Source of the DNA: a virus | Lineage: Duplodnaviria; Caudoviricetes | DNA length: 63,413 nt | Virus record (IMG/VR): IMGVR_UViG_3300017767_000008 | Location: 1 to 63,413 of that record | Direction: 5' to 3' (one strand) | In this document: in pieces, positions 1-63,413 of the stretch | Layout: each line of letters starts with the position of its first letter | Numbering within the stretch: the stretch's first letter is position 1 | Translations under genes and position numbers: made by a program | The notes under the pieces: generated by a model | Database searches by the model: none | What the model was told of the DNA's origin: nothing | The model's input: only the letters and a program-made list of their open reading frames with translations

Positions 1-123
1 GGCGATATGCTTGACAATGACGATGACGGAGATGGTGTCAATGATACAGAAGATGCATTCCCTTTAGATCCAACCGAAACAATGGATTCTGACGGCGACG
101 GGATTGGTGATAATTCCGAATCA
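1..123. repeat. Terminal direct repeat, copy 1 (circular-assembly overlap)
   Basis: Bases 1-123 (ggcgatatgc...tccgaatca) are identical to 63291-63413. Confidence 0.97.
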
Positions 124-384
124 ACAAATGACAATTCCAGCTCTGGAACGAATGATGAGAATTCTAGTTCTGGAACGAATGATGATTCTTCGAATTATGG
201 AAATCCGTCTAATTCGGGTGACAGTTCAAACGTCAGTCCGAATCCGGGCAGTGTAAATACTGGCGGCGGTGGAATTGTAATAGATGATGGTGAAGATTGG
301 ACGGGGTGGTTGATATTCTTAATTACGCTGCCAATCGCTAGTTATCTTTTGTATGCAGGTTGGCCGAGATTGTTTCAAACATAG
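1..384 (+). CDS. 3' part of the TSP3-repeat membrane-anchored surface protein that starts at 62277 and wraps the junction
   Basis: DxDGDG repeats, a Ser/Asn/Gly-rich linker and a C-terminal TM helix (WLIFLITLPIASYLLYAGW). In frame with 62277 (63297-62277=1020). Confidence 0.88.
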   Translation, partial: GDMLDNDDDGDGVNDTEDAFPLDPTETMDSDGDGIGDNSESTNDNSSSGTNDENSSSGTNDDSSNYGNPSNSGDSSNVSPNPGSVNTGGGGIVIDDGEDWTGWLIFLITLPIASYLLYAGWPRLFQT

Positions 385-521
385 GGATATGGGTTTTCAT
401 AATCTGGTTTAGGATTATCGCATACGCAAGCAAACGTACAAACCATTTTGCCTTCTTTCATAACTCCAGTTGACTTTAGACGGCCAAATAATCCACAAAG
501 GCACCTTACTTCGAGCCTCAT
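375..521 (-). CDS. Small Cys-rich putative Zn-binding protein (48 aa, not in ORF track)
   Basis: MRLEVRCLCG...ACVCDNPKPDYENPYPYV. Its ATG overlaps the TAA of 521..733 (TAATG coupling). Confidence 0.55.
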   Translation of the reverse strand: MRLEVRCLCGLFGRLKSTGVMKEGKMVCTFACVCDNPKPDYENPYPYV

Positions 522-733
522 TATATTTCCTCCACGGGGGAGTAAGCATCGGGGTGAAGATAAACCGCTTCGAGTCCTTTGCTAGTTCGATGAATTTCAT
601 TCCACCTTTGAAAACAGGTTTTGCACAAAGGCTCTCTGTTGCCATTGATCCTCAATGATGGTACTTTGTATGGATTGTATGAAACAAGTTCTCCACAAGC
701 AACGCATTGCGATATTACAAACATTAAATCCAT
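521..733 (-). CDS. Small Zn-finger protein
   Basis: CVAC...CKTC pairs; abuts the upstream gene. Confidence 0.7.
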   Translation of the reverse strand: MDLMFVISQCVACGELVSYNPYKVPSLRINGNREPLCKTCFQRWNEIHRTSKGLEAVYLHPDAYSPVEEI

Positions 734-1417
734 TTATTCACCACAACTGCACAATTCTTGGTCTAACCTTTTCCTTCTCTTGGTTTCTGCAAGTGCATCG
801 ACTAGTCCTCCGCACTCTTCACAAGTATTTTTTCCGAATGAATCCCAGGCATTCGCTTCTCCATCACCATGTTTTTCTTCGAACAGTTCTAAAGCGGTTC
901 TGAAGCTCTTTGCTTGCGACCATGAAACTTTGTGAACAGCATCTTGGGCGATCATAACGTCGCCCCAATATCCATCATTCACTGCCCCAATGTATGCTAT
1001 TGCTGCTTCTCTTGACTTGAAAAACTCCCAATCGGTGATTCTGTAGTCATCGTTTTGGCACAATTCGACAATGAAGATTTCGGGTATTGGACCGTAAAAA
1101 GTGTCTATTTTATTTTCACTTGGAACGTTTGGATAATCGGCGCTCCAGGCATTTCTTTCTTCGGAATGACAAATTCTGCAGTCGCAATCTGGATCGCAAC
1201 CCTCAATCAAAATCAATTTTTTCCCTAATTCTTGGATTTGGTCGAAAGGTGAAATGAATGCTGGGGGTGTGGCTTTTTGATTTGTTTGCTGGGCTAATCC
1301 TTTTGCTAAATCTGTCAATTTGTGCCTGATAAGGTGCCATTGCACTAAAGGATCGGGGCAGCATTGACATTGAACGGTTGATTCACCGCACAAAAGACAT
1401 ACTTCGATTTCTGTCAT
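734..1417 (-). CDS. Hypothetical multi-Zn-finger protein
   Basis: 227 aa with CLLC, CQCC, CDCRIC, CEEC and CSC; part of a tight minus-strand operon. Confidence 0.75.
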   Translation of the reverse strand: MTEIEVCLLCGESTVQCQCCPDPLVQWHLIRHKLTDLAKGLAQQTNQKATPPAFISPFDQIQELGKKLILIEGCDPDCDCRICHSEERNAWSADYPNVPSENKIDTFYGPIPEIFIVELCQNDDYRITDWEFFKSREAAIAYIGAVNDGYWGDVMIAQDAVHKVSWSQAKSFRTALELFEEKHGDGEANAWDSFGKNTCEECGGLVDALAETKRRKRLDQELCSCGE

Positions 1418-1549
1418 TCAAAACACCGTGTCCCATAACCAAAAAATAAACACTAACATGAAAGCGAAGAAAGCAAGTAAAGGTAATGCCCTTATCAAAT
1501 CGTCAATCCGTTGTAAGATCGCTTTATCCCATTCTTCCTCATCAATCAT
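1418..1549 (-). CDS. Small single-TM protein (43 aa, not in ORF track)
   Basis: MIDEEEWDKAILQRIDDLIRALPLLAFFAFMLVFIFWLWDTVF; fills the gap between its neighbours and has a GAGGGA SD. Confidence 0.55.
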   Translation of the reverse strand: MIDEEEWDKAILQRIDDLIRALPLLAFFAFMLVFIFWLWDTVF

Positions 1550-1557
1550 GGAATCCC

Positions 1558-2349
1558 TCAAGCGACCTGCCTTACTTCAATTCCGTTCAACATTTTCATG
1601 CCCTGGTTCATTACCAAGCCATGCGCCCTTGAATGGGATTCGAGAACATCTCTAGCTGAAGAAGATTTCAATGCTTCAGTCATAGCATTGTAAAGACTCC
1701 ATAAATTGCGGTCTTCAAATTCTTCTTGGGGTGGTTTGAGCCATGCTTCTTTTGATGCAAGAAGTTGTCTTGGTCGAAGAATTCCTCGACCGTATCCCAT
1801 TCCCAAAATCGACCATGCTTCATCGTCATTCAAGTCGAAGTCCTTCATCGACTCTGCATCTCTAAGCAAATCTCGATGCCTCATTGGAGCAATAGACATA
1901 GAATTTGAAATCATTTTTTGAACGTCTTCAAGAACATCTCCAGTATGCTTTCTCGACACTCGAATGTCACCAGAAAACATTAGATTGTCGCAAACGAAAA
2001 CCTTAGCGCCCATGCAAACACCAACTGCTAACGACTGATCGTAAGAATTTCTTAATCCAATAGAGAGTGAAATATCCGGGCTTATGTCTGACTCATAGGA
2101 TAATACGCCAAACAATTTTGCGCCCGTGTTTTCCCCGTTCTTTGGAGAAAGGCCATAATGCTCATCGAGGAAATTGTAATCATGCAATTGGTCTTCTGCT
2201 TCTTGCTTGATTATTTCGATCAGTTGACCATGAGAAACAGGAGCATAACTTTCTGTTTTAGATGGTCGCTTAATCATGTTGATTTCTTCCATAGTGGCTG
2301 ATTGACCACCAGTATGTAGGCTAATTTGGCTTCTTGAACGGCTGCTCAT
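1558..2349 (-). CDS. DUF932/DUF945-family protein (typical of mobile elements)
   Basis: Motif IGLRNSYDQSLAVGVCMGAKVFVCDNLMF...RKHT and NLWSLYNAMTE. Start moved to ATG 2349, about 28 bp after a TTTAAG box. Confidence 0.8.
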   Translation of the reverse strand: MSSRSRSQISLHTGGQSATMEEINMIKRPSKTESYAPVSHGQLIEIIKQEAEDQLHDYNFLDEHYGLSPKNGENTGAKLFGVLSYESDISPDISLSIGLRNSYDQSLAVGVCMGAKVFVCDNLMFSGDIRVSRKHTGDVLEDVQKMISNSMSIAPMRHRDLLRDAESMKDFDLNDDEAWSILGMGYGRGILRPRQLLASKEAWLKPPQEEFEDRNLWSLYNAMTEALKSSSARDVLESHSRAHGLVMNQGMKMLNGIEVRQVA

Positions 2350-2495
2350 AGAACTCCGAGCCTGGTTAAGCACTTAAATGCGTCGATATTATGCAAATAA
2401 CTCGCTAAAAAATCCAAATAACTTCTGTTTAATGTCTGCAAAAGTAATCGAAAGAATGGCAAAGAGATATAAGCGAGTTGCTTATCGGAGTAAAT
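2350..2495. promoter_or_regulatory. Divergent archaeal-type promoters
   Basis: Minus-strand ATTTAAGT (2372-2379) and plus-strand GATATAAG (2466-2473) with a purine-rich BRE-like run upstream; each begins 30 bp before an ATG (2349, 2496). Confidence 0.6.
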
Positions 2496-2957
2496 ATGAC
2501 TCAGATTGACTCAGCGGAAAACAAGTATTGGAATGACGGAAAGCAAGAATACGCCAGGTGCGAAAAAATGCAGGGGATCGTGAACTCGCACGATGAAGCT
2601 ACAATAGGCCCGCATTTGGTCAATGGCGATTGCTTAGAAGTTGGAATGACCGTTCGCTCTTACGACAACGTGATGTTCAGAATGAAAACCGAAAACGGGG
2701 AGCAACTTCTCTTTGGAAATGGTTTGCCTTACACCATCCTAAGTACGGAATCATGGATTGAAGGCCGGGTTGAATCAATTGATGTTATCGAGGAATGCCC
2801 TTGTGGTTCACCCCACGTCACCATTCACGCTGATGCTGCCTCATGCCCCAGCGGATTCAGTATGGATCGTTTGTTCACTGGAGGGGAAAAGAAACTGTAT
2901 CACCCTCACGTCGGCCATCATTTCATCATAATGTCTAAAATCGGGGTGGTCGAATGA
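2496..2957 (+). CDS. Hypothetical protein
   Basis: First gene of the plus-strand operon; CPCGSPH motif; start moved to ATG 2496. Confidence 0.7.
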   Translation: MTQIDSAENKYWNDGKQEYARCEKMQGIVNSHDEATIGPHLVNGDCLEVGMTVRSYDNVMFRMKTENGEQLLFGNGLPYTILSTESWIEGRVESIDVIEECPCGSPHVTIHADAASCPSGFSMDRLFTGGEKKLYHPHVGHHFIIMSKIGVVE

Positions 2958-3259
2958 TTGCTGTCACGCCTCTTGAAATGCGAGTCATCGAATTGTTAGT
3001 GAACAATGAGTTCAGTAGTGAAGGACACGGCTTTTGTGGCTACATTTACCATGATGAAAACAACATGAATGTGATGAGGGGGGCAATGGCTTCTTTGGTT
3101 AAGAAGGGTATTGTGTATGACTGGGATACGGAAACCGCTGACAATGCAACTTGGGGATCGTTGACGGATTTAGTTAGCGAGCCAGCACCAGGGTTGCATT
3201 CACCAGACCCATTTGCAGAATATGGGTTCATTCTCAAGAACTTGGAAGTGATTGAATGA
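2954..3259 (+). CDS. Hypothetical protein, possible winged-helix
   Basis: ATGA overlap; MRGAMASLVKKGIV resembles a wHTH recognition helix and wing. Confidence 0.65.
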   Translation: MIAVTPLEMRVIELLVNNEFSSEGHGFCGYIYHDENNMNVMRGAMASLVKKGIVYDWDTETADNATWGSLTDLVSEPAPGLHSPDPFAEYGFILKNLEVIE

Positions 3260-3387
3260 GCGAAACCCCGAAGGAAATTCTCGAATGGATCACCGAGCGT
3301 TTGAGTTCAGTTCCAGAAAATGCACAAATGATTGTCAACGTCGAGTTGGGATATTTTGATGAAGAAGGAAATTGGAGGCTTGTTTGA
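3256..3387 (+). CDS. Small hypothetical protein (43 aa, not in ORF track)
   Basis: MSETPKEILEWITER...GNWRLV; ATGA overlap upstream and abuts 3388. Confidence 0.55.
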   Translation: MSETPKEILEWITERLSSVPENAQMIVNVELGYFDEEGNWRLV

Positions 3388-3822
3388 ATGACCGGTGGCA
3401 TCGAGAATTGGATTTACGCAGGGCTAAGAGATGGGGGCAAATCCGTACATTGGATTGACCCGAAAGGGGAAATATGCCCTTTTGGTGCTGACAAGAGTAC
3501 GAAAGCAATCGCTGTCGGTTCTAAATATGAAATTCACAATATCCAAAGAAACGAGGATGGCTTTGTCTCTAAAGCATCTTTCGGCAACAAAAAATGGATT
3601 GAGCAATCCGAAAGGGATTCCGAAGAAGTTCGAGCCTGGACTGTCAAAGACGAAATTGCTCGCCAAGCGATCAACAGGAAAAAAACCGTGAACAAAATCA
3701 AAAAAGAAAATGACGAAGATTGGGGGGAAATGTCGCTAATTGAAATCCAAGCGCTTTCAAGAACCATGAATCGTTCTGAGCGAACTATCTTAGCTTCAAT
3801 GGTTATGAGGTGGCTTTTGTGA
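3388..3822 (+). CDS. Hypothetical protein
   Basis: 144 aa, GGAGG SD, operonic. Confidence 0.7.
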   Translation: MTGGIENWIYAGLRDGGKSVHWIDPKGEICPFGADKSTKAIAVGSKYEIHNIQRNEDGFVSKASFGNKKWIEQSERDSEEVRAWTVKDEIARQAINRKKTVNKIKKENDEDWGEMSLIEIQALSRTMNRSERTILASMVMRWLL

Positions 3823-4163
3823 TTTGTGATGACTGCGGAAAGGATTGCACCGTGATTTATTCAACTGGTGTTTTGAAAAGGTGTTTGACTTGCAGCGTTG
3901 AGTTGTCTGAAAGGCAAAGAAGGCGCTATTGGGCTATGAATCCAAATCGAAACCAAGACCACTTTGCTACTGTGGGTGCAGGGCCATGTTTCCTTTGTGA
4001 TGGACCGGCTCAGTTCGGGGTTCTTCGAGAAATAAGCCGTGATGGTAATTCCGAAACTTGTCCGACATGGATCTGTTGGACTTGTAATAACCAAATTCCA
4101 AGAGAAACAACTCTGTATGATTTTGGTTCCGTTCAGCAAAACGAGGTGAATGAATGCGAATAG
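3810..4163 (+). CDS. Double Zn-finger protein
   Basis: CDDC, CLTC, CFLC and CWTC pairs. Confidence 0.65.
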   Translation: MAFVICDDCGKDCTVIYSTGVLKRCLTCSVELSERQRRRYWAMNPNRNQDHFATVGAGPCFLCDGPAQFGVLREISRDGNSETCPTWICWTCNNQIPRETTLYDFGSVQQNEVNECE

Positions 4164-4411
4164 AAAGGCCAAAGACCAGGCATCATGCAGAATATCACAT
4201 TCTCAAATTCCTCATCTATGGATCGGATGCAAACATGAACGGACTTCAAGACTTGGCGCGGCAAATGGGCGCTGACGTTGATGATGAAGGCAAACCTTTC
4301 GATGAAACAGCACATAAGCGGTTCAAGAACGGGTGCAAAGAAATTCATATTCAGTTAGAAAGGCTATTGAAGCAAAGGGAAAATAAAATTGCTAAGGAGA
4401 AGTCGGAATGA
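4154..4411 (+). CDS. Hypothetical protein
   Basis: GAGGTGA SD; overlaps both neighbours. Confidence 0.65.
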   Translation: MRIERPKTRHHAEYHILKFLIYGSDANMNGLQDLARQMGADVDDEGKPFDETAHKRFKNGCKEIHIQLERLLKQRENKIAKEKSE

Positions 4412-4746
4412 ACGTCGGACATACTAAAAGAATGAAGATTTGGAAATCAAAAGGCATTACATTGCCTAAAAATATTGATTGCCGTATATGTGATGCTTCT
4501 TTTCCCAACCCGATTCTCGAAGGTTGCGGTATTGTTTCTGTCGTTTGTGGCTCTTGTAAAGAAGAAATGTGCAATAGAAGAAAAACAAGGACAAAGAATA
4601 AGAAGCGAATGCCAAAGTCGAATTATGGCGGCAAAGACCAATCACCTACTGAAATTCCTCCTTTGAAAACATCTCGCTCAAATCTTTCATCGGTCATTGC
4701 CGCCAACCCACTTCTCCCAGATTCTATTGCGGGGTGGTCGATTTGA
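4408..4746 (+). CDS. Basic Zn-ribbon protein
   Basis: CRIC...CGSC followed by a Lys/Arg-rich tail. Confidence 0.6.
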   Translation: MNVGHTKRMKIWKSKGITLPKNIDCRICDASFPNPILEGCGIVSVVCGSCKEEMCNRRKTRTKNKKRMPKSNYGGKDQSPTEIPPLKTSRSNLSSVIAANPLLPDSIAGWSI

Positions 4747-5153
4747 AGCAAAGTTTGAATGACAAGATCGGTAAATGCCCCAACTGTCAAAAAATGACAT
4801 TGCTGATACAGTCTTCTTGTGCTGAATGTACTCAACCGCCTTATCGGGGCAAAAAAACACAATGCAACGTTTCGACCTGCAGCGAACCAATACATTCGCA
4901 TTTCTTTGTTGATATTTTGATGGATGATTTAGATACCGCCGATTCTGAAATAGTCGGTGAAGCTGTAAATCGCATTATTCGAGGAATTATTTATTCTGAA
5001 GGCGGTCTTTGTCAAAAGCACCTTTCGGAATCTTTCGACTCTATATGCCAACGTGAAAACGGCAACCCTTCTGGTTTTGACCGTATTTACAGGGATATAA
5101 TGCAAGACAATGCGAAAGAGCGAGATGAAAAATTTAGAGAGGAATGGATATGA
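4734..5153 (+). CDS. Zn-finger protein
   Basis: CPNC, CAEC, CNVSTC and CQKH motifs. Confidence 0.65.
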   Translation: MVDLKQSLNDKIGKCPNCQKMTLLIQSSCAECTQPPYRGKKTQCNVSTCSEPIHSHFFVDILMDDLDTADSEIVGEAVNRIIRGIIYSEGGLCQKHLSESFDSICQRENGNPSGFDRIYRDIMQDNAKERDEKFREEWI

Positions 5154-5284
5154 TTGAATTGTGTACGACTTGGAAATGTGAAGAAGAACAAATGATGGGC
5201 GGTATTCATCCTTCGGGATTGTGTATGTCTTGCTACCAAAAGCACAAGCAAGACCTTCGAGATGGCAAGGAGTTGATAGAATGA
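5150..5284 (+). CDS. Small Zn-finger protein (44 aa, not in ORF track)
   Basis: MIELCTTWKC...LCMSCY; ATGA overlaps at both ends. Confidence 0.55.
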   Translation: MIELCTTWKCEEEQMMGGIHPSGLCMSCYQKHKQDLRDGKELIE

Positions 5285-5553
5285 CTGAAGAGATCCATTA
5301 CGTCGAAGATTATTCCTGGGAACAGGCTGCTAGAGAATGCCTCGATGCATTGGTCGAAGCGGTCTATCTTTACGAAATACCGGTTCAAACAATTTTTGCT
5401 AAACGTCCCGAATTGTTGAAGATTTTGAAAAAGACCATTCTCGAAAAGCAAGAACCTGATGCAGTGAGGATTGAATCATTATTCAATCGGCGCGTTTTAT
5501 TATACAGAGAATTGACTGGGAAAGACGTTCTTGAATTAGGGGGCGGACAATAA
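5281..5553 (+). CDS. Hypothetical protein
   Basis: Start moved to ATG 5281 (MTEEIHY), coupled to the previous stop. Confidence 0.6.
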   Translation: MTEEIHYVEDYSWEQAARECLDALVEAVYLYEIPVQTIFAKRPELLKILKKTILEKQEPDAVRIESLFNRRVLLYRELTGKDVLELGGGQ

Positions 5554-5957
5554 TGCCAGCAAGAGATCGTCGCTACAAGGTCACGCCTAAGATTATCCAG
5601 TCGATGAAAGAAATGAGAACTGCAGGTTATTCATACAGAATCATTGGTGAATTTCATGGAGTATCTGGAGCAACTGCGCTATATTGGATTGATGATTCAC
5701 AACGGGCGAAGCAAAGAGCTAAGAACGCTAAACGAAAATATGCTCCGGGCGACAAAGAAAGAATTCAAAGAGATATGCAAAAAAGACGTAGCAATTGGAA
5801 TGCTGATCCAGAAATGCAATTGAGGCATACCATTCAATCCGCCCAAGATGAGAAAAGGAGTAAGCGGAAAACCGTTCAAGGCATGAAAATGCCCGAAGCG
5901 AAAAAATTGCTAAAATCAGGCAAATTACAAAGAAAAAATGCAAAAATGGAGGAATGA
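5553..5957 (+). CDS. Basic helix-turn-helix DNA-binding protein
   Basis: MRTAGYSYRIIGEFHGVSGATALYWI fits an HTH; Lys/Arg-rich. Confidence 0.7.
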   Translation: MPARDRRYKVTPKIIQSMKEMRTAGYSYRIIGEFHGVSGATALYWIDDSQRAKQRAKNAKRKYAPGDKERIQRDMQKRRSNWNADPEMQLRHTIQSAQDEKRSKRKTVQGMKMPEAKKLLKSGKLQRKNAKMEE

Positions 5958-6724
5958 AATTGATTGATATTGTCATAGATACAGAAACAACAGGCTTAGA
6001 TTCAGAAAGGTGTCAAGTGATCAGCATAGGCTGGGCTTTTAGAAATCCCAATGAGAGTCAACAAATACCTGGAGCCCCCAGTATAAAACCCGAATTGGCT
6101 GGAAAAATCAGTTCGGGAAATATTTTGATACGGCCCGATATGGAAAGATTGAATCAGCAAAATTCTCACGAACTCGAAGAAGCATTGAACATAACTGGAT
6201 TTAGCGTTGATGCTATTTCAAAGCATGAAATCAATTATTACACTGCAATTGAAGAATTAAAAATGCAATTGAGAAAATCTTTGAGGAACGCTGGATTCGA
6301 AAGTTCGCAATTTGGCGGCTATCACCTTCAAAAAATAAGAATTCTTGCATACAATAGGCAATTTGATTTTGATTTCTTGAATTCTTTGCCTTATGCGAAT
6401 ACAATAACTTCTAGGATGCCTTCATTCATCTTCGAACAAGAATGCTGCGACAACTATGCTAACCATTGGTCTGAAGTATCGAGTCTTGATGGAGATTGCG
6501 GTTGTCGAAAAGATACGGCTTGCATAATGTTGCGAGCTTCAGAACGATGGGGTCATTATTCAGAATATCATGGGAATTACAGGTGGCTGAAATTGGTCAC
6601 TGCCTTTTCCTATCTTGATCTAAGTGATTCCGACAAATCACAAACCGAAGGATTGTCTGCACATGATAGTCAATGGGATTCAATCATGGCCTTACTTGTG
6701 CATGAACACCTGGAGGGAGTATGA
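5954..6724 (+). CDS. DEDDh (DnaQ-like) 3'-5' exonuclease
   Basis: ExoI IDTETTGLD, ExoII AYNRQFDFDFL, ExoIII AHDSQWDS. Confidence 0.88.
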   Translation: MKLIDIVIDTETTGLDSERCQVISIGWAFRNPNESQQIPGAPSIKPELAGKISSGNILIRPDMERLNQQNSHELEEALNITGFSVDAISKHEINYYTAIEELKMQLRKSLRNAGFESSQFGGYHLQKIRILAYNRQFDFDFLNSLPYANTITSRMPSFIFEQECCDNYANHWSEVSSLDGDCGCRKDTACIMLRASERWGHYSEYHGNYRWLKLVTAFSYLDLSDSDKSQTEGLSAHDSQWDSIMALLVHEHLEGV

Positions 6725-7419
6725 TGTTCGAAGTACGTTTAATCAACACCGTCACAAGCGGTATTCCGGAATTGGTCGAGTATAGTGAGGGCGAATTTAG
6801 GTCGGCTTGGCGCGAGATATTTGATGAATGTGATCCACAAGAAAATCAAGATGTGATTCCGTGGAATTTTGAAAATTCATTGAAGGTCGGCTATCTTGTC
6901 AATCACAAAACAGAATACAGGGCGGAATCATTGTATCCTTCAGGAGTCAGTTTTTCATCAACTGATGCCCTGCATCTATGCGACGTAATATTGAATAATC
7001 GAGAACGTGGTCAAACAGAATATGATTTTTTCACAACTCCTTCGGTTGCTTTGATGATGTATAACCGAATTGTTGGAATGCTTGTCAAGGATTGCGATTC
7101 AGGCCGATTCAGTGAGTTATACCCTAGACAATGCTCAGTTAGCGGGAGAGGTATGTTTGAAGGTTGGGTTTGGGGCGAAGGTTCTCTTTACACTGCTACA
7201 AAATCTAACACTTTGAATGAATTGAAGAAAATTATTGAAGAAATGCATGGCCTAAAATTTACCCAGTTCGATGATTTGGCTAGTTTGACTGATGATGAAT
7301 TGTTGGAATGGGCTTACAAAGAAGAAATCATGCATTGGACTCGATGGGAAGTTGAAGTTGATCACAAAGCGATTAGAGCTTGTTTGAATAACCAGGGGGA
7401 ATTGAATGAGAGCCTTTGA
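6721..7419 (+). CDS. Hypothetical protein
   Basis: 232 aa, operonic; contains RQCSVSGRGMFEGW. Confidence 0.7.
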   Translation: MMFEVRLINTVTSGIPELVEYSEGEFRSAWREIFDECDPQENQDVIPWNFENSLKVGYLVNHKTEYRAESLYPSGVSFSSTDALHLCDVILNNRERGQTEYDFFTTPSVALMMYNRIVGMLVKDCDSGRFSELYPRQCSVSGRGMFEGWVWGEGSLYTATKSNTLNELKKIIEEMHGLKFTQFDDLASLTDDELLEWAYKEEIMHWTRWEVEVDHKAIRACLNNQGELNESL

Positions 7420-7591
7420 ATGGAAACATGAGCATGATGGTACAATTAGGGCGGTTAGATCCAAGAAGGCTCGAATAAAGAAAACCGACCCTGGATATTT
7501 CACAAGAAGAGAATGGAAAATCATTGAACATGAATTGCTGCCTACGGATAACGGCATCAGTTATTTCAGTTTGAAATCGAGGTTGGTTTGA
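7406..7591 (+). CDS. Small hypothetical protein
   Basis: 61 aa, overlaps its neighbours. Confidence 0.5.
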   Translation: MRAFEWKHEHDGTIRAVRSKKARIKKTDPGYFTRREWKIIEHELLPTDNGISYFSLKSRLV

Positions 7592-7737
7592 TGCACCTAA
7601 AATGTGGCCTATGTGGTTCCAGATTGTTGAAAACCATGTATCATAGATACCATGGCGAAGTCGAAGCAATATCCAAAGTTTGTGAATGTGGTTGGGAATC
7701 TTTGAGAACAAGGGTGCCTTCGGAGGGAGAAAAATGA
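7591..7737 (+). CDS. Small Zn-ribbon protein (48 aa, not in ORF track)
   Basis: MHLKCGLCG...VCECGW; TGATG and ATGA overlaps. Confidence 0.55.
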   Translation: MHLKCGLCGSRLLKTMYHRYHGEVEAISKVCECGWESLRTRVPSEGEK

Positions 7738-8015
7738 GTCAATCTGATATTGATGGAGTTGTCAATGAATTAGAAGGTATCATTTGGGAGGCTGAAAATG
7801 CTGAATTTTTCTCAATTTCGGATTTACAGCCATTAGCGGATCGGTTGAAGAAATTGAAATGGCCTAAACAATATGTTCCGCCAACTTTTTCTCAAAAAAT
7901 CAAAGAATACAAAACGAAAGATTGGTTGATGCTAATTCTTGCTTGGTTCCTAGTTCCATTGATTTTCATTGCTTTGCCTTTTGCTTGGCTGTATTCTAAG
8001 GTCTTTCAAGCGTGA
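7734..8015 (+). CDS. Small membrane protein
   Basis: Start ATG 7734 (MSQSD); C-terminal hydrophobic segment. Confidence 0.6.
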   Translation: MSQSDIDGVVNELEGIIWEAENAEFFSISDLQPLADRLKKLKWPKQYVPPTFSQKIKEYKTKDWLMLILAWFLVPLIFIALPFAWLYSKVFQA

Positions 8016-9109
8016 ATCTTGTACTTCCTTGTGGGAGCATTGATTCTGATGCTCTTAAGCGCCCCTGAGCGCTTTCTAGCGTATGCTCCGGGGGTATAGA
8101 CAGCAAAGGCTGATTTTGTCACCCCTGCAATCTCTGGTCGATGGGAAACAATTCTAGCGTTTCTCCCAGTTGAACGTAATAGTTCTGCAGTTCTTTCTGC
8201 TGCCGACCTAGAGAGCTTGGATTGAATCGGAACGTAATCTTTGCCATCTATCTTTCTTTGACCAAGAATCGAAGTGTCTTTTGCTGCTCTTTTTCGATAA
8301 TCCTTCAAGTTGTTAATGTCAATGACTCCGGTTCCATAGAGTACGAATCCGGTTGTATCTCTTTTCCCACGCCCTTTCGCAGTCAAACCGATCACGGACT
8401 TTGGAGGGTCTAAAAATCTCAAATCGGATTTGTCGCCATCAATGACTTTCCATTGTTTCCCTCCTTCTGGACCCCATTTTTCGGGGAGTCCTGGCGGAGT
8501 TCCGAAAACAACTGCAACGTTTTGCCCCTTATCCATTGCTGATTTGACATATCTTTCATTTTCTTCGGAACGTGAAAACACCAATTCATAATTTTTTGCG
8601 GGTTTTCTTTGTCTATTGGGAATTTTTGTGTAATCGTAAAATTGTACTTCTGGAAATTTTTCAAAAATTGTTTTACGATCCTTGCCGAATTTTATTCTCT
8701 CCCATCGAATATCCGAAGTTCCATTTAATCTGAACGTGGGTTTGAAACCTGCTGTTTTAGAGGATTTAATCGCTGATTCGATTTCTTTTTCGAGCCTTAG
8801 CATGAAATTTTCTCGGTCATCGAAGAAGAATTTAGTTCGAGCGATTCTAGCATTTTGAACCGTACCATAACAACCCATTCCCGATGTATTCAAGCAAGCG
8901 GCGGCACAACCCATTGAGGCTGAAGGGCAGGTGTTATTTCCGGAAAGATTTGATGGAGAAAGGTGCATGATGTAGGTTCGATAACCATACTTTTCGCCTT
9001 TCACCGTTTTAGCATTTGAAGTAGTCAGTAGTGAAGAGGCTCCATACCTTTCTTTCATCTCTTCAGAAGATAATGCTTTAGATTCACCGTTGCGAATAAC
9101 CTGAGCCAT
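8006..9109 (-). CDS. GP88-like (Cys-cluster, radical-SAM-like) protein with a C-terminal basic tag module
   Basis: SNAKTVKG, TCPSASMGCAAACL, RLNGTSDIRWE, QFYDYTK and IDGDKSDLRFLDP. C-terminus has RKIDGKDY...AERTAELLRSTGRNARIV...AVY. Confidence 0.75.
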   Translation of the reverse strand: MAQVIRNGESKALSSEEMKERYGASSLLTTSNAKTVKGEKYGYRTYIMHLSPSNLSGNNTCPSASMGCAAACLNTSGMGCYGTVQNARIARTKFFFDDRENFMLRLEKEIESAIKSSKTAGFKPTFRLNGTSDIRWERIKFGKDRKTIFEKFPEVQFYDYTKIPNRQRKPAKNYELVFSRSEENERYVKSAMDKGQNVAVVFGTPPGLPEKWGPEGGKQWKVIDGDKSDLRFLDPPKSVIGLTAKGRGKRDTTGFVLYGTGVIDINNLKDYRKRAAKDTSILGQRKIDGKDYVPIQSKLSRSAAERTAELLRSTGRNARIVSHRPEIAGVTKSAFAVYTPGAYARKRSGALKSIRINAPTRKYKIHA

Positions 9110-9153
9110 GCTTCAAGGAGCAACAGGATCTATTTTACAATAGCTTCAGTTGA

Positions 9154-9522
9154 TCACTTAGACGCATTCTTTGACGCTTTAGGACCAGGCATCGGCCCTG
9201 GTACTTCATCCCACTTAGATTTGATTTTATTTTTCTTCAGTCTTCTAGGGATCCATGAATTCATCTGCCACAAAGAAACAAACGTCATAGCCCCAACTAT
9301 GACCATTGATGCTGCCATTGCTACGTCAAAGACAAATGGCAGTCCTGGGTCATTGTCAATCGCATTAGGCATACCTGACACTGCCAACCAGAATACCACG
9401 CATAATGTTTGGTACAATCCGCAAATCAAAAGAATCCCTAATTGTATGACTCTTAGGTTCTGCATCTTCGAATGAACTCTGCTGAGTTCTTTGGCTTGGA
9501 TTTTTTCGAGAACGCTACTCAA
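9154..9522 (-). CDS. Two-TM membrane protein with a basic C-terminal tail
   Basis: Two hydrophobic segments followed by RRLKKNKIKSK. Confidence 0.7.
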   Translation of the reverse strand: MSSVLEKIQAKELSRVHSKMQNLRVIQLGILLICGLYQTLCVVFWLAVSGMPNAIDNDPGLPFVFDVAMAASMVIVGAMTFVSLWQMNSWIPRRLKKNKIKSKWDEVPGPMPGPKASKNASK

Positions 9523-9880
9523 GCTGATTCACCCCTTGATTTATCGGAAATAGATCAGCACTAAACAACTGAGTTCTATTTGCTATGCTTTTGCTGGCAC
9601 TATTCCTGATTTTCATTTCTTGCCATCCCTTCAAGCTGATCGGTTTGCTATCAAATATAATCCGATAAGCAGTGTGATACTGGGGGTTATTTTGGTATAT
9701 TTCTGGTCTATTTTCATCTGATTCTGTCTGATTATCTCTAAAATCAAAACAAATTGGATCAGTATATTTTGATTTTGTCTGTCGAGAAAGGACTACTCGC
9801 GTGTATGTAATGGCCTTAACGTTTGCAGCAAAAATATCCAGATAAGGAGATGAAACTAGAATTTTCTCAATCAACCCCAA
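9515..9880 (-). CDS. Hypothetical protein
   Basis: GGGGTGA SD; overlaps both neighbours. Confidence 0.6.
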   Translation of the reverse strand: MGLIEKILVSSPYLDIFAANVKAITYTRVVLSRQTKSKYTDPICFDFRDNQTESDENRPEIYQNNPQYHTAYRIIFDSKPISLKGWQEMKIRNSASKSIANRTQLFSADLFPINQGVNQLE

Positions 9881-11234
9881 TCACCCCTATGTTTAATCCC
9901 CAACAAACGGGAGATTTGTTGCGTGGTGGAATCTCATTTTCTAGCGCTTTTGCCGCCTCTTTAATCTCATCATTGCATTTTGAAAATTTATTTCGATGAC
10001 CCCATCTTTGTAATGTTCCGCCACCGCCCATTTTCTCTTTCCGAGTTCCTTCTTCTCCTTCTAGGACTTCACCTATTGCAGCCCATTGTAGCCCAGCGCC
10101 CCTTAGCAAATGTCGGCAAAGCCGATTCATCAATTTTGATTCATTGTCTTCATTGGGTGTAATTCCTAGAATGCTTTTCCAGTATGCTTCTTTCTCATCA
10201 TTTCCTAAAGAGGCCATGACCTTAACATGAATTGGCTTCGCTAATTGTTCTGCTCTTTCTTTTACGCATTCTGGAGGCCAGGGCGCTGCTGAATCAATTA
10301 GCGATTTCAATTTCTTATTTTCTTCTCGCCATTCGAACCAACTTGCTTTTTGTGTTTCGTAAAGAGTAATCCATGTACCAGCATCACCTTGATCCTCATT
10401 CAATTGAGTCATTGCTATACCTGGGTCATGTCTTCGAATCTCAGGAACCATTCTTCTGTAAATGTCCTTGAATGCTCTAATCGGCATATCTTCAATTCTT
10501 TCTCGGAGTTGGCGAAGACCTGAAAACCGGTCTAATGTCAATGCATCCATTTCTCTTCCGCGCTTGGAAGCCATTCTAGCTTGAACCATGTTCATAATCG
10601 TCCAGACGTTCATGTGCCTTGAACGCGTCAATTTTTCGGCCCATTTTTTCTGTTCTTTGGATACTGCCCCGCTTCTCAATTGGATCGGCACTTCGTCGTA
10701 AATTTCAAGCAATGGGAAATCTGCAGCATCCCTGCTAACTTGATACCAGTCAGGGCATCTAAACCATCCTGGCTCTGAAGGAACGTAGCCGTTCACGTCG
10801 CCATACACATAAACTCTAGGAGCGCCAAATTCTTGTGATAATTTCCAATTCCTTGATTGTATTAGCCAAATCTCGCCTATACCATAACTTGCGACTGACT
10901 TCCCCATTCCACGATCTCCATACAGAAAACATATATCGGCTTTGAATTCACAAATGAAACCCTGTAATAGCAGGTTCGAAGGATAAAGAACCATTGGGCC
11001 TAATTTTTTTTGACCATCTGGTTCATCAAGTAATGAGTCGGCATTGATTGGAACAACCTTCGCCCACGGAGCCCATCTTGTGAAGAACCACTTCAAAGTA
11101 GTCATGTCGATTCCGCCTTGACAATAAGTTCGATACGTTCTGCGAAGCGTTGCGAAAATTTCTGGAGGCATACCTTTTGAAATGCAAACTTTGTTGAAAT
11201 CCGCCCAATTGAGGTATTTTTCTGCACCTGACAT
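9867..11234 (-). CDS. P-loop NTPase, possibly FtsK/HerA-superfamily (Zot/packaging-type) ATPase
   Basis: Walker A FLYGDRGMGKS, Walker B LLEIYDE, downstream TRSRHMNV...MVQ (Arg-His plus sensor Gln pattern). Confidence 0.72.
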   Translation of the reverse strand: MSGAEKYLNWADFNKVCISKGMPPEIFATLRRTYRTYCQGGIDMTTLKWFFTRWAPWAKVVPINADSLLDEPDGQKKLGPMVLYPSNLLLQGFICEFKADICFLYGDRGMGKSVASYGIGEIWLIQSRNWKLSQEFGAPRVYVYGDVNGYVPSEPGWFRCPDWYQVSRDAADFPLLEIYDEVPIQLRSGAVSKEQKKWAEKLTRSRHMNVWTIMNMVQARMASKRGREMDALTLDRFSGLRQLRERIEDMPIRAFKDIYRRMVPEIRRHDPGIAMTQLNEDQGDAGTWITLYETQKASWFEWREENKKLKSLIDSAAPWPPECVKERAEQLAKPIHVKVMASLGNDEKEAYWKSILGITPNEDNESKLMNRLCRHLLRGAGLQWAAIGEVLEGEEGTRKEKMGGGGTLQRWGHRNKFSKCNDEIKEAAKALENEIPPRNKSPVCWGLNIGVIGVD

Positions 11235-12166
11235 TATTCTTCACTATCCTTTTCATCTTGGTACATCTCAAATTGCTCTGACAAACTCATCAGTTCTTCA
11301 TCGTTTGTAGGTCCGTCATCCATTGTTTGAAGAAGTTCATCAATATGTGATTCGTCGTAAATCGGTTCTCCTTCTTCATCGGATCTCATACGCTCATAGC
11401 AAGGATAGCAAATATCAATCATGTAAGGTCCATGTTCGTCTTCTCCTTTGACATATTCAGCATTGTTTCCACATTCCGAACATTCTCCAACGTCGATGTT
11501 TTGTTGTTGCTCTGGTTGCGATTCAACATAAACCGGGCCATCGGTTGAATCGACCCATACGCCTTCTTGTTGCTCTTGATGAATTTGTTGAGGGATAGGC
11601 TGAGGAATTGGAGCCTCCATTTGTGCTTCTTGTGTTGCTTGTTCTGCATTCATCAAAACAGTCTTGATTGATTCTTTGTCGAATCTATCTTTCGAGAATA
11701 GTTTGGCTAATTCGTTTGGATCAGCGCCATTTTGTGAAAGTCGAAGTAGTATTTGAGCGAGTTGTATTTGTAGCCTCGATGTGTTTTCAGCCATTTCTGC
11801 TTGACGTATTGCTGAAGCCATTGCGACGTTTTTGGGTTCAAGATATTCAAGTTGCTGACGGCTTGAGCGCAATGATACTGCTTGTGCATAATCCCCTAAA
11901 TCGTCAGGCCACATCGACCAATGAAGCAAAATACCATTTTCTAAAGGCATTCCGCATTGTTCGAGAAAGTTCCTATCGCAACTAGCGAGTTTCAACCAAA
12001 GAATGTGTTTAGCTCTTGGAGGCAAATAAGCCCATGAATCGGTCATTGAAAGAACCAGGGTATCGACTAAACGGAATTGGTCATTCAAACGATCCGATTG
12101 AGGAACCATGAACAAATCTCTGCCCGATCTCGGACGGAATGCAGGTGTACCATTTCCTTCAGCCAT
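11234..12166 (-). CDS. Hypothetical protein with Gln-rich linker, Zn ribbon and acidic tail
   Basis: CSECG...CYPC; Q/P-rich middle region. Confidence 0.75.
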   Translation of the reverse strand: MAEGNGTPAFRPRSGRDLFMVPQSDRLNDQFRLVDTLVLSMTDSWAYLPPRAKHILWLKLASCDRNFLEQCGMPLENGILLHWSMWPDDLGDYAQAVSLRSSRQQLEYLEPKNVAMASAIRQAEMAENTSRLQIQLAQILLRLSQNGADPNELAKLFSKDRFDKESIKTVLMNAEQATQEAQMEAPIPQPIPQQIHQEQQEGVWVDSTDGPVYVESQPEQQQNIDVGECSECGNNAEYVKGEDEHGPYMIDICYPCYERMRSDEEGEPIYDESHIDELLQTMDDGPTNDEELMSLSEQFEMYQDEKDSEE

Positions 12167-12839
12167 GTCTTTTCACTCCTGTTGCTTTGTAAAGTGCGCT
12201 GTAATTCAATTCATTTTCTTTGGTCAATTTCGATAGCCTTTGACCGACTTGTAATCCTTCAAGTGGCTCTTCAACGGTTATCTCACGCCCGCCTTCTTTG
12301 AAGAAGGATTTGAGACCTTTTTTCAATGGTTCAGTGTATGCTTTTCCAGCCAATGCAATAACTTGTGGTTCTTCTTCAGCATTTTCAACTGATGAATCGA
12401 GGCTCCAAATGTAAAGTTGGCTACTGACCATTTCCGCCCATTTCTTTTTTTGTTCCTTCGACAGCTCTGAAAGGGTTAAATCGTAATCTTCTATTTCTTG
12501 GTTCGGCCATACAACGCCATGTCTTGCAGATATGACAGCCCAGTTCAAACCTTTGCCTTCAGCCCATTCCTTTGATTTGTTGAATAGCGGAGAACAATAG
12601 GCATCTTTGGCTTTTAGCGATTCTTGGCCTTTGAACGCTTTTGTTTTGCTGCATGAAATCAAAACAAGCCTGTTTTGCCTGTGTTTGAGAACCTGCTTTA
12701 TGATCGACTGGCGATTTCTTTTGTTGTTTTGAATATGCCTCTGGGTGATTGGGTTCCAAATCATCCTTGAATGAAAAACGGACTTTGTTTTAGGTCCGTA
12801 TCTCCAACTTGTCGGTCTCTTTCTCATGTATCGCTTCAT
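12159..12839 (-). CDS. DUF6884-like protein with an N-terminal NPxT-I-QN-RNRQSI module
   Basis: LISCSKTK...AKDAYCSPLF...ISARHG...IEDYDLTL...LAGKAY...PLEGLQVGQRL. Confidence 0.72.
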   Translation of the reverse strand: MKRYMRKRPTSWRYGPKTKSVFHSRMIWNPITQRHIQNNKRNRQSIIKQVLKHRQNRLVLISCSKTKAFKGQESLKAKDAYCSPLFNKSKEWAEGKGLNWAVISARHGVVWPNQEIEDYDLTLSELSKEQKKKWAEMVSSQLYIWSLDSSVENAEEEPQVIALAGKAYTEPLKKGLKSFFKEGGREITVEEPLEGLQVGQRLSKLTKENELNYSALYKATGVKRHG

Positions 12840-13558
12840 TATTGAACACCTTCAATCTGATCCATTTGACCTGCTACATACTGCTGTGCAATCTCTTCGA
12901 GTTGTTGTTCGCGGAATCCTTGACGCATTGCCAAATCTTCTTCAGCCTGTATTTGTCCTCTTGACATTGAACCTGCAGTAGTTCGGAATTCAATATCCCA
13001 ATCACTGCCGGGTCGAGCATCTATCTCTAGCACGTTCGCCGTGACGTGGACTTTAGCCTTGTATCTCGATGAAAGGTCTTTAGGAACTCTGATTCTTTTT
13101 TTATCTCTGCGTGTCAAGATGAGGGCGCTGCCTGTATCTTCAATTTTCTTCAGGTAAGTCACCCGAGGAATACCAGGGTCATTTTCAACCCAATTTACTC
13201 TCGGCCATGAATTTGTGATCATGCTTGAAACAACTACGCCTATAGTGATGAAAAGTCCACCACAAGCAAATGCTTCGAATCTCGAATACGTTGGAGTTGC
13301 GAAGAATCCTTCGATTGGACCGTAAATCCACGCCCCAAGTCCTCCAATTGGAACTGCAACCCAAGAAAACATGAGAATTATTCCGGTAAGTATCAGTCCG
13401 ATTGAAGGAACCGAAGTTCTTTCTTTAGTTCTGTCAGAAAGATTTGATTGGTCATGCATCGGCGGTCCTTGAGGCATTTGCAGTCCTAATTCTTGCATTA
13501 GCATTGGGTCTTGAAACATAAGATCGTCGAATTCCATTCCGTCTGGTTGCATAATCAA
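12839..13558 (-). CDS. Two-TM membrane protein
   Basis: Met/Gln-rich N-terminus, two TM segments and a soluble C-terminal domain. Confidence 0.75.
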   Translation of the reverse strand: MIMQPDGMEFDDLMFQDPMLMQELGLQMPQGPPMHDQSNLSDRTKERTSVPSIGLILTGIILMFSWVAVPIGGLGAWIYGPIEGFFATPTYSRFEAFACGGLFITIGVVVSSMITNSWPRVNWVENDPGIPRVTYLKKIEDTGSALILTRRDKKRIRVPKDLSSRYKAKVHVTANVLEIDARPGSDWDIEFRTTAGSMSRGQIQAEEDLAMRQGFREQQLEEIAQQYVAGQMDQIEGVQ

Positions 13559-14508
13559 TATCTCCTGTATGGCGGGTTGCCGTATCTATTCCTTCCTCGC
13601 CAGTAGTCATCTTCTGCTTGTTGCCTTAATTTCCTTTCCCTTCTCTTTTCCATCCAAGAAGGCATATTGTCCGTACCAGCATCTTTTCTCCGCTTCAATG
13701 AATCTTCTCGCATTCTGAAGAAGATACTCGAAGCCCCGACCAAAACAAGAATAGATCCTATCGCCCCGAATAAAATGCTAATTGGGCTGACCAAAGTTGC
13801 GAACGGCTCAACACGTTCTAAATCTCCATAAATCCAAACATAAGGAGTTCCGTGAACTGTAAGTCCGCTGTCATCTGCACGTTCATAATTGAGCCATCCG
13901 TTTTCATCTTGTATGCTGTATCTCACGCCCAAGAATCCTTTCGGAGCTTGAATGTCTAAGTAGTTCGAGCCGTTGCTTAATACCCATGTTCGCCCAGGTA
14001 AAATGCTGTTGCCATCATCTAAGTATTCGCTGACTGTCAAATTCAGATGCTTTTGTAGCGGGGTCAGTAGGAATCTGCCTCCTTCTAAGAAACCTGCAGT
14101 GTATTGTTGTGGTGCATAAGTAATTCTTGTTCTTTGGGTTTCAGTTGTACTTTGAACTTCATTCACTTCACCCCAAGCATAAATGTAAAGCAATCCTACT
14201 GTATCCACTTTATCAAAAGTGATAGTTGAACGGATCCCCGGCTGAACTGAAAGTTCTTGTGTTTGCGCAAGTGTTGAATTCGGCCACCTGAGTTCTGCTG
14301 TCACTTGTATTGATGTTCGAGAAGGTTTGTCATCTTGAAACGCCATACCTTCGACAACTATCGAAATAGGTCGGTCATTCGGGTATTGAATGGCAGTATT
14401 CAGTCGCATTTCAACAATTTCAACGCTTTGTGCTGAAACCGTTTGCGCATTTACCAACAATGGCAATAACAAAATCGAGATGAGTAAAATTGATTTTTTC
14501 AAAATCAA
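13555..14508 (-). CDS. Type I membrane protein (signal peptide, beta-rich ectodomain, TM, basic tail)
   Basis: Start moved to TTG 14508 (GGAGG SD, overlaps the tspO stop). KKSILLISILLLPLLVNAQ signal; C-terminal TM followed by an Arg-rich tail. Confidence 0.75.
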   Translation of the reverse strand: MILKKSILLISILLLPLLVNAQTVSAQSVEIVEMRLNTAIQYPNDRPISIVVEGMAFQDDKPSRTSIQVTAELRWPNSTLAQTQELSVQPGIRSTITFDKVDTVGLLYIYAWGEVNEVQSTTETQRTRITYAPQQYTAGFLEGGRFLLTPLQKHLNLTVSEYLDDGNSILPGRTWVLSNGSNYLDIQAPKGFLGVRYSIQDENGWLNYERADDSGLTVHGTPYVWIYGDLERVEPFATLVSPISILFGAIGSILVLVGASSIFFRMREDSLKRRKDAGTDNMPSWMEKRRERKLRQQAEDDYWRGRNRYGNPPYRRY

Positions 14509-14882
14509 GCCTCCAGGAGATAAGCAATATTGAGCAAAGTCGCAAAAGAAACCCATGCAATATACGGCCAAACCAAAATAGATGCATATTGGCTAACCGG
14601 ATAAACAAGAATTGCATAGTACGTTGTTGTAGCTATGATGCCGACCAAAATCAAAGTCGAAAGCAGATATGATTCTGCGTTGAAGAAAGAAGTCCAAACC
14701 AAATTCAACGTTAATTGTACTGCAAATAAAGCAAAAACAAGATTTTGATTATCCAATTCATCCCTGTTGATCCAAGTTAGAGCAATGCTTGTTGCCATCG
14801 AAGTGTAAAGGAAAGCCCAAACCGGGCCGAATACCCAATCGGGAGGTTGGAAAGACGGCGTGTAATCGGAATCGAAAGACAT
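14505..14882 (-). CDS. tspO: TspO/MBR tryptophan-rich sensory protein (short form)
   Basis: PSFQPPDWVFGPVWAFLY, QLTLNLVWTSFF, LVWPYIAWVSFATLLN. Confidence 0.9.
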   Translation of the reverse strand: MSFDSDYTPSFQPPDWVFGPVWAFLYTSMATSIALTWINRDELDNQNLVFALFAVQLTLNLVWTSFFNAESYLLSTLILVGIIATTTYYAILVYPVSQYASILVWPYIAWVSFATLLNIAYLLEA

Positions 14883-15296
14883 TCAAATCACCCCGGAATA
14901 ATACAACCAGAACAAAAAGTCCGTGAATAGACGTATCAAGATTCCATACAAAGTACCCAAAGCAGCAATACGGATCAAGTCGAATTTGACTTTGCTCATT
15001 ATGTATGCTGTTCCGAATAAAACAACCATCACTGCAACCAATCCAAAACCTGTGCCTAAATCGGTTGCTGAATCAACCCAACTCCCCATTCCACCGAAAA
15101 GTCCGGCAAGACCTTCTAACGTCCATACTGCAAATGTGACTGACAAATTAAATCCTAGAAGAAGTGAACCCATGAACACTGCAAGACCCCAACCTTCGCC
15201 TTTTGCATTTCTCCAAGTTGAAGCGCCAATCAATACTGTTCCAATCATAATGACTATGATTGCTAATGATGGTGTTTCAGAACCAAATTGATTCAC
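14883..15296 (-). CDS. Four-TM membrane protein
   Basis: Start moved to GTG 15296 after a GGAGG SD; four hydrophobic segments. Confidence 0.72.
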   Translation of the reverse strand: MNQFGSETPSLAIIVIMIGTVLIGASTWRNAKGEGWGLAVFMGSLLLGFNLSVTFAVWTLEGLAGLFGGMGSWVDSATDLGTGFGLVAVMVVLFGTAYIMSKVKFDLIRIAALGTLYGILIRLFTDFLFWLYYSGVI

Positions 15297-15297
15297 T

Positions 15298-15771
15298 TTA
15301 CTCGCCTCCTTGTGAAAAACATGAGCAACCAGGGGGAGCGTTTTCTTTCGAAGGTGCATCAATTCCTAGCCACCCACAATAGCAAGCGCTATCAGCATCA
15401 ACTACTGCATCGGGATTTTCTGGGTCAAACCATGTTTCGTGCGGAATTTCCGTTTCATCAAGATTTTCGTTTTCATAACGTGGCGATTCTTCCGCTTCAA
15501 TTTCTTCGAGCGTGCTTATTTTTCCACCATGCGCTTTTTCCATTGCTTCATCCCATGCTTGATCCGCCAATATTCTCAATTCTTCTCTTTCCATTCGAGC
15601 TATGAAATTCAAATCGTATCCGTGATTCGGGTCAAGGTTAGGGATATACAAACCAGTATTTGCACACCACATTTGATTTTCTTCTTCGTCATCGACAACT
15701 AAAACGATTACTTCATATCCTAAAGCAAGCGCATCTGCGACGACCATTTCTAAGGTCGGTTTAACGTCCAT
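15298..15771 (-). CDS. Acidic hypothetical protein, first gene of the membrane/ATPase operon
   Basis: Start ATG 15771; CYC...CSC near the C-terminus; conserved upstream element at -61. Confidence 0.7.
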   Translation of the reverse strand: MDVKPTLEMVVADALALGYEVIVLVVDDEEENQMWCANTGLYIPNLDPNHGYDLNFIARMEREELRILADQAWDEAMEKAHGGKISTLEEIEAEESPRYENENLDETEIPHETWFDPENPDAVVDADSACYCGWLGIDAPSKENAPPGCSCFSQGGE

Positions 15772-15929
15772 AGGCAAAATAATTGAGCATTCTGCATTAT
15801 CATCTCTTTGGATGAATTAGATCAATTCGCATATTTTTGAAGAAGTGCGAGGGAGCCTCGAAAGCCGGTGAGAATTGTCAGCCCCCCCACGTTTTTTTGT
15901 GGACGTTAGAGGCTTTTAGGCTTTGCCAA

Positions 15930-17351
15930 TCACTGATTATTCAATTGACGGCGAAGTTGCGAAAGCGACATTCCGCCTCTAATTTCTGGTTGGTTTGTTT
16001 CGGATGGTTTGTAGGAATCACAAGAATTCAAATCGAAGCAGATTGAATTGTAAATGGTTGATGTGATTGCATCATAACTGACTGATTCATTGCAGACCAT
16101 AACAGAGGCATAAATTGGATCATCGTCGTTCCAGTCCTCCATCAAAGCATAAGGCCATTGTTCGCCCGATTTCCTCCATTGACTTACCTTAGAGAAGATG
16201 TAATTTCCTCTTGATTTGACAAGAGAATCATAATTTTGTAGTTCCTTTTTGTAATTGTCCTTTTGCCCTGGAGTCATACCATTTATCACACGGATACGAT
16301 TTTTGAAGTTGTCATTAGATCCAGATGGCATACCCGCCCAATTCGGAAGATTTCTGCCCGATTCATCGCGTTGAGTTGTTTCTTTTTCATTTCTAAGGCG
16401 GTCAAGAAGTTGTTTTTCTTCTTGATTCTCTAAGCCCCATGATTTGATAGCCCACTGAATAACTGAATGAGCCCTAAATGATGATAACGCTTTTTCTTCT
16501 TGAGCCAAAAATCCTTCATCTTTGTGAATTGTTTGTTTAGACTGAGATAAAGCAATTTGCTCTGAAGTGAGTTCTTCTTCTTCCCAATGAGGTTTGAGTC
16601 GAGCAACGGATTTTACGCCCGTTGAAGTCATTTGTTTTCCTTGATGTTTCGACTTTCTTATGTTCCAATGAATAGGACACCTGTATCTTAGATCGTCACA
16701 CAAATGAACTGCTATTGTATCATGGTGATGAATTGTTTCCCATCGACCATCCCTGCTTATCCTTTCCCTATCTCCGCAATCATCTCCGATTTCGCAGCAA
16801 TGGTATCCTTCATCTGTAATCAAATGCTGAGGATGGAGGTTGTCAATTATCCGAAATTCTTGACCAGCAACCGGTCCTCTTTTCGTTTGTTCATATTTCG
16901 AAAGTAATTCTTTGTAGGTTGCTAGAGCTTCAGAACCACTTCTCGGAAGAGGGCTGATACTTGTTGTTGCATCGAAAAATAAGAAAATTCTTAGTTGCCT
17001 CAATTGAGTTAATCCGGTTTGACCAAGAATATTTCTCATATAATCAGCCTTCGCCAATTCCAAAGGCAGTCTGCCTTCTGATGATTGGAGCCTTTTTCGC
17101 GCTGAATCTAATTGCTCTTGGATCTGTTCAACTTCTTTTTTCTGATTTTCAACCATGATTTCCATAGGATGCTTCATTTCACTCTCGCCTAAAGCCGAGC
17201 GTAGTGCAATCGAGTATAATTCGCTGCAATTTATGTTTGGATTCATCCTTGCTAAATCATGCAAATGCTTCACGTCTGCTGGGAGATACAGCGAAACTGC
17301 TCCACCACTAATCTTCAAAATCTTACTATCTTTCCTTGACATTTTTCTCAC
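15930..17351 (-). CDS. RHH-like N-terminus, coiled coil and Cys/His cluster; candidate replication or regulatory protein
   Basis: VSLYLPADV...INCSELYSIALR (RHH-like), heptad region, HCC...C...HLC...CPIH. Confidence 0.7.
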   Translation of the reverse strand: MRKMSRKDSKILKISGGAVSLYLPADVKHLHDLARMNPNINCSELYSIALRSALGESEMKHPMEIMVENQKKEVEQIQEQLDSARKRLQSSEGRLPLELAKADYMRNILGQTGLTQLRQLRIFLFFDATTSISPLPRSGSEALATYKELLSKYEQTKRGPVAGQEFRIIDNLHPQHLITDEGYHCCEIGDDCGDRERISRDGRWETIHHHDTIAVHLCDDLRYRCPIHWNIRKSKHQGKQMTSTGVKSVARLKPHWEEEELTSEQIALSQSKQTIHKDEGFLAQEEKALSSFRAHSVIQWAIKSWGLENQEEKQLLDRLRNEKETTQRDESGRNLPNWAGMPSGSNDNFKNRIRVINGMTPGQKDNYKKELQNYDSLVKSRGNYIFSKVSQWRKSGEQWPYALMEDWNDDDPIYASVMVCNESVSYDAITSTIYNSICFDLNSCDSYKPSETNQPEIRGGMSLSQLRRQLNNQ

Positions 17352-17474
17352 CGACCTTTTGTGCGAGATGATTAAGGGATAAAAAGATTCACCTTTACTT
17401 GCATGATTATCGTTTCATTTACTTCGAGCATCGAAAGCGTTTGGAAATCTGCTCTTATCTGCGTAATAATTTTG

Positions 17475-17615
<141 letters not shown>

Positions 17616-17846
17616 AACGATTATCATACAAATGGATTTTTTTGAACCATCATACATTTCTCACATACAAAAAACATGAGGCTCCAGTAAGCCCACGTTT
17701 TCAAAAACCATCCAAAGGAATTTCAATGAAAAACTCGCAACCACAAATCAAACATTCATATTTTTGACAATCCTGTAATTGTGGTGAATGGATCGGTACG
17801 ACACCGACCATTTCAACGCATTCGGAACCGCACTCGAAGCACCTGG

Positions 17847-18248
17847 TCATTCGACATTCCCCGCAACATCGGGGTTCATTTTGAAAACAGAAGGATTCGA
17901 ACGCTCCTTTAGCAAGAACCCCTCATCAACAAAGCGATTACAAGAACGATGAAGCGTGCGGTGGTCTTGAAAACCCAATCCTCTAAAATCTTCATGCGGT
18001 ACTAAAGAACCGTATGAACGTAAATGCTCAAGGACATTGTGCAAAGTAATCAAATGTTCTCTTCTCAATGATATTTCACGATCCATATTCACTCGGACGA
18101 ATCTTTTGCTTATTTTCAGTTTCATTTGAGCATTTTCTTCAATGACTCTTTCATGGCGAAGCTCTAATTCCTTCAAACGTTTCTTCAATTGCTGGGCTTC
18201 TTTCTTGTAGCCGTGTAATTGGAAAGAAGTTAGACGGTCTTCAGTCAT
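17847..18248 (-). CDS. Coiled-coil plus C-terminal winged-helix protein
   Basis: Start moved to ATG 18248 (MTEDRL), overlapping the previous stop; RTLHRSCNRFVDEGFL wHTH-like. Confidence 0.65.
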   Translation of the reverse strand: MTEDRLTSFQLHGYKKEAQQLKKRLKELELRHERVIEENAQMKLKISKRFVRVNMDREISLRREHLITLHNVLEHLRSYGSLVPHEDFRGLGFQDHRTLHRSCNRFVDEGFLLKERSNPSVFKMNPDVAGNVE

Positions 18249-18519
18249 TGACAGCCCCCCATATTGTCGAAGAGTATAATTTTCCAGAAATGTTCCGTAT
18301 TTTTTCCTCGCCAATTTTTTCAAATCGGCTATCGCCTGACAATACCGCAGCCAACTCGGACATTGTGATTCCACTATTCCACGTTGAATTGTATTTTGCT
18401 AAGATGATGTGAATGTTTAGATCACCATGTTCAGAGAGCATTTTCAAAACGCGTGTCCTGGGGTGGTTTGTTGCGTAATAAGAACGGAGCCGTCGAGGAC
18501 CTTCATGCATCACGGCCAC
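18241..18519 (-). CDS. DUF3860-like winged-helix protein
   Basis: VLKMLSEHGDLN...YNSTWNSGITMSELAAVLSGDSRFEKIG; matches the C-terminal domain of 40343..42847. Confidence 0.65.
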   Translation of the reverse strand: MAVMHEGPRRLRSYYATNHPRTRVLKMLSEHGDLNIHIILAKYNSTWNSGITMSELAAVLSGDSRFEKIGEEKIRNISGKLYSSTIWGAVND

Positions 18520-18695
18520 TTCCCTATTTTCTTTGCTGATTTGTTTTCTTCTTGCTCGATAATGTGGTGGGCTTTGTTTCTCGCTGCTTCTCGAACAAAT
18601 TCTGCTCTCGAAGAAAAACCGCCCTTTATTTCCATTGCCCGATCAATAAGAGCTACAAGTTCTGGTGGAAAATGAACAGCATTTGATGAAGCCAT
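18510..18695 (-). CDS. Ribbon-helix-helix (CopG/NikR-type) regulator
   Basis: AVHFPPELVALIDRAM...GFSSRAEFVREAAR. Confidence 0.85.
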   Translation of the reverse strand: MASSNAVHFPPELVALIDRAMEIKGGFSSRAEFVREAARNKAHHIIEQEENKSAKKIGKWP

Positions 18696-18840
18696 TGAGT
18701 CTAAGGTTGAGCCTTACGCCTTATGGGTCTTTTGGTCATTAAATGGCAAAGGAAAACAAAGAATTTTGCGTCTTTGTAATCCTTTGAAGGGCAATAAAAG
18801 CCATAATTTGATGTTATCGAAGTCAATATCATGCAGTTTG

Positions 18841-18883
18841 AAAGTGTGCATATCGGGTACTTTCACCCGCTGTTTTCATATAT
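18841..18883 (+). promoter_or_regulatory. Shared promoter: AAAGTGTGC element plus TTTCATATAT box
   Basis: GTGC at 18846 is 61 bp before ATG 18907; same geometry at eight other operon starts (see findings). Confidence 0.65.
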
Positions 18884-18906
18884 CATCCTTTGACGAACGC
18901 TCTCCC

Positions 18907-21900
18907 ATGCAGACCGGCCAATCGCCAAATTTGACTAGCAAAGCACTAACCCTGACAGTACTATTTCTCGCTTCAGTAATGATCGGATTAGTTTCAGCAG
19001 AAGTTCCTGATGGAGATGGAACGACTGGAATCGACCGAAATCCAACACCATCTGAACAAGATGGCGTTTCAATTAGCAGGGATTATGACGGCCAAAACGT
19101 CATGTCAAAAGATACCCTTACAATCAATAATGGGTGGATGATGACTCAAGCCGGAACGAGTACAACTGGGGATAACACATATTCTAAAGATACAGGCGAA
19201 TGGACTGCAACCGGAGAAACCGTTGCTGGCGAAGGTCCTATGCAATACAACTCACATGATTCTGGAGTCCGACAAAGCAATCTTGATGTTCAAGTTGCTT
19301 CAATTGGCGGCTCTGGAGGCGGAGTCACCATCGACGTTACTGATGCTTCAGACGGTCTAGGTGGAGATTCAATCACAATGACTCTTCAGAACTGGTATGG
19401 TGCTATTGATCGCTCAACTGCACACGGAGTCGGAACTGGAGTAAAGGCCGCTGGACTTGACGGATGCCAAGGTGCATCAACTGTCAACGTGCAAATGTGC
19501 GGACTAAACCAGGGCGAAAACGGAATCGACGCTGGAATCCCAACTCAAGTAGCAATGATGCCAAATGAAGGAACTAACACCTTCAGCTACGGAATCATGG
19601 CTGGCGTGGAATCTGCTGCGCTCACCTTCGGAATTGATTATGAAACAACTCACTCATTCGATGTTTATGTCAACGGAGTTCACGAAGAAATCGGAAATAC
19701 AAAATCCGTTTCTGTACTCGATGACGTTGTATTGCGCTGCAAGGCTGTAGCACCTGCAACATCTTGTGATGAATCGGAAATTCAACTTGGAATGCCTTCA
19801 GCTTGGAAGTCAACTTCAATTGTGGCTCTTGGCGGGGATCCAGCAATCCTCGATGACAACTACAACGCAACAGTTCGACTTGCCGTTTTCAGCGACAACA
19901 TTGTAAAACTCACCTTTGGAACCGCTGCTGAACACCAATCAAACATCACTGCTCAAGATGGAGTCTTTTACGATCCATCAATTTCTTTCCTAAAGGATGA
20001 GCCAGGTGTCCGTATCGGACAAATTGAAGATGGCGGTGCATCATGGTGTGATTCTTGGTGGTTCTTGGCTAAGTGCGGAGATTCACTTTCATTCGACGGT
20101 GACTCATCTGACGGGATGGATGGGCTTATGCTACATTACAAGGTTCCAGTTGAAGCAATGATTTCTCAGGATGCTTGGGGCGGATATGACAAAGCACAAC
20201 TTGTACTCCATCATGGCAAGCAATCTGCAGAACAATGTTTCAATGGAGAAATCCAAACCTACGTTGTTCCTCCAAGTCAAATTAGCGAAGTTCGAACAAA
20301 GAAGAATTTGCTACAGTATGCGATCACTGGAGATTACTACTCCATGAGCGAACCAACTTCGGCTTATTCAACTGGTACAACTCGCGTTGGAACTTCAACT
20401 GCAGATTATTGCTTCGGCCCTGGTACGCAAGATGGTTCAACAACTGTTGACATTGGGCGAATCGCTCAAATGACCGGAACTTCACCTTACACTGAATACC
20501 AGAACGGATTCTATGACATTGATTCTCAAATGTATGAATTCTATGTCATTGTTTCAATCGAGGCAAGCACCGATCTAAACGCAAACGCTGACAACAAATT
20601 GGATGAGTTCGCAATTGACACCGGAGCAGATACAGGAAGTTCACAAGCAAGCAGCGCAGAGCCAGGATTGGTTTTGCAGAACACCGTTGCTCGAAACCCA
20701 CTACAGGATTTTGCACCGAATGAATACCGTTCAACAAGCACCACAAATCAAATCAACCCTGCATTCGGCAGTTCTTACGTCATGTATTACTCTGGAATTA
20801 CACCATCTGACAATGTTGTAGCTGGAACAAACTTGACTGCTCAAGGAAGCACGCCTTCAGATAACTGGGGCGGAATCTATTACGGAACTCAAAATGGCGA
20901 AATGGTTCGAAAGCCAACTAACGTTGCAGTTCATCTCCCAACCGGAGAAGCATTCAATGATTCAAACATTGGACTTGCTCAAACAAACACAACCGCACTT
21001 TCGACAATTGAATGTGGACTCGCTGCTCTTGGTGGATCGCCAGTTTCAGCAACAATTGAAATCTTTACCAGTGTTGACACAAGCGAATACTACGGATACG
21101 GAGTCAACGGTAGCAACTACCCAGCAACAGAACCAGTTTGGAAAGCATACGGCGCACTTACGACCAACTCTTCTCGATGGCTACAAGCCCCTCCAACTCA
21201 AGGACCGGCTTCATCATTTTGGGCTGTTGACAATTCAGAATCGAACACCGGAAGCGCTACAGTTTCATTCACTGGCGCTTTCTTGAACAGCGACAACTAC
21301 AAGGCAACTTGCACTTTCGTTTATCATTCTTCAGATATTGGCGCTAACAACGCAACCACGGTCACACTGACCAGTGATTACTTCTTCACTGCAGCATTCG
21401 ACGGGAACTACGTTGGTTCTGGTGGCTCAGATGTTTCAGAAGATGACGACGGATTCCTAGACGACTTCGAAGGATGGGATTACGTTATCATCGGAATTGC
21501 ATTGACTCTTATCGGACTTGGCTTGTATATGTGGAGCAGCGGAAGCGGCATCACATCTTGGTTCGATGACCGATTGGCAATGATGCTACTTGGTGTCGCA
21601 ATCCTCCATGCGTGGGTCGCAGCAATGTATGGCCCTGATGGAACGGGCGATCTAAGCGAAGACACGGCAATGGCTGTAGGAACGCTTGGATACCTAGTGA
21701 TGGCTCTTGCGGCTTTCCTATGGGGCAACGCAACAAGCAACCAGGGCGAGCGCAACTTCCGATTCGCTCTTGGCGGACTTTACTTGATTGTGATTGGAGT
21801 TCCAACTGCACTAACAGGTCTTCTAAACGTTGAATCCGAATTCCTTCAAGATGCAATGTGGACTTTCCCAGTTTATGAGGCGGTCGCAGGTCTTGGAGCA

Positions 21901-21960
21901 TTTATCGGAATCATCCTTCTTGGTTCAGCATCGGCGGGATTGTACCGCAGGGGAATGTGA
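18907..21960 (+). CDS. Large surface/spike-like protein A (signal peptide, Thr/Ser/Gly-rich ectodomain, multi-TM C-terminus)
   Basis: Start moved to ATG 18907; N-terminal hydrophobic signal, many NxT/S sequons and Cys residues, about 5 C-terminal TMs. Confidence 0.85.
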   Translation: MQTGQSPNLTSKALTLTVLFLASVMIGLVSAEVPDGDGTTGIDRNPTPSEQDGVSISRDYDGQNVMSKDTLTINNGWMMTQAGTSTTGDNTYSKDTGEWTATGETVAGEGPMQYNSHDSGVRQSNLDVQVASIGGSGGGVTIDVTDASDGLGGDSITMTLQNWYGAIDRSTAHGVGTGVKAAGLDGCQGASTVNVQMCGLNQGENGIDAGIPTQVAMMPNEGTNTFSYGIMAGVESAALTFGIDYETTHSFDVYVNGVHEEIGNTKSVSVLDDVVLRCKAVAPATSCDESEIQLGMPSAWKSTSIVALGGDPAILDDNYNATVRLAVFSDNIVKLTFGTAAEHQSNITAQDGVFYDPSISFLKDEPGVRIGQIEDGGASWCDSWWFLAKCGDSLSFDGDSSDGMDGLMLHYKVPVEAMISQDAWGGYDKAQLVLHHGKQSAEQCFNGEIQTYVVPPSQISEVRTKKNLLQYAITGDYYSMSEPTSAYSTGTTRVGTSTADYCFGPGTQDGSTTVDIGRIAQMTGTSPYTEYQNGFYDIDSQMYEFYVIVSIEASTDLNANADNKLDEFAIDTGADTGSSQASSAEPGLVLQNTVARNPLQDFAPNEYRSTSTTNQINPAFGSSYVMYYSGITPSDNVVAGTNLTAQGSTPSDNWGGIYYGTQNGEMVRKPTNVAVHLPTGEAFNDSNIGLAQTNTTALSTIECGLAALGGSPVSATIEIFTSVDTSEYYGYGVNGSNYPATEPVWKAYGALTTNSSRWLQAPPTQGPASSFWAVDNSESNTGSATVSFTGAFLNSDNYKATCTFVYHSSDIGANNATTVTLTSDYFFTAAFDGNYVGSGGSDVSEDDDGFLDDFEGWDYVIIGIALTLIGLGLYMWSSGSGITSWFDDRLAMMLLGVAILHAWVAAMYGPDGTGDLSEDTAMAVGTLGYLVMALAAFLWGNATSNQGERNFRFALGGLYLIVIGVPTALTGLLNVESEFLQDAMWTFPVYEAVAGLGAFIGIILLGSASAGLYRRGM

Positions 21961-21969
21961 GGTGATACT

Positions 21970-22536
21970 ATGGAATGGACTAATACAGATTACATTACAA
22001 TTGGAGTTTCAATCATCACGATCCTTGCCGGAATTTACATTCTAGGGCGACGTGAAGCAGATGGAGCATGGGGTCTTGGGCTATGGGATGCTCGAATCTT
22101 TGCAGCATTTTTGACTTTCTTTGGTCTTGGGTTGTTAGCAATGTGGTTCTCGAATCTTGGCGGACTGGTCGGTGACTATGAAGCAAGAATGTTCGAGGAT
22201 CAACCAGAAGTTCTTGAAACGATAGGATTCCTTGCAGGGCTATTCTTTACTATTGCAGCAATCTCAGCTTCAGTATTCGATAAAGAAGCACCTTTGCCTA
22301 ACTGGATGAGAAACCTTGTGGCCTTGCTAGGTCTTGGTGTTTTGTTTGCATCTGGATTGACAATTACGGTTCAAGCGTTTTACAACGCTGACTTCACTGG
22401 AGAATTCCTCGGAATAACCATGCCTTTGTTCCCAATGAATGAATTCCTTGCCTCTATCTGGACTGCTGGACTTCTTTCTCTATGCGGTGCTGCACTATTG
22501 GGCGTTGTTTCAAACGCTAGAGAAGCCGTCGAATGA
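21970..22536 (+). CDS. Five-TM membrane protein, paralog of the C-terminal membrane domain of 18907
   Basis: DYITIGVSI...WDARIFAAFL...FPMNE versus DYVIIGIAL...FDDRLAMMLL...FPVYE. Confidence 0.8.
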   Translation: MEWTNTDYITIGVSIITILAGIYILGRREADGAWGLGLWDARIFAAFLTFFGLGLLAMWFSNLGGLVGDYEARMFEDQPEVLETIGFLAGLFFTIAAISASVFDKEAPLPNWMRNLVALLGLGVLFASGLTITVQAFYNADFTGEFLGITMPLFPMNEFLASIWTAGLLSLCGAALLGVVSNAREAVE

Positions 22537-22549
22537 GGACGGTGGAATC

Positions 22550-23245
22550 ATGGATCTCGATGAACTTGAACTAATCAAGAACGTCTATGGATGGTTTTGC
22601 ATTGCACTTTTCGCCTTTTGGGGTGGAGAAATTCTTTTCAGAAACAAACCAGGAACAACTCAACGTCTGCTATCAATGGGTATTGTAGGATGGTCCGGAT
22701 ACATTTCTTTAGGCAGCGAAGCAGCAAGTATTGATTTCTTGCTTGATTGGATCATAACCGTTCCTTTGATTTTCCTTAGTTTGTCATACAAGGGAATCGG
22801 TGAAGGATGGAGATACAACACCTTGCTACTTGGTTTTGTTTCGATTGGAGCAATCCTATTAGCTGGAGATGATTTCGATTATCCTACACTATTGACACTT
22901 GTAGCAATCCTTTGGGTTTTGGTATTCATTCGCGGAATGATTGGAATTACAGGCCGAAGCGGTCTTTTGGTTCCTGGGGATGAAACGGATTTTTCGCGGT
23001 TCTCTATGTTCGAGAAAGCAACGTATGTCCTTTTGATTGCATACCCGCTACTATTCTTCTTGGCAGGTTCAACTGTCAATGATATGGATGCTTATGCCGG
23101 TTCAATGCTCGATGATTGGGGGATCCATTACTACACATACGCTACTATTCTGATTTTACTTTCTGTAGTATGCAAAATTGGTCTTTCAATTTATCATGTG
23201 ATGACTGACCCCGAAGGTGGCTTGACCGAACGTTCAACTTTTTGA
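22550..23245 (+). CDS. Divergent type-1-like microbial rhodopsin (7 TM)
   Basis: Start ATG 22550 gives 231 aa. Helix C DWIITVPLIFLS, helix F AYP, helix G LSVVCKIG with a retinal Lys candidate. Confidence 0.65.
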   Translation: MDLDELELIKNVYGWFCIALFAFWGGEILFRNKPGTTQRLLSMGIVGWSGYISLGSEAASIDFLLDWIITVPLIFLSLSYKGIGEGWRYNTLLLGFVSIGAILLAGDDFDYPTLLTLVAILWVLVFIRGMIGITGRSGLLVPGDETDFSRFSMFEKATYVLLIAYPLLFFLAGSTVNDMDAYAGSMLDDWGIHYYTYATILILLSVVCKIGLSIYHVMTDPEGGLTERSTF

Positions 23246-23255
23246 GGTGAACTTG

Positions 23256-23612
23256 ATGGCTTGGTGGAATCCGGTTATTGGGCGAAGAGGCCCTGGAGAA
23301 ACAGACCAAGTATTGTTTGATGCATGGTCATTTGTTCATTTTTTTTCGGGGCTGTTGTTGTGGAAATTAGGACTCGATGCTAACGTCGCAATAATGACGC
23401 TAATTGTTTTCGAACTTATTGAGAACTACGGAGGCGGGGTTATCGTTTTTAATTGGCTTGGGAGAAATTTTGGTTGGATCAAGATATTCGATGAACAAGC
23501 AGATTATCAGGGCGACTCGACCGGAAACATGGTGATGGATATACTCATTGGGGTTTCTGCCTATGCTCTTGCGTGGTTTGAAATTATCCCACTTGGGGCG
23601 ACTTTATTTTGA
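23256..23612 (+). CDS. DUF2585-like membrane protein (putative intramembrane metal site)
   Basis: FDAWSFVHFFSG...FELIEN...YQGDSTGNMVMD. Confidence 0.65.
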   Translation: MAWWNPVIGRRGPGETDQVLFDAWSFVHFFSGLLLWKLGLDANVAIMTLIVFELIENYGGGVIVFNWLGRNFGWIKIFDEQADYQGDSTGNMVMDILIGVSAYALAWFEIIPLGATLF

Positions 23613-23681
23613 CCCCAAAAAGTGCATATCGCTCATCTTCAACCGCTTTCTTGATAACCTAAACAGGAGGGTTCTGCTATT

Positions 23682-26600
23682 ATGAGCAGAGCTACAAGCA
23701 AAGCCAACCCAGCCAAGACAATTCTGATTATGTTTCTTCTATTGCTAGGAACGGCTTCAGCATCTTACAGTATTGATCAACAAAACCCTAATTCTTCAGA
23801 AGTGGGTTATGATGATGAATATTCAGATGGAAATTACACTTTCCGAGCAAATCCCAATACTAACGGCGAAAATTCATTCGGAGTAAATACGCATAGAGGC
23901 GCTTTGTCTTCAACAGGCGTACCAAATGCAGAAGGTATGGTTTTCGATGATTACAACTGGGGTCAAAACACAATTCAAACCTCGAATGGAATGGTGCAAG
24001 CAGACAACACATTCCACGCTAAGGGAAATGATTACCAAAGTGGTCACGGGGAAAATTCAATTTTGAATGTAACGATACCAGGAGGCGACCCTACTTCGGC
24101 ACAAATGATTCTCGAATGGAACGCTTATGATTACAACCCTGGGCTTTACGATCATGTAGGTGCAGACGTTCACGTTCAATTCGACGGAATGTACGACAAT
24201 CCAGTTATGCCAGCAACCCTCGGTCCATCGGCAACAGAAACCGAAACATTTCAAACCGGAATAGTTGCAGGTTGTAATCAACAAGCAGTTGACAACATCG
24301 ACAGTCAATGTTTTATGAATGGCTGGGAACTTGTTCTGCCATTGTGTGCTGATGCAAATTGCACCGGATCCACACACGACTCCAACTTGTATGTCGGAAA
24401 TGGTATTTACGACTTGTCAAGAGTCAATTGGGCTATTTCATCCGATTCAGTTGATACTCATTTGGTCTATACCATGGCTCCATTTAGCGGCGGAACCAAC
24501 GTCGAATTTGATTTGTTTGTCCGAGAAGGAGAAAACGAAGATTGGCAAGAAATGGTTGACGGTGACGCACGAACAAACACCAACGGTAAGTTCGAATACA
24601 GCATGGTTATGACTGGAGGCTCAAACAAGCACTACACGCATGAGTACGCGACTCCGATTTCAGGAATCACCCCTTCAGCTTCAGGATGCGACGATACCCC
24701 CTCAACACTAAACAAAACAACAGCAGAAACACCCGGCAACGCACATGAAGGCGGAGAATTCCATTGCGGAAAGTTGCCGACAACAACTTCAATCTGGTTC
24801 AAAGGTGAAAACATCATCTTCTCTGTATCAGTCGGAGATTTGTCTTTGGTTAATGCTACATCTTTGACTCATGTTCAATATGACCCTTCAGTTAATTTCC
24901 ATGACAACATGAACTCCGATTCCGGTCAAGTAAATGACGGAAATTGGAGAGTCGGTGTTGATCGTGACGGATGCGACGTGTATCAATACGCTTGCGGAAC
25001 TTCAGTTCAAAACGACCATTACGGGCAATACGAAATTGGCGACGGATGGTGTGGCGATAACTCAGTTGACTGGGATGAAGGGAACGCAGCGTGCAGGTTC
25101 TCCGGACTAACCACTTCCATCTTCGGACTTGGTAGCGACAACTGGGATGCTAACGCATGGAACACAGCAATGTCCGCAATGCCGGTCTTTGATACATCAA
25201 ATGACTTCGATGGCATGGTCATCGAAATGTCGATTGACAAATCAACATTCACTTCTCAAGGATCAACTGGTTGGTACGATATGGCACTTGAACTTGGTCT
25301 TCAAGCTCCAGCATACACCGATGGGGCATGGAGTCCTGGTGTGCTAGGCGACGGTGGATTCTTCGAGGCTTGCTACAACGGATACGTTGATGTTTATGTT
25401 TTGCCTGAAAACGTATGGGAATATTGGTATCAAGATGCCAAATTCGGATACAATTACTTCAATGATCCAAATAATTACGGCGACAAATATTACATCGAAG
25501 ACGATGATGATTGGCTTTCAGAAGATGAATTCTGGTATAACCCAGGAACAACTGCTGGAGCTGGCTCTAACGGAAATGGATACCAATACCCACATTCCGA
25601 AACAAGTTATGATTATCTTGATGGTGACTATTGGGCTCATCCTAATTGGCTTGGGGCGCAATCTAACCCTCAACTATTCTCAGCAGATATGAAGGTGAAT
25701 ATGTGGCATCAATCTCTTAACGACGAAGACGTGCCAATCTATGACGGCGACGTTGAACGCGGAATCACAAATACTGGCGTTTGGGATAAGCCGGGAACAT
25801 CGGGCCATCCAGATTCACCAGAATTTGTCGATTCAACTTTCCAACAAATCAATGATTTTTGGGATATTAACTTGTTTGACGATGACGATGTAGGGAATTC
25901 ATACCCTGCAGGTCTTTACGTTGCTTCTCAAGATTCAGCACTCAGTATTTTCCACGCAAACACAATCCAACTTGGAACAGCAACAAGTGATTTCTGCTAC
26001 GATCCAATCACCGGCAATGCTCTAAACAGAGTTGATTCAACAGGAGATGCAATCGAGCCAAACCAGCATATTGTTCAGGATTCGGTTTCTGGTGAAAGCG
26101 TTTTGAACATCGAAATTCCTTACACAGCACTTGTAGCTAATGCAGCAACTCGAACAAACCAGCAATTGCTTGACTCCGGATGGATTGATTCAATCACAGA
26201 TTCCACGGTCGGTATGACTATCCTAGTTGATGTTCGAGGCCGCGACGGTCCGAGCCAAGAAATCTGCTGGGGAGATTGGGCGACAGGAACCAATGAAATA
26301 AATGATATTTCAGCCTATGATGATGATTTTTGCCTTGACAAGAATGGCTTAGTGTGGCCGACTCCAGGGCATGACCGAAACAGTATTCCTTTCAGCGACT
26401 TTTCTGCAGACACGCCTTGCCTAAGCAATGAGCCACAATCCGGCCAGCAAGCAGGGCAGAACCCGGATCGTGCATTCTGGTGTGGATTGAACTTCGATAC
26501 TCCGTTTTCCGATTGGGAAAGCATTCGATTGAAGGCTACATCTGCCCCTTACGTTCCACCAGCCGATACAGACGGTGATGGAATCATTGACCAATTCGAT

Positions 26601-28307
26601 GACTGCCCGAACACTCCAATTGGCACTCAAGTTGGCGCAAATGGTTGTGCAATCAACGGCGGCGGCGGAACTGGAGGCGGAAACGGTGGCAACCAACAAG
26701 GCAGCGAATTCACAGATGATGAGGACAATGACGGTGTTGTTGACGCATGGGATCGCTGCGACGGAATAGGCGCTATTCCTTCTAACACAGGCGTTGGTGC
26801 TTCTGATTATACATGGTATCATCAAGCCGACCCAACTACAGGCGTGACCCCTATGCAAGCATGGGAAACTTCTCGAACTGTAGTAAATGCTGAAGGATGC
26901 CCTACGCCAAATTTCATTGACCCCGATCCAGAACCATGCAATTCTCCATCCACGCCTGACGTTGGACGTTATTCCTATGAAGACAATGATGGCGACGGTC
27001 AAAAAGATGAAGATTGGATTGACGGAATCGACAATGATGGCGACGGACTTATTGATGAAGATTGGATTGATGACTGTCCTTTCGATGGAGTTGATTTACG
27101 CTACGATGGTCTTTGGACAGGACACGTTCAAATCTCCCAAGAGTCAAGAGCAACAACTGGCGATTCTTGGACTGCCCATCCAGGTGATGCTGCAATCGCA
27201 GAACCGGGAACGGGAGTAGCTTCAGGAAATGCAAAGTACGTTATGAATGCAAGTAGCGAAAATTGGGATGCTATATTCGCTTCTGCACCGGGAGCAACAA
27301 AGGTCGAATCTGCGAATGGAATTCTTGTCAATGACGATCTCCTTAACCAAGAACGCTTTACTTGTTCTGCAACTCAATTCTCGAACTTAGAAATTCGAAT
27401 GTTCATGTATCTATGGGTTGAAGATGAAAACGGCACCGTTGATTCACCATACCCCGGCGAAAGCGGAACAAATGGAAAATGGGTTCCTTACGGATCTGCT
27501 CACTTCGACAATTCGATAGTCAGCGATAATTACGGATGGACTGATGTTAGTTCAAGAATGACTGACGTTGATGCTTCAACTTCACCTGGTACTGATGGCG
27601 ACGGAATTCTAGCAACTGATACTTCACTGGCAGTAGCAATGGGCGAAGGATACTACAAGATTTCTTGCGTTGCTACAATTCCTCATCAAATAGCAACTGG
27701 TCAACAAGTTGACGTGCAAGGTGAAGCATCGACAATCATCGTTGCTGTTGAACCATGCGGTGAAAACGAAACACGCGAAGGAGTCTTCGGGGCTTGTACT
27801 GTTGAAACAACAAGCGGAGGCGGTATTGGTGACGATGCTAGCGAATTCTGGGATGCACTAGTTGGTTCCGCAATCGCCATTGCGGTGTTGATCGCATTTG
27901 TCGCTATTTCAGCGGCTTTGTGGTATATCGACCGTAAAGAAGGAGCAGTTGGAGTTGCAGTAGCGGGTCTCGGAGTTGCAGTAGCATTCTTCGAATACAA
28001 CGTTGCAGTCGATAACCCCGATGTTTGGGGTACACTTTCACACTTGCTAATTGCAGGTGGAATCATAACTGGATTTTGGCCGTATGAAGGAGAACCTGGC
28101 AAAGTAGCCTTAGTATCTCTTCTAATCGGTGTTTGGGGTCTTATTCATCTAATTCAGCCTGAGAATCTTTTGGGTCTTGAAGAATATTATATCCCAGCCA
28201 TTACAGGTATTCCTGCAATTGTAGCTGTATTAGGCTTAGGATTAGGTCTATTTGCAGCAGCGGTTCAATTCCAAGTGGTTGATGATCCAACAGGAATTAT
28301 TGATTGA
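23682..28307 (+). CDS. Large surface/spike-like protein B (1541 aa) with TSP3-type Ca-binding repeats and a multi-TM C-terminus
   Basis: Signal peptide; DTDGDGIIDQFDDCPNT and DNDGDGLIDED repeats; C-terminal TMs; core shared with 18907. Confidence 0.88.
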   Translation: MSRATSKANPAKTILIMFLLLLGTASASYSIDQQNPNSSEVGYDDEYSDGNYTFRANPNTNGENSFGVNTHRGALSSTGVPNAEGMVFDDYNWGQNTIQTSNGMVQADNTFHAKGNDYQSGHGENSILNVTIPGGDPTSAQMILEWNAYDYNPGLYDHVGADVHVQFDGMYDNPVMPATLGPSATETETFQTGIVAGCNQQAVDNIDSQCFMNGWELVLPLCADANCTGSTHDSNLYVGNGIYDLSRVNWAISSDSVDTHLVYTMAPFSGGTNVEFDLFVREGENEDWQEMVDGDARTNTNGKFEYSMVMTGGSNKHYTHEYATPISGITPSASGCDDTPSTLNKTTAETPGNAHEGGEFHCGKLPTTTSIWFKGENIIFSVSVGDLSLVNATSLTHVQYDPSVNFHDNMNSDSGQVNDGNWRVGVDRDGCDVYQYACGTSVQNDHYGQYEIGDGWCGDNSVDWDEGNAACRFSGLTTSIFGLGSDNWDANAWNTAMSAMPVFDTSNDFDGMVIEMSIDKSTFTSQGSTGWYDMALELGLQAPAYTDGAWSPGVLGDGGFFEACYNGYVDVYVLPENVWEYWYQDAKFGYNYFNDPNNYGDKYYIEDDDDWLSEDEFWYNPGTTAGAGSNGNGYQYPHSETSYDYLDGDYWAHPNWLGAQSNPQLFSADMKVNMWHQSLNDEDVPIYDGDVERGITNTGVWDKPGTSGHPDSPEFVDSTFQQINDFWDINLFDDDDVGNSYPAGLYVASQDSALSIFHANTIQLGTATSDFCYDPITGNALNRVDSTGDAIEPNQHIVQDSVSGESVLNIEIPYTALVANAATRTNQQLLDSGWIDSITDSTVGMTILVDVRGRDGPSQEICWGDWATGTNEINDISAYDDDFCLDKNGLVWPTPGHDRNSIPFSDFSADTPCLSNEPQSGQQAGQNPDRAFWCGLNFDTPFSDWESIRLKATSAPYVPPADTDGDGIIDQFDDCPNTPIGTQVGANGCAINGGGGTGGGNGGNQQGSEFTDDEDNDGVVDAWDRCDGIGAIPSNTGVGASDYTWYHQADPTTGVTPMQAWETSRTVVNAEGCPTPNFIDPDPEPCNSPSTPDVGRYSYEDNDGDGQKDEDWIDGIDNDGDGLIDEDWIDDCPFDGVDLRYDGLWTGHVQISQESRATTGDSWTAHPGDAAIAEPGTGVASGNAKYVMNASSENWDAIFASAPGATKVESANGILVNDDLLNQERFTCSATQFSNLEIRMFMYLWVEDENGTVDSPYPGESGTNGKWVPYGSAHFDNSIVSDNYGWTDVSSRMTDVDASTSPGTDGDGILATDTSLAVAMGEGYYKISCVATIPHQIATGQQVDVQGEASTIIVAVEPCGENETREGVFGACTVETTSGGGIGDDASEFWDALVGSAIAIAVLIAFVAISAALWYIDRKEGAVGVAVAGLGVAVAFFEYNVAVDNPDVWGTLSHLLIAGGIITGFWPYEGEPGKVALVSLLIGVWGLIHLIQPENLLGLEEYYIPAITGIPAIVAVLGLGLGLFAAAVQFQVVDDPTGIID

Positions 28308-28648
28308 GGCGGTTTGATGTGTGGAACTTCAGACGTAAGCCAAAACAAAGGCCGATAGAAAGAAATTTCACAGGCGCTCCGCCACGAACGGGAAAATCAC
28401 GTATTAGCAGTCGAAAGACAGGAACGGCAACAAGGAGATTCAATAAAAGAACGTCAAAGTTGCGAAACTCTGGTTTCAAGATGGCTTCGAGCAAGCCTTT
28501 GAATCATCTTTCAGAGACAGAATTTAGAAAATTTGACAAGAAAATCCAAAGCGGCAAATACGAGGTTAGGACATTACTTTCGCCTCCAAAATGGAAAGGT
28601 GAAGCACCCCGAGAATGGGTCATGCTGAGGCGGAGGAAATCTAAATGA
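28304..28648 (+). CDS. Highly basic small protein, possibly with a degenerate tag module
   Basis: Arg/Lys-rich; GKYEVRTL...EWVML resembles the tag. Confidence 0.65.
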   Translation: MRRFDVWNFRRKPKQRPIERNFTGAPPRTGKSRISSRKTGTATRRFNKRTSKLRNSGFKMASSKPLNHLSETEFRKFDKKIQSGKYEVRTLLSPPKWKGEAPREWVMLRRRKSK

Positions 28649-29547
28649 AACCAATGCGACCAGTCGGCCCGAAGAAAGGATACCGTGTATTTGACGGCCA
28701 AGTATTCACTTTAGGATTCTTCAGAACCAGGGGAATTAAGAAACAAGAATTACCAGAGGCTCAGGCTAAATTACAGGCTCAAGCCATTCGAGAGCTTGGA
28801 GTAAATGCAAGAGTTGTGAAAGGCAAAGGATGGGCTGCTGTTTATGTTGCAGAAAAGAAGAAACGATCTAAACAGCCTAAACCATACAAGCCCCAAGTGA
28901 CCAAAAGTACAGGATTCGAAACGCGAAGGGAATGGAAAGTGAATGTTGATGGTCGGAATTTACCTTTGACACAAGGAAAGGCGAAGGTTTTGGAATCATG
29001 GAAATGGGACGTTATGGAACCAGTGACAAAAGAACAAGGAATTGTCAACAGAAAAAATGAATTGAAAAAGGGTATGTCAGTCCGATTTTGGGAAGATAAT
29101 GATTACTTCGAGAAAGAAGGTTTAGGTCAATTAAAAACTTCAGAAAGTTCCAGTCAAATACACGGGGGGGATTTCAAAGATGACTCTCAAATCACTAATA
29201 TTGAAGTGATCAATCTTCAATCACCAGAAGGCATAGAATTTTACCAAAATTTGACAGGCGGAGGATCACAAAAAAATCACCTTCAAGAATCTTTCAAAAA
29301 CTGGTTAAACAATGTTGGGAAAAGGCGTGAAAAGAAATGGAAAAACAACCCATTGTTAGAAGATTACTACGACTTCTTCATCAACGGAACTCGAAAGGAC
29401 CTTGATATATTTGTTATTTCTATTGACAATCAAAGGGCATTTTGGTCGCCATCTCAAGGTGATTTCGCCAAGCGAATGACTAAGGCAACTGAAGAGTTCA
29501 AAGGTTGGAATCGTTTCACAAGTGATGGGAGGGGCAAAAGAGCATGA
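28645..29547 (+). CDS. Tag-module protein of unknown function
   Basis: N-terminal YRVFDGQVF...AQAIRELGVNARVVKGKGWAAVY. Confidence 0.8.
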   Translation: MKPMRPVGPKKGYRVFDGQVFTLGFFRTRGIKKQELPEAQAKLQAQAIRELGVNARVVKGKGWAAVYVAEKKKRSKQPKPYKPQVTKSTGFETRREWKVNVDGRNLPLTQGKAKVLESWKWDVMEPVTKEQGIVNRKNELKKGMSVRFWEDNDYFEKEGLGQLKTSESSSQIHGGDFKDDSQITNIEVINLQSPEGIEFYQNLTGGGSQKNHLQESFKNWLNNVGKRREKKWKNNPLLEDYYDFFINGTRKDLDIFVISIDNQRAFWSPSQGDFAKRMTKATEEFKGWNRFTSDGRGKRA

Positions 29548-30869
29548 ACCGCAATTATCGAAGAGCAAGGCGATTTGGAAATAACACATATCGTCTTTTG
29601 AGGACTTTTCCTCACGTCGATTCAAGGGGCAATCTTAGATCGCCCGAAGCTACAAAACTTCAAGCCGAACAGCAAGCCGATTTTTACAGAAACAAAGGAT
29701 TCAATGCAAGGGTTGTAAATTGGGTCGGAGGCTCTGGGATTTACCTTGGCAGAAGAAACCCAAGAACCTATTACAAAACAAAAGAAGAAGCAAGAAAGCA
29801 ATGGATGAAAGATATTGAACAAAATGATTACAATGCAGCAGCATTCGGTGTAGGAATGTCATTTTCTAATTCAGCCCAAGCCGGAGATTCTATCTTCTCT
29901 GCAGAAGCGGCAGAATTGGTTCCCAATCCAGAATACAAGTACAAAAATTCAATGTCAACCCTCGAAGATGCCTTAGAAGAAAGCAACGTAATTCCGGTCC
30001 ACATAGCAGAGCCGAAAGATGAGAATTATTCTAATGGTTTCGGACGCTCCCTTCGAATGGCTGGCTCACTTGATGAAGTCGGAAATTACGGGCAGATTGG
30101 TTGGGGTCCAGGTGAAATTCCACAAAAAAGAATGCCTCAAAAAATTGACAATCAAAGGTCGAGATTCAGAGTTGTGCTTTCTTTCAATCAAACCGATGAA
30201 CAAGGCCCAGGGGTCGGAGAAAGGCCGACTTATGCTTTCGCTACCAAAGAAGCAGCAATGAAATTTTCAAACAAACTAAAAGAAATGATTGACAAAAATG
30301 GATATTACTTGGAGGGAGGAACTTTAGAAAGCGGGGGAATGACGGTTAGATCACCTGCATTCGCCATCCCTGCAAATCAAATTGAAGTCGAGATTGTCAA
30401 AGAAGAATCAGGATTTGCTCAAAGGGCAGCAGATGAAGCTAGGGGGAGCATCGAAAGAAACCTCGATAGCCTTTTTCCATTAGGAAATGAACCTCCTGGC
30501 TTGATGGAAAATAGAAGGATGGCTGAATTGGACGTTGATTTTTCTAAGTTGGAAAAGGCTGCAAAGGATAAAATCGAACAGATGAAAAGAAGAACATCTA
30601 AAGTGGCGTTGACGGATTTTAGAAAATGGATGAAAGGCGAAGACAATTCATCAAGAGAAAATTCACTGCCATCAGCACCGCCACAACAGAATCTTTGGCC
30701 GATCACTGGAGCCGATGTTCTTTACATCGAGGACAAATTGCGTGAAAGGGATGGCTTCAATGAAAATATATCGCTTGCTGACAATATCAAAAACATGGTT
30801 GGAATGCAAGCATATCAAGAACTTATGGATTTCAACCAGCGGGCGAGGGAAAATCGGAGGGGTCTATAA
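29544..30869 (+). CDS. Tag-module protein of unknown function
   Basis: N-terminal RRFGNNTY...QADFYRNKGFNARVVNWVGGSGIY. Confidence 0.8.
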   Translation: MNRNYRRARRFGNNTYRLLRTFPHVDSRGNLRSPEATKLQAEQQADFYRNKGFNARVVNWVGGSGIYLGRRNPRTYYKTKEEARKQWMKDIEQNDYNAAAFGVGMSFSNSAQAGDSIFSAEAAELVPNPEYKYKNSMSTLEDALEESNVIPVHIAEPKDENYSNGFGRSLRMAGSLDEVGNYGQIGWGPGEIPQKRMPQKIDNQRSRFRVVLSFNQTDEQGPGVGERPTYAFATKEAAMKFSNKLKEMIDKNGYYLEGGTLESGGMTVRSPAFAIPANQIEVEIVKEESGFAQRAADEARGSIERNLDSLFPLGNEPPGLMENRRMAELDVDFSKLEKAAKDKIEQMKRRTSKVALTDFRKWMKGEDNSSRENSLPSAPPQQNLWPITGADVLYIEDKLRERDGFNENISLADNIKNMVGMQAYQELMDFNQRARENRRGL

Positions 30870-32836
30870 TGGCCGCTAGAATAAGGCGATTCAGAATTAA
30901 GGGAGATCCAACCCGATTTGACATATTTGGACTCGGCTGGAACAAAGCAAATATGCGGCGGGCTGCTGAAATAATAAGAAATAACGGATATTATGCAAGA
31001 GTTATCCCAAGCGGTTTTGACAAGACTATGAATTTACAAAAATATGCGTTATTTTACAGTCCAAAAAAGGCAACCCAAAGAGTAAATTTGGATGAAGCAT
31101 ATACAGGAATAGGACTGTCAAAAGATAGTTGGCGGTGGTTGAGGGAAAACAGTAGCAAGGTTGACCATAGGAAATTGACACCATCAAATCGAATGTTGCC
31201 TCAAAGAACTTCAACTTGGATTTTTAACAGACGATTGCCCGATGAAAAGTTCAATGAAAATGATTGGGATAAAGCACTTGCAGATCCCGATGGTGAAGAA
31301 CTGAGCAAGATGGATAAGGTGATTGCGAGAAGATTGGATATGAGCGTTGAAAAGTACATCGAACAAAGAGATTACGGGGAATCTGAAGCCCTCGAAGAAG
31401 AGGAAAGCGATGAAAATTATGAAGAACCTTGGTGGGAAAAAGAAGGAATGTATTACGATCCATTAGAACGATTTACAAAAGGAACAATAGCCGATTTAGA
31501 AGCAAGAGGAAAACAATCAGAAGAAATGCGCATGGAAGAAAAAAAGAACCGGGGAACTCAAACTGTAGCTTCAGAAGAAACATACCAGGGTGAAGGTTTC
31601 GATGATGACGACGAAAACGAAGAAGAAGATAATTGGACTGGCGACGACAAATACATGGAAATGATGGATTTTATCGGATACAATGATTCAGTATGGCGCG
31701 GTTTGAGCCCAACGATCCTAATGGGCTATCAGGGCAGCGTGTACGATGAACACGTCTTAGACGAAAAATCCTATGAAAAATTGTTGGATGATGCCGAAAG
31801 GCACAAGAAAAAATCACAAAAAAATGCTGAATTGTTTTTCTCTGGTTCGGGCAGGTTTTCGGACTTTGCCAAGTATGCCGAACGTTTGGGGGCTCCAAAA
31901 GAGAAAGACATTATCGCATTGCCCGTAGTATCACTCCGATATTGGAATGATGATAAAGAGCAATTGGAGTACCAACCGGATGATGACGGGCAAGACCGTT
32001 CTGCAGCATTGATGGTGAATGCAATCGGCAGTTGGTATTTGCACCCCAAAGTGCAAGAAACACTTTTTGATTTGCATTATGGAACGGGAGCCAAAGACTC
32101 TATTTTTGCTGCTGAAATGGCTATGCTACAATACGTCTTTAGTGGCGGAGGCGGATACCAAGAATTTTCGAATGCCGTCACTTGGAATGATGATATGCTA
32201 AATGAAAGAGTCCATGAGAATATATTGAATATTGGAGAATGGGAACTCCCACGACACGGCGTTAAAACGCCCGAAGTTGTTGTAGTCGGAACAGACATAG
32301 GTTTTTTCGACAGCAGAGGCCAACAACTCGGAATTAGAATAACTCCGGACACGGATGATGAAGTTGGTTGGGATCCATTCGGGGAATCAATCTCAGGAAC
32401 AAAATTCCCTCCATTCATCGAGTCCTTGTTCAAAGGACAGGAAGATTGGAACACTTCTGCAGTGAGTCAGGTATATTGGCGCGGTGAGCGAGTGTATGGA
32501 GATAGTGATCCAGCGAGAGGCGAAGTTCGAGAATGGCCCGATGAAACATTCTTCTTACTCAAAAATGACTTGACGGGCGAATTGAGCCCTGGTGAAATCG
32601 CTGGAATTTATGTCGGAAATACCCTAAACCTAAGCAAAGAAGAAGCACAAGATTATGTCAACAGGCACGCAACTTATGGTGCCGATTACGAAAACGACCA
32701 AGGCATAGATTACAGAGTATATGAAAATGAAGATTTCCTACAAGAAGCCAAAGACAGGAACGCATTAACTGTAAAACAATTCGCCAAGAAATACAAGTTA
32801 TCACAATGGAAAGAAGCAGAATTGAAACGTAAATAG
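30869..32836 (+). CDS. Tag-module protein with a very acidic body
   Basis: N-terminal RAAEIIRNNGYYARVIP...YALFY; D/E-rich tracts. Confidence 0.8.
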   Translation: MAARIRRFRIKGDPTRFDIFGLGWNKANMRRAAEIIRNNGYYARVIPSGFDKTMNLQKYALFYSPKKATQRVNLDEAYTGIGLSKDSWRWLRENSSKVDHRKLTPSNRMLPQRTSTWIFNRRLPDEKFNENDWDKALADPDGEELSKMDKVIARRLDMSVEKYIEQRDYGESEALEEEESDENYEEPWWEKEGMYYDPLERFTKGTIADLEARGKQSEEMRMEEKKNRGTQTVASEETYQGEGFDDDDENEEEDNWTGDDKYMEMMDFIGYNDSVWRGLSPTILMGYQGSVYDEHVLDEKSYEKLLDDAERHKKKSQKNAELFFSGSGRFSDFAKYAERLGAPKEKDIIALPVVSLRYWNDDKEQLEYQPDDDGQDRSAALMVNAIGSWYLHPKVQETLFDLHYGTGAKDSIFAAEMAMLQYVFSGGGGYQEFSNAVTWNDDMLNERVHENILNIGEWELPRHGVKTPEVVVVGTDIGFFDSRGQQLGIRITPDTDDEVGWDPFGESISGTKFPPFIESLFKGQEDWNTSAVSQVYWRGERVYGDSDPARGEVREWPDETFFLLKNDLTGELSPGEIAGIYVGNTLNLSKEEAQDYVNRHATYGADYENDQGIDYRVYENEDFLQEAKDRNALTVKQFAKKYKLSQWKEAELKRK

Positions 32837-32906
32837 AAGCGTAAAAGTGTGCATCGGGGTTGTGCAGCACAAAACACCATAAAAACAGAAGAACCTTAGT
32901 TAAGGC

Positions 32907-34757
32907 ATGAGCCGTCCATATCGAACCCCCGATACAGGAAAAAGAAGGCCAAAAAGAGGCTACATTCCTAGCAGCCAATATCCTCAACGTCGATATAGGA
33001 CATTCAAAAACAAGAACGGATCAAGGACGCTTTTCATTGGAACTTCATCATTGGTGATGAAAAGCAAGAAAGATGCAAACAAAAGAGCAGAAGCTCTGAG
33101 AAAGAATTACAATTTATTGGTTCGAACAATCAAAACGAAAAACGGGTGGCTCAATTTTGTTTCACCGAATAGGATGAGAATATACAACAGAACAATAATC
33201 CCATTCCAAAATTTCCAAGACGCAACATTCGGCATGGATACTCCAAGATTGGTCGATTGGTTAAGCAAACAACCAGAATATGTATCCGAATTATCTTGGC
33301 AAGAAAACCTTCGACGCATAGGCGGTGATGAAGCGCTCAACACGCTAGCACAACTACAAAACCCGGAAGGATTCATGGGCCGCATGAAGAAGCAGGTCGA
33401 AACAGAAAAGGCGATTGCTACAGGATGGAATCAAATGATGATTGACCAGGGATTCGCTAAAGAGGGAGAACTTTCAACAGAAACCGCAACTCAACTGAAA
33501 GAATCGGATACCGTTTTTGATATTCTCGGAATAAACGATGAAAAACCCGATCAACAATTAAACAATGATATTTTCAATCAATGGTTCGATGAAGGTTTAG
33601 AGCAGTTCCCTACGTCTTCACAAGAAAGGAAAAACAAGACAAAGGCGCTTGAAGATATTCTCGAAGATAGAATTGCTAGCGAACCTGCGACACAATCAAC
33701 TCCATTATCAAGGGAATTGTCCGATCAGTTCTCAAGTATTTTCAATGAGGCAATATGGGGCGAAGATGATACAATCACAAGACCAGACGGAACCGTTGTT
33801 ATGAAACCGATGTTGGAACAAGACATGAGCCCAACTTTAGGATTCTCACAACCTAGCATGGAATTCATATCGAAATCAGGCGGCTCAAGGGGGTTGTGGA
33901 CTTTTCAGCCCGTTGAAGCTGGAATGTGGGGTGATCCGGAAATGCAATTAGAAACACGAAGAGCATGGCTTGTTTCGGATTCTTTAGGAACGGTCATTCA
34001 AGCGTATCCCTATCAAGAAGGCGAAGGTGCTAGGGCTGAAGCGGACGCTTATGAAGCAATTAGGCAAGCATATATCTTTGCTACTGAAGCATCGGCATCC
34101 GAGCCGTACACAAGAGCCGGATACCAAAAACACGGCAGTTTATCTCCTGGCGTTGCCGTCATTGATGGAAAGGTGACAATTAACCAGTATGGAAAATGGT
34201 TGGGATGGGACGTGAATCATACAACAGATGATGGGCGACTTCAATCGGGCGACTATACTTTGTTTATTGACCAAGAAGTTTTAGATCAAGATGACCCACA
34301 AACAACTGCTGCAATGACACGAAATTGGATTTTACCAAAATGGCTCCCTACATCTGGAGGGATGCCGCCAAAAGACCCGATGAGGGATAGGTTGGAGGCA
34401 ATCATTGGTCAAGAAGGAATCACTTCTGCAGAGGTTCAAGCCGCGCAAGTTAGGGCAAAAGTCGCTACAGAACAAGGAGCAACCGCACAAGAAATTCTTG
34501 ATGCAATGAATCTCAATAGATACATCGTCAAGCAAAGAAGCGGACAACCAGTGACTAAATTCACACCTGATTACAAGTCTGCAATGAGAACCATGCAAGG
34601 ATTCACAGCTCAAGACGTTGGGGCTCAAACATTGTTTGTTTATCAAGCGCCATCATCTGCTAATGGATCCATCAAAGAAGAGCAGAGTAAATTGTATGCT
34701 GAACTCCAGTGGTCGCCTGACAGAAGAGAATGGCTTGTTAGTTATGCGGGGCAGTAA
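32907..34757 (+). CDS. Tag-module protein of unknown function
   Basis: SKKDANKRAEALRKNYNLLVRTIKTKNGWLNF; preceded by the shared promoter element. Confidence 0.8.
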   Translation: MSRPYRTPDTGKRRPKRGYIPSSQYPQRRYRTFKNKNGSRTLFIGTSSLVMKSKKDANKRAEALRKNYNLLVRTIKTKNGWLNFVSPNRMRIYNRTIIPFQNFQDATFGMDTPRLVDWLSKQPEYVSELSWQENLRRIGGDEALNTLAQLQNPEGFMGRMKKQVETEKAIATGWNQMMIDQGFAKEGELSTETATQLKESDTVFDILGINDEKPDQQLNNDIFNQWFDEGLEQFPTSSQERKNKTKALEDILEDRIASEPATQSTPLSRELSDQFSSIFNEAIWGEDDTITRPDGTVVMKPMLEQDMSPTLGFSQPSMEFISKSGGSRGLWTFQPVEAGMWGDPEMQLETRRAWLVSDSLGTVIQAYPYQEGEGARAEADAYEAIRQAYIFATEASASEPYTRAGYQKHGSLSPGVAVIDGKVTINQYGKWLGWDVNHTTDDGRLQSGDYTLFIDQEVLDQDDPQTTAAMTRNWILPKWLPTSGGMPPKDPMRDRLEAIIGQEGITSAEVQAAQVRAKVATEQGATAQEILDAMNLNRYIVKQRSGQPVTKFTPDYKSAMRTMQGFTAQDVGAQTLFVYQAPSSANGSIKEEQSKLYAELQWSPDRREWLVSYAGQ

Positions 34758-34759
34758 TT

Positions 34760-35347
34760 ATGACAACAGCAACAGAAGGAATACTTGACCCACAATGGGA
34801 GCCGATGGTCGGATTATTTTTGACCGTACTTTACATCGTTTTAATTAGAGCCAGGTACGATTCTAAGAATTATGGAAAAGGGGCTTTTGGAATATTCGAA
34901 AACCCGCTTATTTTCGCCGCTTTGGTGATTGTTCCATTTATGACTCACTTTTGGCACATTCTTTTCGGAGAAGGGAGCATTGCAGAATATGGAGGCTCAA
35001 CCTTTTTCTCGATTTTTTCAATCGACATTTCTGATTGGATTGTATGGGGCGGCTGGAATCCTTCAGAGGGGCTTGGAATAGACGGCGCTTTAATCAACAC
35101 TTACGAATTCACAACTACTGCATACATGGTTTTGGCCTATTCCTTGATTCACTTGTATTACAAAGATTCGAGATGGCTTGTTGATCCAACTTCGGGATTC
35201 TTTGATAGCAACTGGCCCGGACTTATTTTCATCGGCTCTATTTTCCTTGTATATTCGGGAATATTCAGTTGGAATGCAAACCAAATGCTAGTTGCAGATT
35301 TCTTTTATTGTTTCAATGCTTTTAGAATAATGTTGAGGATTTGGTGA
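34760..35347 (+). CDS. Multi-TM membrane protein
   Basis: Four to five hydrophobic segments; GAFGIFENPLIFAAL weakly resembles 21970. Confidence 0.75.
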   Translation: MTTATEGILDPQWEPMVGLFLTVLYIVLIRARYDSKNYGKGAFGIFENPLIFAALVIVPFMTHFWHILFGEGSIAEYGGSTFFSIFSIDISDWIVWGGWNPSEGLGIDGALINTYEFTTTAYMVLAYSLIHLYYKDSRWLVDPTSGFFDSNWPGLIFIGSIFLVYSGIFSWNANQMLVADFFYCFNAFRIMLRIW

Positions 35348-35351
35348 TTAA

Positions 35352-35792
35352 ATGGTTGCGTGGGCTCGAATGTTAGATGGAAAGCGATATGTCCTTTCGG
35401 ATCATTCACTTGGAAAGATGGATGCACAAAGAATACAAAAAAGGCATAAGCAACTTGGGCTAAATGCCCAAGTTATACGTCATGCTAATGGAAAGTATGC
35501 CGTTTATCGAAGATGCGGTTCTATAATGAATCGAGCAAATCCTCGAAAAAGGAAAAAGCAAATCCACGTCAACCAATTTATGATTCGAAGCAATCTAAAA
35601 GTTCCAGTTGCGGAGCGAAGGCCACCTATCACAATACAAACGAGCAGAGGCAGCATTAGGGCAACCAATGTGACAATGCTTGGAGATTCGAAGGTGAAAT
35701 ACACACCAGACCAAAAATTGTCTTGTGGAGCTTCAGTGTATATTGAAACAGACGATCCAATTGAACTCGATGATTGTGCTAAAATGGAGTGA
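35352..35792 (+). CDS. Tag module fused to a conserved phage hypothetical domain
   Basis: RMLDGKRY...GLNAQVIRHANGKYAVY, then IHVNQ...PPITI...KLSCGASVYIET. Confidence 0.75.
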   Translation: MVAWARMLDGKRYVLSDHSLGKMDAQRIQKRHKQLGLNAQVIRHANGKYAVYRRCGSIMNRANPRKRKKQIHVNQFMIRSNLKVPVAERRPPITIQTSRGSIRATNVTMLGDSKVKYTPDQKLSCGASVYIETDDPIELDDCAKME

Positions 35793-35796
35793 TAAA

Positions 35797-35934
35797 ATGA
35801 CTGCTTACGATGAAATGACCTTAGAGGAACTGATTTCTTGGAAATCACACTATCTAAATGAAATAGCAGAAATTGATGCAAATATCGAACCTAAATTGAT
35901 AAAAATAGATTTAGAGGTGATTCCACTTGAATGA
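35797..35934 (+). CDS. Small acidic protein (45 aa)
   Basis: GGAGTGA SD before ATG 35797. Confidence 0.5.
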   Translation: MTAYDEMTLEELISWKSHYLNEIAEIDANIEPKLIKIDLEVIPLE

Positions 35935-38014
35935 AGAAGATGCAAACGCACTTAAGAAGATAACCGGGGCAACTACCGCAGACAACAGAGAATTGTCTAA
36001 AGTTCTGGAATCAATGCTAACAAGAGGCAACAAAGCAGATCGTTTAGTTGCCGAAGGCGCTGCGGTCGAAATGCGAAGAGATAGTCCGCCGAACGTGATT
36101 GCACGAAAAATGCTAGACGGTTCAATCGAATCGCCAAGACGATACAACAAGAGAGTCCGAGTGCATGGAGAAAGCGTCGATGTACCAAATCTTGACGGTA
36201 TCATCATTGATTCATCGGGCAAACCTGGAGATTTTTACATGAGAAGGGTCGGACCGAACGCTGGCAAAGTGTACCGAGAAAGAGGGGGTCCTTCAGATAT
36301 GTCAATCACAATCGACCAAGAAAAGTCCGGTTTGATGCCCGATTTCGCCTTTTACCAATTTCAAGCTATGGAACGATTGCTAAACGCTCGAAAGCGGGGA
36401 GCCGCCCAGCAATCAATTAGGCATAGCGACGTGTATGAAGTGTATGCCAACCGTTTCATACCGAAAGAAAACATCGAACAAATGAAAATGAGGGTCGCAA
36501 TGCTTGAACGGGCTCAACAAATGAGCCTAAACGAAGCAATGGATTTCATGCGAAATATTGCCAATGAAAATGTGATGTATAACGAAGAAACTCAAGAAGT
36601 TAGATTGCCCTTCGAAATGCAAGTCAAACTACAAGAGGCAAACAGAATTCTAGGTCAAGAAGCAACTAAACAAGGAATGACCGTAAATCAATTTTTGAAC
36701 CGGGGAACCGGTCCAAGACCAGGGCGGACTTACATGAGAGAAGAAGACGCATGGGAACGCTGGAATTCTTCAGGGCAACGTGATGACGACATGGCTGGAA
36801 TGACCGACCCCGAATCCGAACGTTCAAGTGATATTCTGGATCGCTATCTCTATGATGACAGCCCCGATATGTTAAGCAAAGAAGAGATGGACGTGCTAAT
36901 CTCAAGAAACGGATATTATGAAATGAATGATTCTGAAAAGGCCGATGCAATCCTCAGCATCGTCGCAGATCGCAATAAATCAGCAATTGTAAAACGCCGT
37001 AAAAGCGGTGTTGAAATGATGATTGAGCGCAAAGAAAAGGAAATTGAACGCAAACGGTACGAATATGCGACCGATTGGGCGATACGTTTCATGGAAGATT
37101 GGGATAAAGAGATGAAAAAAGCGATTGAAGAAAACCCGGACTTCTCAGCACGCGAATCGGGTCTATCTCAAGACGGAGATTATTCGGAAATAGGCTCTGT
37201 AAAAGGGTATGAATGGGTTCCCGAAACAGGAACTTTAGAGATTTTTTTTGAAGATTCCAGGGGCAAAGAACTGCCGACTGAAAAAATCCCATTTGAGAAA
37301 TTGTTCGATGCTCCAGAAGAAGCCCTTCAGTGGGAGGTACAAGCAGTTATCGGGCGAAAGGTGCCGAAAAAAATGCGATACACCGACAACAATATGGAAT
37401 ATACGCTCACAGGAATAGATCAAGACAAAGTATTCAACCAAACTCTTGAGTATTCTTTGACTGATCCAAGCATAAAGACGCTTGACGATATGAGGATGGA
37501 ACCTGATACAATGATTGAGGTTGAACCAAGAGATTTATTGAACCAAGAAGGCGACACTTTTGACAAATTCTATTACAGGAAATTGCCAATAGTTCCATCG
37601 GGAACAAACTGCAATAACTGTCCGTCAAACGAATGCCGAAATTGCCCTAACAAGTACATTCCATTTTTGCCGAAGCCATTGCCTCCAGCAACAAGTCAAA
37701 TTTTCAACCGTAAGATTAACGATTATACATGGAACGCTGCAGCAAGAAGGCTTGATACTATGTCTTTGCCTCCAACATACGTTCGGACAGTCAATACAAG
37801 CAAAGGAAAGAGAACATTTGTAAATTACGGCACAGCCTGGTCGAGCAAAGAAGAAGCAATCAGAGCCGCTAACACACTTAGGCAAAAAGACATTAACGGG
37901 CAGAAAAGATACGGCGGTGAAAGAAGCGTTTATGTTCGAACAATCCCAACTAAATTCAAGAACGTCACGGTTTATCGAAACTTTGTAGCTTGGCGTAGGG
38001 GTGAACAAAAATGA
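35927..38014 (+). CDS. Multidomain protein: HsdS-TRD-like segment, Cys cluster and C-terminal tag
   Basis: DFYMRRVG...LMPDFAFYQF...RGAAQQSI; CNNCPSNECRNC; SSKEEAIRAANTLR...YVRTIP...YRNF. Confidence 0.75.
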   Translation: MNEEDANALKKITGATTADNRELSKVLESMLTRGNKADRLVAEGAAVEMRRDSPPNVIARKMLDGSIESPRRYNKRVRVHGESVDVPNLDGIIIDSSGKPGDFYMRRVGPNAGKVYRERGGPSDMSITIDQEKSGLMPDFAFYQFQAMERLLNARKRGAAQQSIRHSDVYEVYANRFIPKENIEQMKMRVAMLERAQQMSLNEAMDFMRNIANENVMYNEETQEVRLPFEMQVKLQEANRILGQEATKQGMTVNQFLNRGTGPRPGRTYMREEDAWERWNSSGQRDDDMAGMTDPESERSSDILDRYLYDDSPDMLSKEEMDVLISRNGYYEMNDSEKADAILSIVADRNKSAIVKRRKSGVEMMIERKEKEIERKRYEYATDWAIRFMEDWDKEMKKAIEENPDFSARESGLSQDGDYSEIGSVKGYEWVPETGTLEIFFEDSRGKELPTEKIPFEKLFDAPEEALQWEVQAVIGRKVPKKMRYTDNNMEYTLTGIDQDKVFNQTLEYSLTDPSIKTLDDMRMEPDTMIEVEPRDLLNQEGDTFDKFYYRKLPIVPSGTNCNNCPSNECRNCPNKYIPFLPKPLPPATSQIFNRKINDYTWNAAARRLDTMSLPPTYVRTVNTSKGKRTFVNYGTAWSSKEEAIRAANTLRQKDINGQKRYGGERSVYVRTIPTKFKNVTVYRNFVAWRRGEQK

Positions 38015-40350
38015 AAAAAGTTAGGATCCCCGTGAAAGATTCAACCAATATGAATCAAAAAGACCTTGCTCAAGGGAAAAAGGTCATCGGTGGGATTATG
38101 AAAGACCATTTTTCAGCAAATGAAATTAAAGATTTTGAGAAAAACGGAATCACTATGGAAATTAAGAAATTGCCTCCAGATATTGCCGGACAATCTCAAG
38201 GCAATAAAATATATTTCGACCCCGATACGATCAAGAGAGCAGACGGGGTGACTGAAGACGTTGTTGTGCATGAATTGGTTCACGCATACAATCGCTTCAG
38301 GGAGGTGAATAATCCAAAAACGTTTATTCGAAAGGAATCCTCTTCACCAAAACCACAAGATATTCAAAACGATATTGAAATTGAAGAAGCCGTGACTGAG
38401 GCCATAACAACATCACGCTTGGCTAAGTTCGATGAATCACAAGGAGAAACATTCGCTCTTGAAAGGGGCGCTCTAAACAAGCGATATAGTGCATCATTAG
38501 CTCAAAGACAGAAGAAATTACAAGAGGCGATTCGAACTGGTGCAAAACCCGATCCCAATTATGAACCTTTCAAGAATATGCCGGAGCCGATGACAAGAGA
38601 AGAAGCAGAAAGACTCGGAGTTATGCACTCTGAAATCGTCCGTGAAAAGTATGACAAAGAACGCCAATTAAATCAAACCATAGAAAACAAAGTAAAGGAC
38701 ATTTGGGAAAAGCCAAACTGGACGAGAAAACGACTTACGACTAAGGAGAAGCAGAAGATTTTGAACGAATCATGGCAAGAGGTCTATGGGATTGATGCAC
38801 CAGGTTATGAATTAGACGTGAACAGAACAGGCGGTCCTTTGGGGAATGATCCAAACAGGTACGAACTCAAACGATATGATGAATCCATGTTAGAAGCAGA
38901 TTTAGACACCGACCCCGTTTCAGGCGCTCAATCAAACCGAAGATACAAAGTTGGAGGAAAGGTTAGAAATTTTCCTTTAGCAGCAATCGGGTATGACAAA
39001 GATAATTTGGAAATTTACGCTGACGAATTGAGGGAGAAAGGATTCTGGGTTCGACGTGTAGCCATAAATTACGACTCAACTACTGCAGCCCGAAGATGGG
39101 CTTTGTTTGTTCATCCTAAAAATGAAGTCGCAGACCCTTCGACCGGAGCAGGGCGAATTGCACAACAACTGGCAATCGAGTATGAAAATGACCCAATGCA
39201 CCCTCAATTTGGCGCAAGAGTCAGAAGTGCATTGAAGAGCTTCATAGCACCGTCGCAAGAAAGCCTTGTATTGGATTCAATGGATCCTAGATGGCGAGAC
39301 CAATTTGGCGAAGGACCGATTGCCTCAAATGTGCGCCTCTTCAACAAGGAAAAAAACCCATTTCACGAAACAGGAAAACCCTCATTTGTATTCAACCCAA
39401 GAAATGATCCTTTAGTCACATGGGGCGAAGGCAAAAACAAGTATGTCAGCCAAGATGACCCCGATTTCAGAAATTGGCTAATTGATTTCAATGGACCAAT
39501 TGGAGATGATTTTGCACAACTTACATTCACTGAAAAATTGAATATCTTAGCGCAATACAGACTAAACACATTTGATTTCGCACCGGAAAGATGGAACAAC
39601 AAAAAAGGCAACAAACCGCGAAGATACAATAGGGGAAATTATCGCTTAAACGCAATACCAACTGATAGGGGCGCACTTCTCGAACAAATGATGGATGGCG
39701 ACCCAACTAACCGACTCGATGAAAGAGCCGGTCAGGTCTATGGCTTAGAAGACGCATACGTTCTCCGGCATCAATTTATGAATCGAGGGCGTATTGAAGA
39801 AATCACCGTAGGTATATATCAAACGCAACAAGACGCTATCAATTATGCAAATGCAAACCCGTTAGCCGAAGGAGCCTATGAGATACATGAAGTGCCATCA
39901 GAAACCGTCCTTGAATTTTACAGAGCATGGCCTTATTACTTCAAAAGAGGGGATGAGCATTGGATCAAAACGGGAATCGAAGGAGAAGATATTGTTTTTG
40001 AAAGCATAGGATTCACTGAGGCAGGTTCGCCAACAAAATTCACCCGCCCCTGGACTGAGGAATCATGGGAGATGGATGAAACCTATGCTGGCAACCGTCT
40101 TATTGATCGAGTCAACACCGGACCAATTGAAGCTCTAAACCAACAATCGACAATTGACCAAAGGCCAAACATAACAAATCAACTATTCTTTCGAAAAATT
40201 TCCGGAAAGACATATCGAGGAATTGGAGGCACGCTTTCAAAACCCCATGCAAGATATGTTGCGCAGAACATGAGAAATGCTGGATTTAATGCCAGGGTTA
40301 TTCCCTCTGCAAAGGGTCATCGGGTTTATTTGAGGCGTAGGAATGTCTAA
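38011..40350 (+). CDS. Zincin (HExxH) metallopeptidase-domain protein with two tag modules
   Basis: AGQ...KIYF...VVVHELVHAY...IEEAVTE; internal ADELREKGFWVRRV; C-terminal RKISGKTY...MRNAGFNARVIPSAKGHRVY. Confidence 0.8.
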   Translation: MKKVRIPVKDSTNMNQKDLAQGKKVIGGIMKDHFSANEIKDFEKNGITMEIKKLPPDIAGQSQGNKIYFDPDTIKRADGVTEDVVVHELVHAYNRFREVNNPKTFIRKESSSPKPQDIQNDIEIEEAVTEAITTSRLAKFDESQGETFALERGALNKRYSASLAQRQKKLQEAIRTGAKPDPNYEPFKNMPEPMTREEAERLGVMHSEIVREKYDKERQLNQTIENKVKDIWEKPNWTRKRLTTKEKQKILNESWQEVYGIDAPGYELDVNRTGGPLGNDPNRYELKRYDESMLEADLDTDPVSGAQSNRRYKVGGKVRNFPLAAIGYDKDNLEIYADELREKGFWVRRVAINYDSTTAARRWALFVHPKNEVADPSTGAGRIAQQLAIEYENDPMHPQFGARVRSALKSFIAPSQESLVLDSMDPRWRDQFGEGPIASNVRLFNKEKNPFHETGKPSFVFNPRNDPLVTWGEGKNKYVSQDDPDFRNWLIDFNGPIGDDFAQLTFTEKLNILAQYRLNTFDFAPERWNNKKGNKPRRYNRGNYRLNAIPTDRGALLEQMMDGDPTNRLDERAGQVYGLEDAYVLRHQFMNRGRIEEITVGIYQTQQDAINYANANPLAEGAYEIHEVPSETVLEFYRAWPYYFKRGDEHWIKTGIEGEDIVFESIGFTEAGSPTKFTRPWTEESWEMDETYAGNRLIDRVNTGPIEALNQQSTIDQRPNITNQLFFRKISGKTYRGIGGTLSKPHARYVAQNMRNAGFNARVIPSAKGHRVYLRRRNV

Positions 40351-42847
40351 CAAAAGAACAGTATATCCTTCGAGTCAAAACCGAGGAACCAAAACCCGAA
40401 ATGAAATGAGAAGGCTATATCAAGAGCAGTATGGGGGAAGGTCAGCGGCATTTAGAGAAGCAGTGACTCCAATGTGGTTACAGAAACATACGCAAGCAGA
40501 AATAGATGCTGAAATTTTGAAAAGAGAAGCGCTTTGGATCCAGCAAGCAGCACCAGAACAAGTAAATGCACTTTCAAGAATGGTTGTAGGAAATCAAAAA
40601 CGTCTTTCTAAGCGAGTGTCAAAGCCAAGATTTGCAGGTCATCCAAGATACCGTCCGAGTGATGAAGACGTAAGATCCTCGAAACATAAGCGAAGGCCGA
40701 CGATTAGAAGAATCAAAGGTTCAAATTGGCGGCTCGCTGGAACTGCACACGCAGCAAACACATACGCGGAGCAACTAGCAATATCTCAAACTCTAGCGAA
40801 ATCAATCCGCCAAGTTGGGGCAAAAGCGAGAGTCATAAAATGGAAAGACCAAGTTGGAGTGTATTTCCAGCCTCGAAGCGACCCAATAGAAAAAATATGG
40901 GGCAATTCAAGCATAGGTCGCGATTTGAAAACAGATAAGCCAGCCTCTTACATCTGGGAACCTGCCGTTTATGGAAGATTCAAACCTCACATGATGTATA
41001 ACCCAAAAACAGGCGAAGGAGTCTTTGCTCAGAAAGAAGAAGATCACATAAGAATGTCAAAACAAGGATGGGTTCACAAGAGCGCTTCTAACACTGCTTA
41101 TCAAAGAGATATGAGCGTCGATTGTTCAGGTATGAACTGCCCTTATCCAGTACTTTATGCAAAAAACGCACTAGCAGAAATGGAACCAGGAGATACGCTC
41201 ACTTTAGTTGCTACAGACTGGGAGGCAGAATATGACGTGCCAATGTTAGCATCAAGATACGGGCATAACCTACAAAGCATCAACAAAAACGAAGCAACAG
41301 GAGAAATAACATTCACGATCACCAAAGGAGATAGGGCCTATGACCGAAAAATGCCTACGCCCGAAGAAGTGTTTTCACCCGGAGCAATTGATTTTCCAAA
41401 CGCTAGAAGGCCAATGAATGCTCAAAGAAAGTTGCTTGTTCTTCGAGAGCCTGGAGAAATGGCTCAATATCAGCAGTATGGAATGACAAATGGAATTTCT
41501 ATGGGCTGGGTCACAAGAGCTGAAGCGGCTCAACTTTTAGCAGAAAGGGGCATTTATCCTAGCAATTCGGAGTTCGATAGAGCATTCAAAGATGAATTGG
41601 CACAAAACCAAACAGTATCAGGACTAAAGCAAGCAGAACAAAGAGCAAAGGAAAGAGAACTTTGGGCCGACTCTCTGAAAGTTATGCGTGAGGCAAAAGG
41701 GAGTCCGGATGAAGCATTGATTCGAAGGGATGCATCATTAGATGATTATTCATGGAGCGTTTTAGACCTTGATGGTTTGGCCGATGGCACCAAGAAAGCC
41801 GGGTCGCAACTGTACTGTTTGTATGACAAAGTAAGTGCGATTGGGGTTGGTGGTGTTGGTCCACAATTAGAAGGAATGGATCTTTACAATGCATACAGAG
41901 AATTCCTAATTGAAGATGGATTTAGCGAGGATGAAATTGCAGATTTCTTGAGGGATACTGCAGAATTTGAACTCAAAGATTTATTTCATTGTTCTGATAC
42001 CGCCCAAGAATTAGATGAAAACGCAAGAAAAAGCATAGTTGATATGCAGAGAATCACCGGATATAGGGATGGAAAAGAACTCGGAGAATGGAATGAAATG
42101 AAGCCATTGAAAACAAAGTTATTCCTCAAAGACCCGCGAGAAATAGATTGGAGCAATGAGGGAACTGCTAAGGCTGCAAGAAAGATTCTTTGGAATGCGG
42201 AATTCGGCGGTTTTCGAGAGTTGTCAGATATGAAGGGTTCAACCGCGATAAGTCTTGCAGATGTGGCCTTAGAGCGAGCCTTAGACCAATATGAAAAGCA
42301 GAGAATCGGAGTCGGTACGACAAGCGGACGTAGCGATCAAGCGCCACGCCCCCAAGCTTCATCTGAAGAAGCGAGAAAAGCAAATCTCAAGTCAAAAATT
42401 GACGGAAGAAAATTCAGAAGCAGAACCGGATTGAACATAACGGAACGGTCTTTCGAAGATAACATCTTTGATGAAAAAAAATACAATAAAGTCAATTTAG
42501 ATTTCAAGGATAAAATTGTCAGAAAAGAATGGAATGAGCAACCAATCCCATCACAATACTTCGGCACTAACAGAATCGGCTGGAAAAATAGTCGAAGAGG
42601 AAAAGAGGAAATGGTGAGGTATCTTTGGTATCGCAATAAAAACAACTTGGGGCCAGCATCAACCAGTGAAATTTTGCAGCATCTCAATTCAAGATACAAC
42701 GGGAATTACACTGCGAATCAAATATCAAATTTCTTAGGAAAAGATGTGCGTTTCGAGAAAAAAGGATACCTGGAAACTAACGATAGAGGCTTCCGAGTTA
42801 GAGAAGAGTCTTGGGATTTGAACTACGATTTGAAGGTGAAACAATGA
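40343..42847 (+). CDS. Multidomain protein: tag, TusA/SirA sulfur-carrier domain and C-terminal DUF3860-like wHTH
   Basis: IRQVGAKARVIKWKDQVGVY; VDCSGMNCPYPVL...GDTLTLVATD; GPASTSEILQHLNSRY...LGKDVRFEK. Confidence 0.82.
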   Translation: MSNKRTVYPSSQNRGTKTRNEMRRLYQEQYGGRSAAFREAVTPMWLQKHTQAEIDAEILKREALWIQQAAPEQVNALSRMVVGNQKRLSKRVSKPRFAGHPRYRPSDEDVRSSKHKRRPTIRRIKGSNWRLAGTAHAANTYAEQLAISQTLAKSIRQVGAKARVIKWKDQVGVYFQPRSDPIEKIWGNSSIGRDLKTDKPASYIWEPAVYGRFKPHMMYNPKTGEGVFAQKEEDHIRMSKQGWVHKSASNTAYQRDMSVDCSGMNCPYPVLYAKNALAEMEPGDTLTLVATDWEAEYDVPMLASRYGHNLQSINKNEATGEITFTITKGDRAYDRKMPTPEEVFSPGAIDFPNARRPMNAQRKLLVLREPGEMAQYQQYGMTNGISMGWVTRAEAAQLLAERGIYPSNSEFDRAFKDELAQNQTVSGLKQAEQRAKERELWADSLKVMREAKGSPDEALIRRDASLDDYSWSVLDLDGLADGTKKAGSQLYCLYDKVSAIGVGGVGPQLEGMDLYNAYREFLIEDGFSEDEIADFLRDTAEFELKDLFHCSDTAQELDENARKSIVDMQRITGYRDGKELGEWNEMKPLKTKLFLKDPREIDWSNEGTAKAARKILWNAEFGGFRELSDMKGSTAISLADVALERALDQYEKQRIGVGTTSGRSDQAPRPQASSEEARKANLKSKIDGRKFRSRTGLNITERSFEDNIFDEKKYNKVNLDFKDKIVRKEWNEQPIPSQYFGTNRIGWKNSRRGKEEMVRYLWYRNKNNLGPASTSEILQHLNSRYNGNYTANQISNFLGKDVRFEKKGYLETNDRGFRVREESWDLNYDLKVKQ

Positions 42848-45021
42848 AGAGAAATTACGTCGGCTCATACGGTGCATTGAACACAAAGATGAGAAAAAGA
42901 AAGAGAAAATTTGATGGCAAACAGTATTCATTGATCGGTGTTTCTGCATGGAGCAATCGAGGCGGATTGGAAAAAAGCGACATAGGTTCGGATTCAAGGC
43001 TCCCTGCGCTCAGGTATCCAGCAGAACAAGTCGCAGAACTGCTTCGAAAGAAAGGGTGGAACGCCAGGGTTGTCAAATGGAAAAACCAATCTGGAGTATA
43101 TGTTCGAAACAAAAAGACACCGCCAGCAGGTGTGAAGATGTATTACAGGGATTCTGAAGGAGAACTTCAAAAAAACATAAATTGGGGTTTTCAGAATCAA
43201 AACATTGCACCATACATGAGTGAAATTTTTGAAGGAAAGCAACCACTAAATCACGGAAAGTCATTGACTCGCTACAATCCAGAAAGTGAGAGTATTGGCA
43301 CTAGAAGGATGAATTTAGCAGAGTGGCCGATTGTATTCAATTACAAAATAACGGACAACGGAACAAAGACCAGAGCATACTCATCCAACCCATTCGAAAG
43401 AGAACGCCCGCCAATGGTGGTTATCGGAGAAGATAGAATACCGATGAATCAATCAAACGATTATTCAAGCGCTTACGATCAGTTAGATACTGAACAAAGA
43501 AGAGGAATTGATTTGATGGTCAGTTCTCTTCTTGACCGGCCTGAAAGCGATTTAGGAACAACTGACGGAGGATTTTTGCTAGCAGACGGAACTGGATTCG
43601 GAAAGACAAGACAAATGCTTGCTGTAGCTAACCAATGGCAAATGAATAATGATGCAAAAGATAGGCCCGTTTTGATTGTCACCGAAAACAAAGAAACCAT
43701 AGAAGGGTCATTCGCTAACGACGCAGAAGCACTTAATATTGATTTGAAAGATTTCGACATAACAACTTATTCGGAAATAGGCAGCACATCTAAAAAAGCA
43801 AAGGAATTTCTCAATAAAAAGTATGGTTTAGTCATCTATGATGAAGCGCACAACATGAAAAATAGAACAGGTCCGCAAGCAGAAAAAGCATTGGCAATCG
43901 AAGCAAAAAAAGCAATATTCGCAACGGCAACGCCACTTGATACTGCACCTGCTGGGGCGTATTTCCTTAGCAGAGTGTCAGGCATAGATCAACAGGAAAT
44001 TTACGACTCATTAGGGCTTTATGAAGAACAAGGTGCATTCGGAGAATCATATTGGGCTTCAACGTTGTCTTCGAAAGAAATCAACAAACGTCTTTCGGAA
44101 TACAGAAGGCAATTGATTTCTAACGGTTTGATGATGCGGAGAATACACCCATTTTTCGGTTCAATAATTTCTTCGAACGTCGAAATGACTGACGGAATAA
44201 AAAACGAAGAAAAACAGATTAACGAATATTGGAGTCGGCAACCAGGGCTAGCGTCTGCAGGTCAAAGAATACTTGAAATGCAACGTTGGGAGGAAGCGCA
44301 TAAGGTTCCAGCGATCTATGATAACTTAAGACAATCATTAGAAGATGGAAAACAAGTTGTTGTTGCTGTAGCTACAAGTGGCGACCAATCATTCAAAGGA
44401 TTGACGAGAGGCACCACGCTAAAAGAAGTCAAACGGAGAATCAAGAAACTAAACAAGACTTCGGGGAAAAACAGCGGGCTGATACCTATTGTTAAAGAAA
44501 AAGATGGTAAAAAGACTTGGTATGTTGGGCGAAAAGGTGCAGCGACACTACTTAAAGAACGCCTTGCTGAAGACGGAATAAATTTCTCTGAATTGACTCA
44601 ATACCAGAAAGGGATCAGTGAAGTCGATAAGTTCCAAAGCGGAGAAAACAAAGTTATGATTATGACTCCGCAAAGCGGAGGAACAGGCATAAATCTCGAT
44701 GACCGAACGGGTGAAAGGCCACGGCATCTTATCATTGGAACAAAGGGTTTTGCAGGTGATAAACTCGAACAATTGCTTGGGAGAGTTAGCCGTAAAACAA
44801 CAAAAACGCCCTCTTTAGGTGAATTTGTAGGACTCAAAGACGGCATTGCAGAGGTTAGACAAACGGCAGTACTGAAGGACAAATTATCTGCTTTGAAATC
44901 TATGACTGGATCGGACATTTACGGGTACGAGGTATTTGATGAAGAATGGAAGCCAACAATCGAGAGTCGAAAAGCAAACCAAAGCCTATCTTCAGAAACA
45001 ATGGTCGCTGCGGTTGCATGA
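42844..45021 (+). CDS. Strawberry-notch-type SF2 helicase with an N-terminal tag
   Basis: GFLLADGTGFGKTRQ, IYDEAHNMKN, ATATP, GGTGINLDD, EQLLGRVSR. Start moved to ATG 42844. Confidence 0.88.
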   Translation: MKRNYVGSYGALNTKMRKRKRKFDGKQYSLIGVSAWSNRGGLEKSDIGSDSRLPALRYPAEQVAELLRKKGWNARVVKWKNQSGVYVRNKKTPPAGVKMYYRDSEGELQKNINWGFQNQNIAPYMSEIFEGKQPLNHGKSLTRYNPESESIGTRRMNLAEWPIVFNYKITDNGTKTRAYSSNPFERERPPMVVIGEDRIPMNQSNDYSSAYDQLDTEQRRGIDLMVSSLLDRPESDLGTTDGGFLLADGTGFGKTRQMLAVANQWQMNNDAKDRPVLIVTENKETIEGSFANDAEALNIDLKDFDITTYSEIGSTSKKAKEFLNKKYGLVIYDEAHNMKNRTGPQAEKALAIEAKKAIFATATPLDTAPAGAYFLSRVSGIDQQEIYDSLGLYEEQGAFGESYWASTLSSKEINKRLSEYRRQLISNGLMMRRIHPFFGSIISSNVEMTDGIKNEEKQINEYWSRQPGLASAGQRILEMQRWEEAHKVPAIYDNLRQSLEDGKQVVVAVATSGDQSFKGLTRGTTLKEVKRRIKKLNKTSGKNSGLIPIVKEKDGKKTWYVGRKGAATLLKERLAEDGINFSELTQYQKGISEVDKFQSGENKVMIMTPQSGGTGINLDDRTGERPRHLIIGTKGFAGDKLEQLLGRVSRKTTKTPSLGEFVGLKDGIAEVRQTAVLKDKLSALKSMTGSDIYGYEVFDEEWKPTIESRKANQSLSSETMVAAVA

Positions 45022-45101
45022 GCAATAACTCCGTTGAAAACGTGCATTTATCCAAGATTGTTAGGCACTTTTCATAAGAGAAGCGAATGCAACCCTCATT
45101 G

Positions 45102-46316
45102 ATGGCGAAGCGTAAATCGAAAACACGGTCCTCGCGCTCGACAATAAAAGTTCAGAGTGAAAGGATGCGTAGGCTAAACGCTGAACAACAAATTGACGTT
45201 CTAGCAACCAGGAGAAACGTCACGATGGATGACGCTTGGGAGATATACCGGAGAAATGGATATACTGATGGTCAAATTCGGGAAATGATGCTAGGCAGAA
45301 TGAAAAGACGAACACGAAAAATCGACGGAAAACAATTCACTGAAGTATCTCCGCCTCAATCTAACAAGCAAGCAGCAGAAGCGCTCGCACAAATGATCCG
45401 TGACCGAAGCGGGGCAAATGCAAGACTAGTCGAAACAAAGAAAGGTTGGTCGGTATTTTCTTCTCAATCAGCAAGACAACGCTCCTACAGGGCTTCTTTA
45501 TCGGATAGAATTGCAGCAGATGAAATGTCAAGCCGATCCAAAGCGACTCCAAAAAAAGATAATCGCAATTGGCTTCAACGTTTGACGACTCGAAGGCGAA
45601 AAACCGGAATGCAATCAAGAAAACAAGAACTCGATGCAATAGAATTAGACGATTTCAAGAAATACAGGGAGAAACTTCTTCGAGAAGGTAAATCAGAAGG
45701 AGATGCCTACAATTCAGCGAAGAAAGCAGCAGAACTTAAACGAGAAGAAGCAGAAAAAATGGATGGCAATTCTGCGGCAGCAATAGAACTGAAAAAACAA
45801 CTTAGGATTGCTAAAGAAAGAGAAGACATTGCCAACTATCGGGCAGCGAGGGAGAGTTATAACGAAGGCATTCCACTATCGACCGTTGCTAAATACAACA
45901 GTTTGGAGATCGCAACGACTGGAACCGGTCTAGCTGTAGGTGCTGGAATTGCTGCAACTTCAATAGCAACTGCTGGCATAATTCCAATCGCAGCCGTGAT
46001 TGGATTCTTTGGAGCCAAGGCAATTAGAAACAATCCATTAGGGATTGATCTAAAACGTGGAGTCAATCGGACTCTGGATGCAGTCGATAATGGAGCAACA
46101 GGAATTGTTGAATCAGTGAGAGTTTCGAAGGATAATGGTCAGCCCAATATCTTGACTCTTGGACTTCTAAGGGAGCCTAACAGACAAAAACCGAAAAAAC
46201 CCAAATCACTAAAACAAATTGAGCGAGAAAACAATCGCAATTTGAAGAAAGAAGCAAGAAAACGCGCAAAAGAAATCAGGTTGGAGGCTCGAAAAACAAA
46301 AGAGAGTAGCGATTGA
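45102..46316 (+). CDS. Basic tag-module protein with a Gly/Ala-rich hydrophobic hairpin
   Basis: RKIDGKQF...IRDRSGANARLVETKKGWSVF; GTGLAVGAGIAATSIATAGIIPIAAVIGFFG. Start ATG 45102 inferred from promoter spacing. Confidence 0.8.
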   Translation: MAKRKSKTRSSRSTIKVQSERMRRLNAEQQIDVLATRRNVTMDDAWEIYRRNGYTDGQIREMMLGRMKRRTRKIDGKQFTEVSPPQSNKQAAEALAQMIRDRSGANARLVETKKGWSVFSSQSARQRSYRASLSDRIAADEMSSRSKATPKKDNRNWLQRLTTRRRKTGMQSRKQELDAIELDDFKKYREKLLREGKSEGDAYNSAKKAAELKREEAEKMDGNSAAAIELKKQLRIAKEREDIANYRAARESYNEGIPLSTVAKYNSLEIATTGTGLAVGAGIAATSIATAGIIPIAAVIGFFGAKAIRNNPLGIDLKRGVNRTLDAVDNGATGIVESVRVSKDNGQPNILTLGLLREPNRQKPKKPKSLKQIERENNRNLKKEARKRAKEIRLEARKTKESSD

Positions 46317-46392
46317 CCAAAATCGCAATATATCGCTCTTTTACAAAAAAACATACCCCTCAAAGTAGGGGTTATTCGGAGAGGGTTTTCAA

Positions 46393-48429
46393 ATGGTATT
46401 TCGAAGAGAAGAAAATGACCCCGAGGCTGACGATGCTGCAAGGCGAGGAATAGAAGCAGCCGAAAGAGTCCAAGATGCACAAGACGTTCCGGTTGATTGG
46501 CAGGTCGGAGGATTAGCCGAACAAATGATTGAAGACGTTGTAGCAACACAATATGAATTTACAACAGATGATATTTGGGCGGTTCTTGAACCAGAAATCG
46601 CAGCCGGGAGATTACAAGAGCCAAACGAAAGAAGGATTCTTGGAGCATTTATCCGAAGGTTAGAATCAAACGGGATTATCGAGAAAACCGAATTTGACAA
46701 AAGAAGCACCAGGAGAAACGCAGCCCCGATTAGGGTTTGGAGAGCTTCAACCAACCATGTTTTTTCAAAATGGCGTGAATGGGGGGCTATGAGAGGCATT
46801 GATCCAAGAGTGCAAGATGCAAAGGATGGCTTAGATGCTTCAATACAAGCAAATCAAGAAAGAATTATTCGAGCGCAAGAAGATATTGAAATGCTAGAAA
46901 AGATGCTCGAAAGAGATCGCAACAATTCCGAATCCTTATCGGAAAGGGGTTATGACCGTAAATTACCGGGCAGTAAAGCAGAATGGGATCAATTGATGAT
47001 AAACGCAGACATGGCTCAAAAGCGATTAGAAAAAGAATGGATTGAGTCAACGGCCATCAAGAGTATGAGCCCCTGGGGAGTTAAACCTGCATCTGCAGAA
47101 CAAGTTTTGACTGCAATGATGCCTTACATCGAATTGGACGTTTATGACAAAGATACTGAAGAAAAAATTGGTGAAATACGTTTGGCTTCTAAATCAGAAG
47201 ACGACAGCATAGGACTTTCTGCTCAAAATGGAATCATTGGATACCAAGAAGTCGGTATAAAGGGCGAGGATCCAGAGCGCATAAGAACGGTTGTGAAGAA
47301 CTGGTTTAACGACGAAAATAACGTTTTTGTAGGTGGTCGAAATGGATTCACTGGAAATTTCGAGGGAGTTTATGACCTTGAATTCTATCCGCGCTCGATT
47401 GTTGATAACATGAGGGAAAACGAGAAAATGGATGTTCGAGCAATTGATAACATTATAGAAGGCCCAGGATGGAACGATCCTTTCAATGATTATTTCGGCC
47501 ACGACGGAATGAACATATTGGATGGAGATTTAACGTTTGAAGAGGCGCTAAGTTCGAACAAATATGAAAGTCAAAGGTTTGAAAAATACATTCAAGAATT
47601 CCCTGGAGGATTCATTAACACCCCCGCAAAATGGCTAGCATACAATGATGCAGCACGCGAGGCAATTTGGAAATTAGAGCGAGATGCAAGAAAGGGAGTT
47701 CCAGCAGCGATAAATGCTCTGCATCGAATCGAAGGCCAAATGATTGACAACATGACGGATTTCAACATTAGGGTCGAAGAAGGAGATTGGGTGTGGCCTG
47801 ATAATGTGATGGAGAATTGGGATTTATTAGAAAGCCTCACAGATTTTGTAGCCCATAATCGCCCTCGACAAGAAGCCGTGATCCAAGCGGGAGAATGGGG
47901 AGATTTCAGTGAGAAAAAATACTCCGCAAAAGGCAACAAGCGAATCAATATTGGAGATTGGGGCAAAGAAAAGAATTACGTTCCAGCTATGAACGTGAAA
48001 ATCGGTGAAATCGGAAAGAGAAAAACCTACGTTCGACCAACCACATTCAGGCATAGGACATATAGCAATGGGCGTGATGACCATGTGCTGTATGTAGCCG
48101 ATGTTCGAAACACCCAAAGAACACAAGAACAGGCTCAAAGACAAGCGCAAACGGCAAGAAAAAATTATGGCTACAAAGTACGAACAGTCAAAACCGCTGA
48201 AGGGTGGTTAAATTACTTCAGACAACCATACCCAAGTTACGAGCGTGGATTCAAGCTGAAGCCGGGAATTAAGGGTGGTGTCTATATGTCGGATGGGAGC
48301 CAATTGATTGACTTGAGCAGAATGCCTTATCAAAGAAGATTTGGACTTTTTCACCTTAATCCAAAAGGAGTTCGGAATCCTCAAGGCTCGATATTGTATG
48401 ATCGCAAAAAGGCTAAATCCAGACGTTAA
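46393..48429 (+). CDS. N-terminal wHTH-like domain, coiled coil and C-terminal tag
   Basis: FTTDDIW...LGAFIRRLESNGII...IRVW; AQRQAQTARKNYGYKVRTVKTAEGWLNY. Confidence 0.8.
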   Translation: MVFRREENDPEADDAARRGIEAAERVQDAQDVPVDWQVGGLAEQMIEDVVATQYEFTTDDIWAVLEPEIAAGRLQEPNERRILGAFIRRLESNGIIEKTEFDKRSTRRNAAPIRVWRASTNHVFSKWREWGAMRGIDPRVQDAKDGLDASIQANQERIIRAQEDIEMLEKMLERDRNNSESLSERGYDRKLPGSKAEWDQLMINADMAQKRLEKEWIESTAIKSMSPWGVKPASAEQVLTAMMPYIELDVYDKDTEEKIGEIRLASKSEDDSIGLSAQNGIIGYQEVGIKGEDPERIRTVVKNWFNDENNVFVGGRNGFTGNFEGVYDLEFYPRSIVDNMRENEKMDVRAIDNIIEGPGWNDPFNDYFGHDGMNILDGDLTFEEALSSNKYESQRFEKYIQEFPGGFINTPAKWLAYNDAAREAIWKLERDARKGVPAAINALHRIEGQMIDNMTDFNIRVEEGDWVWPDNVMENWDLLESLTDFVAHNRPRQEAVIQAGEWGDFSEKKYSAKGNKRINIGDWGKEKNYVPAMNVKIGEIGKRKTYVRPTTFRHRTYSNGRDDHVLYVADVRNTQRTQEQAQRQAQTARKNYGYKVRTVKTAEGWLNYFRQPYPSYERGFKLKPGIKGGVYMSDGSQLIDLSRMPYQRRFGLFHLNPKGVRNPQGSILYDRKKAKSRR

Positions 48430-48506
48430 AAATGCGACCATAAAGTGTGAATATGAGCCAATAATGACGGCAACCCATAAAGCACCGATTCAACCCAACT
48501 CGAAGC

Positions 48507-48875
48507 ATGGCGAATGGGTTCTTGGGTGATATTGAACGAGAGCGAAGAATTGTTGCTTGGCTTTATGTCGGTGGATTCTTGCTAATTCTTGCCGGATTAG
48601 ATGCATTTAATGTGTTTGAATGTCGAACAAGCGATATTGCAGACGGCATTACTCAATGTGCTGAATCATCAGATGATACGATTTTTGCATGGATTTTCCT
48701 AATTGGTGCAATTTGTTTAATCGCAGGTCAAACCCTGGTTATGTTCAGCGTGCTTAGAACAACAGGGGAGAATGGAGAGTGGCTATGGTTCGCCTTCAGT
48801 TTGACCGGCGGTGCTGCACCATTGTACTATTTATTGGACTGGATCGGTTCTCCATTGGTTAAAGGTGTTGAATAA
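48507..48875 (+). CDS. Three-TM membrane protein
   Basis: Hydrophobic segments with a Cys pair in loop 1. Confidence 0.75.
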   Translation: MANGFLGDIERERRIVAWLYVGGFLLILAGLDAFNVFECRTSDIADGITQCAESSDDTIFAWIFLIGAICLIAGQTLVMFSVLRTTGENGEWLWFAFSLTGGAAPLYYLLDWIGSPLVKGVE

Positions 48876-49526
48876 ATGGTCGATGACTCAGAATTTGAAA
48901 CCCGCGAGGGCGTTATCGTCGGACTGATTGCTTTAGGGGCAATCGGTTTTCTAATTCTGACGTTTTTCCTAGCATCCTTTGGTTCAGAAATCGACTTTTC
49001 TTTTGGCAATTGGACTTTCATTGAATGGTCAACTCTAGGAATATGGCTACTTATTGCAGTATCAATAATTCTAGCGATTTATTGGGGTTCGGATGATGAA
49101 GGAACCGATGACGTATTCGAAGGTGGATATGGATTCCCAGTCACAATAGGGGTATTGCTTCTTGGGCTTTTGCTAGTCAACACGTCATTTTTCGGTTTGG
49201 CTATTCCTCAAGACGATCTTATTGACTTGGATGGTGACGGGGCTGGCGACATTAAGTATTCTGAATTGCCCGATAATTACGTTGATTATGGCGAACCACA
49301 GCCTTACGGGTTTGGAAATTATGGCCCTGAAGATGAAGGTTTGCTAACAGACTGGGAGGGTGCCGTAGTAGGTTGCGGTGTCTCCGGTGCTGCAACTGCT
49401 GGCGTGTTTGTCTGGTTAGGTTTTGCTGCTGTAGTACCTGCTGCCATAGGTTGCGTAGTCGGTGGAGCCGCTGGTTTCGCTACAAGCTCTGCTGACTTTG
49501 ACGGCAACCCTACAACTGGATGGTGA
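48876..49526 (+). CDS. Acidic membrane protein with a glycine-zipper hairpin
   Basis: Three TMs, DLDGDG motif, GAVVGCGVSGAATAG...GCVVGGAAG. Confidence 0.75.
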   Translation: MVDDSEFETREGVIVGLIALGAIGFLILTFFLASFGSEIDFSFGNWTFIEWSTLGIWLLIAVSIILAIYWGSDDEGTDDVFEGGYGFPVTIGVLLLGLLLVNTSFFGLAIPQDDLIDLDGDGAGDIKYSELPDNYVDYGEPQPYGFGNYGPEDEGLLTDWEGAVVGCGVSGAATAGVFVWLGFAAVVPAAIGCVVGGAAGFATSSADFDGNPTTGW

Positions 49527-49530
49527 TTAA

Positions 49531-51600
49531 ATGTCTGATAATCCACGAAAACGAAAACCAAAGAATCGAAAATACAATTATGATCAATTTGTCATTAGTG
49601 ATCAACAGAATACGTTCTTGATTGACCCGCTGACAGGGCTTGCTAACAATGACCCAGACCCGTCTTTTTCTTTGCCAACGCCCGGACAACCGGCTCCAAA
49701 TCCACTTCCGCCTCCAACAATAAATCCGACTCCGACTCCCGGAACTCAGCCAGGAGGAACAACACCCCCGCCTTCAACAAATCCCCCTCCGAGCGAAGGG
49801 GGAACCGTATCACTAAATCCTACTGAAACAGCGCCAACTTCGGGTTCTGGTGCAGTATCCGGTGCTGCAAACGCTCAAGCCAACATCATAACAAACGAGG
49901 ATTCACCGGCTGTTCAGCAACAAGCAAACGATAACACACAGGAAAATCAGGATGCCCTTGCAGAATTTTGGGATGAATACCGATTTCCCATTGCTGTCGC
50001 TGGTGTTGCTGCTGCAGGTGCAGCGATTGACTTAAACCGAAAAGAGGACAAAAGCCTCCTTAAACGTCTTTTCAGCGCTTCAAAATCAAAAGCAGATTCA
50101 GTATTCCTTGAATACGCCTCCGGCATAAGAGCCAATGATGAAAGAATGAAAGAATTGCTACGAAGAGATTTTGCGCGTAATGGTCCGCTTTACACGGCAT
50201 GGACTCAAAACCAACTCACCTTATCGACAAACCGTGATTCTTGGATTGCTTACGGAAAACCATACACAAGGGCTAATTTCCCTCTCAAGGATTGGCCGGG
50301 TTTCGCCACGATCAAAGAGCCCGCCAATATTTTTCTTGTCAATCTCGAAACGGGGCAGGTTTTTGATGAAACAACTGGAAAAGCGAAAATGTCAACCGGG
50401 GATTGGGTCGGAGTTGTAGCAGACGCTAGAACGAACACCGTCACCGTGACTGATGAATCCGGACGACAGCAGGTTCTTTCAAGGGTGAAACGTGGAACTT
50501 TTCTCGAAGAACTAGAAAATACTCCTGAAAACGTTCTAGCTGGAGTGAAATATGTTGATCCTCTTTCCGGTGGAGTGACTGGAACTTCGGATTTATCCAT
50601 TGCCGCACAATTGCGTACAAAAGAGCGTGAAACACTTGAAAGGCAATTGGCTGAATTAGAGGCGGGCATGGGCGATTTAGACCCTCTTGAAAGAGTCGCT
50701 ATGGAAGAAGAAAGAATGGAGCGCCAGCGCATTTCCGATGAGCAACAAAAGGCAGCAATAGCAGAGTTCCAGGCTTCTGAAAAGGCCAAAAAAGAAGCCC
50801 AAGAGAAAAAGGAAAAGGATGCAATCGAAAAGGCCGCACAAAAATTAGGCTTGAAACTCCCCGATACACAAGTGGATCAAACGAGGTATAAGGTCGATTT
50901 AGAGTGGGTAAAAAGATACGTTGATTCCGGTCTTGCAGGTCAATGTGAAACAGATTGCATCGAATCATGGTCATACGACTTTGATGCCGATGGATCGGAA
51001 TTGGTCATTGAATATACTCCTGAGTATCGAGCATCAATCAATTTACCAGAAGGCTACAAAGAAAGATTTTCAAGAAAAAGACTCATTGAAATAAATGGAA
51101 TGCCTCAACAATATGGCCCTGGTTTAACCGCACTTTGGGAAAGGGGCGGAGGGGTCACTGGAACATTACCAGATTGGGCTAAATCGTTTGGAAAAAGAGT
51201 CAACGTCGATATTACAAGCGCTGCAGTAGCGGCGGCAAACCCGCTTGCTGGATTTGGGAGTATGATGTCAACTTATCCGCCTCAGAGAATGTTCGGGCGA
51301 AATATTTCCTCTGCAAAAGCCCGTGAAATGGGGCTGACTGTACGTTCAAATCCAGTTAAAATAAGAAATATCAATGTTCTAAGGAAAGGAGCCAAAGGCA
51401 GAACCGTTCGAGAAAACAGGCGTTATGTCAATTTCGCCAATGAAAGCCTGACAAGAAATTCTGCAAGAACGCGTGCTGAAGGATTGAGGCGTAAATTCAA
51501 TGTCTATGTCAGAACTGTTCCTATTGGATCAACAAACAGATACAGAAATTACATTCACTTTCCGAAAAGAACAACCAATACCAAGAGAAAAAGTAGGTGA
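49531..51600 (+). CDS. Pro/Thr-rich and coiled-coil protein with a C-terminal tag
   Basis: PT-rich linker; IAVAGVAAAGAAI hydrophobic patch; ARTRAEGLRRKFNVYVRTVPIG...YRNY. Confidence 0.8.
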   Translation: MSDNPRKRKPKNRKYNYDQFVISDQQNTFLIDPLTGLANNDPDPSFSLPTPGQPAPNPLPPPTINPTPTPGTQPGGTTPPPSTNPPPSEGGTVSLNPTETAPTSGSGAVSGAANAQANIITNEDSPAVQQQANDNTQENQDALAEFWDEYRFPIAVAGVAAAGAAIDLNRKEDKSLLKRLFSASKSKADSVFLEYASGIRANDERMKELLRRDFARNGPLYTAWTQNQLTLSTNRDSWIAYGKPYTRANFPLKDWPGFATIKEPANIFLVNLETGQVFDETTGKAKMSTGDWVGVVADARTNTVTVTDESGRQQVLSRVKRGTFLEELENTPENVLAGVKYVDPLSGGVTGTSDLSIAAQLRTKERETLERQLAELEAGMGDLDPLERVAMEEERMERQRISDEQQKAAIAEFQASEKAKKEAQEKKEKDAIEKAAQKLGLKLPDTQVDQTRYKVDLEWVKRYVDSGLAGQCETDCIESWSYDFDADGSELVIEYTPEYRASINLPEGYKERFSRKRLIEINGMPQQYGPGLTALWERGGGVTGTLPDWAKSFGKRVNVDITSAAVAAANPLAGFGSMMSTYPPQRMFGRNISSAKAREMGLTVRSNPVKIRNINVLRKGAKGRTVRENRRYVNFANESLTRNSARTRAEGLRRKFNVYVRTVPIGSTNRYRNYIHFPKRTTNTKRKSR

Positions 51601-51604
51601 TTGA

Positions 51605-52813
51605 TTGAATCCATTGATGGATTATTTCGGAAAAAGGGGCGTTGATTTCAAAAGTAAAATCCCACCACAAATTTACAAAGACGGGTGGGATGAAATAGGC
51701 GTTTATCCAAACGTTGCAGTGTTTCTCAAAAGAAATAGTGATTTCAAATATCCTCATGGTGGAAAAAATGAACTTTTAATCTCTTTTGCAGACGGAGATG
51801 AAACCTATACGAAAGACAGCGAACAAGTCAAACAAGTTATGATGATGTTAGCCGCTGATCGTGTAGGCAATACTGGCGGTTTTGCTAGAATCGGTTCAAT
51901 GCCTTCGAAGGGCAGGGGCTTGGCTGAAGATTTGCAGCGATCTATACGCGTCGAATCACTGCTATGGGATTTCAAATATTATCCCGATGTTGCCCCCTGG
52001 GATGATGGTGAATATGGTTCGCAATTCCAAGAGCCAACTTGGATTGAGAGCGATACGTCTTTGAACAAATACGGCGCTTGGCAAGGCTTTCCTCAATTTA
52101 GAGCGCAGAAAAGAACGGAGGGTGCAATGAGGCTCATGGGAGAGCTTGAAGATGACGACTGGGATGACGACTACTATGTTCGAACTCCTGAATGGGATGC
52201 TTGGTTTCAACAGACTAAACAAAATGAACTAAGAGATTCCGTTGAAGCAAATAACGATCTTGCATTGGAAAAAAGAAATGAAGCAATCAAGGCTGCAGAA
52301 GATAAAATCAAACAAATAAGGGGGCAAAAATATGATTTTTCAACAAACAGTAGCGCATATTTGAAAAGGAAAAACAAGGCACCTTTGAACAAGAGGCGAA
52401 GACGCATGGTACGAGAAACAAGATTTCGGAAGGCTATACCCGTTAAGGGAACGGACTTGAAAATGGTTGGATTGGGTATGGATAAAAACGGAAATTCCGT
52501 TGTCCGGCTCAAGCCCATGTACGGCAACGCCAGGGGTTTCTCAATACAAACAAACGGAAATCTCCCTGCACTTCACCGAATGCGAGGCAACTACAGAACC
52601 AATAATATCAACAATACAATGTTTGATCCAACGGGCTCTTCTAAATCCACTGCAATGATTAACAAGCAGATTGCTGATTATATCGACAAATATGGTACTC
52701 CAAGACAAACCAAAATGGCGCTCAACCGTGAAAGTGGAGGCCGATTGAAATATCCAAACAGTCGAGGCAACGTAGGCTATTATGGCGGTGCAATGGGGCG
52801 GAGGCGACGTTGA
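51605..52813 (+). CDS. Two-domain hypothetical protein (acidic N-terminal half, basic C-terminal half)
   Basis: AGGTGA SD; C-terminal domain contains GFSIQTNGNLP. Confidence 0.75.
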   Translation: MNPLMDYFGKRGVDFKSKIPPQIYKDGWDEIGVYPNVAVFLKRNSDFKYPHGGKNELLISFADGDETYTKDSEQVKQVMMMLAADRVGNTGGFARIGSMPSKGRGLAEDLQRSIRVESLLWDFKYYPDVAPWDDGEYGSQFQEPTWIESDTSLNKYGAWQGFPQFRAQKRTEGAMRLMGELEDDDWDDDYYVRTPEWDAWFQQTKQNELRDSVEANNDLALEKRNEAIKAAEDKIKQIRGQKYDFSTNSSAYLKRKNKAPLNKRRRRMVRETRFRKAIPVKGTDLKMVGLGMDKNGNSVVRLKPMYGNARGFSIQTNGNLPALHRMRGNYRTNNINNTMFDPTGSSKSTAMINKQIADYIDKYGTPRQTKMALNRESGGRLKYPNSRGNVGYYGGAMGRRRR

Positions 52814-53371
52814 ATGGGCTCATGCGGGAAACCACAAGGTCAATGCACTTGCGGAACTAAGAATTATCAGAAGCGAATGAATCCAAGAGGTTCAGCAGAT
52901 ATGGCGGATCGCTGGAATGATGATGAGCGCTGGGTTGTTGTCAATACGAATACTGGAAAGGCTATGCGTCGTTTCAAATCCAAAAAGAAGGCTGAAAAAT
53001 ACAAGAGTGATTTGAGAATGCCGAAGGCTCATACAATAGTCGGTCCGACAAACGCTACTGATGCTTCTTTGAAGCAGAACATATACAACTCAAATCCAAG
53101 ATTGCCGAAGGATGGTTCTATGGATGGTGTTTTATCGCGTAATCCTGACCCCCCCAACATGAATACAGGGCGAGGTTTGCCCAGGGGAGCGCCTCTTGGC
53201 TACAATAGCATGGATGAATATTATGCGGCTCAAAGGCAATCGCGTCAAAGGCGGGCTAAATATGTCCTAAACCCCGTCACTGGGAATATGATTCAAAACA
53301 CAAGCAGAAACCGTCAAAGTATCTCAAATCAAATCATGCGTGCTTCAATGAAAATGCGGAGGCGGGTTTGA
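52814..53371 (+). CDS. Basic Cys-leader protein, paralog 1
   Basis: MGSCG...CTCG leader; C-terminal VLNPVTGNMIQNTSRNRQSI. Confidence 0.75.
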   Translation: MGSCGKPQGQCTCGTKNYQKRMNPRGSADMADRWNDDERWVVVNTNTGKAMRRFKSKKKAEKYKSDLRMPKAHTIVGPTNATDASLKQNIYNSNPRLPKDGSMDGVLSRNPDPPNMNTGRGLPRGAPLGYNSMDEYYAAQRQSRQRRAKYVLNPVTGNMIQNTSRNRQSISNQIMRASMKMRRRV

Positions 53372-53658
53372 ATGGGTTCATGTGGCTGCAGTGGTGGAAT
53401 GAAAGACGGACGCGCTTGCACTTGTAATAACTGTATGAAAAAGCGAGGCTATCAAAAGCGTTTCAACTCAGAACCAAACCCTTCGGATTGGATCACGGAC
53501 TCATCATCACGTCAAAAAGAGCTTCAACGGTTAAGACAACTTAACGCTGAAGAAATGCGAATGAACGAACGAAGGCGTATGGATTTGAAAAGAACAAAAT
53601 TTGTCCTAAACCCCGTCACTGGGAATATGATTCAAAACACAAGCAGAAACCGTCAAAG
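53263..53658 (+). repeat. 57-bp exact direct repeat (53263-53319 and 53602-53658)
   Basis: tgtcctaaaccccgtcactgggaatatgattcaaaacacaagcagaaaccgtcaaag occurs in both tandem genes. Confidence 0.92.
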
Positions 53659-53830
53659 CATCCAACGGCAACTGAAGCGTGCTGAAATCAGAATGCGATC
53701 AAGGCGAATGCAGATGGCATCAATCTCCGCCGAGAACAAGCGCTACAATCATTTGATGTGGTGGGTTCCTGGCAACGTTGGTATTGTGGATGCAAAAGGA
53801 CAAATTGGAGTCGATGATCGGGTTGAGTAA
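53372..53830 (+). CDS. Basic Cys-leader protein, paralog 2
   Basis: MGSCGC...CTCNNC leader; same NPVTG module. Confidence 0.75.
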   Translation: MGSCGCSGGMKDGRACTCNNCMKKRGYQKRFNSEPNPSDWITDSSSRQKELQRLRQLNAEEMRMNERRRMDLKRTKFVLNPVTGNMIQNTSRNRQSIQRQLKRAEIRMRSRRMQMASISAENKRYNHLMWWVPGNVGIVDAKGQIGVDDRVE

Positions 53831-53831
53831 G

Positions 53832-54215
53832 ATGAATGGATTACAAAGATTGATTTTTTTGCTCGGTCCAGTAGTAATACTGACTTTTGGATTTTCACTT
53901 CTTGAAGAATCAACTATCGAAAGTATGAATACTGCATTGACAAACACTGCTTGGGCTTTTGCTGGCTCTGCTTTTGGCGTGTTTTACTTCATGGTTTCTG
54001 AAATGGGAATGGCCGACAATAACCGGTCATACGTTGCGAACCCATTGACAGACGTTTTGGCTTTTCTAGGAACCGGGTGGCTGATAATTCGAGCGAATAC
54101 TTTGGATGAGGGAATTTTGGTTCTTGTCGGTTCTGCTATTTTTGTCATTCACGTTTTACAGCTTGCATTCAAATTCGGATTTAATTTCGATGCACCCACA
54201 AAAGAATTCTTTTGA
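53832..54215 (+). CDS. Four-TM membrane protein
   Basis: Start moved to ATG 53832; four hydrophobic segments. Confidence 0.7.
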   Translation: MNGLQRLIFLLGPVVILTFGFSLLEESTIESMNTALTNTAWAFAGSAFGVFYFMVSEMGMADNNRSYVANPLTDVLAFLGTGWLIIRANTLDEGILVLVGSAIFVIHVLQLAFKFGFNFDAPTKEFF

Positions 54216-54415
54216 TTCCCATGTCGATATTTTTCATCACTTCGAGCAATCGAATAATTCATTGCTTTGACGATTATCCCCCCGGTTTGAAACCCAGGAA
54301 AGAAGAAATCAATCATTGCTCATTATGTGGTGCTGATTTGAAGTGCGATAGGGTGATTTACGACCGTTTCAAGCAAATGACAAAAAGTTCAACATACTCA
54401 ATGTGTCATGGTTGA
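54212..54415 (+). CDS. Small putative Zn-binding protein
   Basis: HC...HCSLCG; TTGA overlap with the previous gene. Confidence 0.45.
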   Translation: MIPMSIFFITSSNRIIHCFDDYPPGLKPRKEEINHCSLCGADLKCDRVIYDRFKQMTKSSTYSMCHG

Positions 54416-54488
54416 AAACGGGAAAAAATGTGCGTTTCGGCTTTACGATCCCGATAGCATGAATAATGGATGAATGTTGAATTAAATT

Positions 54489-56921
54489 ATGGCGAAGGCT
54501 CCGGGCTACATTCCCTCAACCAAGGCGGGCTTGACCAAAAAGGCCGGTTATTTCATTGTCGATAAAAATACAGGCACTATGGTTGATCGTCGTTTGTTCG
54601 ACGTGACATACAGGGATAGCGGCTTGATGGTATCAAAAGATGAGCAGAAAGGCGATTATACGGTGACTGCAGGTTGGACTGCAGAAACCATAGATTCCAA
54701 AGACAATCCACTAAAACGTAGTGCTTTGAAAAGTGCTTTGGGTTTGCGTTTTGCTGATGAAACCGTAAGTTCATGGAGAAGGGCAGAAGATGTTTCAGAC
54801 GAAGAAATCTTAGAAAAGGTTTCAAAGAGGTTTGGGATAAGTGGCGGAGGTAGTTCTTTCGGCGGATATTCATACAAAGGAGGTAAAAATCCATCATTCA
54901 AGCTGGATAGGTTTGCAGAAGATCTATCAGGCGACCCCGAAAGAGATTCAAAGGAATTCAAGGGAAAACAATTGGCAGACTTGGTTCGAGAATCATACGG
55001 GCTAAAGAGTGGCGTTAGAACGCTGCCATTCAAATTTCCACGTTTATCTCCTAACGAAATAGCGTTTGAAATACCCCCAAAAGATATGTGGATTTTTGAC
55101 CAAACAGAAGATTTGAAGCCTAACGGTGCAGAATATCAATCGTTAAGGGAGCATCTTATTCGAGATTATGTTCGAGAATACTACGAGGCAAACAACAACA
55201 AAAATTGGAATGACCAGGGGCCTTTCAAGCATTCAGTTCAAGAAAGCGTATCAAATAATTCGGGCTCATGGCGCGTACCTGATTTCGAAACTTTAGGTCT
55301 TTTCAACAGCGTAGTCGCAGACGACTCATCGTTTTCGGATGCTGTCGATGATTGGGATTATCATTTCCCATCTGAAACCGATCCAACGCCAAGAAAACCA
55401 ATCATTGCAGCGCCATATAGAGTTGAAGTTCAATGGGCTACTGAAACACGATATTGGCCCGAAGACGGGGCTGAAGGGCGAAGTCCGGGCAAAGGCTGGC
55501 TGTATTCTGATGGTCCACACCCAAAGAAGCCCGATGAAAGGCCCAATTCTTATCCAGCATGGACTCTTGAAGAGGCAAAAGAGATTATGAATTCCGTTAA
55601 ACAATACGATCCAGACAATGTGACCGTAATGGAAATCAGCGACGAGCATCTTCAGAAATGGGCGGTTCTAGTAAATCGAAGTGGAGATTACAAACTCATC
55701 CAAGATGCCGAAAACAGAGAAGATTACAGAAAGCAGATTTTCAATGGCATGGAAGATTTAGCCGAACTAGCGAATGGATTTATCGAAGATATTCGGGTTT
55801 ATGAAATGAGAGGTGATGAAGGAAAGGACCAATTTTTTGAGTCTGCTTCTGAAGGAGAAGTTGATTTCTTAGACCTTTACAATGATGGAAATTTTGAGGT
55901 CAAAAGCCTAGACAAATTTGGCGGCGTGATGATGAGCAGTATGGTCGATTTCAACTTGAACGCAGAACCAACAGATGACGGAAAGGGTGGCGGTTGGATG
56001 CTCGATGGAAAGGTCCAAGATGGAGCGCCACCGATAAAAGATGAAGTCAAGAAAGTCATTGAAGAATATGATGCATACAAGGCCAACATGAAAGATTTAC
56101 CATATCGTGACCCTTATCATCAAGATGATCCGGTTCATTCATTCGAAGCTCTTTACGAAGCAAACCCCGTTGGCGGTGAGAAAGATAGTACAGACAAAAA
56201 GATAGTAAGAACAGGTTATGGTGCAGAACTTCAACTGCCTGATGGTCATAACTACCCTGCCGACTGGGATCAAGACGATGTTTTAGATTCATTAGAGGCT
56301 GGAAATTATGGCCGCTTTCTGCCGAGAGTGTTTGGAAATGATGCCCGCCGACTATGGTATTCAGCAGAGCCTCAAATTCACGGTATGCCGATTGGTGAAT
56401 TGACCCTAAATCCTAGTGTTAAGGAGAGTAATGATGGTTGGGATTTTACAAAGACTTGGGAAATCAAAAATCAAGGCGGAAAGTATGGTCAGCCATACAG
56501 AATAAGGAGCAATAATGATTTCATAATAAAAAAACCGCCTCATACAAGTGGTTTTGCTACTGGTCAAATCCAGCCTGATTTTCAGCACCAAGGTTGGAAA
56601 AACGGACAAGGCCCGCCATATCCAGGTGATGCAAAAAACAAAAACAAGCCTCATGCATTTAGGCGGATATATCGAGATGCTAGAGGCCGAGATTTAGAAT
56701 ACACGTCGAACAACACAAATTCTGGTTTGGTTATTTGGAAAGACCAAGAAAGCGCTAGGCAATCGGCAAGAATCGCAAGAAGTCGCGGTTGGTTGATCCG
56801 AACTGTTCCTATCGGTCCAAAAACTAAACGAAGATGGGTCAATTTAGGAAATAACAAACTCTTGAAAATGAAAGGTGTTTTGAAGAAGAATCAACCCCAA
56901 TACTGGAGGAAAAAACAATGA
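54489..56921 (+). CDS. Large acidic protein with a C-terminal tag
   Basis: 810 aa; DQESARQSARIARSRGWLIRTVPIG...WVN. Confidence 0.8.
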   Translation: MAKAPGYIPSTKAGLTKKAGYFIVDKNTGTMVDRRLFDVTYRDSGLMVSKDEQKGDYTVTAGWTAETIDSKDNPLKRSALKSALGLRFADETVSSWRRAEDVSDEEILEKVSKRFGISGGGSSFGGYSYKGGKNPSFKLDRFAEDLSGDPERDSKEFKGKQLADLVRESYGLKSGVRTLPFKFPRLSPNEIAFEIPPKDMWIFDQTEDLKPNGAEYQSLREHLIRDYVREYYEANNNKNWNDQGPFKHSVQESVSNNSGSWRVPDFETLGLFNSVVADDSSFSDAVDDWDYHFPSETDPTPRKPIIAAPYRVEVQWATETRYWPEDGAEGRSPGKGWLYSDGPHPKKPDERPNSYPAWTLEEAKEIMNSVKQYDPDNVTVMEISDEHLQKWAVLVNRSGDYKLIQDAENREDYRKQIFNGMEDLAELANGFIEDIRVYEMRGDEGKDQFFESASEGEVDFLDLYNDGNFEVKSLDKFGGVMMSSMVDFNLNAEPTDDGKGGGWMLDGKVQDGAPPIKDEVKKVIEEYDAYKANMKDLPYRDPYHQDDPVHSFEALYEANPVGGEKDSTDKKIVRTGYGAELQLPDGHNYPADWDQDDVLDSLEAGNYGRFLPRVFGNDARRLWYSAEPQIHGMPIGELTLNPSVKESNDGWDFTKTWEIKNQGGKYGQPYRIRSNNDFIIKKPPHTSGFATGQIQPDFQHQGWKNGQGPPYPGDAKNKNKPHAFRRIYRDARGRDLEYTSNNTNSGLVIWKDQESARQSARIARSRGWLIRTVPIGPKTKRRWVNLGNNKLLKMKGVLKKNQPQYWRKKQ

Positions 56922-57607
56922 GCAGACAAAATGATAGAATCATCAAAACCCTCAAGCGAATGAAAAGTGTTGACTTGTCTGACCCCGTTGCTAGGAATTA
57001 TCTTGTCACCCAACTATCTTCATACGCCGGTCCAAAAAGAGAAAACGTGGCTGGAGCAATTCAAGCATACGCAAACACGCAAAAAGACAAGGTGGTTAAT
57101 ACTCGAAAGGAAAGAGAAGTGTTGGCGGTTATGATTACAAGAGAAGCCAACAGAGCTAGAACTTCTGCTCCTTTTACAAGAGGGTTAGCAAGGGCTCGAA
57201 AGCAATTCAAATCAAGAAGGTATAATTTTCAACAATCTCAAGGCAAAGGTGTAAGGAAATTTGACGGCTGGAAAGGGTTTAGGGTTGCAGATGCAAATAC
57301 CCAATTTGACGCTCGAAGACTTGCTCAATTCATACGAAAAAACATGAATAACAACAAGGTTAGAGTGGTTGAATATCAAGCAGGTAAAAAAACCCATTAT
57401 TCTGTTTATTCTGCCAAACCAGTCACCGTCGCTAACAAAAGTTATGTTGATGTATTAGCAAAAGGAAAGGACCAGAACTCTAAGAATTTGATGAAAAGGG
57501 TTCAACGTCCAGGGGAGAAAAGACGGCAGTATTTAGATCATCAACCAGTGATTTTAGTCACGAAAAAGAGGATTCCCGAATTGGGCTTGAGAATGAGGAT
57601 GAGGTGA
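56918..57607 (+). CDS. Highly basic tag-module protein
   Basis: RKFDGWKGF...ARRLAQFIRKNMNNNKVRVV...YSVY. Confidence 0.8.
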   Translation: MSRQNDRIIKTLKRMKSVDLSDPVARNYLVTQLSSYAGPKRENVAGAIQAYANTQKDKVVNTRKEREVLAVMITREANRARTSAPFTRGLARARKQFKSRRYNFQQSQGKGVRKFDGWKGFRVADANTQFDARRLAQFIRKNMNNNKVRVVEYQAGKKTHYSVYSAKPVTVANKSYVDVLAKGKDQNSKNLMKRVQRPGEKRRQYLDHQPVILVTKKRIPELGLRMRMR

Positions 57608-57611
57608 AATA

Positions 57612-59024
57612 ATGGAAAACATTGCTAGATCGGCCAGTGGCCGTTTGAGAAACTACGGCTCGATGAACAACAAGAAATTCAAGGCTATTCTTGATATGTC
57701 AAACACTTTCAAAGATGACAAAGAGGCATACAAGGCAGTCAAGGCTGAAGCCAAAGAAAGAGGCTATGATGATAAACAAAAACAGCCCGTTGCGAACGTT
57801 GACTTTGATTCAAAGAGATCCGCTGCTAAATCAAATAAAGTCAATCAAACAGAAATGGCTCCGAAAATAATGAAGGCTGCTAGGTACAAGGGAAAGAAGA
57901 ATTATTCCGGGTGGCTTATGAGCGAAAAATATGATGGATACAGGGCAATTTGGGATGGTGAAAAGTTCATTTCTAAAAATGGCAACGTCTTTTACGCTCC
58001 AGAAGAATTTACAAAAGGATTTCCAAAGGTAAGGTTGGATGGTGAACTTTGGGCTGGCAGAGAACAGTATCAAAGAGCCGCTTCAATCATCAGAAGAAAA
58101 CCCAAAAGCAAAGATTACAACAAGGACGAATGGAATGAATTGAAGTATGTTGTATTTGATGCTCCAGGACTTTACAAAGGATATTCCGACGTGAAAACAT
58201 TGGCTCAAGATGAGTTCGGTGCTTGGAGTGGCGGGGTTCGAGAATACATGAAAGCCGAAGATTTTGAAGAAGCAATGGATCTAATGCGAGAATGGAAAAG
58301 TGGAATCGCTAAATTGCCTGATGAGAATTGGAAAACAAGCGGATATTACAATCTCGACGGCACGCCGACTGAAGCATTCGGTGGCGGTTGGTTAGGTACG
58401 AAGATGATTCCATCGACAGACAAATTGATTTTAGCTCCGCAAGTGGTTGTTGAAGACGGTTCTCAAGAATCAATTTTAGCCGCTATGGACGACTTGGTGA
58501 TGGGGGGCGCTGAAGGGATTATGCTACGCGACCCTAAATCTCCTTACTCTTCAGGTCGAAAATCTTCAATAATTAAAGTAAAGCCATCATGGACTGAAGA
58601 GGCAAGAGTCATTGGATATGAAGAAGGATTGAATAGCAATGAAGGAAAAGTTGGATCACTGCTAATGGAATCTTTAGCCCAGCCTGGATTGAAATTCAAA
58701 CTTGGAATCGGTTTGACTGATGCAGACAGGTTGAATCCGCCACCAAAAGGCGCTATTGTCGAATACAAATTCCGAGGTAAAATGAAATCTGGTAAGCCTC
58801 GACACGCTTCATTTTTGCGAGTTCGAAAGGACATGAACAGAAGAACTTCTGAATCTATTCGCCACATCAATAATCAGCAATTTAGAGGCATTGGAGCTAC
58901 AAGAAGCAAAACCTACGCTAGAATGGTTGCTGATAGAGTGAGGACGGTTGCTAAAAGAAATGCAAGGGTCATCCCACGAAGCGGGGGATTCGGGATTTAC
59001 GTCAGCAATAGGCGGCGATCTTGA
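57612..59024 (+). CDS. lig: ATP-dependent DNA ligase (minimal NTase + OB type) with a C-terminal tag
   Basis: SEKYDGYR, LDGELW, YVVFD, EGIMLR, KVK, OB-fold GKPRHASFLRVR; then RHINNQQF...RNARVIPRSGGFGIY. Confidence 0.93.
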   Translation: MENIARSASGRLRNYGSMNNKKFKAILDMSNTFKDDKEAYKAVKAEAKERGYDDKQKQPVANVDFDSKRSAAKSNKVNQTEMAPKIMKAARYKGKKNYSGWLMSEKYDGYRAIWDGEKFISKNGNVFYAPEEFTKGFPKVRLDGELWAGREQYQRAASIIRRKPKSKDYNKDEWNELKYVVFDAPGLYKGYSDVKTLAQDEFGAWSGGVREYMKAEDFEEAMDLMREWKSGIAKLPDENWKTSGYYNLDGTPTEAFGGGWLGTKMIPSTDKLILAPQVVVEDGSQESILAAMDDLVMGGAEGIMLRDPKSPYSSGRKSSIIKVKPSWTEEARVIGYEEGLNSNEGKVGSLLMESLAQPGLKFKLGIGLTDADRLNPPPKGAIVEYKFRGKMKSGKPRHASFLRVRKDMNRRTSESIRHINNQQFRGIGATRSKTYARMVADRVRTVAKRNARVIPRSGGFGIYVSNRRRS

Positions 59025-59596
59025 TGAGACCGATTTCAGTGAAAATTTCTCGAAGTCCTAGAAAGGACAAGAAGTTGGTTGCTGAATTTGTTTATGCTAA
59101 CGGGAAAACAAAGAAGACCCATTTCGGAGGCAGAGGATATTCCGATTATACGAAGCACAAAGACCCTCGACGCAAGGAAAGATACCTTCGGCGGCATCAA
59201 AGGAATGAGAATTGGAATGACCCTACAACTGCAGGTGCGCTTTCTCGATGGATACTTTGGAATAAACCAAATCTAAATGCAAGCATACAGGATTTTGAAA
59301 ATAGATTCAATCTTAGTGCAAAACAATACAACAAATCAAGATTTCACCCTTGCGTGGTTGAAGCAAGCCAAAAGACCGGGCTTTCAAAAGAAATTCATCA
59401 AGCCAGCTTCGACAGGGGATGGGGTGCTGCCAATTCGAACCCTCAGTCAGTTCGCAACCGATACAATGGAAAGAAGCGCCCTGGGGGGTGGCCTAAAGGC
59501 GTTAGAATGAGCAATACTCAGTGGGCGTGTGCAAGAACAAAACAACTTCGAAAGGGGAAAAACTACGACCAAGATTTGCTGAGGGATGCTGATTGA
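59021..59596 (+). CDS. DUF5754-like plus DUF5824-like fusion protein
   Basis: KK...THFGGRGYSDYTKHKDPRRKERYLRRH...AGALSRWILW; KTGLSKEIHQASFDRGWGA...QWACAR...DQDL. Confidence 0.7.
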   Translation: MMRPISVKISRSPRKDKKLVAEFVYANGKTKKTHFGGRGYSDYTKHKDPRRKERYLRRHQRNENWNDPTTAGALSRWILWNKPNLNASIQDFENRFNLSAKQYNKSRFHPCVVEASQKTGLSKEIHQASFDRGWGAANSNPQSVRNRYNGKKRPGGWPKGVRMSNTQWACARTKQLRKGKNYDQDLLRDAD

Positions 59597-61023
59597 GAAA
59601 ATACCGCAAATCATCGGTTATTGGGCCAACCAAAGAGCAGAGAAAGCAAGCGCCTTTCAAGAGGAATAAGCACGTTGACAAATACTTCAGAGATCCATAT
59701 TGGAATAAGTATGGGAATAAGGTCAGAGGCCGTTCAAAACACAGTCTGCGGAGATTTCGCAACCTTAACGGCAAGACATACATTGCAGATGTACGGAACA
59801 TAGATTCGAACAAGGAACGCGCTAAATCTTATGCTGCCAAAATGCGAAAAGTTGGTTGGAATGTTCGAACAATAAAGACGAAAGTTAAGTCCCTAAAAAG
59901 ACCCTGGCCGCCATATACTGTAGGTCCGCCCGGCTCATATCACGATCAACCAGGTGCTACTGTATGGCTCAATTACATTTACAATCCAAACGCCACCAAA
60001 TATGCTAGGAGAAAATACGATGCAAGGCTATACCGAGGAAGCATGAATAGGGGCAGATCGGGTTTGAAGGGAAATCAAATCACCAATGCACGCTTTTTGA
60101 CCAATCAACCGATAATGGCACAATGGTATGCTTCAGCGGAGAATGATGAAGCAAAAGAGTTCTCTGCTAACTTGAATAGATTCATTCCAACTGGAGAAAG
60201 ACGTAGTGGAGGCCGTTTGTGGGTTTTAGAAAATGATAACCCGCCCCTCGACCTAAATCCGCAGGTTTTCGACGGCAGTTCTGGAGTCGAATACACCGAT
60301 GAACAAATTGGTAAATTCAAAACCGGACCGTATGCAGTCGGCAACGTTTATCTTGGTGCAAAAAACGATGAAGCGAATATGATTGCTGGAGAACGTTTAG
60401 CAAAGCACCTTGACATTGATGCTTTCATGGATTCATACATCAAATACGGCGGAGGTTGGGATGGTGTGCAAGGAGTAAGCAACAAGGAGGATTGGTTGAA
60501 AATGAAAGCAAATAATACTGAAACTGAAATCGCAGCCATGATCATAACTTCGATGGCTGATGATCTTGATAATTCTTACCAGGTGGTCGGAGAAAATCAT
60601 TTCACTATTTTTGAAAAGGCCATGCTCGATGCCGGACTTGAATATCTGGTATTTCGAGATGTTAGCCCTCGAACTGCTTTTGCTGAAGGACGATACCCTA
60701 GCATGAGCATATTTTCCGACCCAATGGTTTTATCGAGAATACCAAATGAAGTTGTAAATTTGATGGATGAGAAAAGTCTTGGTGAATACGTCGAAGTGAC
60801 AAACATAGACGATCAAGAAGTTGACCCTGCTATTACGCTTTTTAGACTCGATGATGGCTCAGGACGGGCAGACAAACTCAATGTTGTCCGGGTTTTCGAA
60901 GATCAAGACTACATCAACGGGTATGACGATAAGCGAAAATTAGCGAAAGACTTGGGGGTTAATACGGAACAAGTTGCCAGTTATGAAAACGTATGGGATG
61001 GAAAAATAGAGTGGGATTTTTGA
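59593..61023 (+). CDS. N-terminal tag plus putative ADP-ribosyltransferase-like domain
   Basis: RNLNGKTY...MRKVGWNVRTIKT; LYRG...FLTNQPIMAQWYA...GGRLWVL...PLDL. Confidence 0.6.
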   Translation: MRKYRKSSVIGPTKEQRKQAPFKRNKHVDKYFRDPYWNKYGNKVRGRSKHSLRRFRNLNGKTYIADVRNIDSNKERAKSYAAKMRKVGWNVRTIKTKVKSLKRPWPPYTVGPPGSYHDQPGATVWLNYIYNPNATKYARRKYDARLYRGSMNRGRSGLKGNQITNARFLTNQPIMAQWYASAENDEAKEFSANLNRFIPTGERRSGGRLWVLENDNPPLDLNPQVFDGSSGVEYTDEQIGKFKTGPYAVGNVYLGAKNDEANMIAGERLAKHLDIDAFMDSYIKYGGGWDGVQGVSNKEDWLKMKANNTETEIAAMIITSMADDLDNSYQVVGENHFTIFEKAMLDAGLEYLVFRDVSPRTAFAEGRYPSMSIFSDPMVLSRIPNEVVNLMDEKSLGEYVEVTNIDDQEVDPAITLFRLDDGSGRADKLNVVRVFEDQDYINGYDDKRKLAKDLGVNTEQVASYENVWDGKIEWDF

Positions 61024-61089
61024 TTGAAACCATGCTTTTGAACATGGATTAACCGTATTTGTCAAAAAGGATAACAGAGAGCGTCAGAT

Positions 61090-62175
61090 ATGGTCAGAAG
61101 GTACGACGTGCGAGGCACGAAACAACCTTTTGTGGAAAAGCATTCTTCTTCTAATCGAACAAAAGCAGAATCTATTGCTGCTGCTGAAAGAGATGGCGGC
61201 AACTTAGCGAGAGTAGTTCCGAAGGGTCAAGGCTGGAAGGTTATGACGAATCCTAATCGTTTAGGAAAGAAAGTAAAAGGAATTTTCAATCGCAAAAAAG
61301 CACCAGAGCCTCGAATCGAAGTTGGCAACAAATCTCAAGCTACAACGGTTGGAAAAAGAACTTACAACAAAGAAAAAGACGTAGCGCAAGAAGACTATGA
61401 TCGGATAAGGCGATTTTCATTTATTGTTGGAACGGTACACTTGATTTCTGGTTTAATCATGGTTGCTTTCGCTAACACTGATTTTGTGATTTCGATAATC
61501 AGCACTTTCGCTGCAGGTCCTCCTGGTTGTTTCGAATCGGGAGAATGCACACCCTTTACTTTGGTTAATTATGATGCTATTTTGGCTTATTGGGTTGCTA
61601 CTTTTTCTTTGCTATCTGCATTTTTCCATTACTTGACGATTGTTCCGGGCGTGTTTGAGATTTACCAGCGCGACTTAGAGCGTGGGAGAAATTTGTTCCG
61701 TTGGGTCGAGTATTCATTGTCTGCAACTGTTATGATTCTAATTATCATGCTTCTTTCTGGATTAAACAACTTAACTGCGCTAGTCGCTATCGCTGGAGCT
61801 AACGTAGGAATGATTCTCTTTGGTTGGCTTGGCGAAACAATGAACCCAATAGATCGGGAAAAAACCGATTGGACCCCTTTCATCTTTGGTTGCATTGTAG
61901 GTGTTTTCCCCTGGATTGCGATATGGGGTTCTTTGATTCTTAACCTAGAGCAGTTAGGCGTTGGTTGGGATATGATACCGACGTTTGTTTGGTGGATCAT
62001 CATATCACAATTTTTCTTATTCCAATCATTTGCATTCAATCACGCATTCCAGTATGGAAACTTGTATCCGAATTATCTTTATGGCGAAAGGGTGTATATC
62101 TGGTTGTCATTGATTTCTAAATCGCTTTTGGCGTGGTTCATTTTCGCTAATACTGCGATATTGGGTTCATTGTGA
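61090..62175 (+). CDS. Heliorhodopsin with an N-terminal basic tag extension
   Basis: TM1 VHLISG, TM2 SAFFHY, TM3 RWVEYSLSATVM, TM7 GERVYIWLSLISKSLLAW. Confidence 0.93.
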   Translation: MVRRYDVRGTKQPFVEKHSSSNRTKAESIAAAERDGGNLARVVPKGQGWKVMTNPNRLGKKVKGIFNRKKAPEPRIEVGNKSQATTVGKRTYNKEKDVAQEDYDRIRRFSFIVGTVHLISGLIMVAFANTDFVISIISTFAAGPPGCFESGECTPFTLVNYDAILAYWVATFSLLSAFFHYLTIVPGVFEIYQRDLERGRNLFRWVEYSLSATVMILIIMLLSGLNNLTALVAIAGANVGMILFGWLGETMNPIDREKTDWTPFIFGCIVGVFPWIAIWGSLILNLEQLGVGWDMIPTFVWWIIISQFFLFQSFAFNHAFQYGNLYPNYLYGERVYIWLSLISKSLLAWFIFANTAILGSL

Positions 62176-62276
62176 AAAACATAGGCTAACTGGAGCATCA
62201 TGTTTTTTTGTCTAAAGTGTGCTTTCGAGCATCAGCCCGCATTGATTTTCATATATGTGGGCTCAATGGTTAATCT

Positions 62277-63413
62277 ATGTCAAGGGTACGGATTATCGCT
62301 TACTTGATTTGCATTTCTCTTTTATCCGGTGTAGTAGTAGCTGTCGATAGTGACGGTGATGGTGTCGATGATCAATTCGACCCAGACCCGAATAACCCCG
62401 ACAGTGATGGGGATGGATTAGAAGATGGCGAAGAAGATGAAAATGGAAATGGTGAAGTTGATCCGGGCGAAACTGACCCAAATGAAGAAGATTCAGATGG
62501 TGACGGAATTCCTGATGGTGAAGACCCAGAACCTCTCGGACCTGGAGAGGGAGAAGAACCGCCTCCCGAAGACCCTGATGCAGATTCAGATGGTGACGGC
62601 CTTACCGACATGGATGAGCAGAAATTGGGTACAGACCCTAATGACCCCGATACAGACGGCGACGGCATTGGTGATGGCGAAGACTCTGAACCTTTGATTC
62701 CTGATAGTGATGGTGACGGTGTTTCCGATCCATCCGATGTATTCCCTAATGACCCAAATGAACAATCCGATACAGACGGTGACGGAGTAGGCGACAACGC
62801 TGACGCATTTCCAAATGATGCAACGGAAACAACCGATACAGACGGAGATGGTGTAGGCGATAACTCCGATTGGGCGATTAACGACGCTTCGGAATGGGTT
62901 GATAGTGATGGTGATAGTGTTGGCGACAACGCTGACGCATTTCCAAATGATGCAACGGAAACAACCGATACAGATGGCGACGGAGTAGGCGACAACGCTG
63001 ACGCATTTCCAAATGATAAATCGGAAACAACCGATACAGACGGCGACGGAGTAGGCGACAACGCTGACGCATTTCCAAATGATGCAACGGAAACAGCCGA
63101 TACAGACGGCGACGGAGTAGGCGACAACGCCGACGTATTTCCGAATGACAAATTTGAAAACGAAGATTCGGATGGTGACGGGATTGGCAATAATGCTGAT
63201 CCTGACATTGACGGTGATGGTGTCAATAATACTGAAGACGCTTTTCCGTTAGATGGCGATTTGAAGTATGATACAGATGGCGACGGCGTAGGCGATATGC
63301 TTGACAATGACGATGACGGAGATGGTGTCAATGATACAGAAGATGCATTCCCTTTAGATCCAACCGAAACAATGGATTCTGACGGCGACGGGATTGGTGA
63401 TAATTCCGAATCA
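62277..63413 (+). CDS. TSP3 (Ca-binding DxDGDG) repeat surface protein, 465 aa across the circular junction (missed by ORF track)
   Basis: ATG 62277 [22 protein letters not shown] signal peptide; open to the window end and continues into 1..384. Confidence 0.88.
62703..63164 (+). repeat. Seven tandem 66-bp coding repeats (consensus [22 protein letters not shown])
   Basis: Units start at 62703, 62769, 62835, 62901, 62967, 63033 and 63099. Confidence 0.9.
63291..63413. repeat. Terminal direct repeat, copy 2
   Basis: Identical to 1-123. Confidence 0.97.

Follow-up and report, generated by a model that had tools for sequence, protein, structure and literature searches.

The stretch of DNA analysed here (the window, 63,413 nucleotides) is a complete 63-kb virus. 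It encodes a protein of 231 amino acids plus stop with seven predicted helices, P0001, as read from the translation of the locus listed in Table 1. The program-made open reading frame for P0001 opens upstream, at 22439; the chosen ATG at 22550 is the start common to all seven close homologues, with M1 invariant there, and it follows a Shine-Dalgarno-like element. By charge count, the putative outer loops (2, 4 and 6) hold no Lys or Arg and nine Asp or Glu, and the inner loops (1, 3 and 5) plus the tail hold six Lys or Arg; this charge bias, a rule of thumb, points to an N terminus outside. Contigs from RNA libraries of three studies are identical (100%) to the gene over parts of its length. 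They mark the presence of the gene, not its transcription, and since they span only parts of it, gaps in their coverage carry no meaning.

Table 1. Genes and motifs at the P0001 locus and the second rhodopsin gene of the window
Feature	Position	Strand	Basis or remark
Giant gene ("spike-like" 1)	18766-21960		Signal peptide, multi-TM tail
188-aa multi-TM protein	21970-22536	+	Linked to the giant protein upstream rather than to the rhodopsin
Shine-Dalgarno-like GAGG...GGTGG	22535-22545	+	5-15 nt before the ATG at 22550
Divergent rhodopsin-like protein gene (P0001)	22550-23245	+	Translation, AF2 helices, family profile against PDB
Helix 3 motif, F63 to S77, with D66, W67 and T70: FLLDWIITVPLIFLS (residues 63-77)	22736-22780	+	HMMER alignment to ASR 1xio, conservation
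Helix 6 Y165-P166 (BR Y185-P186 positions)	23042-23047	+	Matches the YP of ASR and that of an Acidimicrobiia rhodopsin in alignments
Helix 7 motif S205-V-V-C208-K209-I-G-L-S-I-Y-H216	23162-23197	+	Conservation, helical face
121-aa small membrane protein	23247-23612	+	Recurrent rhodopsin neighbour
Giant gene ("spike-like" 2)	23682-28307		Signal peptide, multi-TM tail
Bona fide heliorhodopsin, 361 aa, N-terminal extension of ~105 aa	61090-62175	+	PF18761, E 1.1e-70

The original prediction placed the gene between two spike-like genes and argued from these neighbours that an opsin might have been repurposed as an envelope protein. The placement holds for this genome and is specific to it. While the rhodopsin gene was found in all nine related loci, a homologue of either giant protein was found in none of the nine within the 3-6 kb flanks of the rhodopsin gene. 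G001, a complete relative, has its rhodopsin gene (30821-31504) some 11 kb away from the homologue of spike 1 (19473-16549), which is directly followed by the homologue of the 188-aa protein (16516-15974). The envelope argument thus draws no support from gene order. The 121-aa protein, whose sole Pfam match is a weak one to DUF2585 (E 0.086), has a homologue directly upstream of the rhodopsin gene in L001 and L004, together with a homologue of a 145-aa membrane protein (53778-54215); in G001 its homologue lies away from the rhodopsin gene. A GP88-family gene adjoins the rhodopsin gene in G001, L002, L008 and L009, where the small membrane proteins are encoded away from it.

Homology, predicted fold and conserved residues

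Taken alone, P0001 has no Pfam match at E ≤ 1, no PHROGs match at E ≤ 0.001 and no PDB match at E ≤ 10 (phmmer), and it falls below the gathering cut-off of PF01036 (Bac_rhodopsin), which is 24.6 bits; the relative P0014 gave two chance matches only when compared with the PDB by phmmer. PF01036 was matched at E ≤ 1 by nine of the ten relatives scanned, above the cut-off only by P0011 (24.9 bits), and P0019 carries a precomputed PF01036 match. A seven-sequence profile retrieved rhodopsins only from the PDB (7/7; best KnChR, 4.7e-4), and a 14-sequence family profile matched 130 distinct PDB sequences at E ≤ 1, among which all 60 listed are microbial rhodopsins, with Anabaena sensory rhodopsin (ASR, 1xio) best at E 3.8e-7 and MAR rhodopsin (5jsi) fourth at 9.7e-7. 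Local hhalign of the family against 87 proteorhodopsin/xanthorhodopsin-like sequences gave a probability of 88.6 (E 2.6e-6, 256 columns); the best of the 87 against the family HMM was an Acidimicrobiia MAG rhodopsin (L014, 39.8 bits), in a ranking biased by the choice of the reference set by the helix-3 motif itself. A protein-atlas feature search placed rhodopsin clusters at 0.87-0.88, under the 0.9 line, and served as a lead only. Judged by these comparisons, homology of the P0001 family to type-1 rhodopsins is visible only at profile level.

The family is small. A representative search among 1.84 billion sequences yielded ten with E ≤ 0.001, one of them a false positive. P0010 (3413 aa) was rejected as a relative, being a tandem-repeat false positive in which each of 32 repeats aligns over some 30 residues, and it was excluded from all alignments along with P0017 (197 aa, matching residues 1-89 only); P0021 (194 aa, 72% of the query) and P0022 (282 aa, 21% of the query) were likewise excluded from alignments. 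The longer family members add C-terminal hydrophobic segments only, with no soluble transducer or signalling domain fused.

The AF2 model built on 20 sequences (pLDDT 84.2, pTM 0.81) has helices at residues 3-30, 37-55, 63-80, 85-105, 112-134, 153-171 and 194-218. It replaced an earlier model on seven close sequences that was poor (pLDDT 45.2), and the good model therefore depends on the alignment. With the later model, all 41 rows listed by Foldseek are rhodopsins, albeit at TM-scores of only 0.43-0.60 with rmsd 4.8-8.6 Å, and so are all 50 entries shown by VIA-align (Z 16.1-17.2, rmsd 3.4-4.2 Å, 184-203 residues). A structure search independent of Foldseek put rhodopsins at ranks 1-36 (Z 17.2-11.9) and other 7-TM folds at ranks 37-50 (Z 11.1-9.0). 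P0001 is thus predicted to adopt the seven-helix rhodopsin fold.

In helix 3, the HMMER alignment of the family profile to ASR 1xio (chain numbers counted from an alignment start at residue 33) pairs F63/R72, L64/Y73, D66/D75, W67/W76, T70/T79 and S77/S86, the ASR residues being what we take to be the equivalents of R82, Y83, D85, W86, T89 and D96 of bacteriorhodopsin (BR). The translation and this alignment bear out the by-eye reading of helix C as D/T/S at D85/T89/D96, with Phe for R82 and Leu for Y83. Conservation was assessed across 20 family sequences with 28-89% identity to P0001, in all of which D66, W67, T70, V71, P72, L73 and I74 are invariant. None of the 20 has Arg or Lys at position 63, where F, P, W or L stands instead (a gap in one sequence), and position 77 is Ser or Ala, with no carboxylate, giving DTS in 17 sequences and DTA in three.

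In helix 6, Y165 and P166 are likewise invariant (20/20), and L162 stands three residues before the Tyr; by arithmetic we take L162 to occupy the W182 position of BR, in agreement with the initial assignment of a kept YP and a Leu for W182. That position is Leu or Ile in the family, and the one that, again by arithmetic, we presume equivalent to W189 is F, Y, W or V. The replacement of these two BR retinal-pocket tryptophans is a point against reading the conserved region as a chromophore site.

Helix 7 likewise matches what had first been read there, a kept Lys with Ser at the D212 position. S205 (K-4, the D212 position), C208, the candidate Schiff-base lysine K209 and H216 (K+7) are invariant in 20/20 relatives, down to 28% identity. 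K209, the sole Lys of helix 7 in P0001, lies 15 residues into helix 194-218. All four residues deviate by no more than 77 degrees from the conserved helical face, the motif residues of helix 3 are all on the conserved face of their helix, and in both cases this face is presumably interior. The HMMER alignments to solved rhodopsins end before helix 7, and hhalign, in global as in local mode, opens a seven-residue gap and aligns the Schiff-base Lys of the reference sequences two positions N-terminal of K209; the equivalence of K209 therefore rests on helix position and conservation rather than on alignment, and hhalign, in view of this mismatch, was dropped as evidence for the helix 7 register. 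In the family alignment, the motif set shared by the 20 sequences that were collected as homologues is beyond chance.

The carrier viruses and their second rhodopsin

Shine-Dalgarno-like 5-mers precede 18 of the 34 ATG genes of the window, against a background of 3.5%. Since the virus is complete and carries such sites, its host is taken to be a prokaryote, and the carrier viruses probably infect bacteria. A eukaryotic host, considered on account of a DUF5754 match and of an oligo-dT library that contains the sequence, was rejected in view of the Shine-Dalgarno-like sites and overlapping stop/start codons. A haloarchaeal origin, considered for the acidic membrane proteins, was dropped, as the bulk of the genome's proteins lack this acidic character and every source sample is marine. 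No capsid genes could be recognised in the virus, and no retinal-synthesis gene was detected among the 49 ORFs of the window.

The heliorhodopsin of the virus has actinobacterial proteins (Acidimicrobiia) as its nearest cellular relatives. A homologue is also present in G001, and in L003 another immediately precedes the divergent rhodopsin gene; the heliorhodopsin was sought across the whole record in G001 and within flanks only in L001, L003, L005 and L009. About 27 clusters of the long-form heliorhodopsin were found, on contigs of up to 59-71 kb. The P0001 clade is a recurrent gene of an uncharacterised, heliorhodopsin-bearing lineage of ~60-70 kb marine viruses of prokaryotes.

Proposed mechanism and alternative explanations

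The gene is real, and we consider it probable that P0001 belongs to a small, very divergent clade of type-1-like rhodopsins, with a xenorhodopsin/ASR-like mechanism preferred; on the best reading this clade is new and rare. The analysis establishes the gene, how it is conserved, its homology at the level of profiles and its predicted fold, and from these we infer retinal binding, membrane topology and the direction of proton transfer. The earlier suggestion of an undescribed rhodopsin clade is in this way supported by profile homology, by the predicted fold, by motif conservation in a small family and by the silence of the literature: full-text searches returned no account of the family, and supplementary Table S1 of PMC9601134, which lay outside these searches, may list members. 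P0001 would most likely be a protein of the host's cytoplasmic membrane, its N terminus facing outward, and would most likely bind retinal at K209 through a Schiff base with D66 as the sole counterion; we put good, though not full, confidence in retinal binding. The absence of Arg at the R82 position, of an acid at the D212 position (Ser205) and of a carboxylic donor at the D96 position (Ser77) argues against an ordinary outward pump. Since these residues are absent and the invariant, ionisable His216 would lie two turns cytoplasmic of the lysine, we prefer a xenorhodopsin/ASR-like mechanism, in which light would drive the Schiff-base proton toward the cytoplasmic side, resulting in inward proton transfer or in a sensory switch built on that step. 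The proton-transfer or sensing role is suggested by analogy with the residue pattern of xenorhodopsin and ASR, and inward proton transfer or leak as such is a tentative proposal, to which we give somewhat less than an even chance.

P0001 could also have a photosensory or regulatory role, as ASR and most heliorhodopsins do, binding retinal and moving no net charge, possibly with the flanking small membrane proteins or the co-encoded heliorhodopsin as its partner. ASR is the best PDB sequence match and shares the D/T/S pattern of helix 3, the usual outward-pump residues are absent, and either the 121-aa and 145-aa membrane proteins (L001, L004) or the heliorhodopsin (L003) are encoded directly upstream. 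However, the neighbours vary, with the GP88-family gene adjacent in the four cases named above, and no signalling or soluble transducer domain is fused to any family member, and we hold this role to be rather unlikely. Viral capture of energy genes is common, and D66/T70/S77 matches the DTS motif, as would be expected of a DTS-type outward proton pump, encoded by an auxiliary metabolic gene, that boosts the cell's energy supply during infection. DTG/DTS rhodopsins are described as pumping outward without a cytoplasmic donor (PMC8927995). Nevertheless, Arg is absent from the R82 position and Ser occupies the D212 position in 20/20 sequences, and R82 and D212 of BR are reported to govern proton release (PMC9601134), which makes outward pumping improbable in our view.

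Two further explanations were weighed. An opsin-derived protein that does not bind retinal and has a structural, envelope or other viral membrane role would fit a gene that sits in a membrane-protein block between two giant secreted, membrane-anchored proteins, the replacement of two pocket tryptophans and a virus in which no capsid genes were recognised. Yet the Lys, the counterion Asp, W67, YP and the whole helical face are invariant down to 28% identity, which is hard to explain other than by a chromophore site, and none of the related loci (0/9), nor G001, keeps the gene between the two giants; we regard such a protein as quite improbable. Finally, an unrelated 7-TM protein might resemble rhodopsins by chance or convergence, given that P0001 alone lacks a Pfam or PHROGs match and that helical bundles can reach middling structural Z-scores. 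This we consider very improbable, as all 60 listed PDB profile matches are rhodopsins, rhodopsins score up to 6 Z units over the best other 7-TM fold, and both motifs, DWxxT.PL and YP, fall into register in the alignments.

Returning to the xenorhodopsin/ASR-like reading, a more specific and speculative version, which we think unlikely as a whole, is that a hitherto undescribed lineage of marine prokaryote viruses, whose hosts are probably marine Actinomycetota, has a pair of rhodopsins, the long-form heliorhodopsin and a member of the (F/P/W/L)-D-T-S-S-K clade in which Cys precedes the lysine and K+7 is His, and that the new clade transports protons inward under light or forms a light-gated proton leak, using His as the cytoplasmic acceptor and tuning host membrane potential by daylight. 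If this were true, P0001 would, within the literature searched, be without precedent as a functional type-1-like rhodopsin in a prokaryote virus. To our knowledge, the viral rhodopsins known so far belong to giant viruses that infect eukaryotes; the present case is a 63-kb virus whose translation signals are of the prokaryote type and which carries two rhodopsins, one of them divergent enough to be missed by standard annotation. P0001 marks a "dark" viral lineage whose biology appears tied to light, and may itself be a new kind of light-driven protein. Should retinal be bound, the sequence space of working rhodopsins would widen (no Arg82, no Asp212, Cys-Lys, His at K+7), and the family would offer a natural test of the residues that set the direction of proton transfer as well as a possible optogenetic scaffold.

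Comparison with known rhodopsins

Several known groups share some of the features of P0001. The proteorhodopsin/xanthorhodopsin-like proteins of Actinomycetota (MACR, acidirhodopsin-type) have the same DW(L/I)(L/I)TVPL in helix 3, and the virus heliorhodopsin is likewise nearest to Acidimicrobiia; these proteins keep Arg82 and DxxxK and pump outward. DTG/DTS outward pumps keep R82 and D212, whereas the P0001 family, with DTS in most members, lacks both the Arg and the second Asp, residues that are typical, though not universal, of type-1 rhodopsins. Loss of R82 is less unheard-of than the original prediction implied in calling the residue nearly invariant in pumps, since rhodopsins of this kind have been described as Alt-rhodopsins, with F, L, P and other substitutions reported and with viral members (PMC9601134). 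In the description given there, the viral clade is H-type, has DxxxK and lies on giant-virus (NCLDV) contigs; in contrast, the P0001 family has F/P/W/L at position 82, SxxCK in helix 7 and a 63-kb carrier with Shine-Dalgarno-like sites.

With heliorhodopsins P0001 shares the SxxxK of helix 7 (S205, K209), a motif that defines that group (PMC9601134), and a single helix-3 carboxylate counterion; the predicted structure matches solved members at Z 14.6-16.1, and the two kinds are co-encoded in the same viruses. Alignment by hhalign with the window's own heliorhodopsin pairs only the LSxxxK of helix 7 (probability 0.26, 20 columns), and P0001 has no PF18761 match at E ≤ 1. Unlike heliorhodopsins, P0001 has Asp, not Glu, as the candidate counterion, a helix-3 DWxxTxPL of the type-1 kind and, by the charge rule of thumb, an N terminus outside, which would give the opposite topology.

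In residue pattern P0001 is similar to the xenorhodopsins (NsXeR, BcXeR) and ASR, which like P0001 have a non-Arg hydrophobic or aromatic residue at R82, Asp at D85, no D96 carboxylate, a neutral D212 position and an ionisable K+7 residue in helix 7; structure searches with the P0001 model rank BcXeR and NsXeR near the top (Z 16.2-16.8), at a sequence identity of about 17-23% between P0001 and the xenorhodopsins/ASR. In NsXeR, as reported, retinal is bound to Lys213 and the conserved and crucial Pro209 occupies the D212 position; Trp73 stands in for Arg82, Asp76 is retained, and the cytoplasmic acceptor is proposed to be Asp220 (K+7), which pairs with His48 (PMC5609834). By comparison, the P0001 family has Ser205 (20/20) in place of the conserved Pro, P0001 has Thr where NsXeR has Ser at the T89 position, and P0001 has His at K+7, with no partner residue identified for it, where the xenorhodopsins and ASR have Asp. 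P0001 further differs from both in its invariant Cys directly before the lysine and in its carriage by viruses.

Homology and predicted fold

The original prediction of an atypical rhodopsin in this virus is confirmed, with pigment formation and function being putative; its reading as a rhodopsin clade is supported by profile homology, by the modelled fold and by conservation across 20 family sequences. The longest mechanical ORF starts at 22439, overlapping the gene before it. The Met at 22550 is the start in all seven close homologues and has GAGG...GGTGG 5-15 nt ahead of it. Searched alone, the encoded protein, P0001, had no match in Pfam at E ≤ 1, in PHROGs at E ≤ 0.001 or among PDB sequences at E ≤ 10. 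Its relatives are few: seven clusters at 57-100% identity in a set of 5.8 billion proteins, and 10 representatives at E ≤ 0.001 among 1.84 billion. One of these 10, P0010, was rejected as a tandem-repeat false positive, and another, P0017, matches the first 89 residues only; a profile search added P0018-P0022. The family lies below the Pfam cut-offs of both rhodopsin families, with a single exception: Bac_rhodopsin (PF01036) is listed at E ≤ 1 for nine of the 10 relatives scanned, and one of the 10, P0011, exceeds its cut-off (24.9 vs 24.6 bits).

Searched with a 7-sequence family profile, the PDB gave seven sequences at E ≤ 10, all rhodopsins. A 14-sequence profile matched 130 PDB sequences at E ≤ 1, and all 60 of those listed are microbial rhodopsins. 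Anabaena sensory rhodopsin (ASR) is the best match (E 3.8e-7), a marine-actinobacterial rhodopsin scores E 9.7e-7, and the leading matches also include xanthorhodopsin-like Kin4B8, the xenorhodopsin NsXeR and archaerhodopsins. Local hhalign against 87 full-length proteorhodopsin/xanthorhodopsin-like ORFs, taken from genome contigs scanned with the family's own helix-3 motif, gave a probability of 88.6 and E 2.6e-6 over 256 columns. The best of these references by the family HMM comes from an Acidimicrobiia MAG, which, in a set picked by motif, is only a hint of a link to that group.

Seven helices appear in a hydropathy scan and in the later AF2 model, which reached pLDDT 84.2 and pTM 0.81 with 20 sequences, compared with pLDDT 45 with seven. 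All 41 PDB rows listed by Foldseek are microbial rhodopsins (best E 2.1e-4), at low TM-scores of 0.43-0.60. VIA-align returned 50 entries, all rhodopsins (Z 16.1-17.2, rmsd 3.4-4.2 Å, 184-203 residues), heliorhodopsin 48C12 among them (Z 16.1). In a Foldseek-independent structure search rhodopsins hold ranks 1-36 (Z 17.2-11.9), and ranks 37-50 (Z 11.1-9.0) are other 7-TM folds; the non-rhodopsin folds matched by the model are a designed GPCR-like fold, TMEM87A and GPCRs. The structural Z singles out no rhodopsin subfamily. In P0001, loops 2, 4 and 6 carry no K/R and nine D/E, and loops 1, 3 and 5 with the tail carry six K/R, a trend kept across the family. From this charge bias the N terminus is predicted to lie outside, the orientation of type-1 rhodopsins and the reverse of that in heliorhodopsins.

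Features of the virus record and of P0001
Feature	Position	Strand	Basis	Remarks
P0001 gene	22550-23245	+	translation	231 residues
P0001 helices	residues 3-30, 37-55, 63-80, 85-105, 112-134, 153-171, 194-218		AF2, 20 sequences	
P0001 helix 3	F63-L-L-D66-W-I-I-T70-V-P-L-I-F-L-S77		translation	
P0001 helix 6	L162...Y165-P166		translation	
P0001 helix 7	S205-V-V-C208-K209		translation	
Full heliorhodopsin	61090-62175	+	PF18761, E 1.1e-70	N-terminal extension ~105 aa
TspO/MBR family protein	14505-14882	-	E 4.8e-30	
Giant acidic proteins	18766-21960 and 23682-28307	+		1064 and 1541 aa
TusA-containing protein	40343-42847	+	E 4.8e-18	834 aa; TusA sulfurtransferase domain at residues 258-328
Very acidic protein	62277-63413, continuing into 1-384	+		34% D+E; thrombospondin type-3 repeats

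Putative retinal-pocket residues

The motif strings originally quoted for helices 3, 6 and 7 are all present in the translation. The HMMER alignment pairs F63/L64/D66/W67/T70/S77 with ASR R72/Y73/D75/W76/T79/S86, which we take to be R82/Y83/D85/W86/T89/D96 of bacteriorhodopsin (BR), and on this pairing the earlier mapping to BR is right. D66, W67, T70, V71, P72, L73, I74, Y165, P166, S205, C208, K209 and H216 are unvaried in the 20 family sequences. At position 63 (BR R82) one sequence has a gap and the others carry F, P, W or L, with no Arg or Lys in any of the 20; position 77 (BR D96) is S in 17 and A in three.

The invariant residues of helix 7 (L201, L204, S205, C208, K209, L212, H216) lie on one face, within 77 degrees, with variable residues opposite, and in helix 3 F63, D66, W67, T70, I74 and S77 likewise share one face; such one-sided conservation is more in keeping with a chromophore and ion path buried in the protein than with a lysine exposed to lipid. 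The helix 7 register is the weak point of the mapping: the HMMER alignments to solved rhodopsins end before helix 7, and hhalign sets the reference lysine two residues off K209. Against the virus's own heliorhodopsin, LSxxxK is the sole stretch that hhalign pairs, and not significantly.

Virus genome and gene order

The record is that of a complete virus, and its ends overlap by 123 bases. Few of its 49 ORFs have a family match (DNA ligase, SNF2-type helicase, exonuclease, GP88, DUF932, DUF6884, TspO, TusA, DUF5754, heliorhodopsin), and Pfam and PHROGs gave no capsid, portal or large-terminase match among them; the virus seems to belong to a 'dark' lineage whose ribosome-binding sites are of the prokaryotic type. 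Of 34 ATG genes, 18 have a Shine-Dalgarno-like 5-mer ahead of them, vs 3.5% of random windows, and stop-to-start overlaps occur at many genes, which together indicate a prokaryotic host.

Long-form relatives of the heliorhodopsin, 333-394 aa in length, make up ~27 clusters, of which nine lie on 59-71 kb contigs; next come cellular heliorhodopsins of 260-280 aa at ~49% identity, from Acidimicrobiia and Actinomycetota where named. The TspO/MBR protein, kept in the complete related virus G001 and in locus L002, is a tetrapyrrole-binding membrane protein and the third pigment- or light-related membrane protein of this virus. Both giant proteins have a signal peptide and a large ectodomain without family match, and several hydrophobic helices are grouped at the C terminus of each; their G001 homologues are 34% and 27% identical. 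Many large basic proteins without family match are encoded at 28645-61023, and in locus L001 at 1-12504. A similar basic stretch of ~40 residues (...A..IA...R..G...R.I....GYR.Y.G) opens or closes them and may represent a module for DNA binding or packaging that they share; one such stretch is spanned by the DUF5754 match at 59021-59596. The remainder of the TusA-containing protein is without assignment. The acidic repeat gene, spanning the record ends, fits a circularly closed assembly.

It had also been proposed, from the gene's position between two spike-like genes, that the opsin serves as an envelope protein, which gene order does not support. Relatives occur in two viral and seven metagenome loci with varying neighbourhoods: directly 5' of the relative lies a heliorhodopsin in L003 and homologues of the small membrane proteins at 53778-54215 and 23247-23612 in L001 and L004, and in L002, L008 and L009 the rhodopsin gene is preceded by one of the GP88 family. 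Homologues of the two giant proteins are absent from the flanks of all nine loci. G001 has 37 of the 49 proteins in common, the heliorhodopsin also being present; at 8849-19473 it carries homologues of spike 1, the 188-aa protein and spike 2, together with the TSP3 protein, and its rhodopsin gene lies away from this block, at 30821-31504. The position between the spikes is therefore without functional weight. The relatives in L002, L008 and L009 form, with P0016, P0019 and P0020, one subclade of 303-326 aa, with an extra C-terminal tail of ~80-100 residues holding further hydrophobic segments.

DNA runs from several studies, of marine and viral-fraction samples, contain the P0001 stretch. Three RNA libraries, each from a different study, have contigs that match parts of 22302-23355 without difference, which is presence and not proof of transcription.

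Comparison with known rhodopsins

Literature on viral, phage and prokaryotic-virus rhodopsins and on SxxxK type-1 proteins yielded no description of this clade or its virus lineage; Table S1 of PMC9601134 may list members. Passages of that paper report Arg82 substitutions in many clades ('Alt-rhodopsins'), with F, L and similar replacements at <10 occurrences each, and place a viral H-type clade, which has DxxxK, on contigs of giant viruses. The phages of marine actinobacteria described in PMC7771536 are other, tailed ones, distinct from this lineage.

The family combines a non-Arg residue at 82, Asp at 85, Ser/Ala at 96 and a neutral residue at 212 (BR numbering), the same pattern as in xenorhodopsins and ASR. 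Membership in the xenorhodopsins was rejected because position 212 is Ser, not Pro, and we file the family as a new type-1-like rhodopsin variant outside any named subfamily.

Judging from conservation, retinal would bind K209, with D66 as sole counterion. The lysine of ASR is presumably residue 210, placing Asp217 seven residues after it. ASR Asp217 is described as controlling inward transfer (PMC3198991). NsXeR, as described in PMC5609834, carries retinal on Lys213, with Pro209 replacing D212, Trp73 replacing R82 and Asp76 essential, and its Schiff-base proton passes to His48-Asp220 on the cytoplasmic side, Asp220 again lying seven residues after the lysine. Where NsXeR has Asp220, the P0001 family has the invariant His216. 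Given this residue and the pattern shared with xenorhodopsins and ASR, we favour movement of the Schiff-base proton towards the cytoplasm, which might serve as a sensory switch or result in a leak or in net inward transport.

Follow-up and report, generated by a model that had tools for sequence, protein, structure and literature searches.

Why a single short basic module recurs in many otherwise dissimilar proteins of one viral genome, and what it may do there, is the question that this locus raises. The window, i.e., the whole stretch of DNA that was analysed (63,413 bp), comprises the entire virus record, with terminal repeats present. A first-pass annotation of the letters had counted 19 copies of the module across 18 proteins and read it as a portable address label by which diverse proteins are packaged together and delivered to the next host. 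The tally was borne out by profile searches: every protein named has the module, which is about 55 residues long.

Identification and positions of the module copies

A profile started from five seeds and grown to convergence yielded 18 domains in 17 ORFs. When leave-one-out profiles were used, each of the 17 proteins (17/17) outscored the full set of 200 shuffles made from it, with 10.8-46.8 bits compared with 8.6 bits for the best shuffle. The cleanest control was an independent profile for which 73 free-standing metagenome proteins were used and all window sequences were excluded. Among 713 six-frame ORFs, this profile recovered 15 of the 18 carriers with domain E-values from 1.8e-15 to 1.2e-6, gave weaker matches for ORF 54489 (E 0.019) and ORF 35927 (E 0.14), and did not find the copy in ORF 49531. 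These three copies are divergent "VRT" variants, and window-derived profiles support all of them. Leave-one-out scores also support those in ORFs 49531 and 54489, while for ORF 35927, the weakest of the 18, only one profile was made without its own copy, and the match to it was weak (domain E 0.19). A degenerate copy suspected in ORF 28304 proved to be absent (best domain E 1.6), and several profile searches, including the independent one, agreed with the earlier observation that the 0.4-8 kb block contains no copy.

One copy is located on the minus strand, in the C-terminal part of ORF 8006-9109 (8093..8272, E 8e-14; independent profile 2.2e-11), whose body belongs to the GP88 family (Pfam GP88, residues 27-256). 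All of the following are on the plus strand. The module occupies the N-terminus of ORFs 28645-29547 (28654..28872, E 1.4e-15; independent profile 1.1e-11), 29544-30869 (29544..29747, E 8e-15), 30869-32836 (30869..31078, E 9.4e-13; independent profile 2.7e-7), and 35352-35792, the shortest carrier with 146 aa (35352..35534, E 4.9e-17; independent profile 7.1e-11), and a VRT variant lies near the N-terminus of ORF 32907-34757 (32985..33179, E 9.6e-14; independent profile 1.5e-7). Two further N-terminal copies are found in ORF 42811-45021, an SNF2/ResIII helicase (Pfam SNF2-rel_dom and ResIII) whose module has a loop insert (42886..43116, E 6.2e-18), and in ORF 61090-62175 (61120..61272, E 1.1e-11), which matches Pfam Heliorhodopsin at residues 106-355 (1.1e-70). 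Somewhat further inside their proteins are the copies at residues ~110-180 of ORF 40343-42847 (40673..40876, E 6.1e-13), a protein with a TusA domain at residues 258-328 (Pfam, E 4.8e-18), at residues ~70-130 of ORF 45087-46316 (45288..45482, E 1.8e-18), and, as a VRT variant, at residues ~50-100 of ORF 59593-61023 (59734..59886, E 9.3e-13; independent profile 1.7e-9). The middle of ORF 56918-57607 (229 aa) holds another (57239..57421, E 9.2e-10; independent profile 2.8e-7).

C-terminal copies were detected in ORF 57612-59024, an ATP-dependent DNA ligase (Pfam DNA_ligase_OB_2 and DNA_ligase_A_M; 58827..59021, E 3.8e-14), in ORF 35927-38014, where the divergent module carries an insert (37748..37978, E 1.5e-8 with a profile that contains it), and, as divergent VRT variants, in ORF 49531-51600 (51415..51576, E 7.6e-7 with a profile that contains it; 12.4 bits in the leave-one-out test) and ORF 54489-56921 (56658..56843, E 6.7e-8; 10.8 bits in the leave-one-out test). 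A further VRT variant covers residues ~575-617 of ORF 46393-48429 (48106..48228, E 3.9e-12; independent profile 3.9e-8). Two copies had been claimed for ORF 38011-40350, and the C-terminal one is clear (40156..40347, E 3e-20; independent profile 1.8e-15), whereas the internal second one is weak and non-basic (38995..39126, E 0.005; independent profile 0.047; net charge +1), although its stretch is highly conserved among five orthologues. Altogether, the placements are 10 N-terminal, seven C-terminal, and one central, plus the internal second copy.

Fold, charge, and relatives of the module

For the copy from ORF 45087-46316, AlphaFold2 predicts the order strand-strand-helix-strand-strand (pLDDT 87.8), with strands at residues 6-9 and 12-16, a helix at 24-38, and strands at 42-47 and 50-56. 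The full-length model of ORF 29544-30869 has the same order at residues 8-69 (pLDDT 84-89), i.e., the same fold is predicted alone and within a full-length carrier, and a low-confidence break separates the module from the body. Its conserved core positions are Arg, Gly-Lys, an aromatic residue, Ala-x3-Ala, Arg, Gly, and Ala-Arg-Val; the flanks are variable and rich in Lys/Arg, and inspection by eye revealed no conserved junction motif in them; a Gly-Gly boundary is likewise absent. The net charge of the module with its flanks ranges from +10 to +20, and many carrier bodies are acidic (-52, -34, -27, and -25). Foldseek returned no significant match to nucleic-acid-binding structures (best E 0.15 in PDB and 0.06 in BFVD). 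The placement counts and fold models, together with BLASTP comparison of the masked bodies (see below), agree with the earlier view of a single portable, independently folding basic domain that is attached to unrelated proteins at either terminus.

The module family comprises 1,510 representative proteins. Among the 150 top-ranked relatives, half are free-standing basic proteins of 50-90 residues, rich in Lys and Arg, and free-standing and small tandem copies together account for 87 of these 150. Relatives retain the block of tagged genes: three related loci have 13, 11, and 2 tagged ORFs, and in one of them (L002) a segment of the ORF 40343 body is found on a separate protein with its own tag. 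In 37 of 49 orthologue pairs, which are not independent of each other, the module is more conserved than the body. These observations support the conclusion that selection has kept the module across related viruses. In addition, the genome is present at at least 99% identity in three further "viral metagenome" runs from other studies, a designation that is a record label and not proof of particles.

The heliorhodopsin fusion is conserved as well: of 28 long viral heliorhodopsins, 23 retain the tag, down to ~42% identity and on contigs of 59-71 kb, and none of 92 homologues of cellular length has it. This fusion is a rare handle on the cytoplasmic-side contacts of viral heliorhodopsin. An MGII archaeon as the host found no support in any of the results. 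The cellular heliorhodopsins closest to this one carry the names Acidimicrobiales/Actinomycetota, and a language model gave a lead toward Thermoplasmatota for an ATPase. The N-terminus of heliorhodopsin faces the cytoplasm, as described in the available text of PMC7049168. Because of this orientation, and because no hydrophobic leader precedes the N-terminal copies, which begin within residues 1-20, the tag should act inside the cell or the particle.

The resemblance to half of a SPOR domain noted earlier holds only loosely. SPOR domains have ~70 residues in a double strand-helix-strand unit, sit outside the cytoplasmic membrane, and bind denuded peptidoglycan glycan strands; a module of this type would bind cell-wall glycan and take its proteins to the host envelope or septum. 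Both share a helix followed by a beta hairpin and a similar Ala/Gly/Arg pattern. Sub-threshold SPOR (PF05036) matches occur in five of 10 free-standing or tandem relatives (E 0.0003-0.06), the best of which, at 21.5 bits, is the only one of the 10 to reach the gathering cut-off of 21 bits; one of 53 fused relatives matches at 3.5e-5, 28% of the members of one neighbouring Atlas cluster have a SPOR domain, and the PDB search gave the SPOR domain of CwlC at E 0.33. However, none of the 18 window copies (0/18) matches SPOR even at E<=10, which speaks against membership. Moreover, the module is about half the size, its models have one helix and four strands in ~55 residues with another N-terminal strand order, it is strongly basic, and it is cytoplasmic, given the lack of signal peptides, the tag on the cytoplasmic end of heliorhodopsin, and the cytoplasmic DNA enzymes among the bodies. 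We therefore regard a true SPOR-type domain as highly improbable.

Carrier proteins and a candidate tether to the viral genome

The description of the carriers as otherwise unrelated was confirmed at the sequence level: an all-against-all BLASTP of the 18 module-masked bodies produced no non-self match at E<=0.01. Five bodies belong to distinct Pfam families (TusA, SNF2/ResIII helicase, ATP-dependent DNA ligase, heliorhodopsin, and GP88), as had been proposed, and the zincin-like label of ORF 38011 is in line with an HExxH motif at residue 87, whereas the ART-like and HsdS-like labels could not be confirmed. The remaining bodies have no Pfam match at E<=0.01. The 18 tagged proteins (146-834 residues) take up about half of the coding capacity. 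Their cysteine content is 0.21% (20 of 9,691 residues), compared with 1.58% in 43 untagged proteins; 12 of the 18 contain no cysteine, and the tagged proteins of related loci have similarly little (0.13% in L002 and 0.17% in L003). This common cysteine depletion makes the tagged proteins a class beyond the tag itself.

The tagged block, which fills 46% of the genome, begins with 4-base overlaps straight after the gene of a 1,541-residue protein that has predicted membrane segments at its N- and C-terminus. By this arrangement, the block is translationally coupled to the gene of the giant membrane-anchored protein, which may itself be a virion protein. It is worth noting that contigs from an RNA library cover 28 of 30 bins of the block, to which DNA carry-over may contribute.

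From the sequence evidence, we tentatively favour the reading that the module is a nucleic-acid-binding tether by which proteins are loaded onto the packaged genome; binding, packaging, and delivery are what we infer here. The basic domain would bind a polyanion, for which the double-stranded DNA of the virus is the most likely candidate, and fusion at either protein end would attach the carrier to this genome. All 18 carriers could then collect on the DNA during its condensation, enter the particle together with it, and be on hand as soon as the next cell is reached; the set includes a ligase, a helicase, one zincin-like and one TusA protein, and many uncharacterised ones. The tagged heliorhodopsin would link the membrane to the nucleoprotein via the same tag. 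The charge, the cytoplasmic position of the heliorhodopsin tag, the coupling of the block, and the cysteine depletion are circumstantial evidence that fits both binding to a genome or scaffold and packaging.

The same evidence is equally compatible with a purely intracellular DNA tether, in which the module would, during infection, keep enzymes of the virus attached to nucleic acid, its own or that of the host, or confined to a replication compartment, and none would be packaged. Charge and fold class agree with this possibility as they do with DNA packaging, the ligase and the SNF2 helicase have bodies that act on DNA anyway, and the RNA library coverage mentioned above, with its possible DNA carry-over, is also in line with it. 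Tethering to DNA does not in itself imply packaging, a basic charge taken alone has little predictive value, and 18 proteins of the sizes given above are a large load for one particle. On the other hand, confinement to the cell leaves unexplained the tag on heliorhodopsin and TusA, the common loss of cysteine, and the coupling of the block to the gene of the giant membrane-anchored protein, and we consider it rather unlikely.

It is also conceivable, with a similarly low probability, that DNA is uninvolved and that the carriers are held through contacts of the module with a single viral hub protein, for example in a scaffold, the portal, a matrix layer, or the inside of a shell. Portability, conservation, and gene order fit docking as well as they fit a DNA tether, the position-specific conservation of the core motif exceeds the needs of a non-specific charge patch, and the T4 capsid targeting sequence (PMC3012670) and MuF (PMC5512222) work in this way as far as these sources describe them. 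However, no hub candidate was identified, the abundant free-standing and tandem relatives are hard to explain as labels that lack any cargo, and the variable Lys/Arg-rich flanks resemble non-specific polyanion binding.

Family scans of the window ORFs recognised no capsid, portal, terminase, or scaffold. A bolder and distinctly doubtful extension of the genome-tether reading is that marine viruses of this kind (59-71 kb) lack a conventional capsid, that their DNA would form a nucleoprotein within a membrane, and that ~18 different large proteins, half of the coding capacity, would be attached to the genome through one DNA-binding tag and delivered as a toolkit by membrane fusion. The tagged heliorhodopsin would then physically connect the packaged genome with a light sensor of the membrane around it. 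If the module is an address label, a simple sequence rule would predict which proteins are particle-borne in a large set of marine viruses not yet cultured, and a new portable domain would be available for loading foreign proteins onto packaged DNA. In any case, it represents an unnamed domain family of ~1,500 representative proteins, many of which are free-standing small basic proteins.

Comparison with known systems

The capsid targeting sequence of T4 is cleaved off by the prohead protease at a conserved site. Scans of the window ORFs revealed no prohead protease family, and the HExxH of the tagged ORF 38011 is the only protease-like motif. According to the available text of PMC3012670, the T4 sequence is a short N-terminal peptide on internal proteins that targets them to the scaffolding core. 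As in the window, one conserved label is attached to diverse unrelated proteins, which in T4 are thereby packaged along with the DNA and reach the next host; unlike that peptide, the label described here folds as a domain of ~55 residues and is placed centrally or at either terminus of the protein.

The earlier statement that no such system had been described is correct for the domain, for which no family was found in Pfam, NCBIfam (10 relatives tested), PHROGs, or PDB, but not for the principle, since address labels are known from the capsid targeting sequence of T4 (PMC3012670) and from effectors anchored by MuF (PMC5512222), which are precedents for the reading favoured here as well. Scans of 64 ORFs gave no MuF family among the Pfam matches. 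In the available text of PMC5512222, the MuF (SPP1 gp7) domain is a virion-associated anchor fused to effector domains, and polyvalent proteins of phages and conjugative elements are described alongside it. The likeness to our tagged set lies in an anchor joined to many enzymatic domains and in the presence of a metallopeptidase-like protein and a helicase. MuF-anchored effectors are encoded among late or virion genes, and the tagged block may have a similar setting, as it follows the gene of the 1,541-residue protein, a putative virion protein. In this virus, however, the activities are not strung together in one polypeptide but distributed over 18 genes, and every product has a tag of its own and one or few body domains.

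Copies of the module and the proteins that carry them

A profile seeded with five copies of the module, a basic domain of ~55 residues, and iterated over the 713 six-frame ORFs of the window settled on 18 domains in 17 ORFs (numbered here by their start coordinates), and a loose pattern returned seven sites, six of which turned out to be module copies. In leave-one-out scoring, the 17 proteins reached 10.8-46.8 bits against a profile lacking their own copy, and every one of them exceeded all 200 of its own shuffles (top shuffle, 8.6 bits). The strictest control profile was built from 73 free-standing metagenome proteins without any window sequence (alignment A3). Of the 18 carriers, 15 were recovered by this profile (domain E-values of 1.8e-15 to 1.2e-6); ORF 54489 and ORF 35927 gave E-values of 0.019 and 0.14, and the copy in ORF 49531 was missed. 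These three are divergent forms, called VRT. The observation of the first-pass annotation that the small-gene block at 0.4-8 kb lacks the module holds. The degenerate copy it suspected in ORF 28304 was ruled out, the best domain there having an E-value of 1.6. ORF 38011 has a second, internal copy that scores poorly (E 0.005 in one search and 0.047 with the independent profile) and is not basic (net charge +1); it lies within a block that is strongly conserved among five orthologues.

When the module was masked, BLASTP detected no non-self match at E≤0.01 among the 18 bodies (the remaining parts of the carriers), in line with the earlier view that the carriers are otherwise unrelated. Five bodies match distinct Pfam families, namely TusA, SNF2/ResIII, DNA ligase (ORF 57612-59024), heliorhodopsin (ORF 61090-62175), and GP88. 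The proposed ART-like and HsdS-like labels were not confirmed. ORF 38011 does contain an HExxH motif, and a profile of its orthologues found no match in PDB. Searches of 10 carriers against PHROGs were also negative, as was a Foldseek search with ORF 29544 modelled at full length (mean pLDDT 63).

Fold and comparison with known families

The copy in ORF 45087 (45087-46316), modelled from an alignment of 91 sequences with a mean pLDDT of 87.8, comprises strands at residues 6-9 and 12-16, a helix at 24-38, and strands at 42-47 and 50-56. An identical order of elements is found at residues 8-69 of the full-length ORF 29544 model (pLDDT 84-89), followed by a low-confidence break at residues 72-76, from which the module is predicted to be a separate domain. 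Its conserved positions include an Arg and an aromatic residue flanking a Gly-Lys turn, an Ala-x3-Ala-x3-Arg-x2-Gly pattern in the helix, Ala-Arg-Val in strand 3, and one aromatic residue in strand 4. The charge of the module and its Lys/Arg-rich flanks taken together is +10 to +20, and the bodies are often acidic. Copies sit at the N-terminus in ten cases, at the C-terminus in seven, and centrally in one; those at the N-terminus start at residues 1-20 without a hydrophobic leader. The protein of ORF 29544-30869 has a second element of strand-strand-helix-strand-strand order at residues 206-288 (pLDDT 83-90), which shows no profile similarity to the module.

No known family accounts for the module. 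Pfam gave no match to the 18 window copies even at E≤10, PHROGs returned just five weak and unannotated matches for 91 module sequences, and NCBIfam returned no credible match for 10 relatives. A profile search of PDB yielded no match below E 0.06, and Foldseek found none at E≤0.001 in PDB or BFVD, its best weak rows being eIF1/SUI1 and LAGLIDADG half-domains (I-DmoI and WhiA). In Pfam and NCBIfam, the same 10 relatives had sub-threshold matches only, to SPOR, WhiA-LAGLIDADG, and dsrm. The resemblance to SPOR noted in the first-pass annotation is real but thin, with matches in 5 of the 10 relatives (E 0.0003-0.06, covering the helix and hairpin) and in one of 53 fused relatives (E 3.5e-5). The definition of a SPOR domain, on the other hand, does not fit: size, strand order, and cytoplasmic location rule out membership, and a true SPOR function for the module is highly improbable.

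Genome, related loci, and occurrence

The window corresponds to one whole virus record (completeness estimate, 100%) that ends in direct terminal repeats. Its last ORF, the TSP3-repeat protein gene at 62277-63413 (Pfam TSP_3), crosses the terminal repeat into positions 7-384, with 39 residues identical at both ends; therefore, the record is a circular permutation of a genome ~120 bases shorter. Genes are packed head to tail with frequent 4-base overlaps, and GGAG, GAGG, or AGGA occurs within 20 bases upstream of 23 of 61 starts compared with 9.6% of random sites, GGTGA(T) being a common reading of the upstream motifs. This excess of ribosome-site-like motifs points to a prokaryotic host. The tagged genes occupy 46% of the genome, and their block starts, via 4-base overlaps, directly after the gene of a 1,541-residue protein with membrane segments predicted at both termini.

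Neither Pfam nor PHROGs recognised a capsid, portal, or large terminase among the window ORFs; one weak PHROG match to a terminase small subunit (5e-5) was not assigned to an ORF position. On the minus strand, ORF 9867-11234 encodes a 455-residue protein whose Walker A motif lies at residue 106, and a language-model look-up placed this protein near Zot/AAA ATPase clusters of viruses and Thermoplasmatota (scores of 0.90-0.92, a lead only); the protein is a candidate ATPase for assembly or packaging. In addition, three untagged and otherwise different proteins (12159-12839 on the minus strand, 52814-53371, and 53372-53830), one of them a DUF6884 protein, have in common a second, shorter motif, N-P-x-T-G-x-x-I-Q-N-x-x-R-N-R-Q-S-I. 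The 34 small or untagged ORFs scanned also include a DUF932 protein and a TspO/MBR family protein (4.8e-30), the latter assigned to one untagged membrane-protein ORF that was not placed exactly.

Three metagenome loci (L001, L002, and L003) share the gene block and have tagged ORFs in the window's order. With the module profile, L002 shows 13 such ORFs within 22 kb, L003 shows 11, and L001 shows 2. Comparison of 49 orthologue pairs, which are not independent of each other, showed stronger conservation of the module than of the body in 37; the tag is under selection as strong as that on the enzymes it is carried by. Reshuffling of bodies is confined to tagged carriers: residues 742-826 of ORF 40343 are found in L002 on a separate protein bearing its own tag, and another L002 protein joins an ORF 32907-like segment to a ligase-like tag. 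Body segments exchanged between tagged carriers lie at 11985-13526, 14829-16544, and 18633-19613 of L002, which lacks the TusA segment found in ORF 40343. The metagenome protein P0146 has the module at its N-terminus and a C-terminus 61% identical to ORF 59021. One untagged window ORF, not placed in that search, matches DUF5754/Tlr6f, as one fused relative matches DUF5754; we infer that these are ORF 59021-59596 and P0146, and therefore the relative seems to tag a protein that is untagged here.

The clearest case among relatives is the heliorhodopsin search, in which ORF 61090-62175 and its homologues P0176-P0201 form a family of long heliorhodopsins. The N-terminal extension is covered by 28 homologues of at least 330 residues; most of their contigs measure 59-71 kb, a size suggesting that many complete relatives of the virus are present. 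Of these, 23 contain the module at E≤1e-3 and four of the remaining five a degenerate form recognised by eye, compared with none of 92 shorter homologues. Shorter heliorhodopsins with names belong to Acidimicrobiales, Actinomycetota, and Ilumatobacter, and the nearest named ones of cellular length come from Acidimicrobiales/Actinomycetota rather than archaea. A search of 304 sampled genomes (3 + 301) from the class of the nearest cellular heliorhodopsins did not detect the module; the positive control for this search, the window's own record, yielded 18.

Among 1.84 billion representative proteins, the 18-copy profile obtained 1,510 matches at E≤0.001, including 14 at E≤1e-10. Layouts were sampled in 153 proteins (the top 150 of the 1,510 and three cluster members): 77 are free-standing (90 residues or fewer), 10 are small tandem pairs, and the module is N-terminal in 29, C-terminal in 32, and elsewhere in 5. 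Many fused matches are orthologues of window carriers (27-91% identity). A free-standing member lies near viral-labelled clusters in a language-model look-up (scores of 0.85-0.86, likewise only a lead). Neither tblastn searches of GenBank phages nor scans of IMG/VR contigs gave a match. In three runs of other studies, labelled viral metagenome in their own records, a 20-kb stretch divided into 30 bins is matched by contigs of ≥99% identity over 30, 27, and 23 bins; uncovered bins in single runs carry no evidential weight. One oligo-dT RNA library covers 28 of the 30 bins at the same identity, which is no proof of transcription.

Possible role of the module

The tag marks a set of proteins of common make-up. 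Cysteine accounts for 20 of 9,691 residues (0.21%) in the tagged proteins, 12 of 18 of which have none, versus 167 of 10,573 (1.58%) in 43 untagged proteins; the tagged ORFs of L002 and L003 have 0.13% and 0.17%, respectively. Histidine is also lower (0.9% versus 1.6%). This composition could stem from residence in a particle with an oxidising interior or from transit of the proteins while unfolded.

The site of action of the tag is the interior of the cell or of the particle. A polyanion is suggested as its ligand by the charge, by the variable basic flanks, and by how often free-standing copies occur. Viral DNA is the favoured candidate, in which case the tagged proteins would be enclosed with the DNA and delivered, a leading reading that we put forward tentatively. 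Docking of the module on a protein hub appears unlikely, and a tether acting solely within the infected cell seems doubtful to a similar degree. In the literature searched, supplementary files apart, no relevant account of a tag of this kind turned up. The principle of an address label is already documented for MuF-anchored effectors and polyvalent proteins (PMC5512222); the novelty lies in the domain and its layout.
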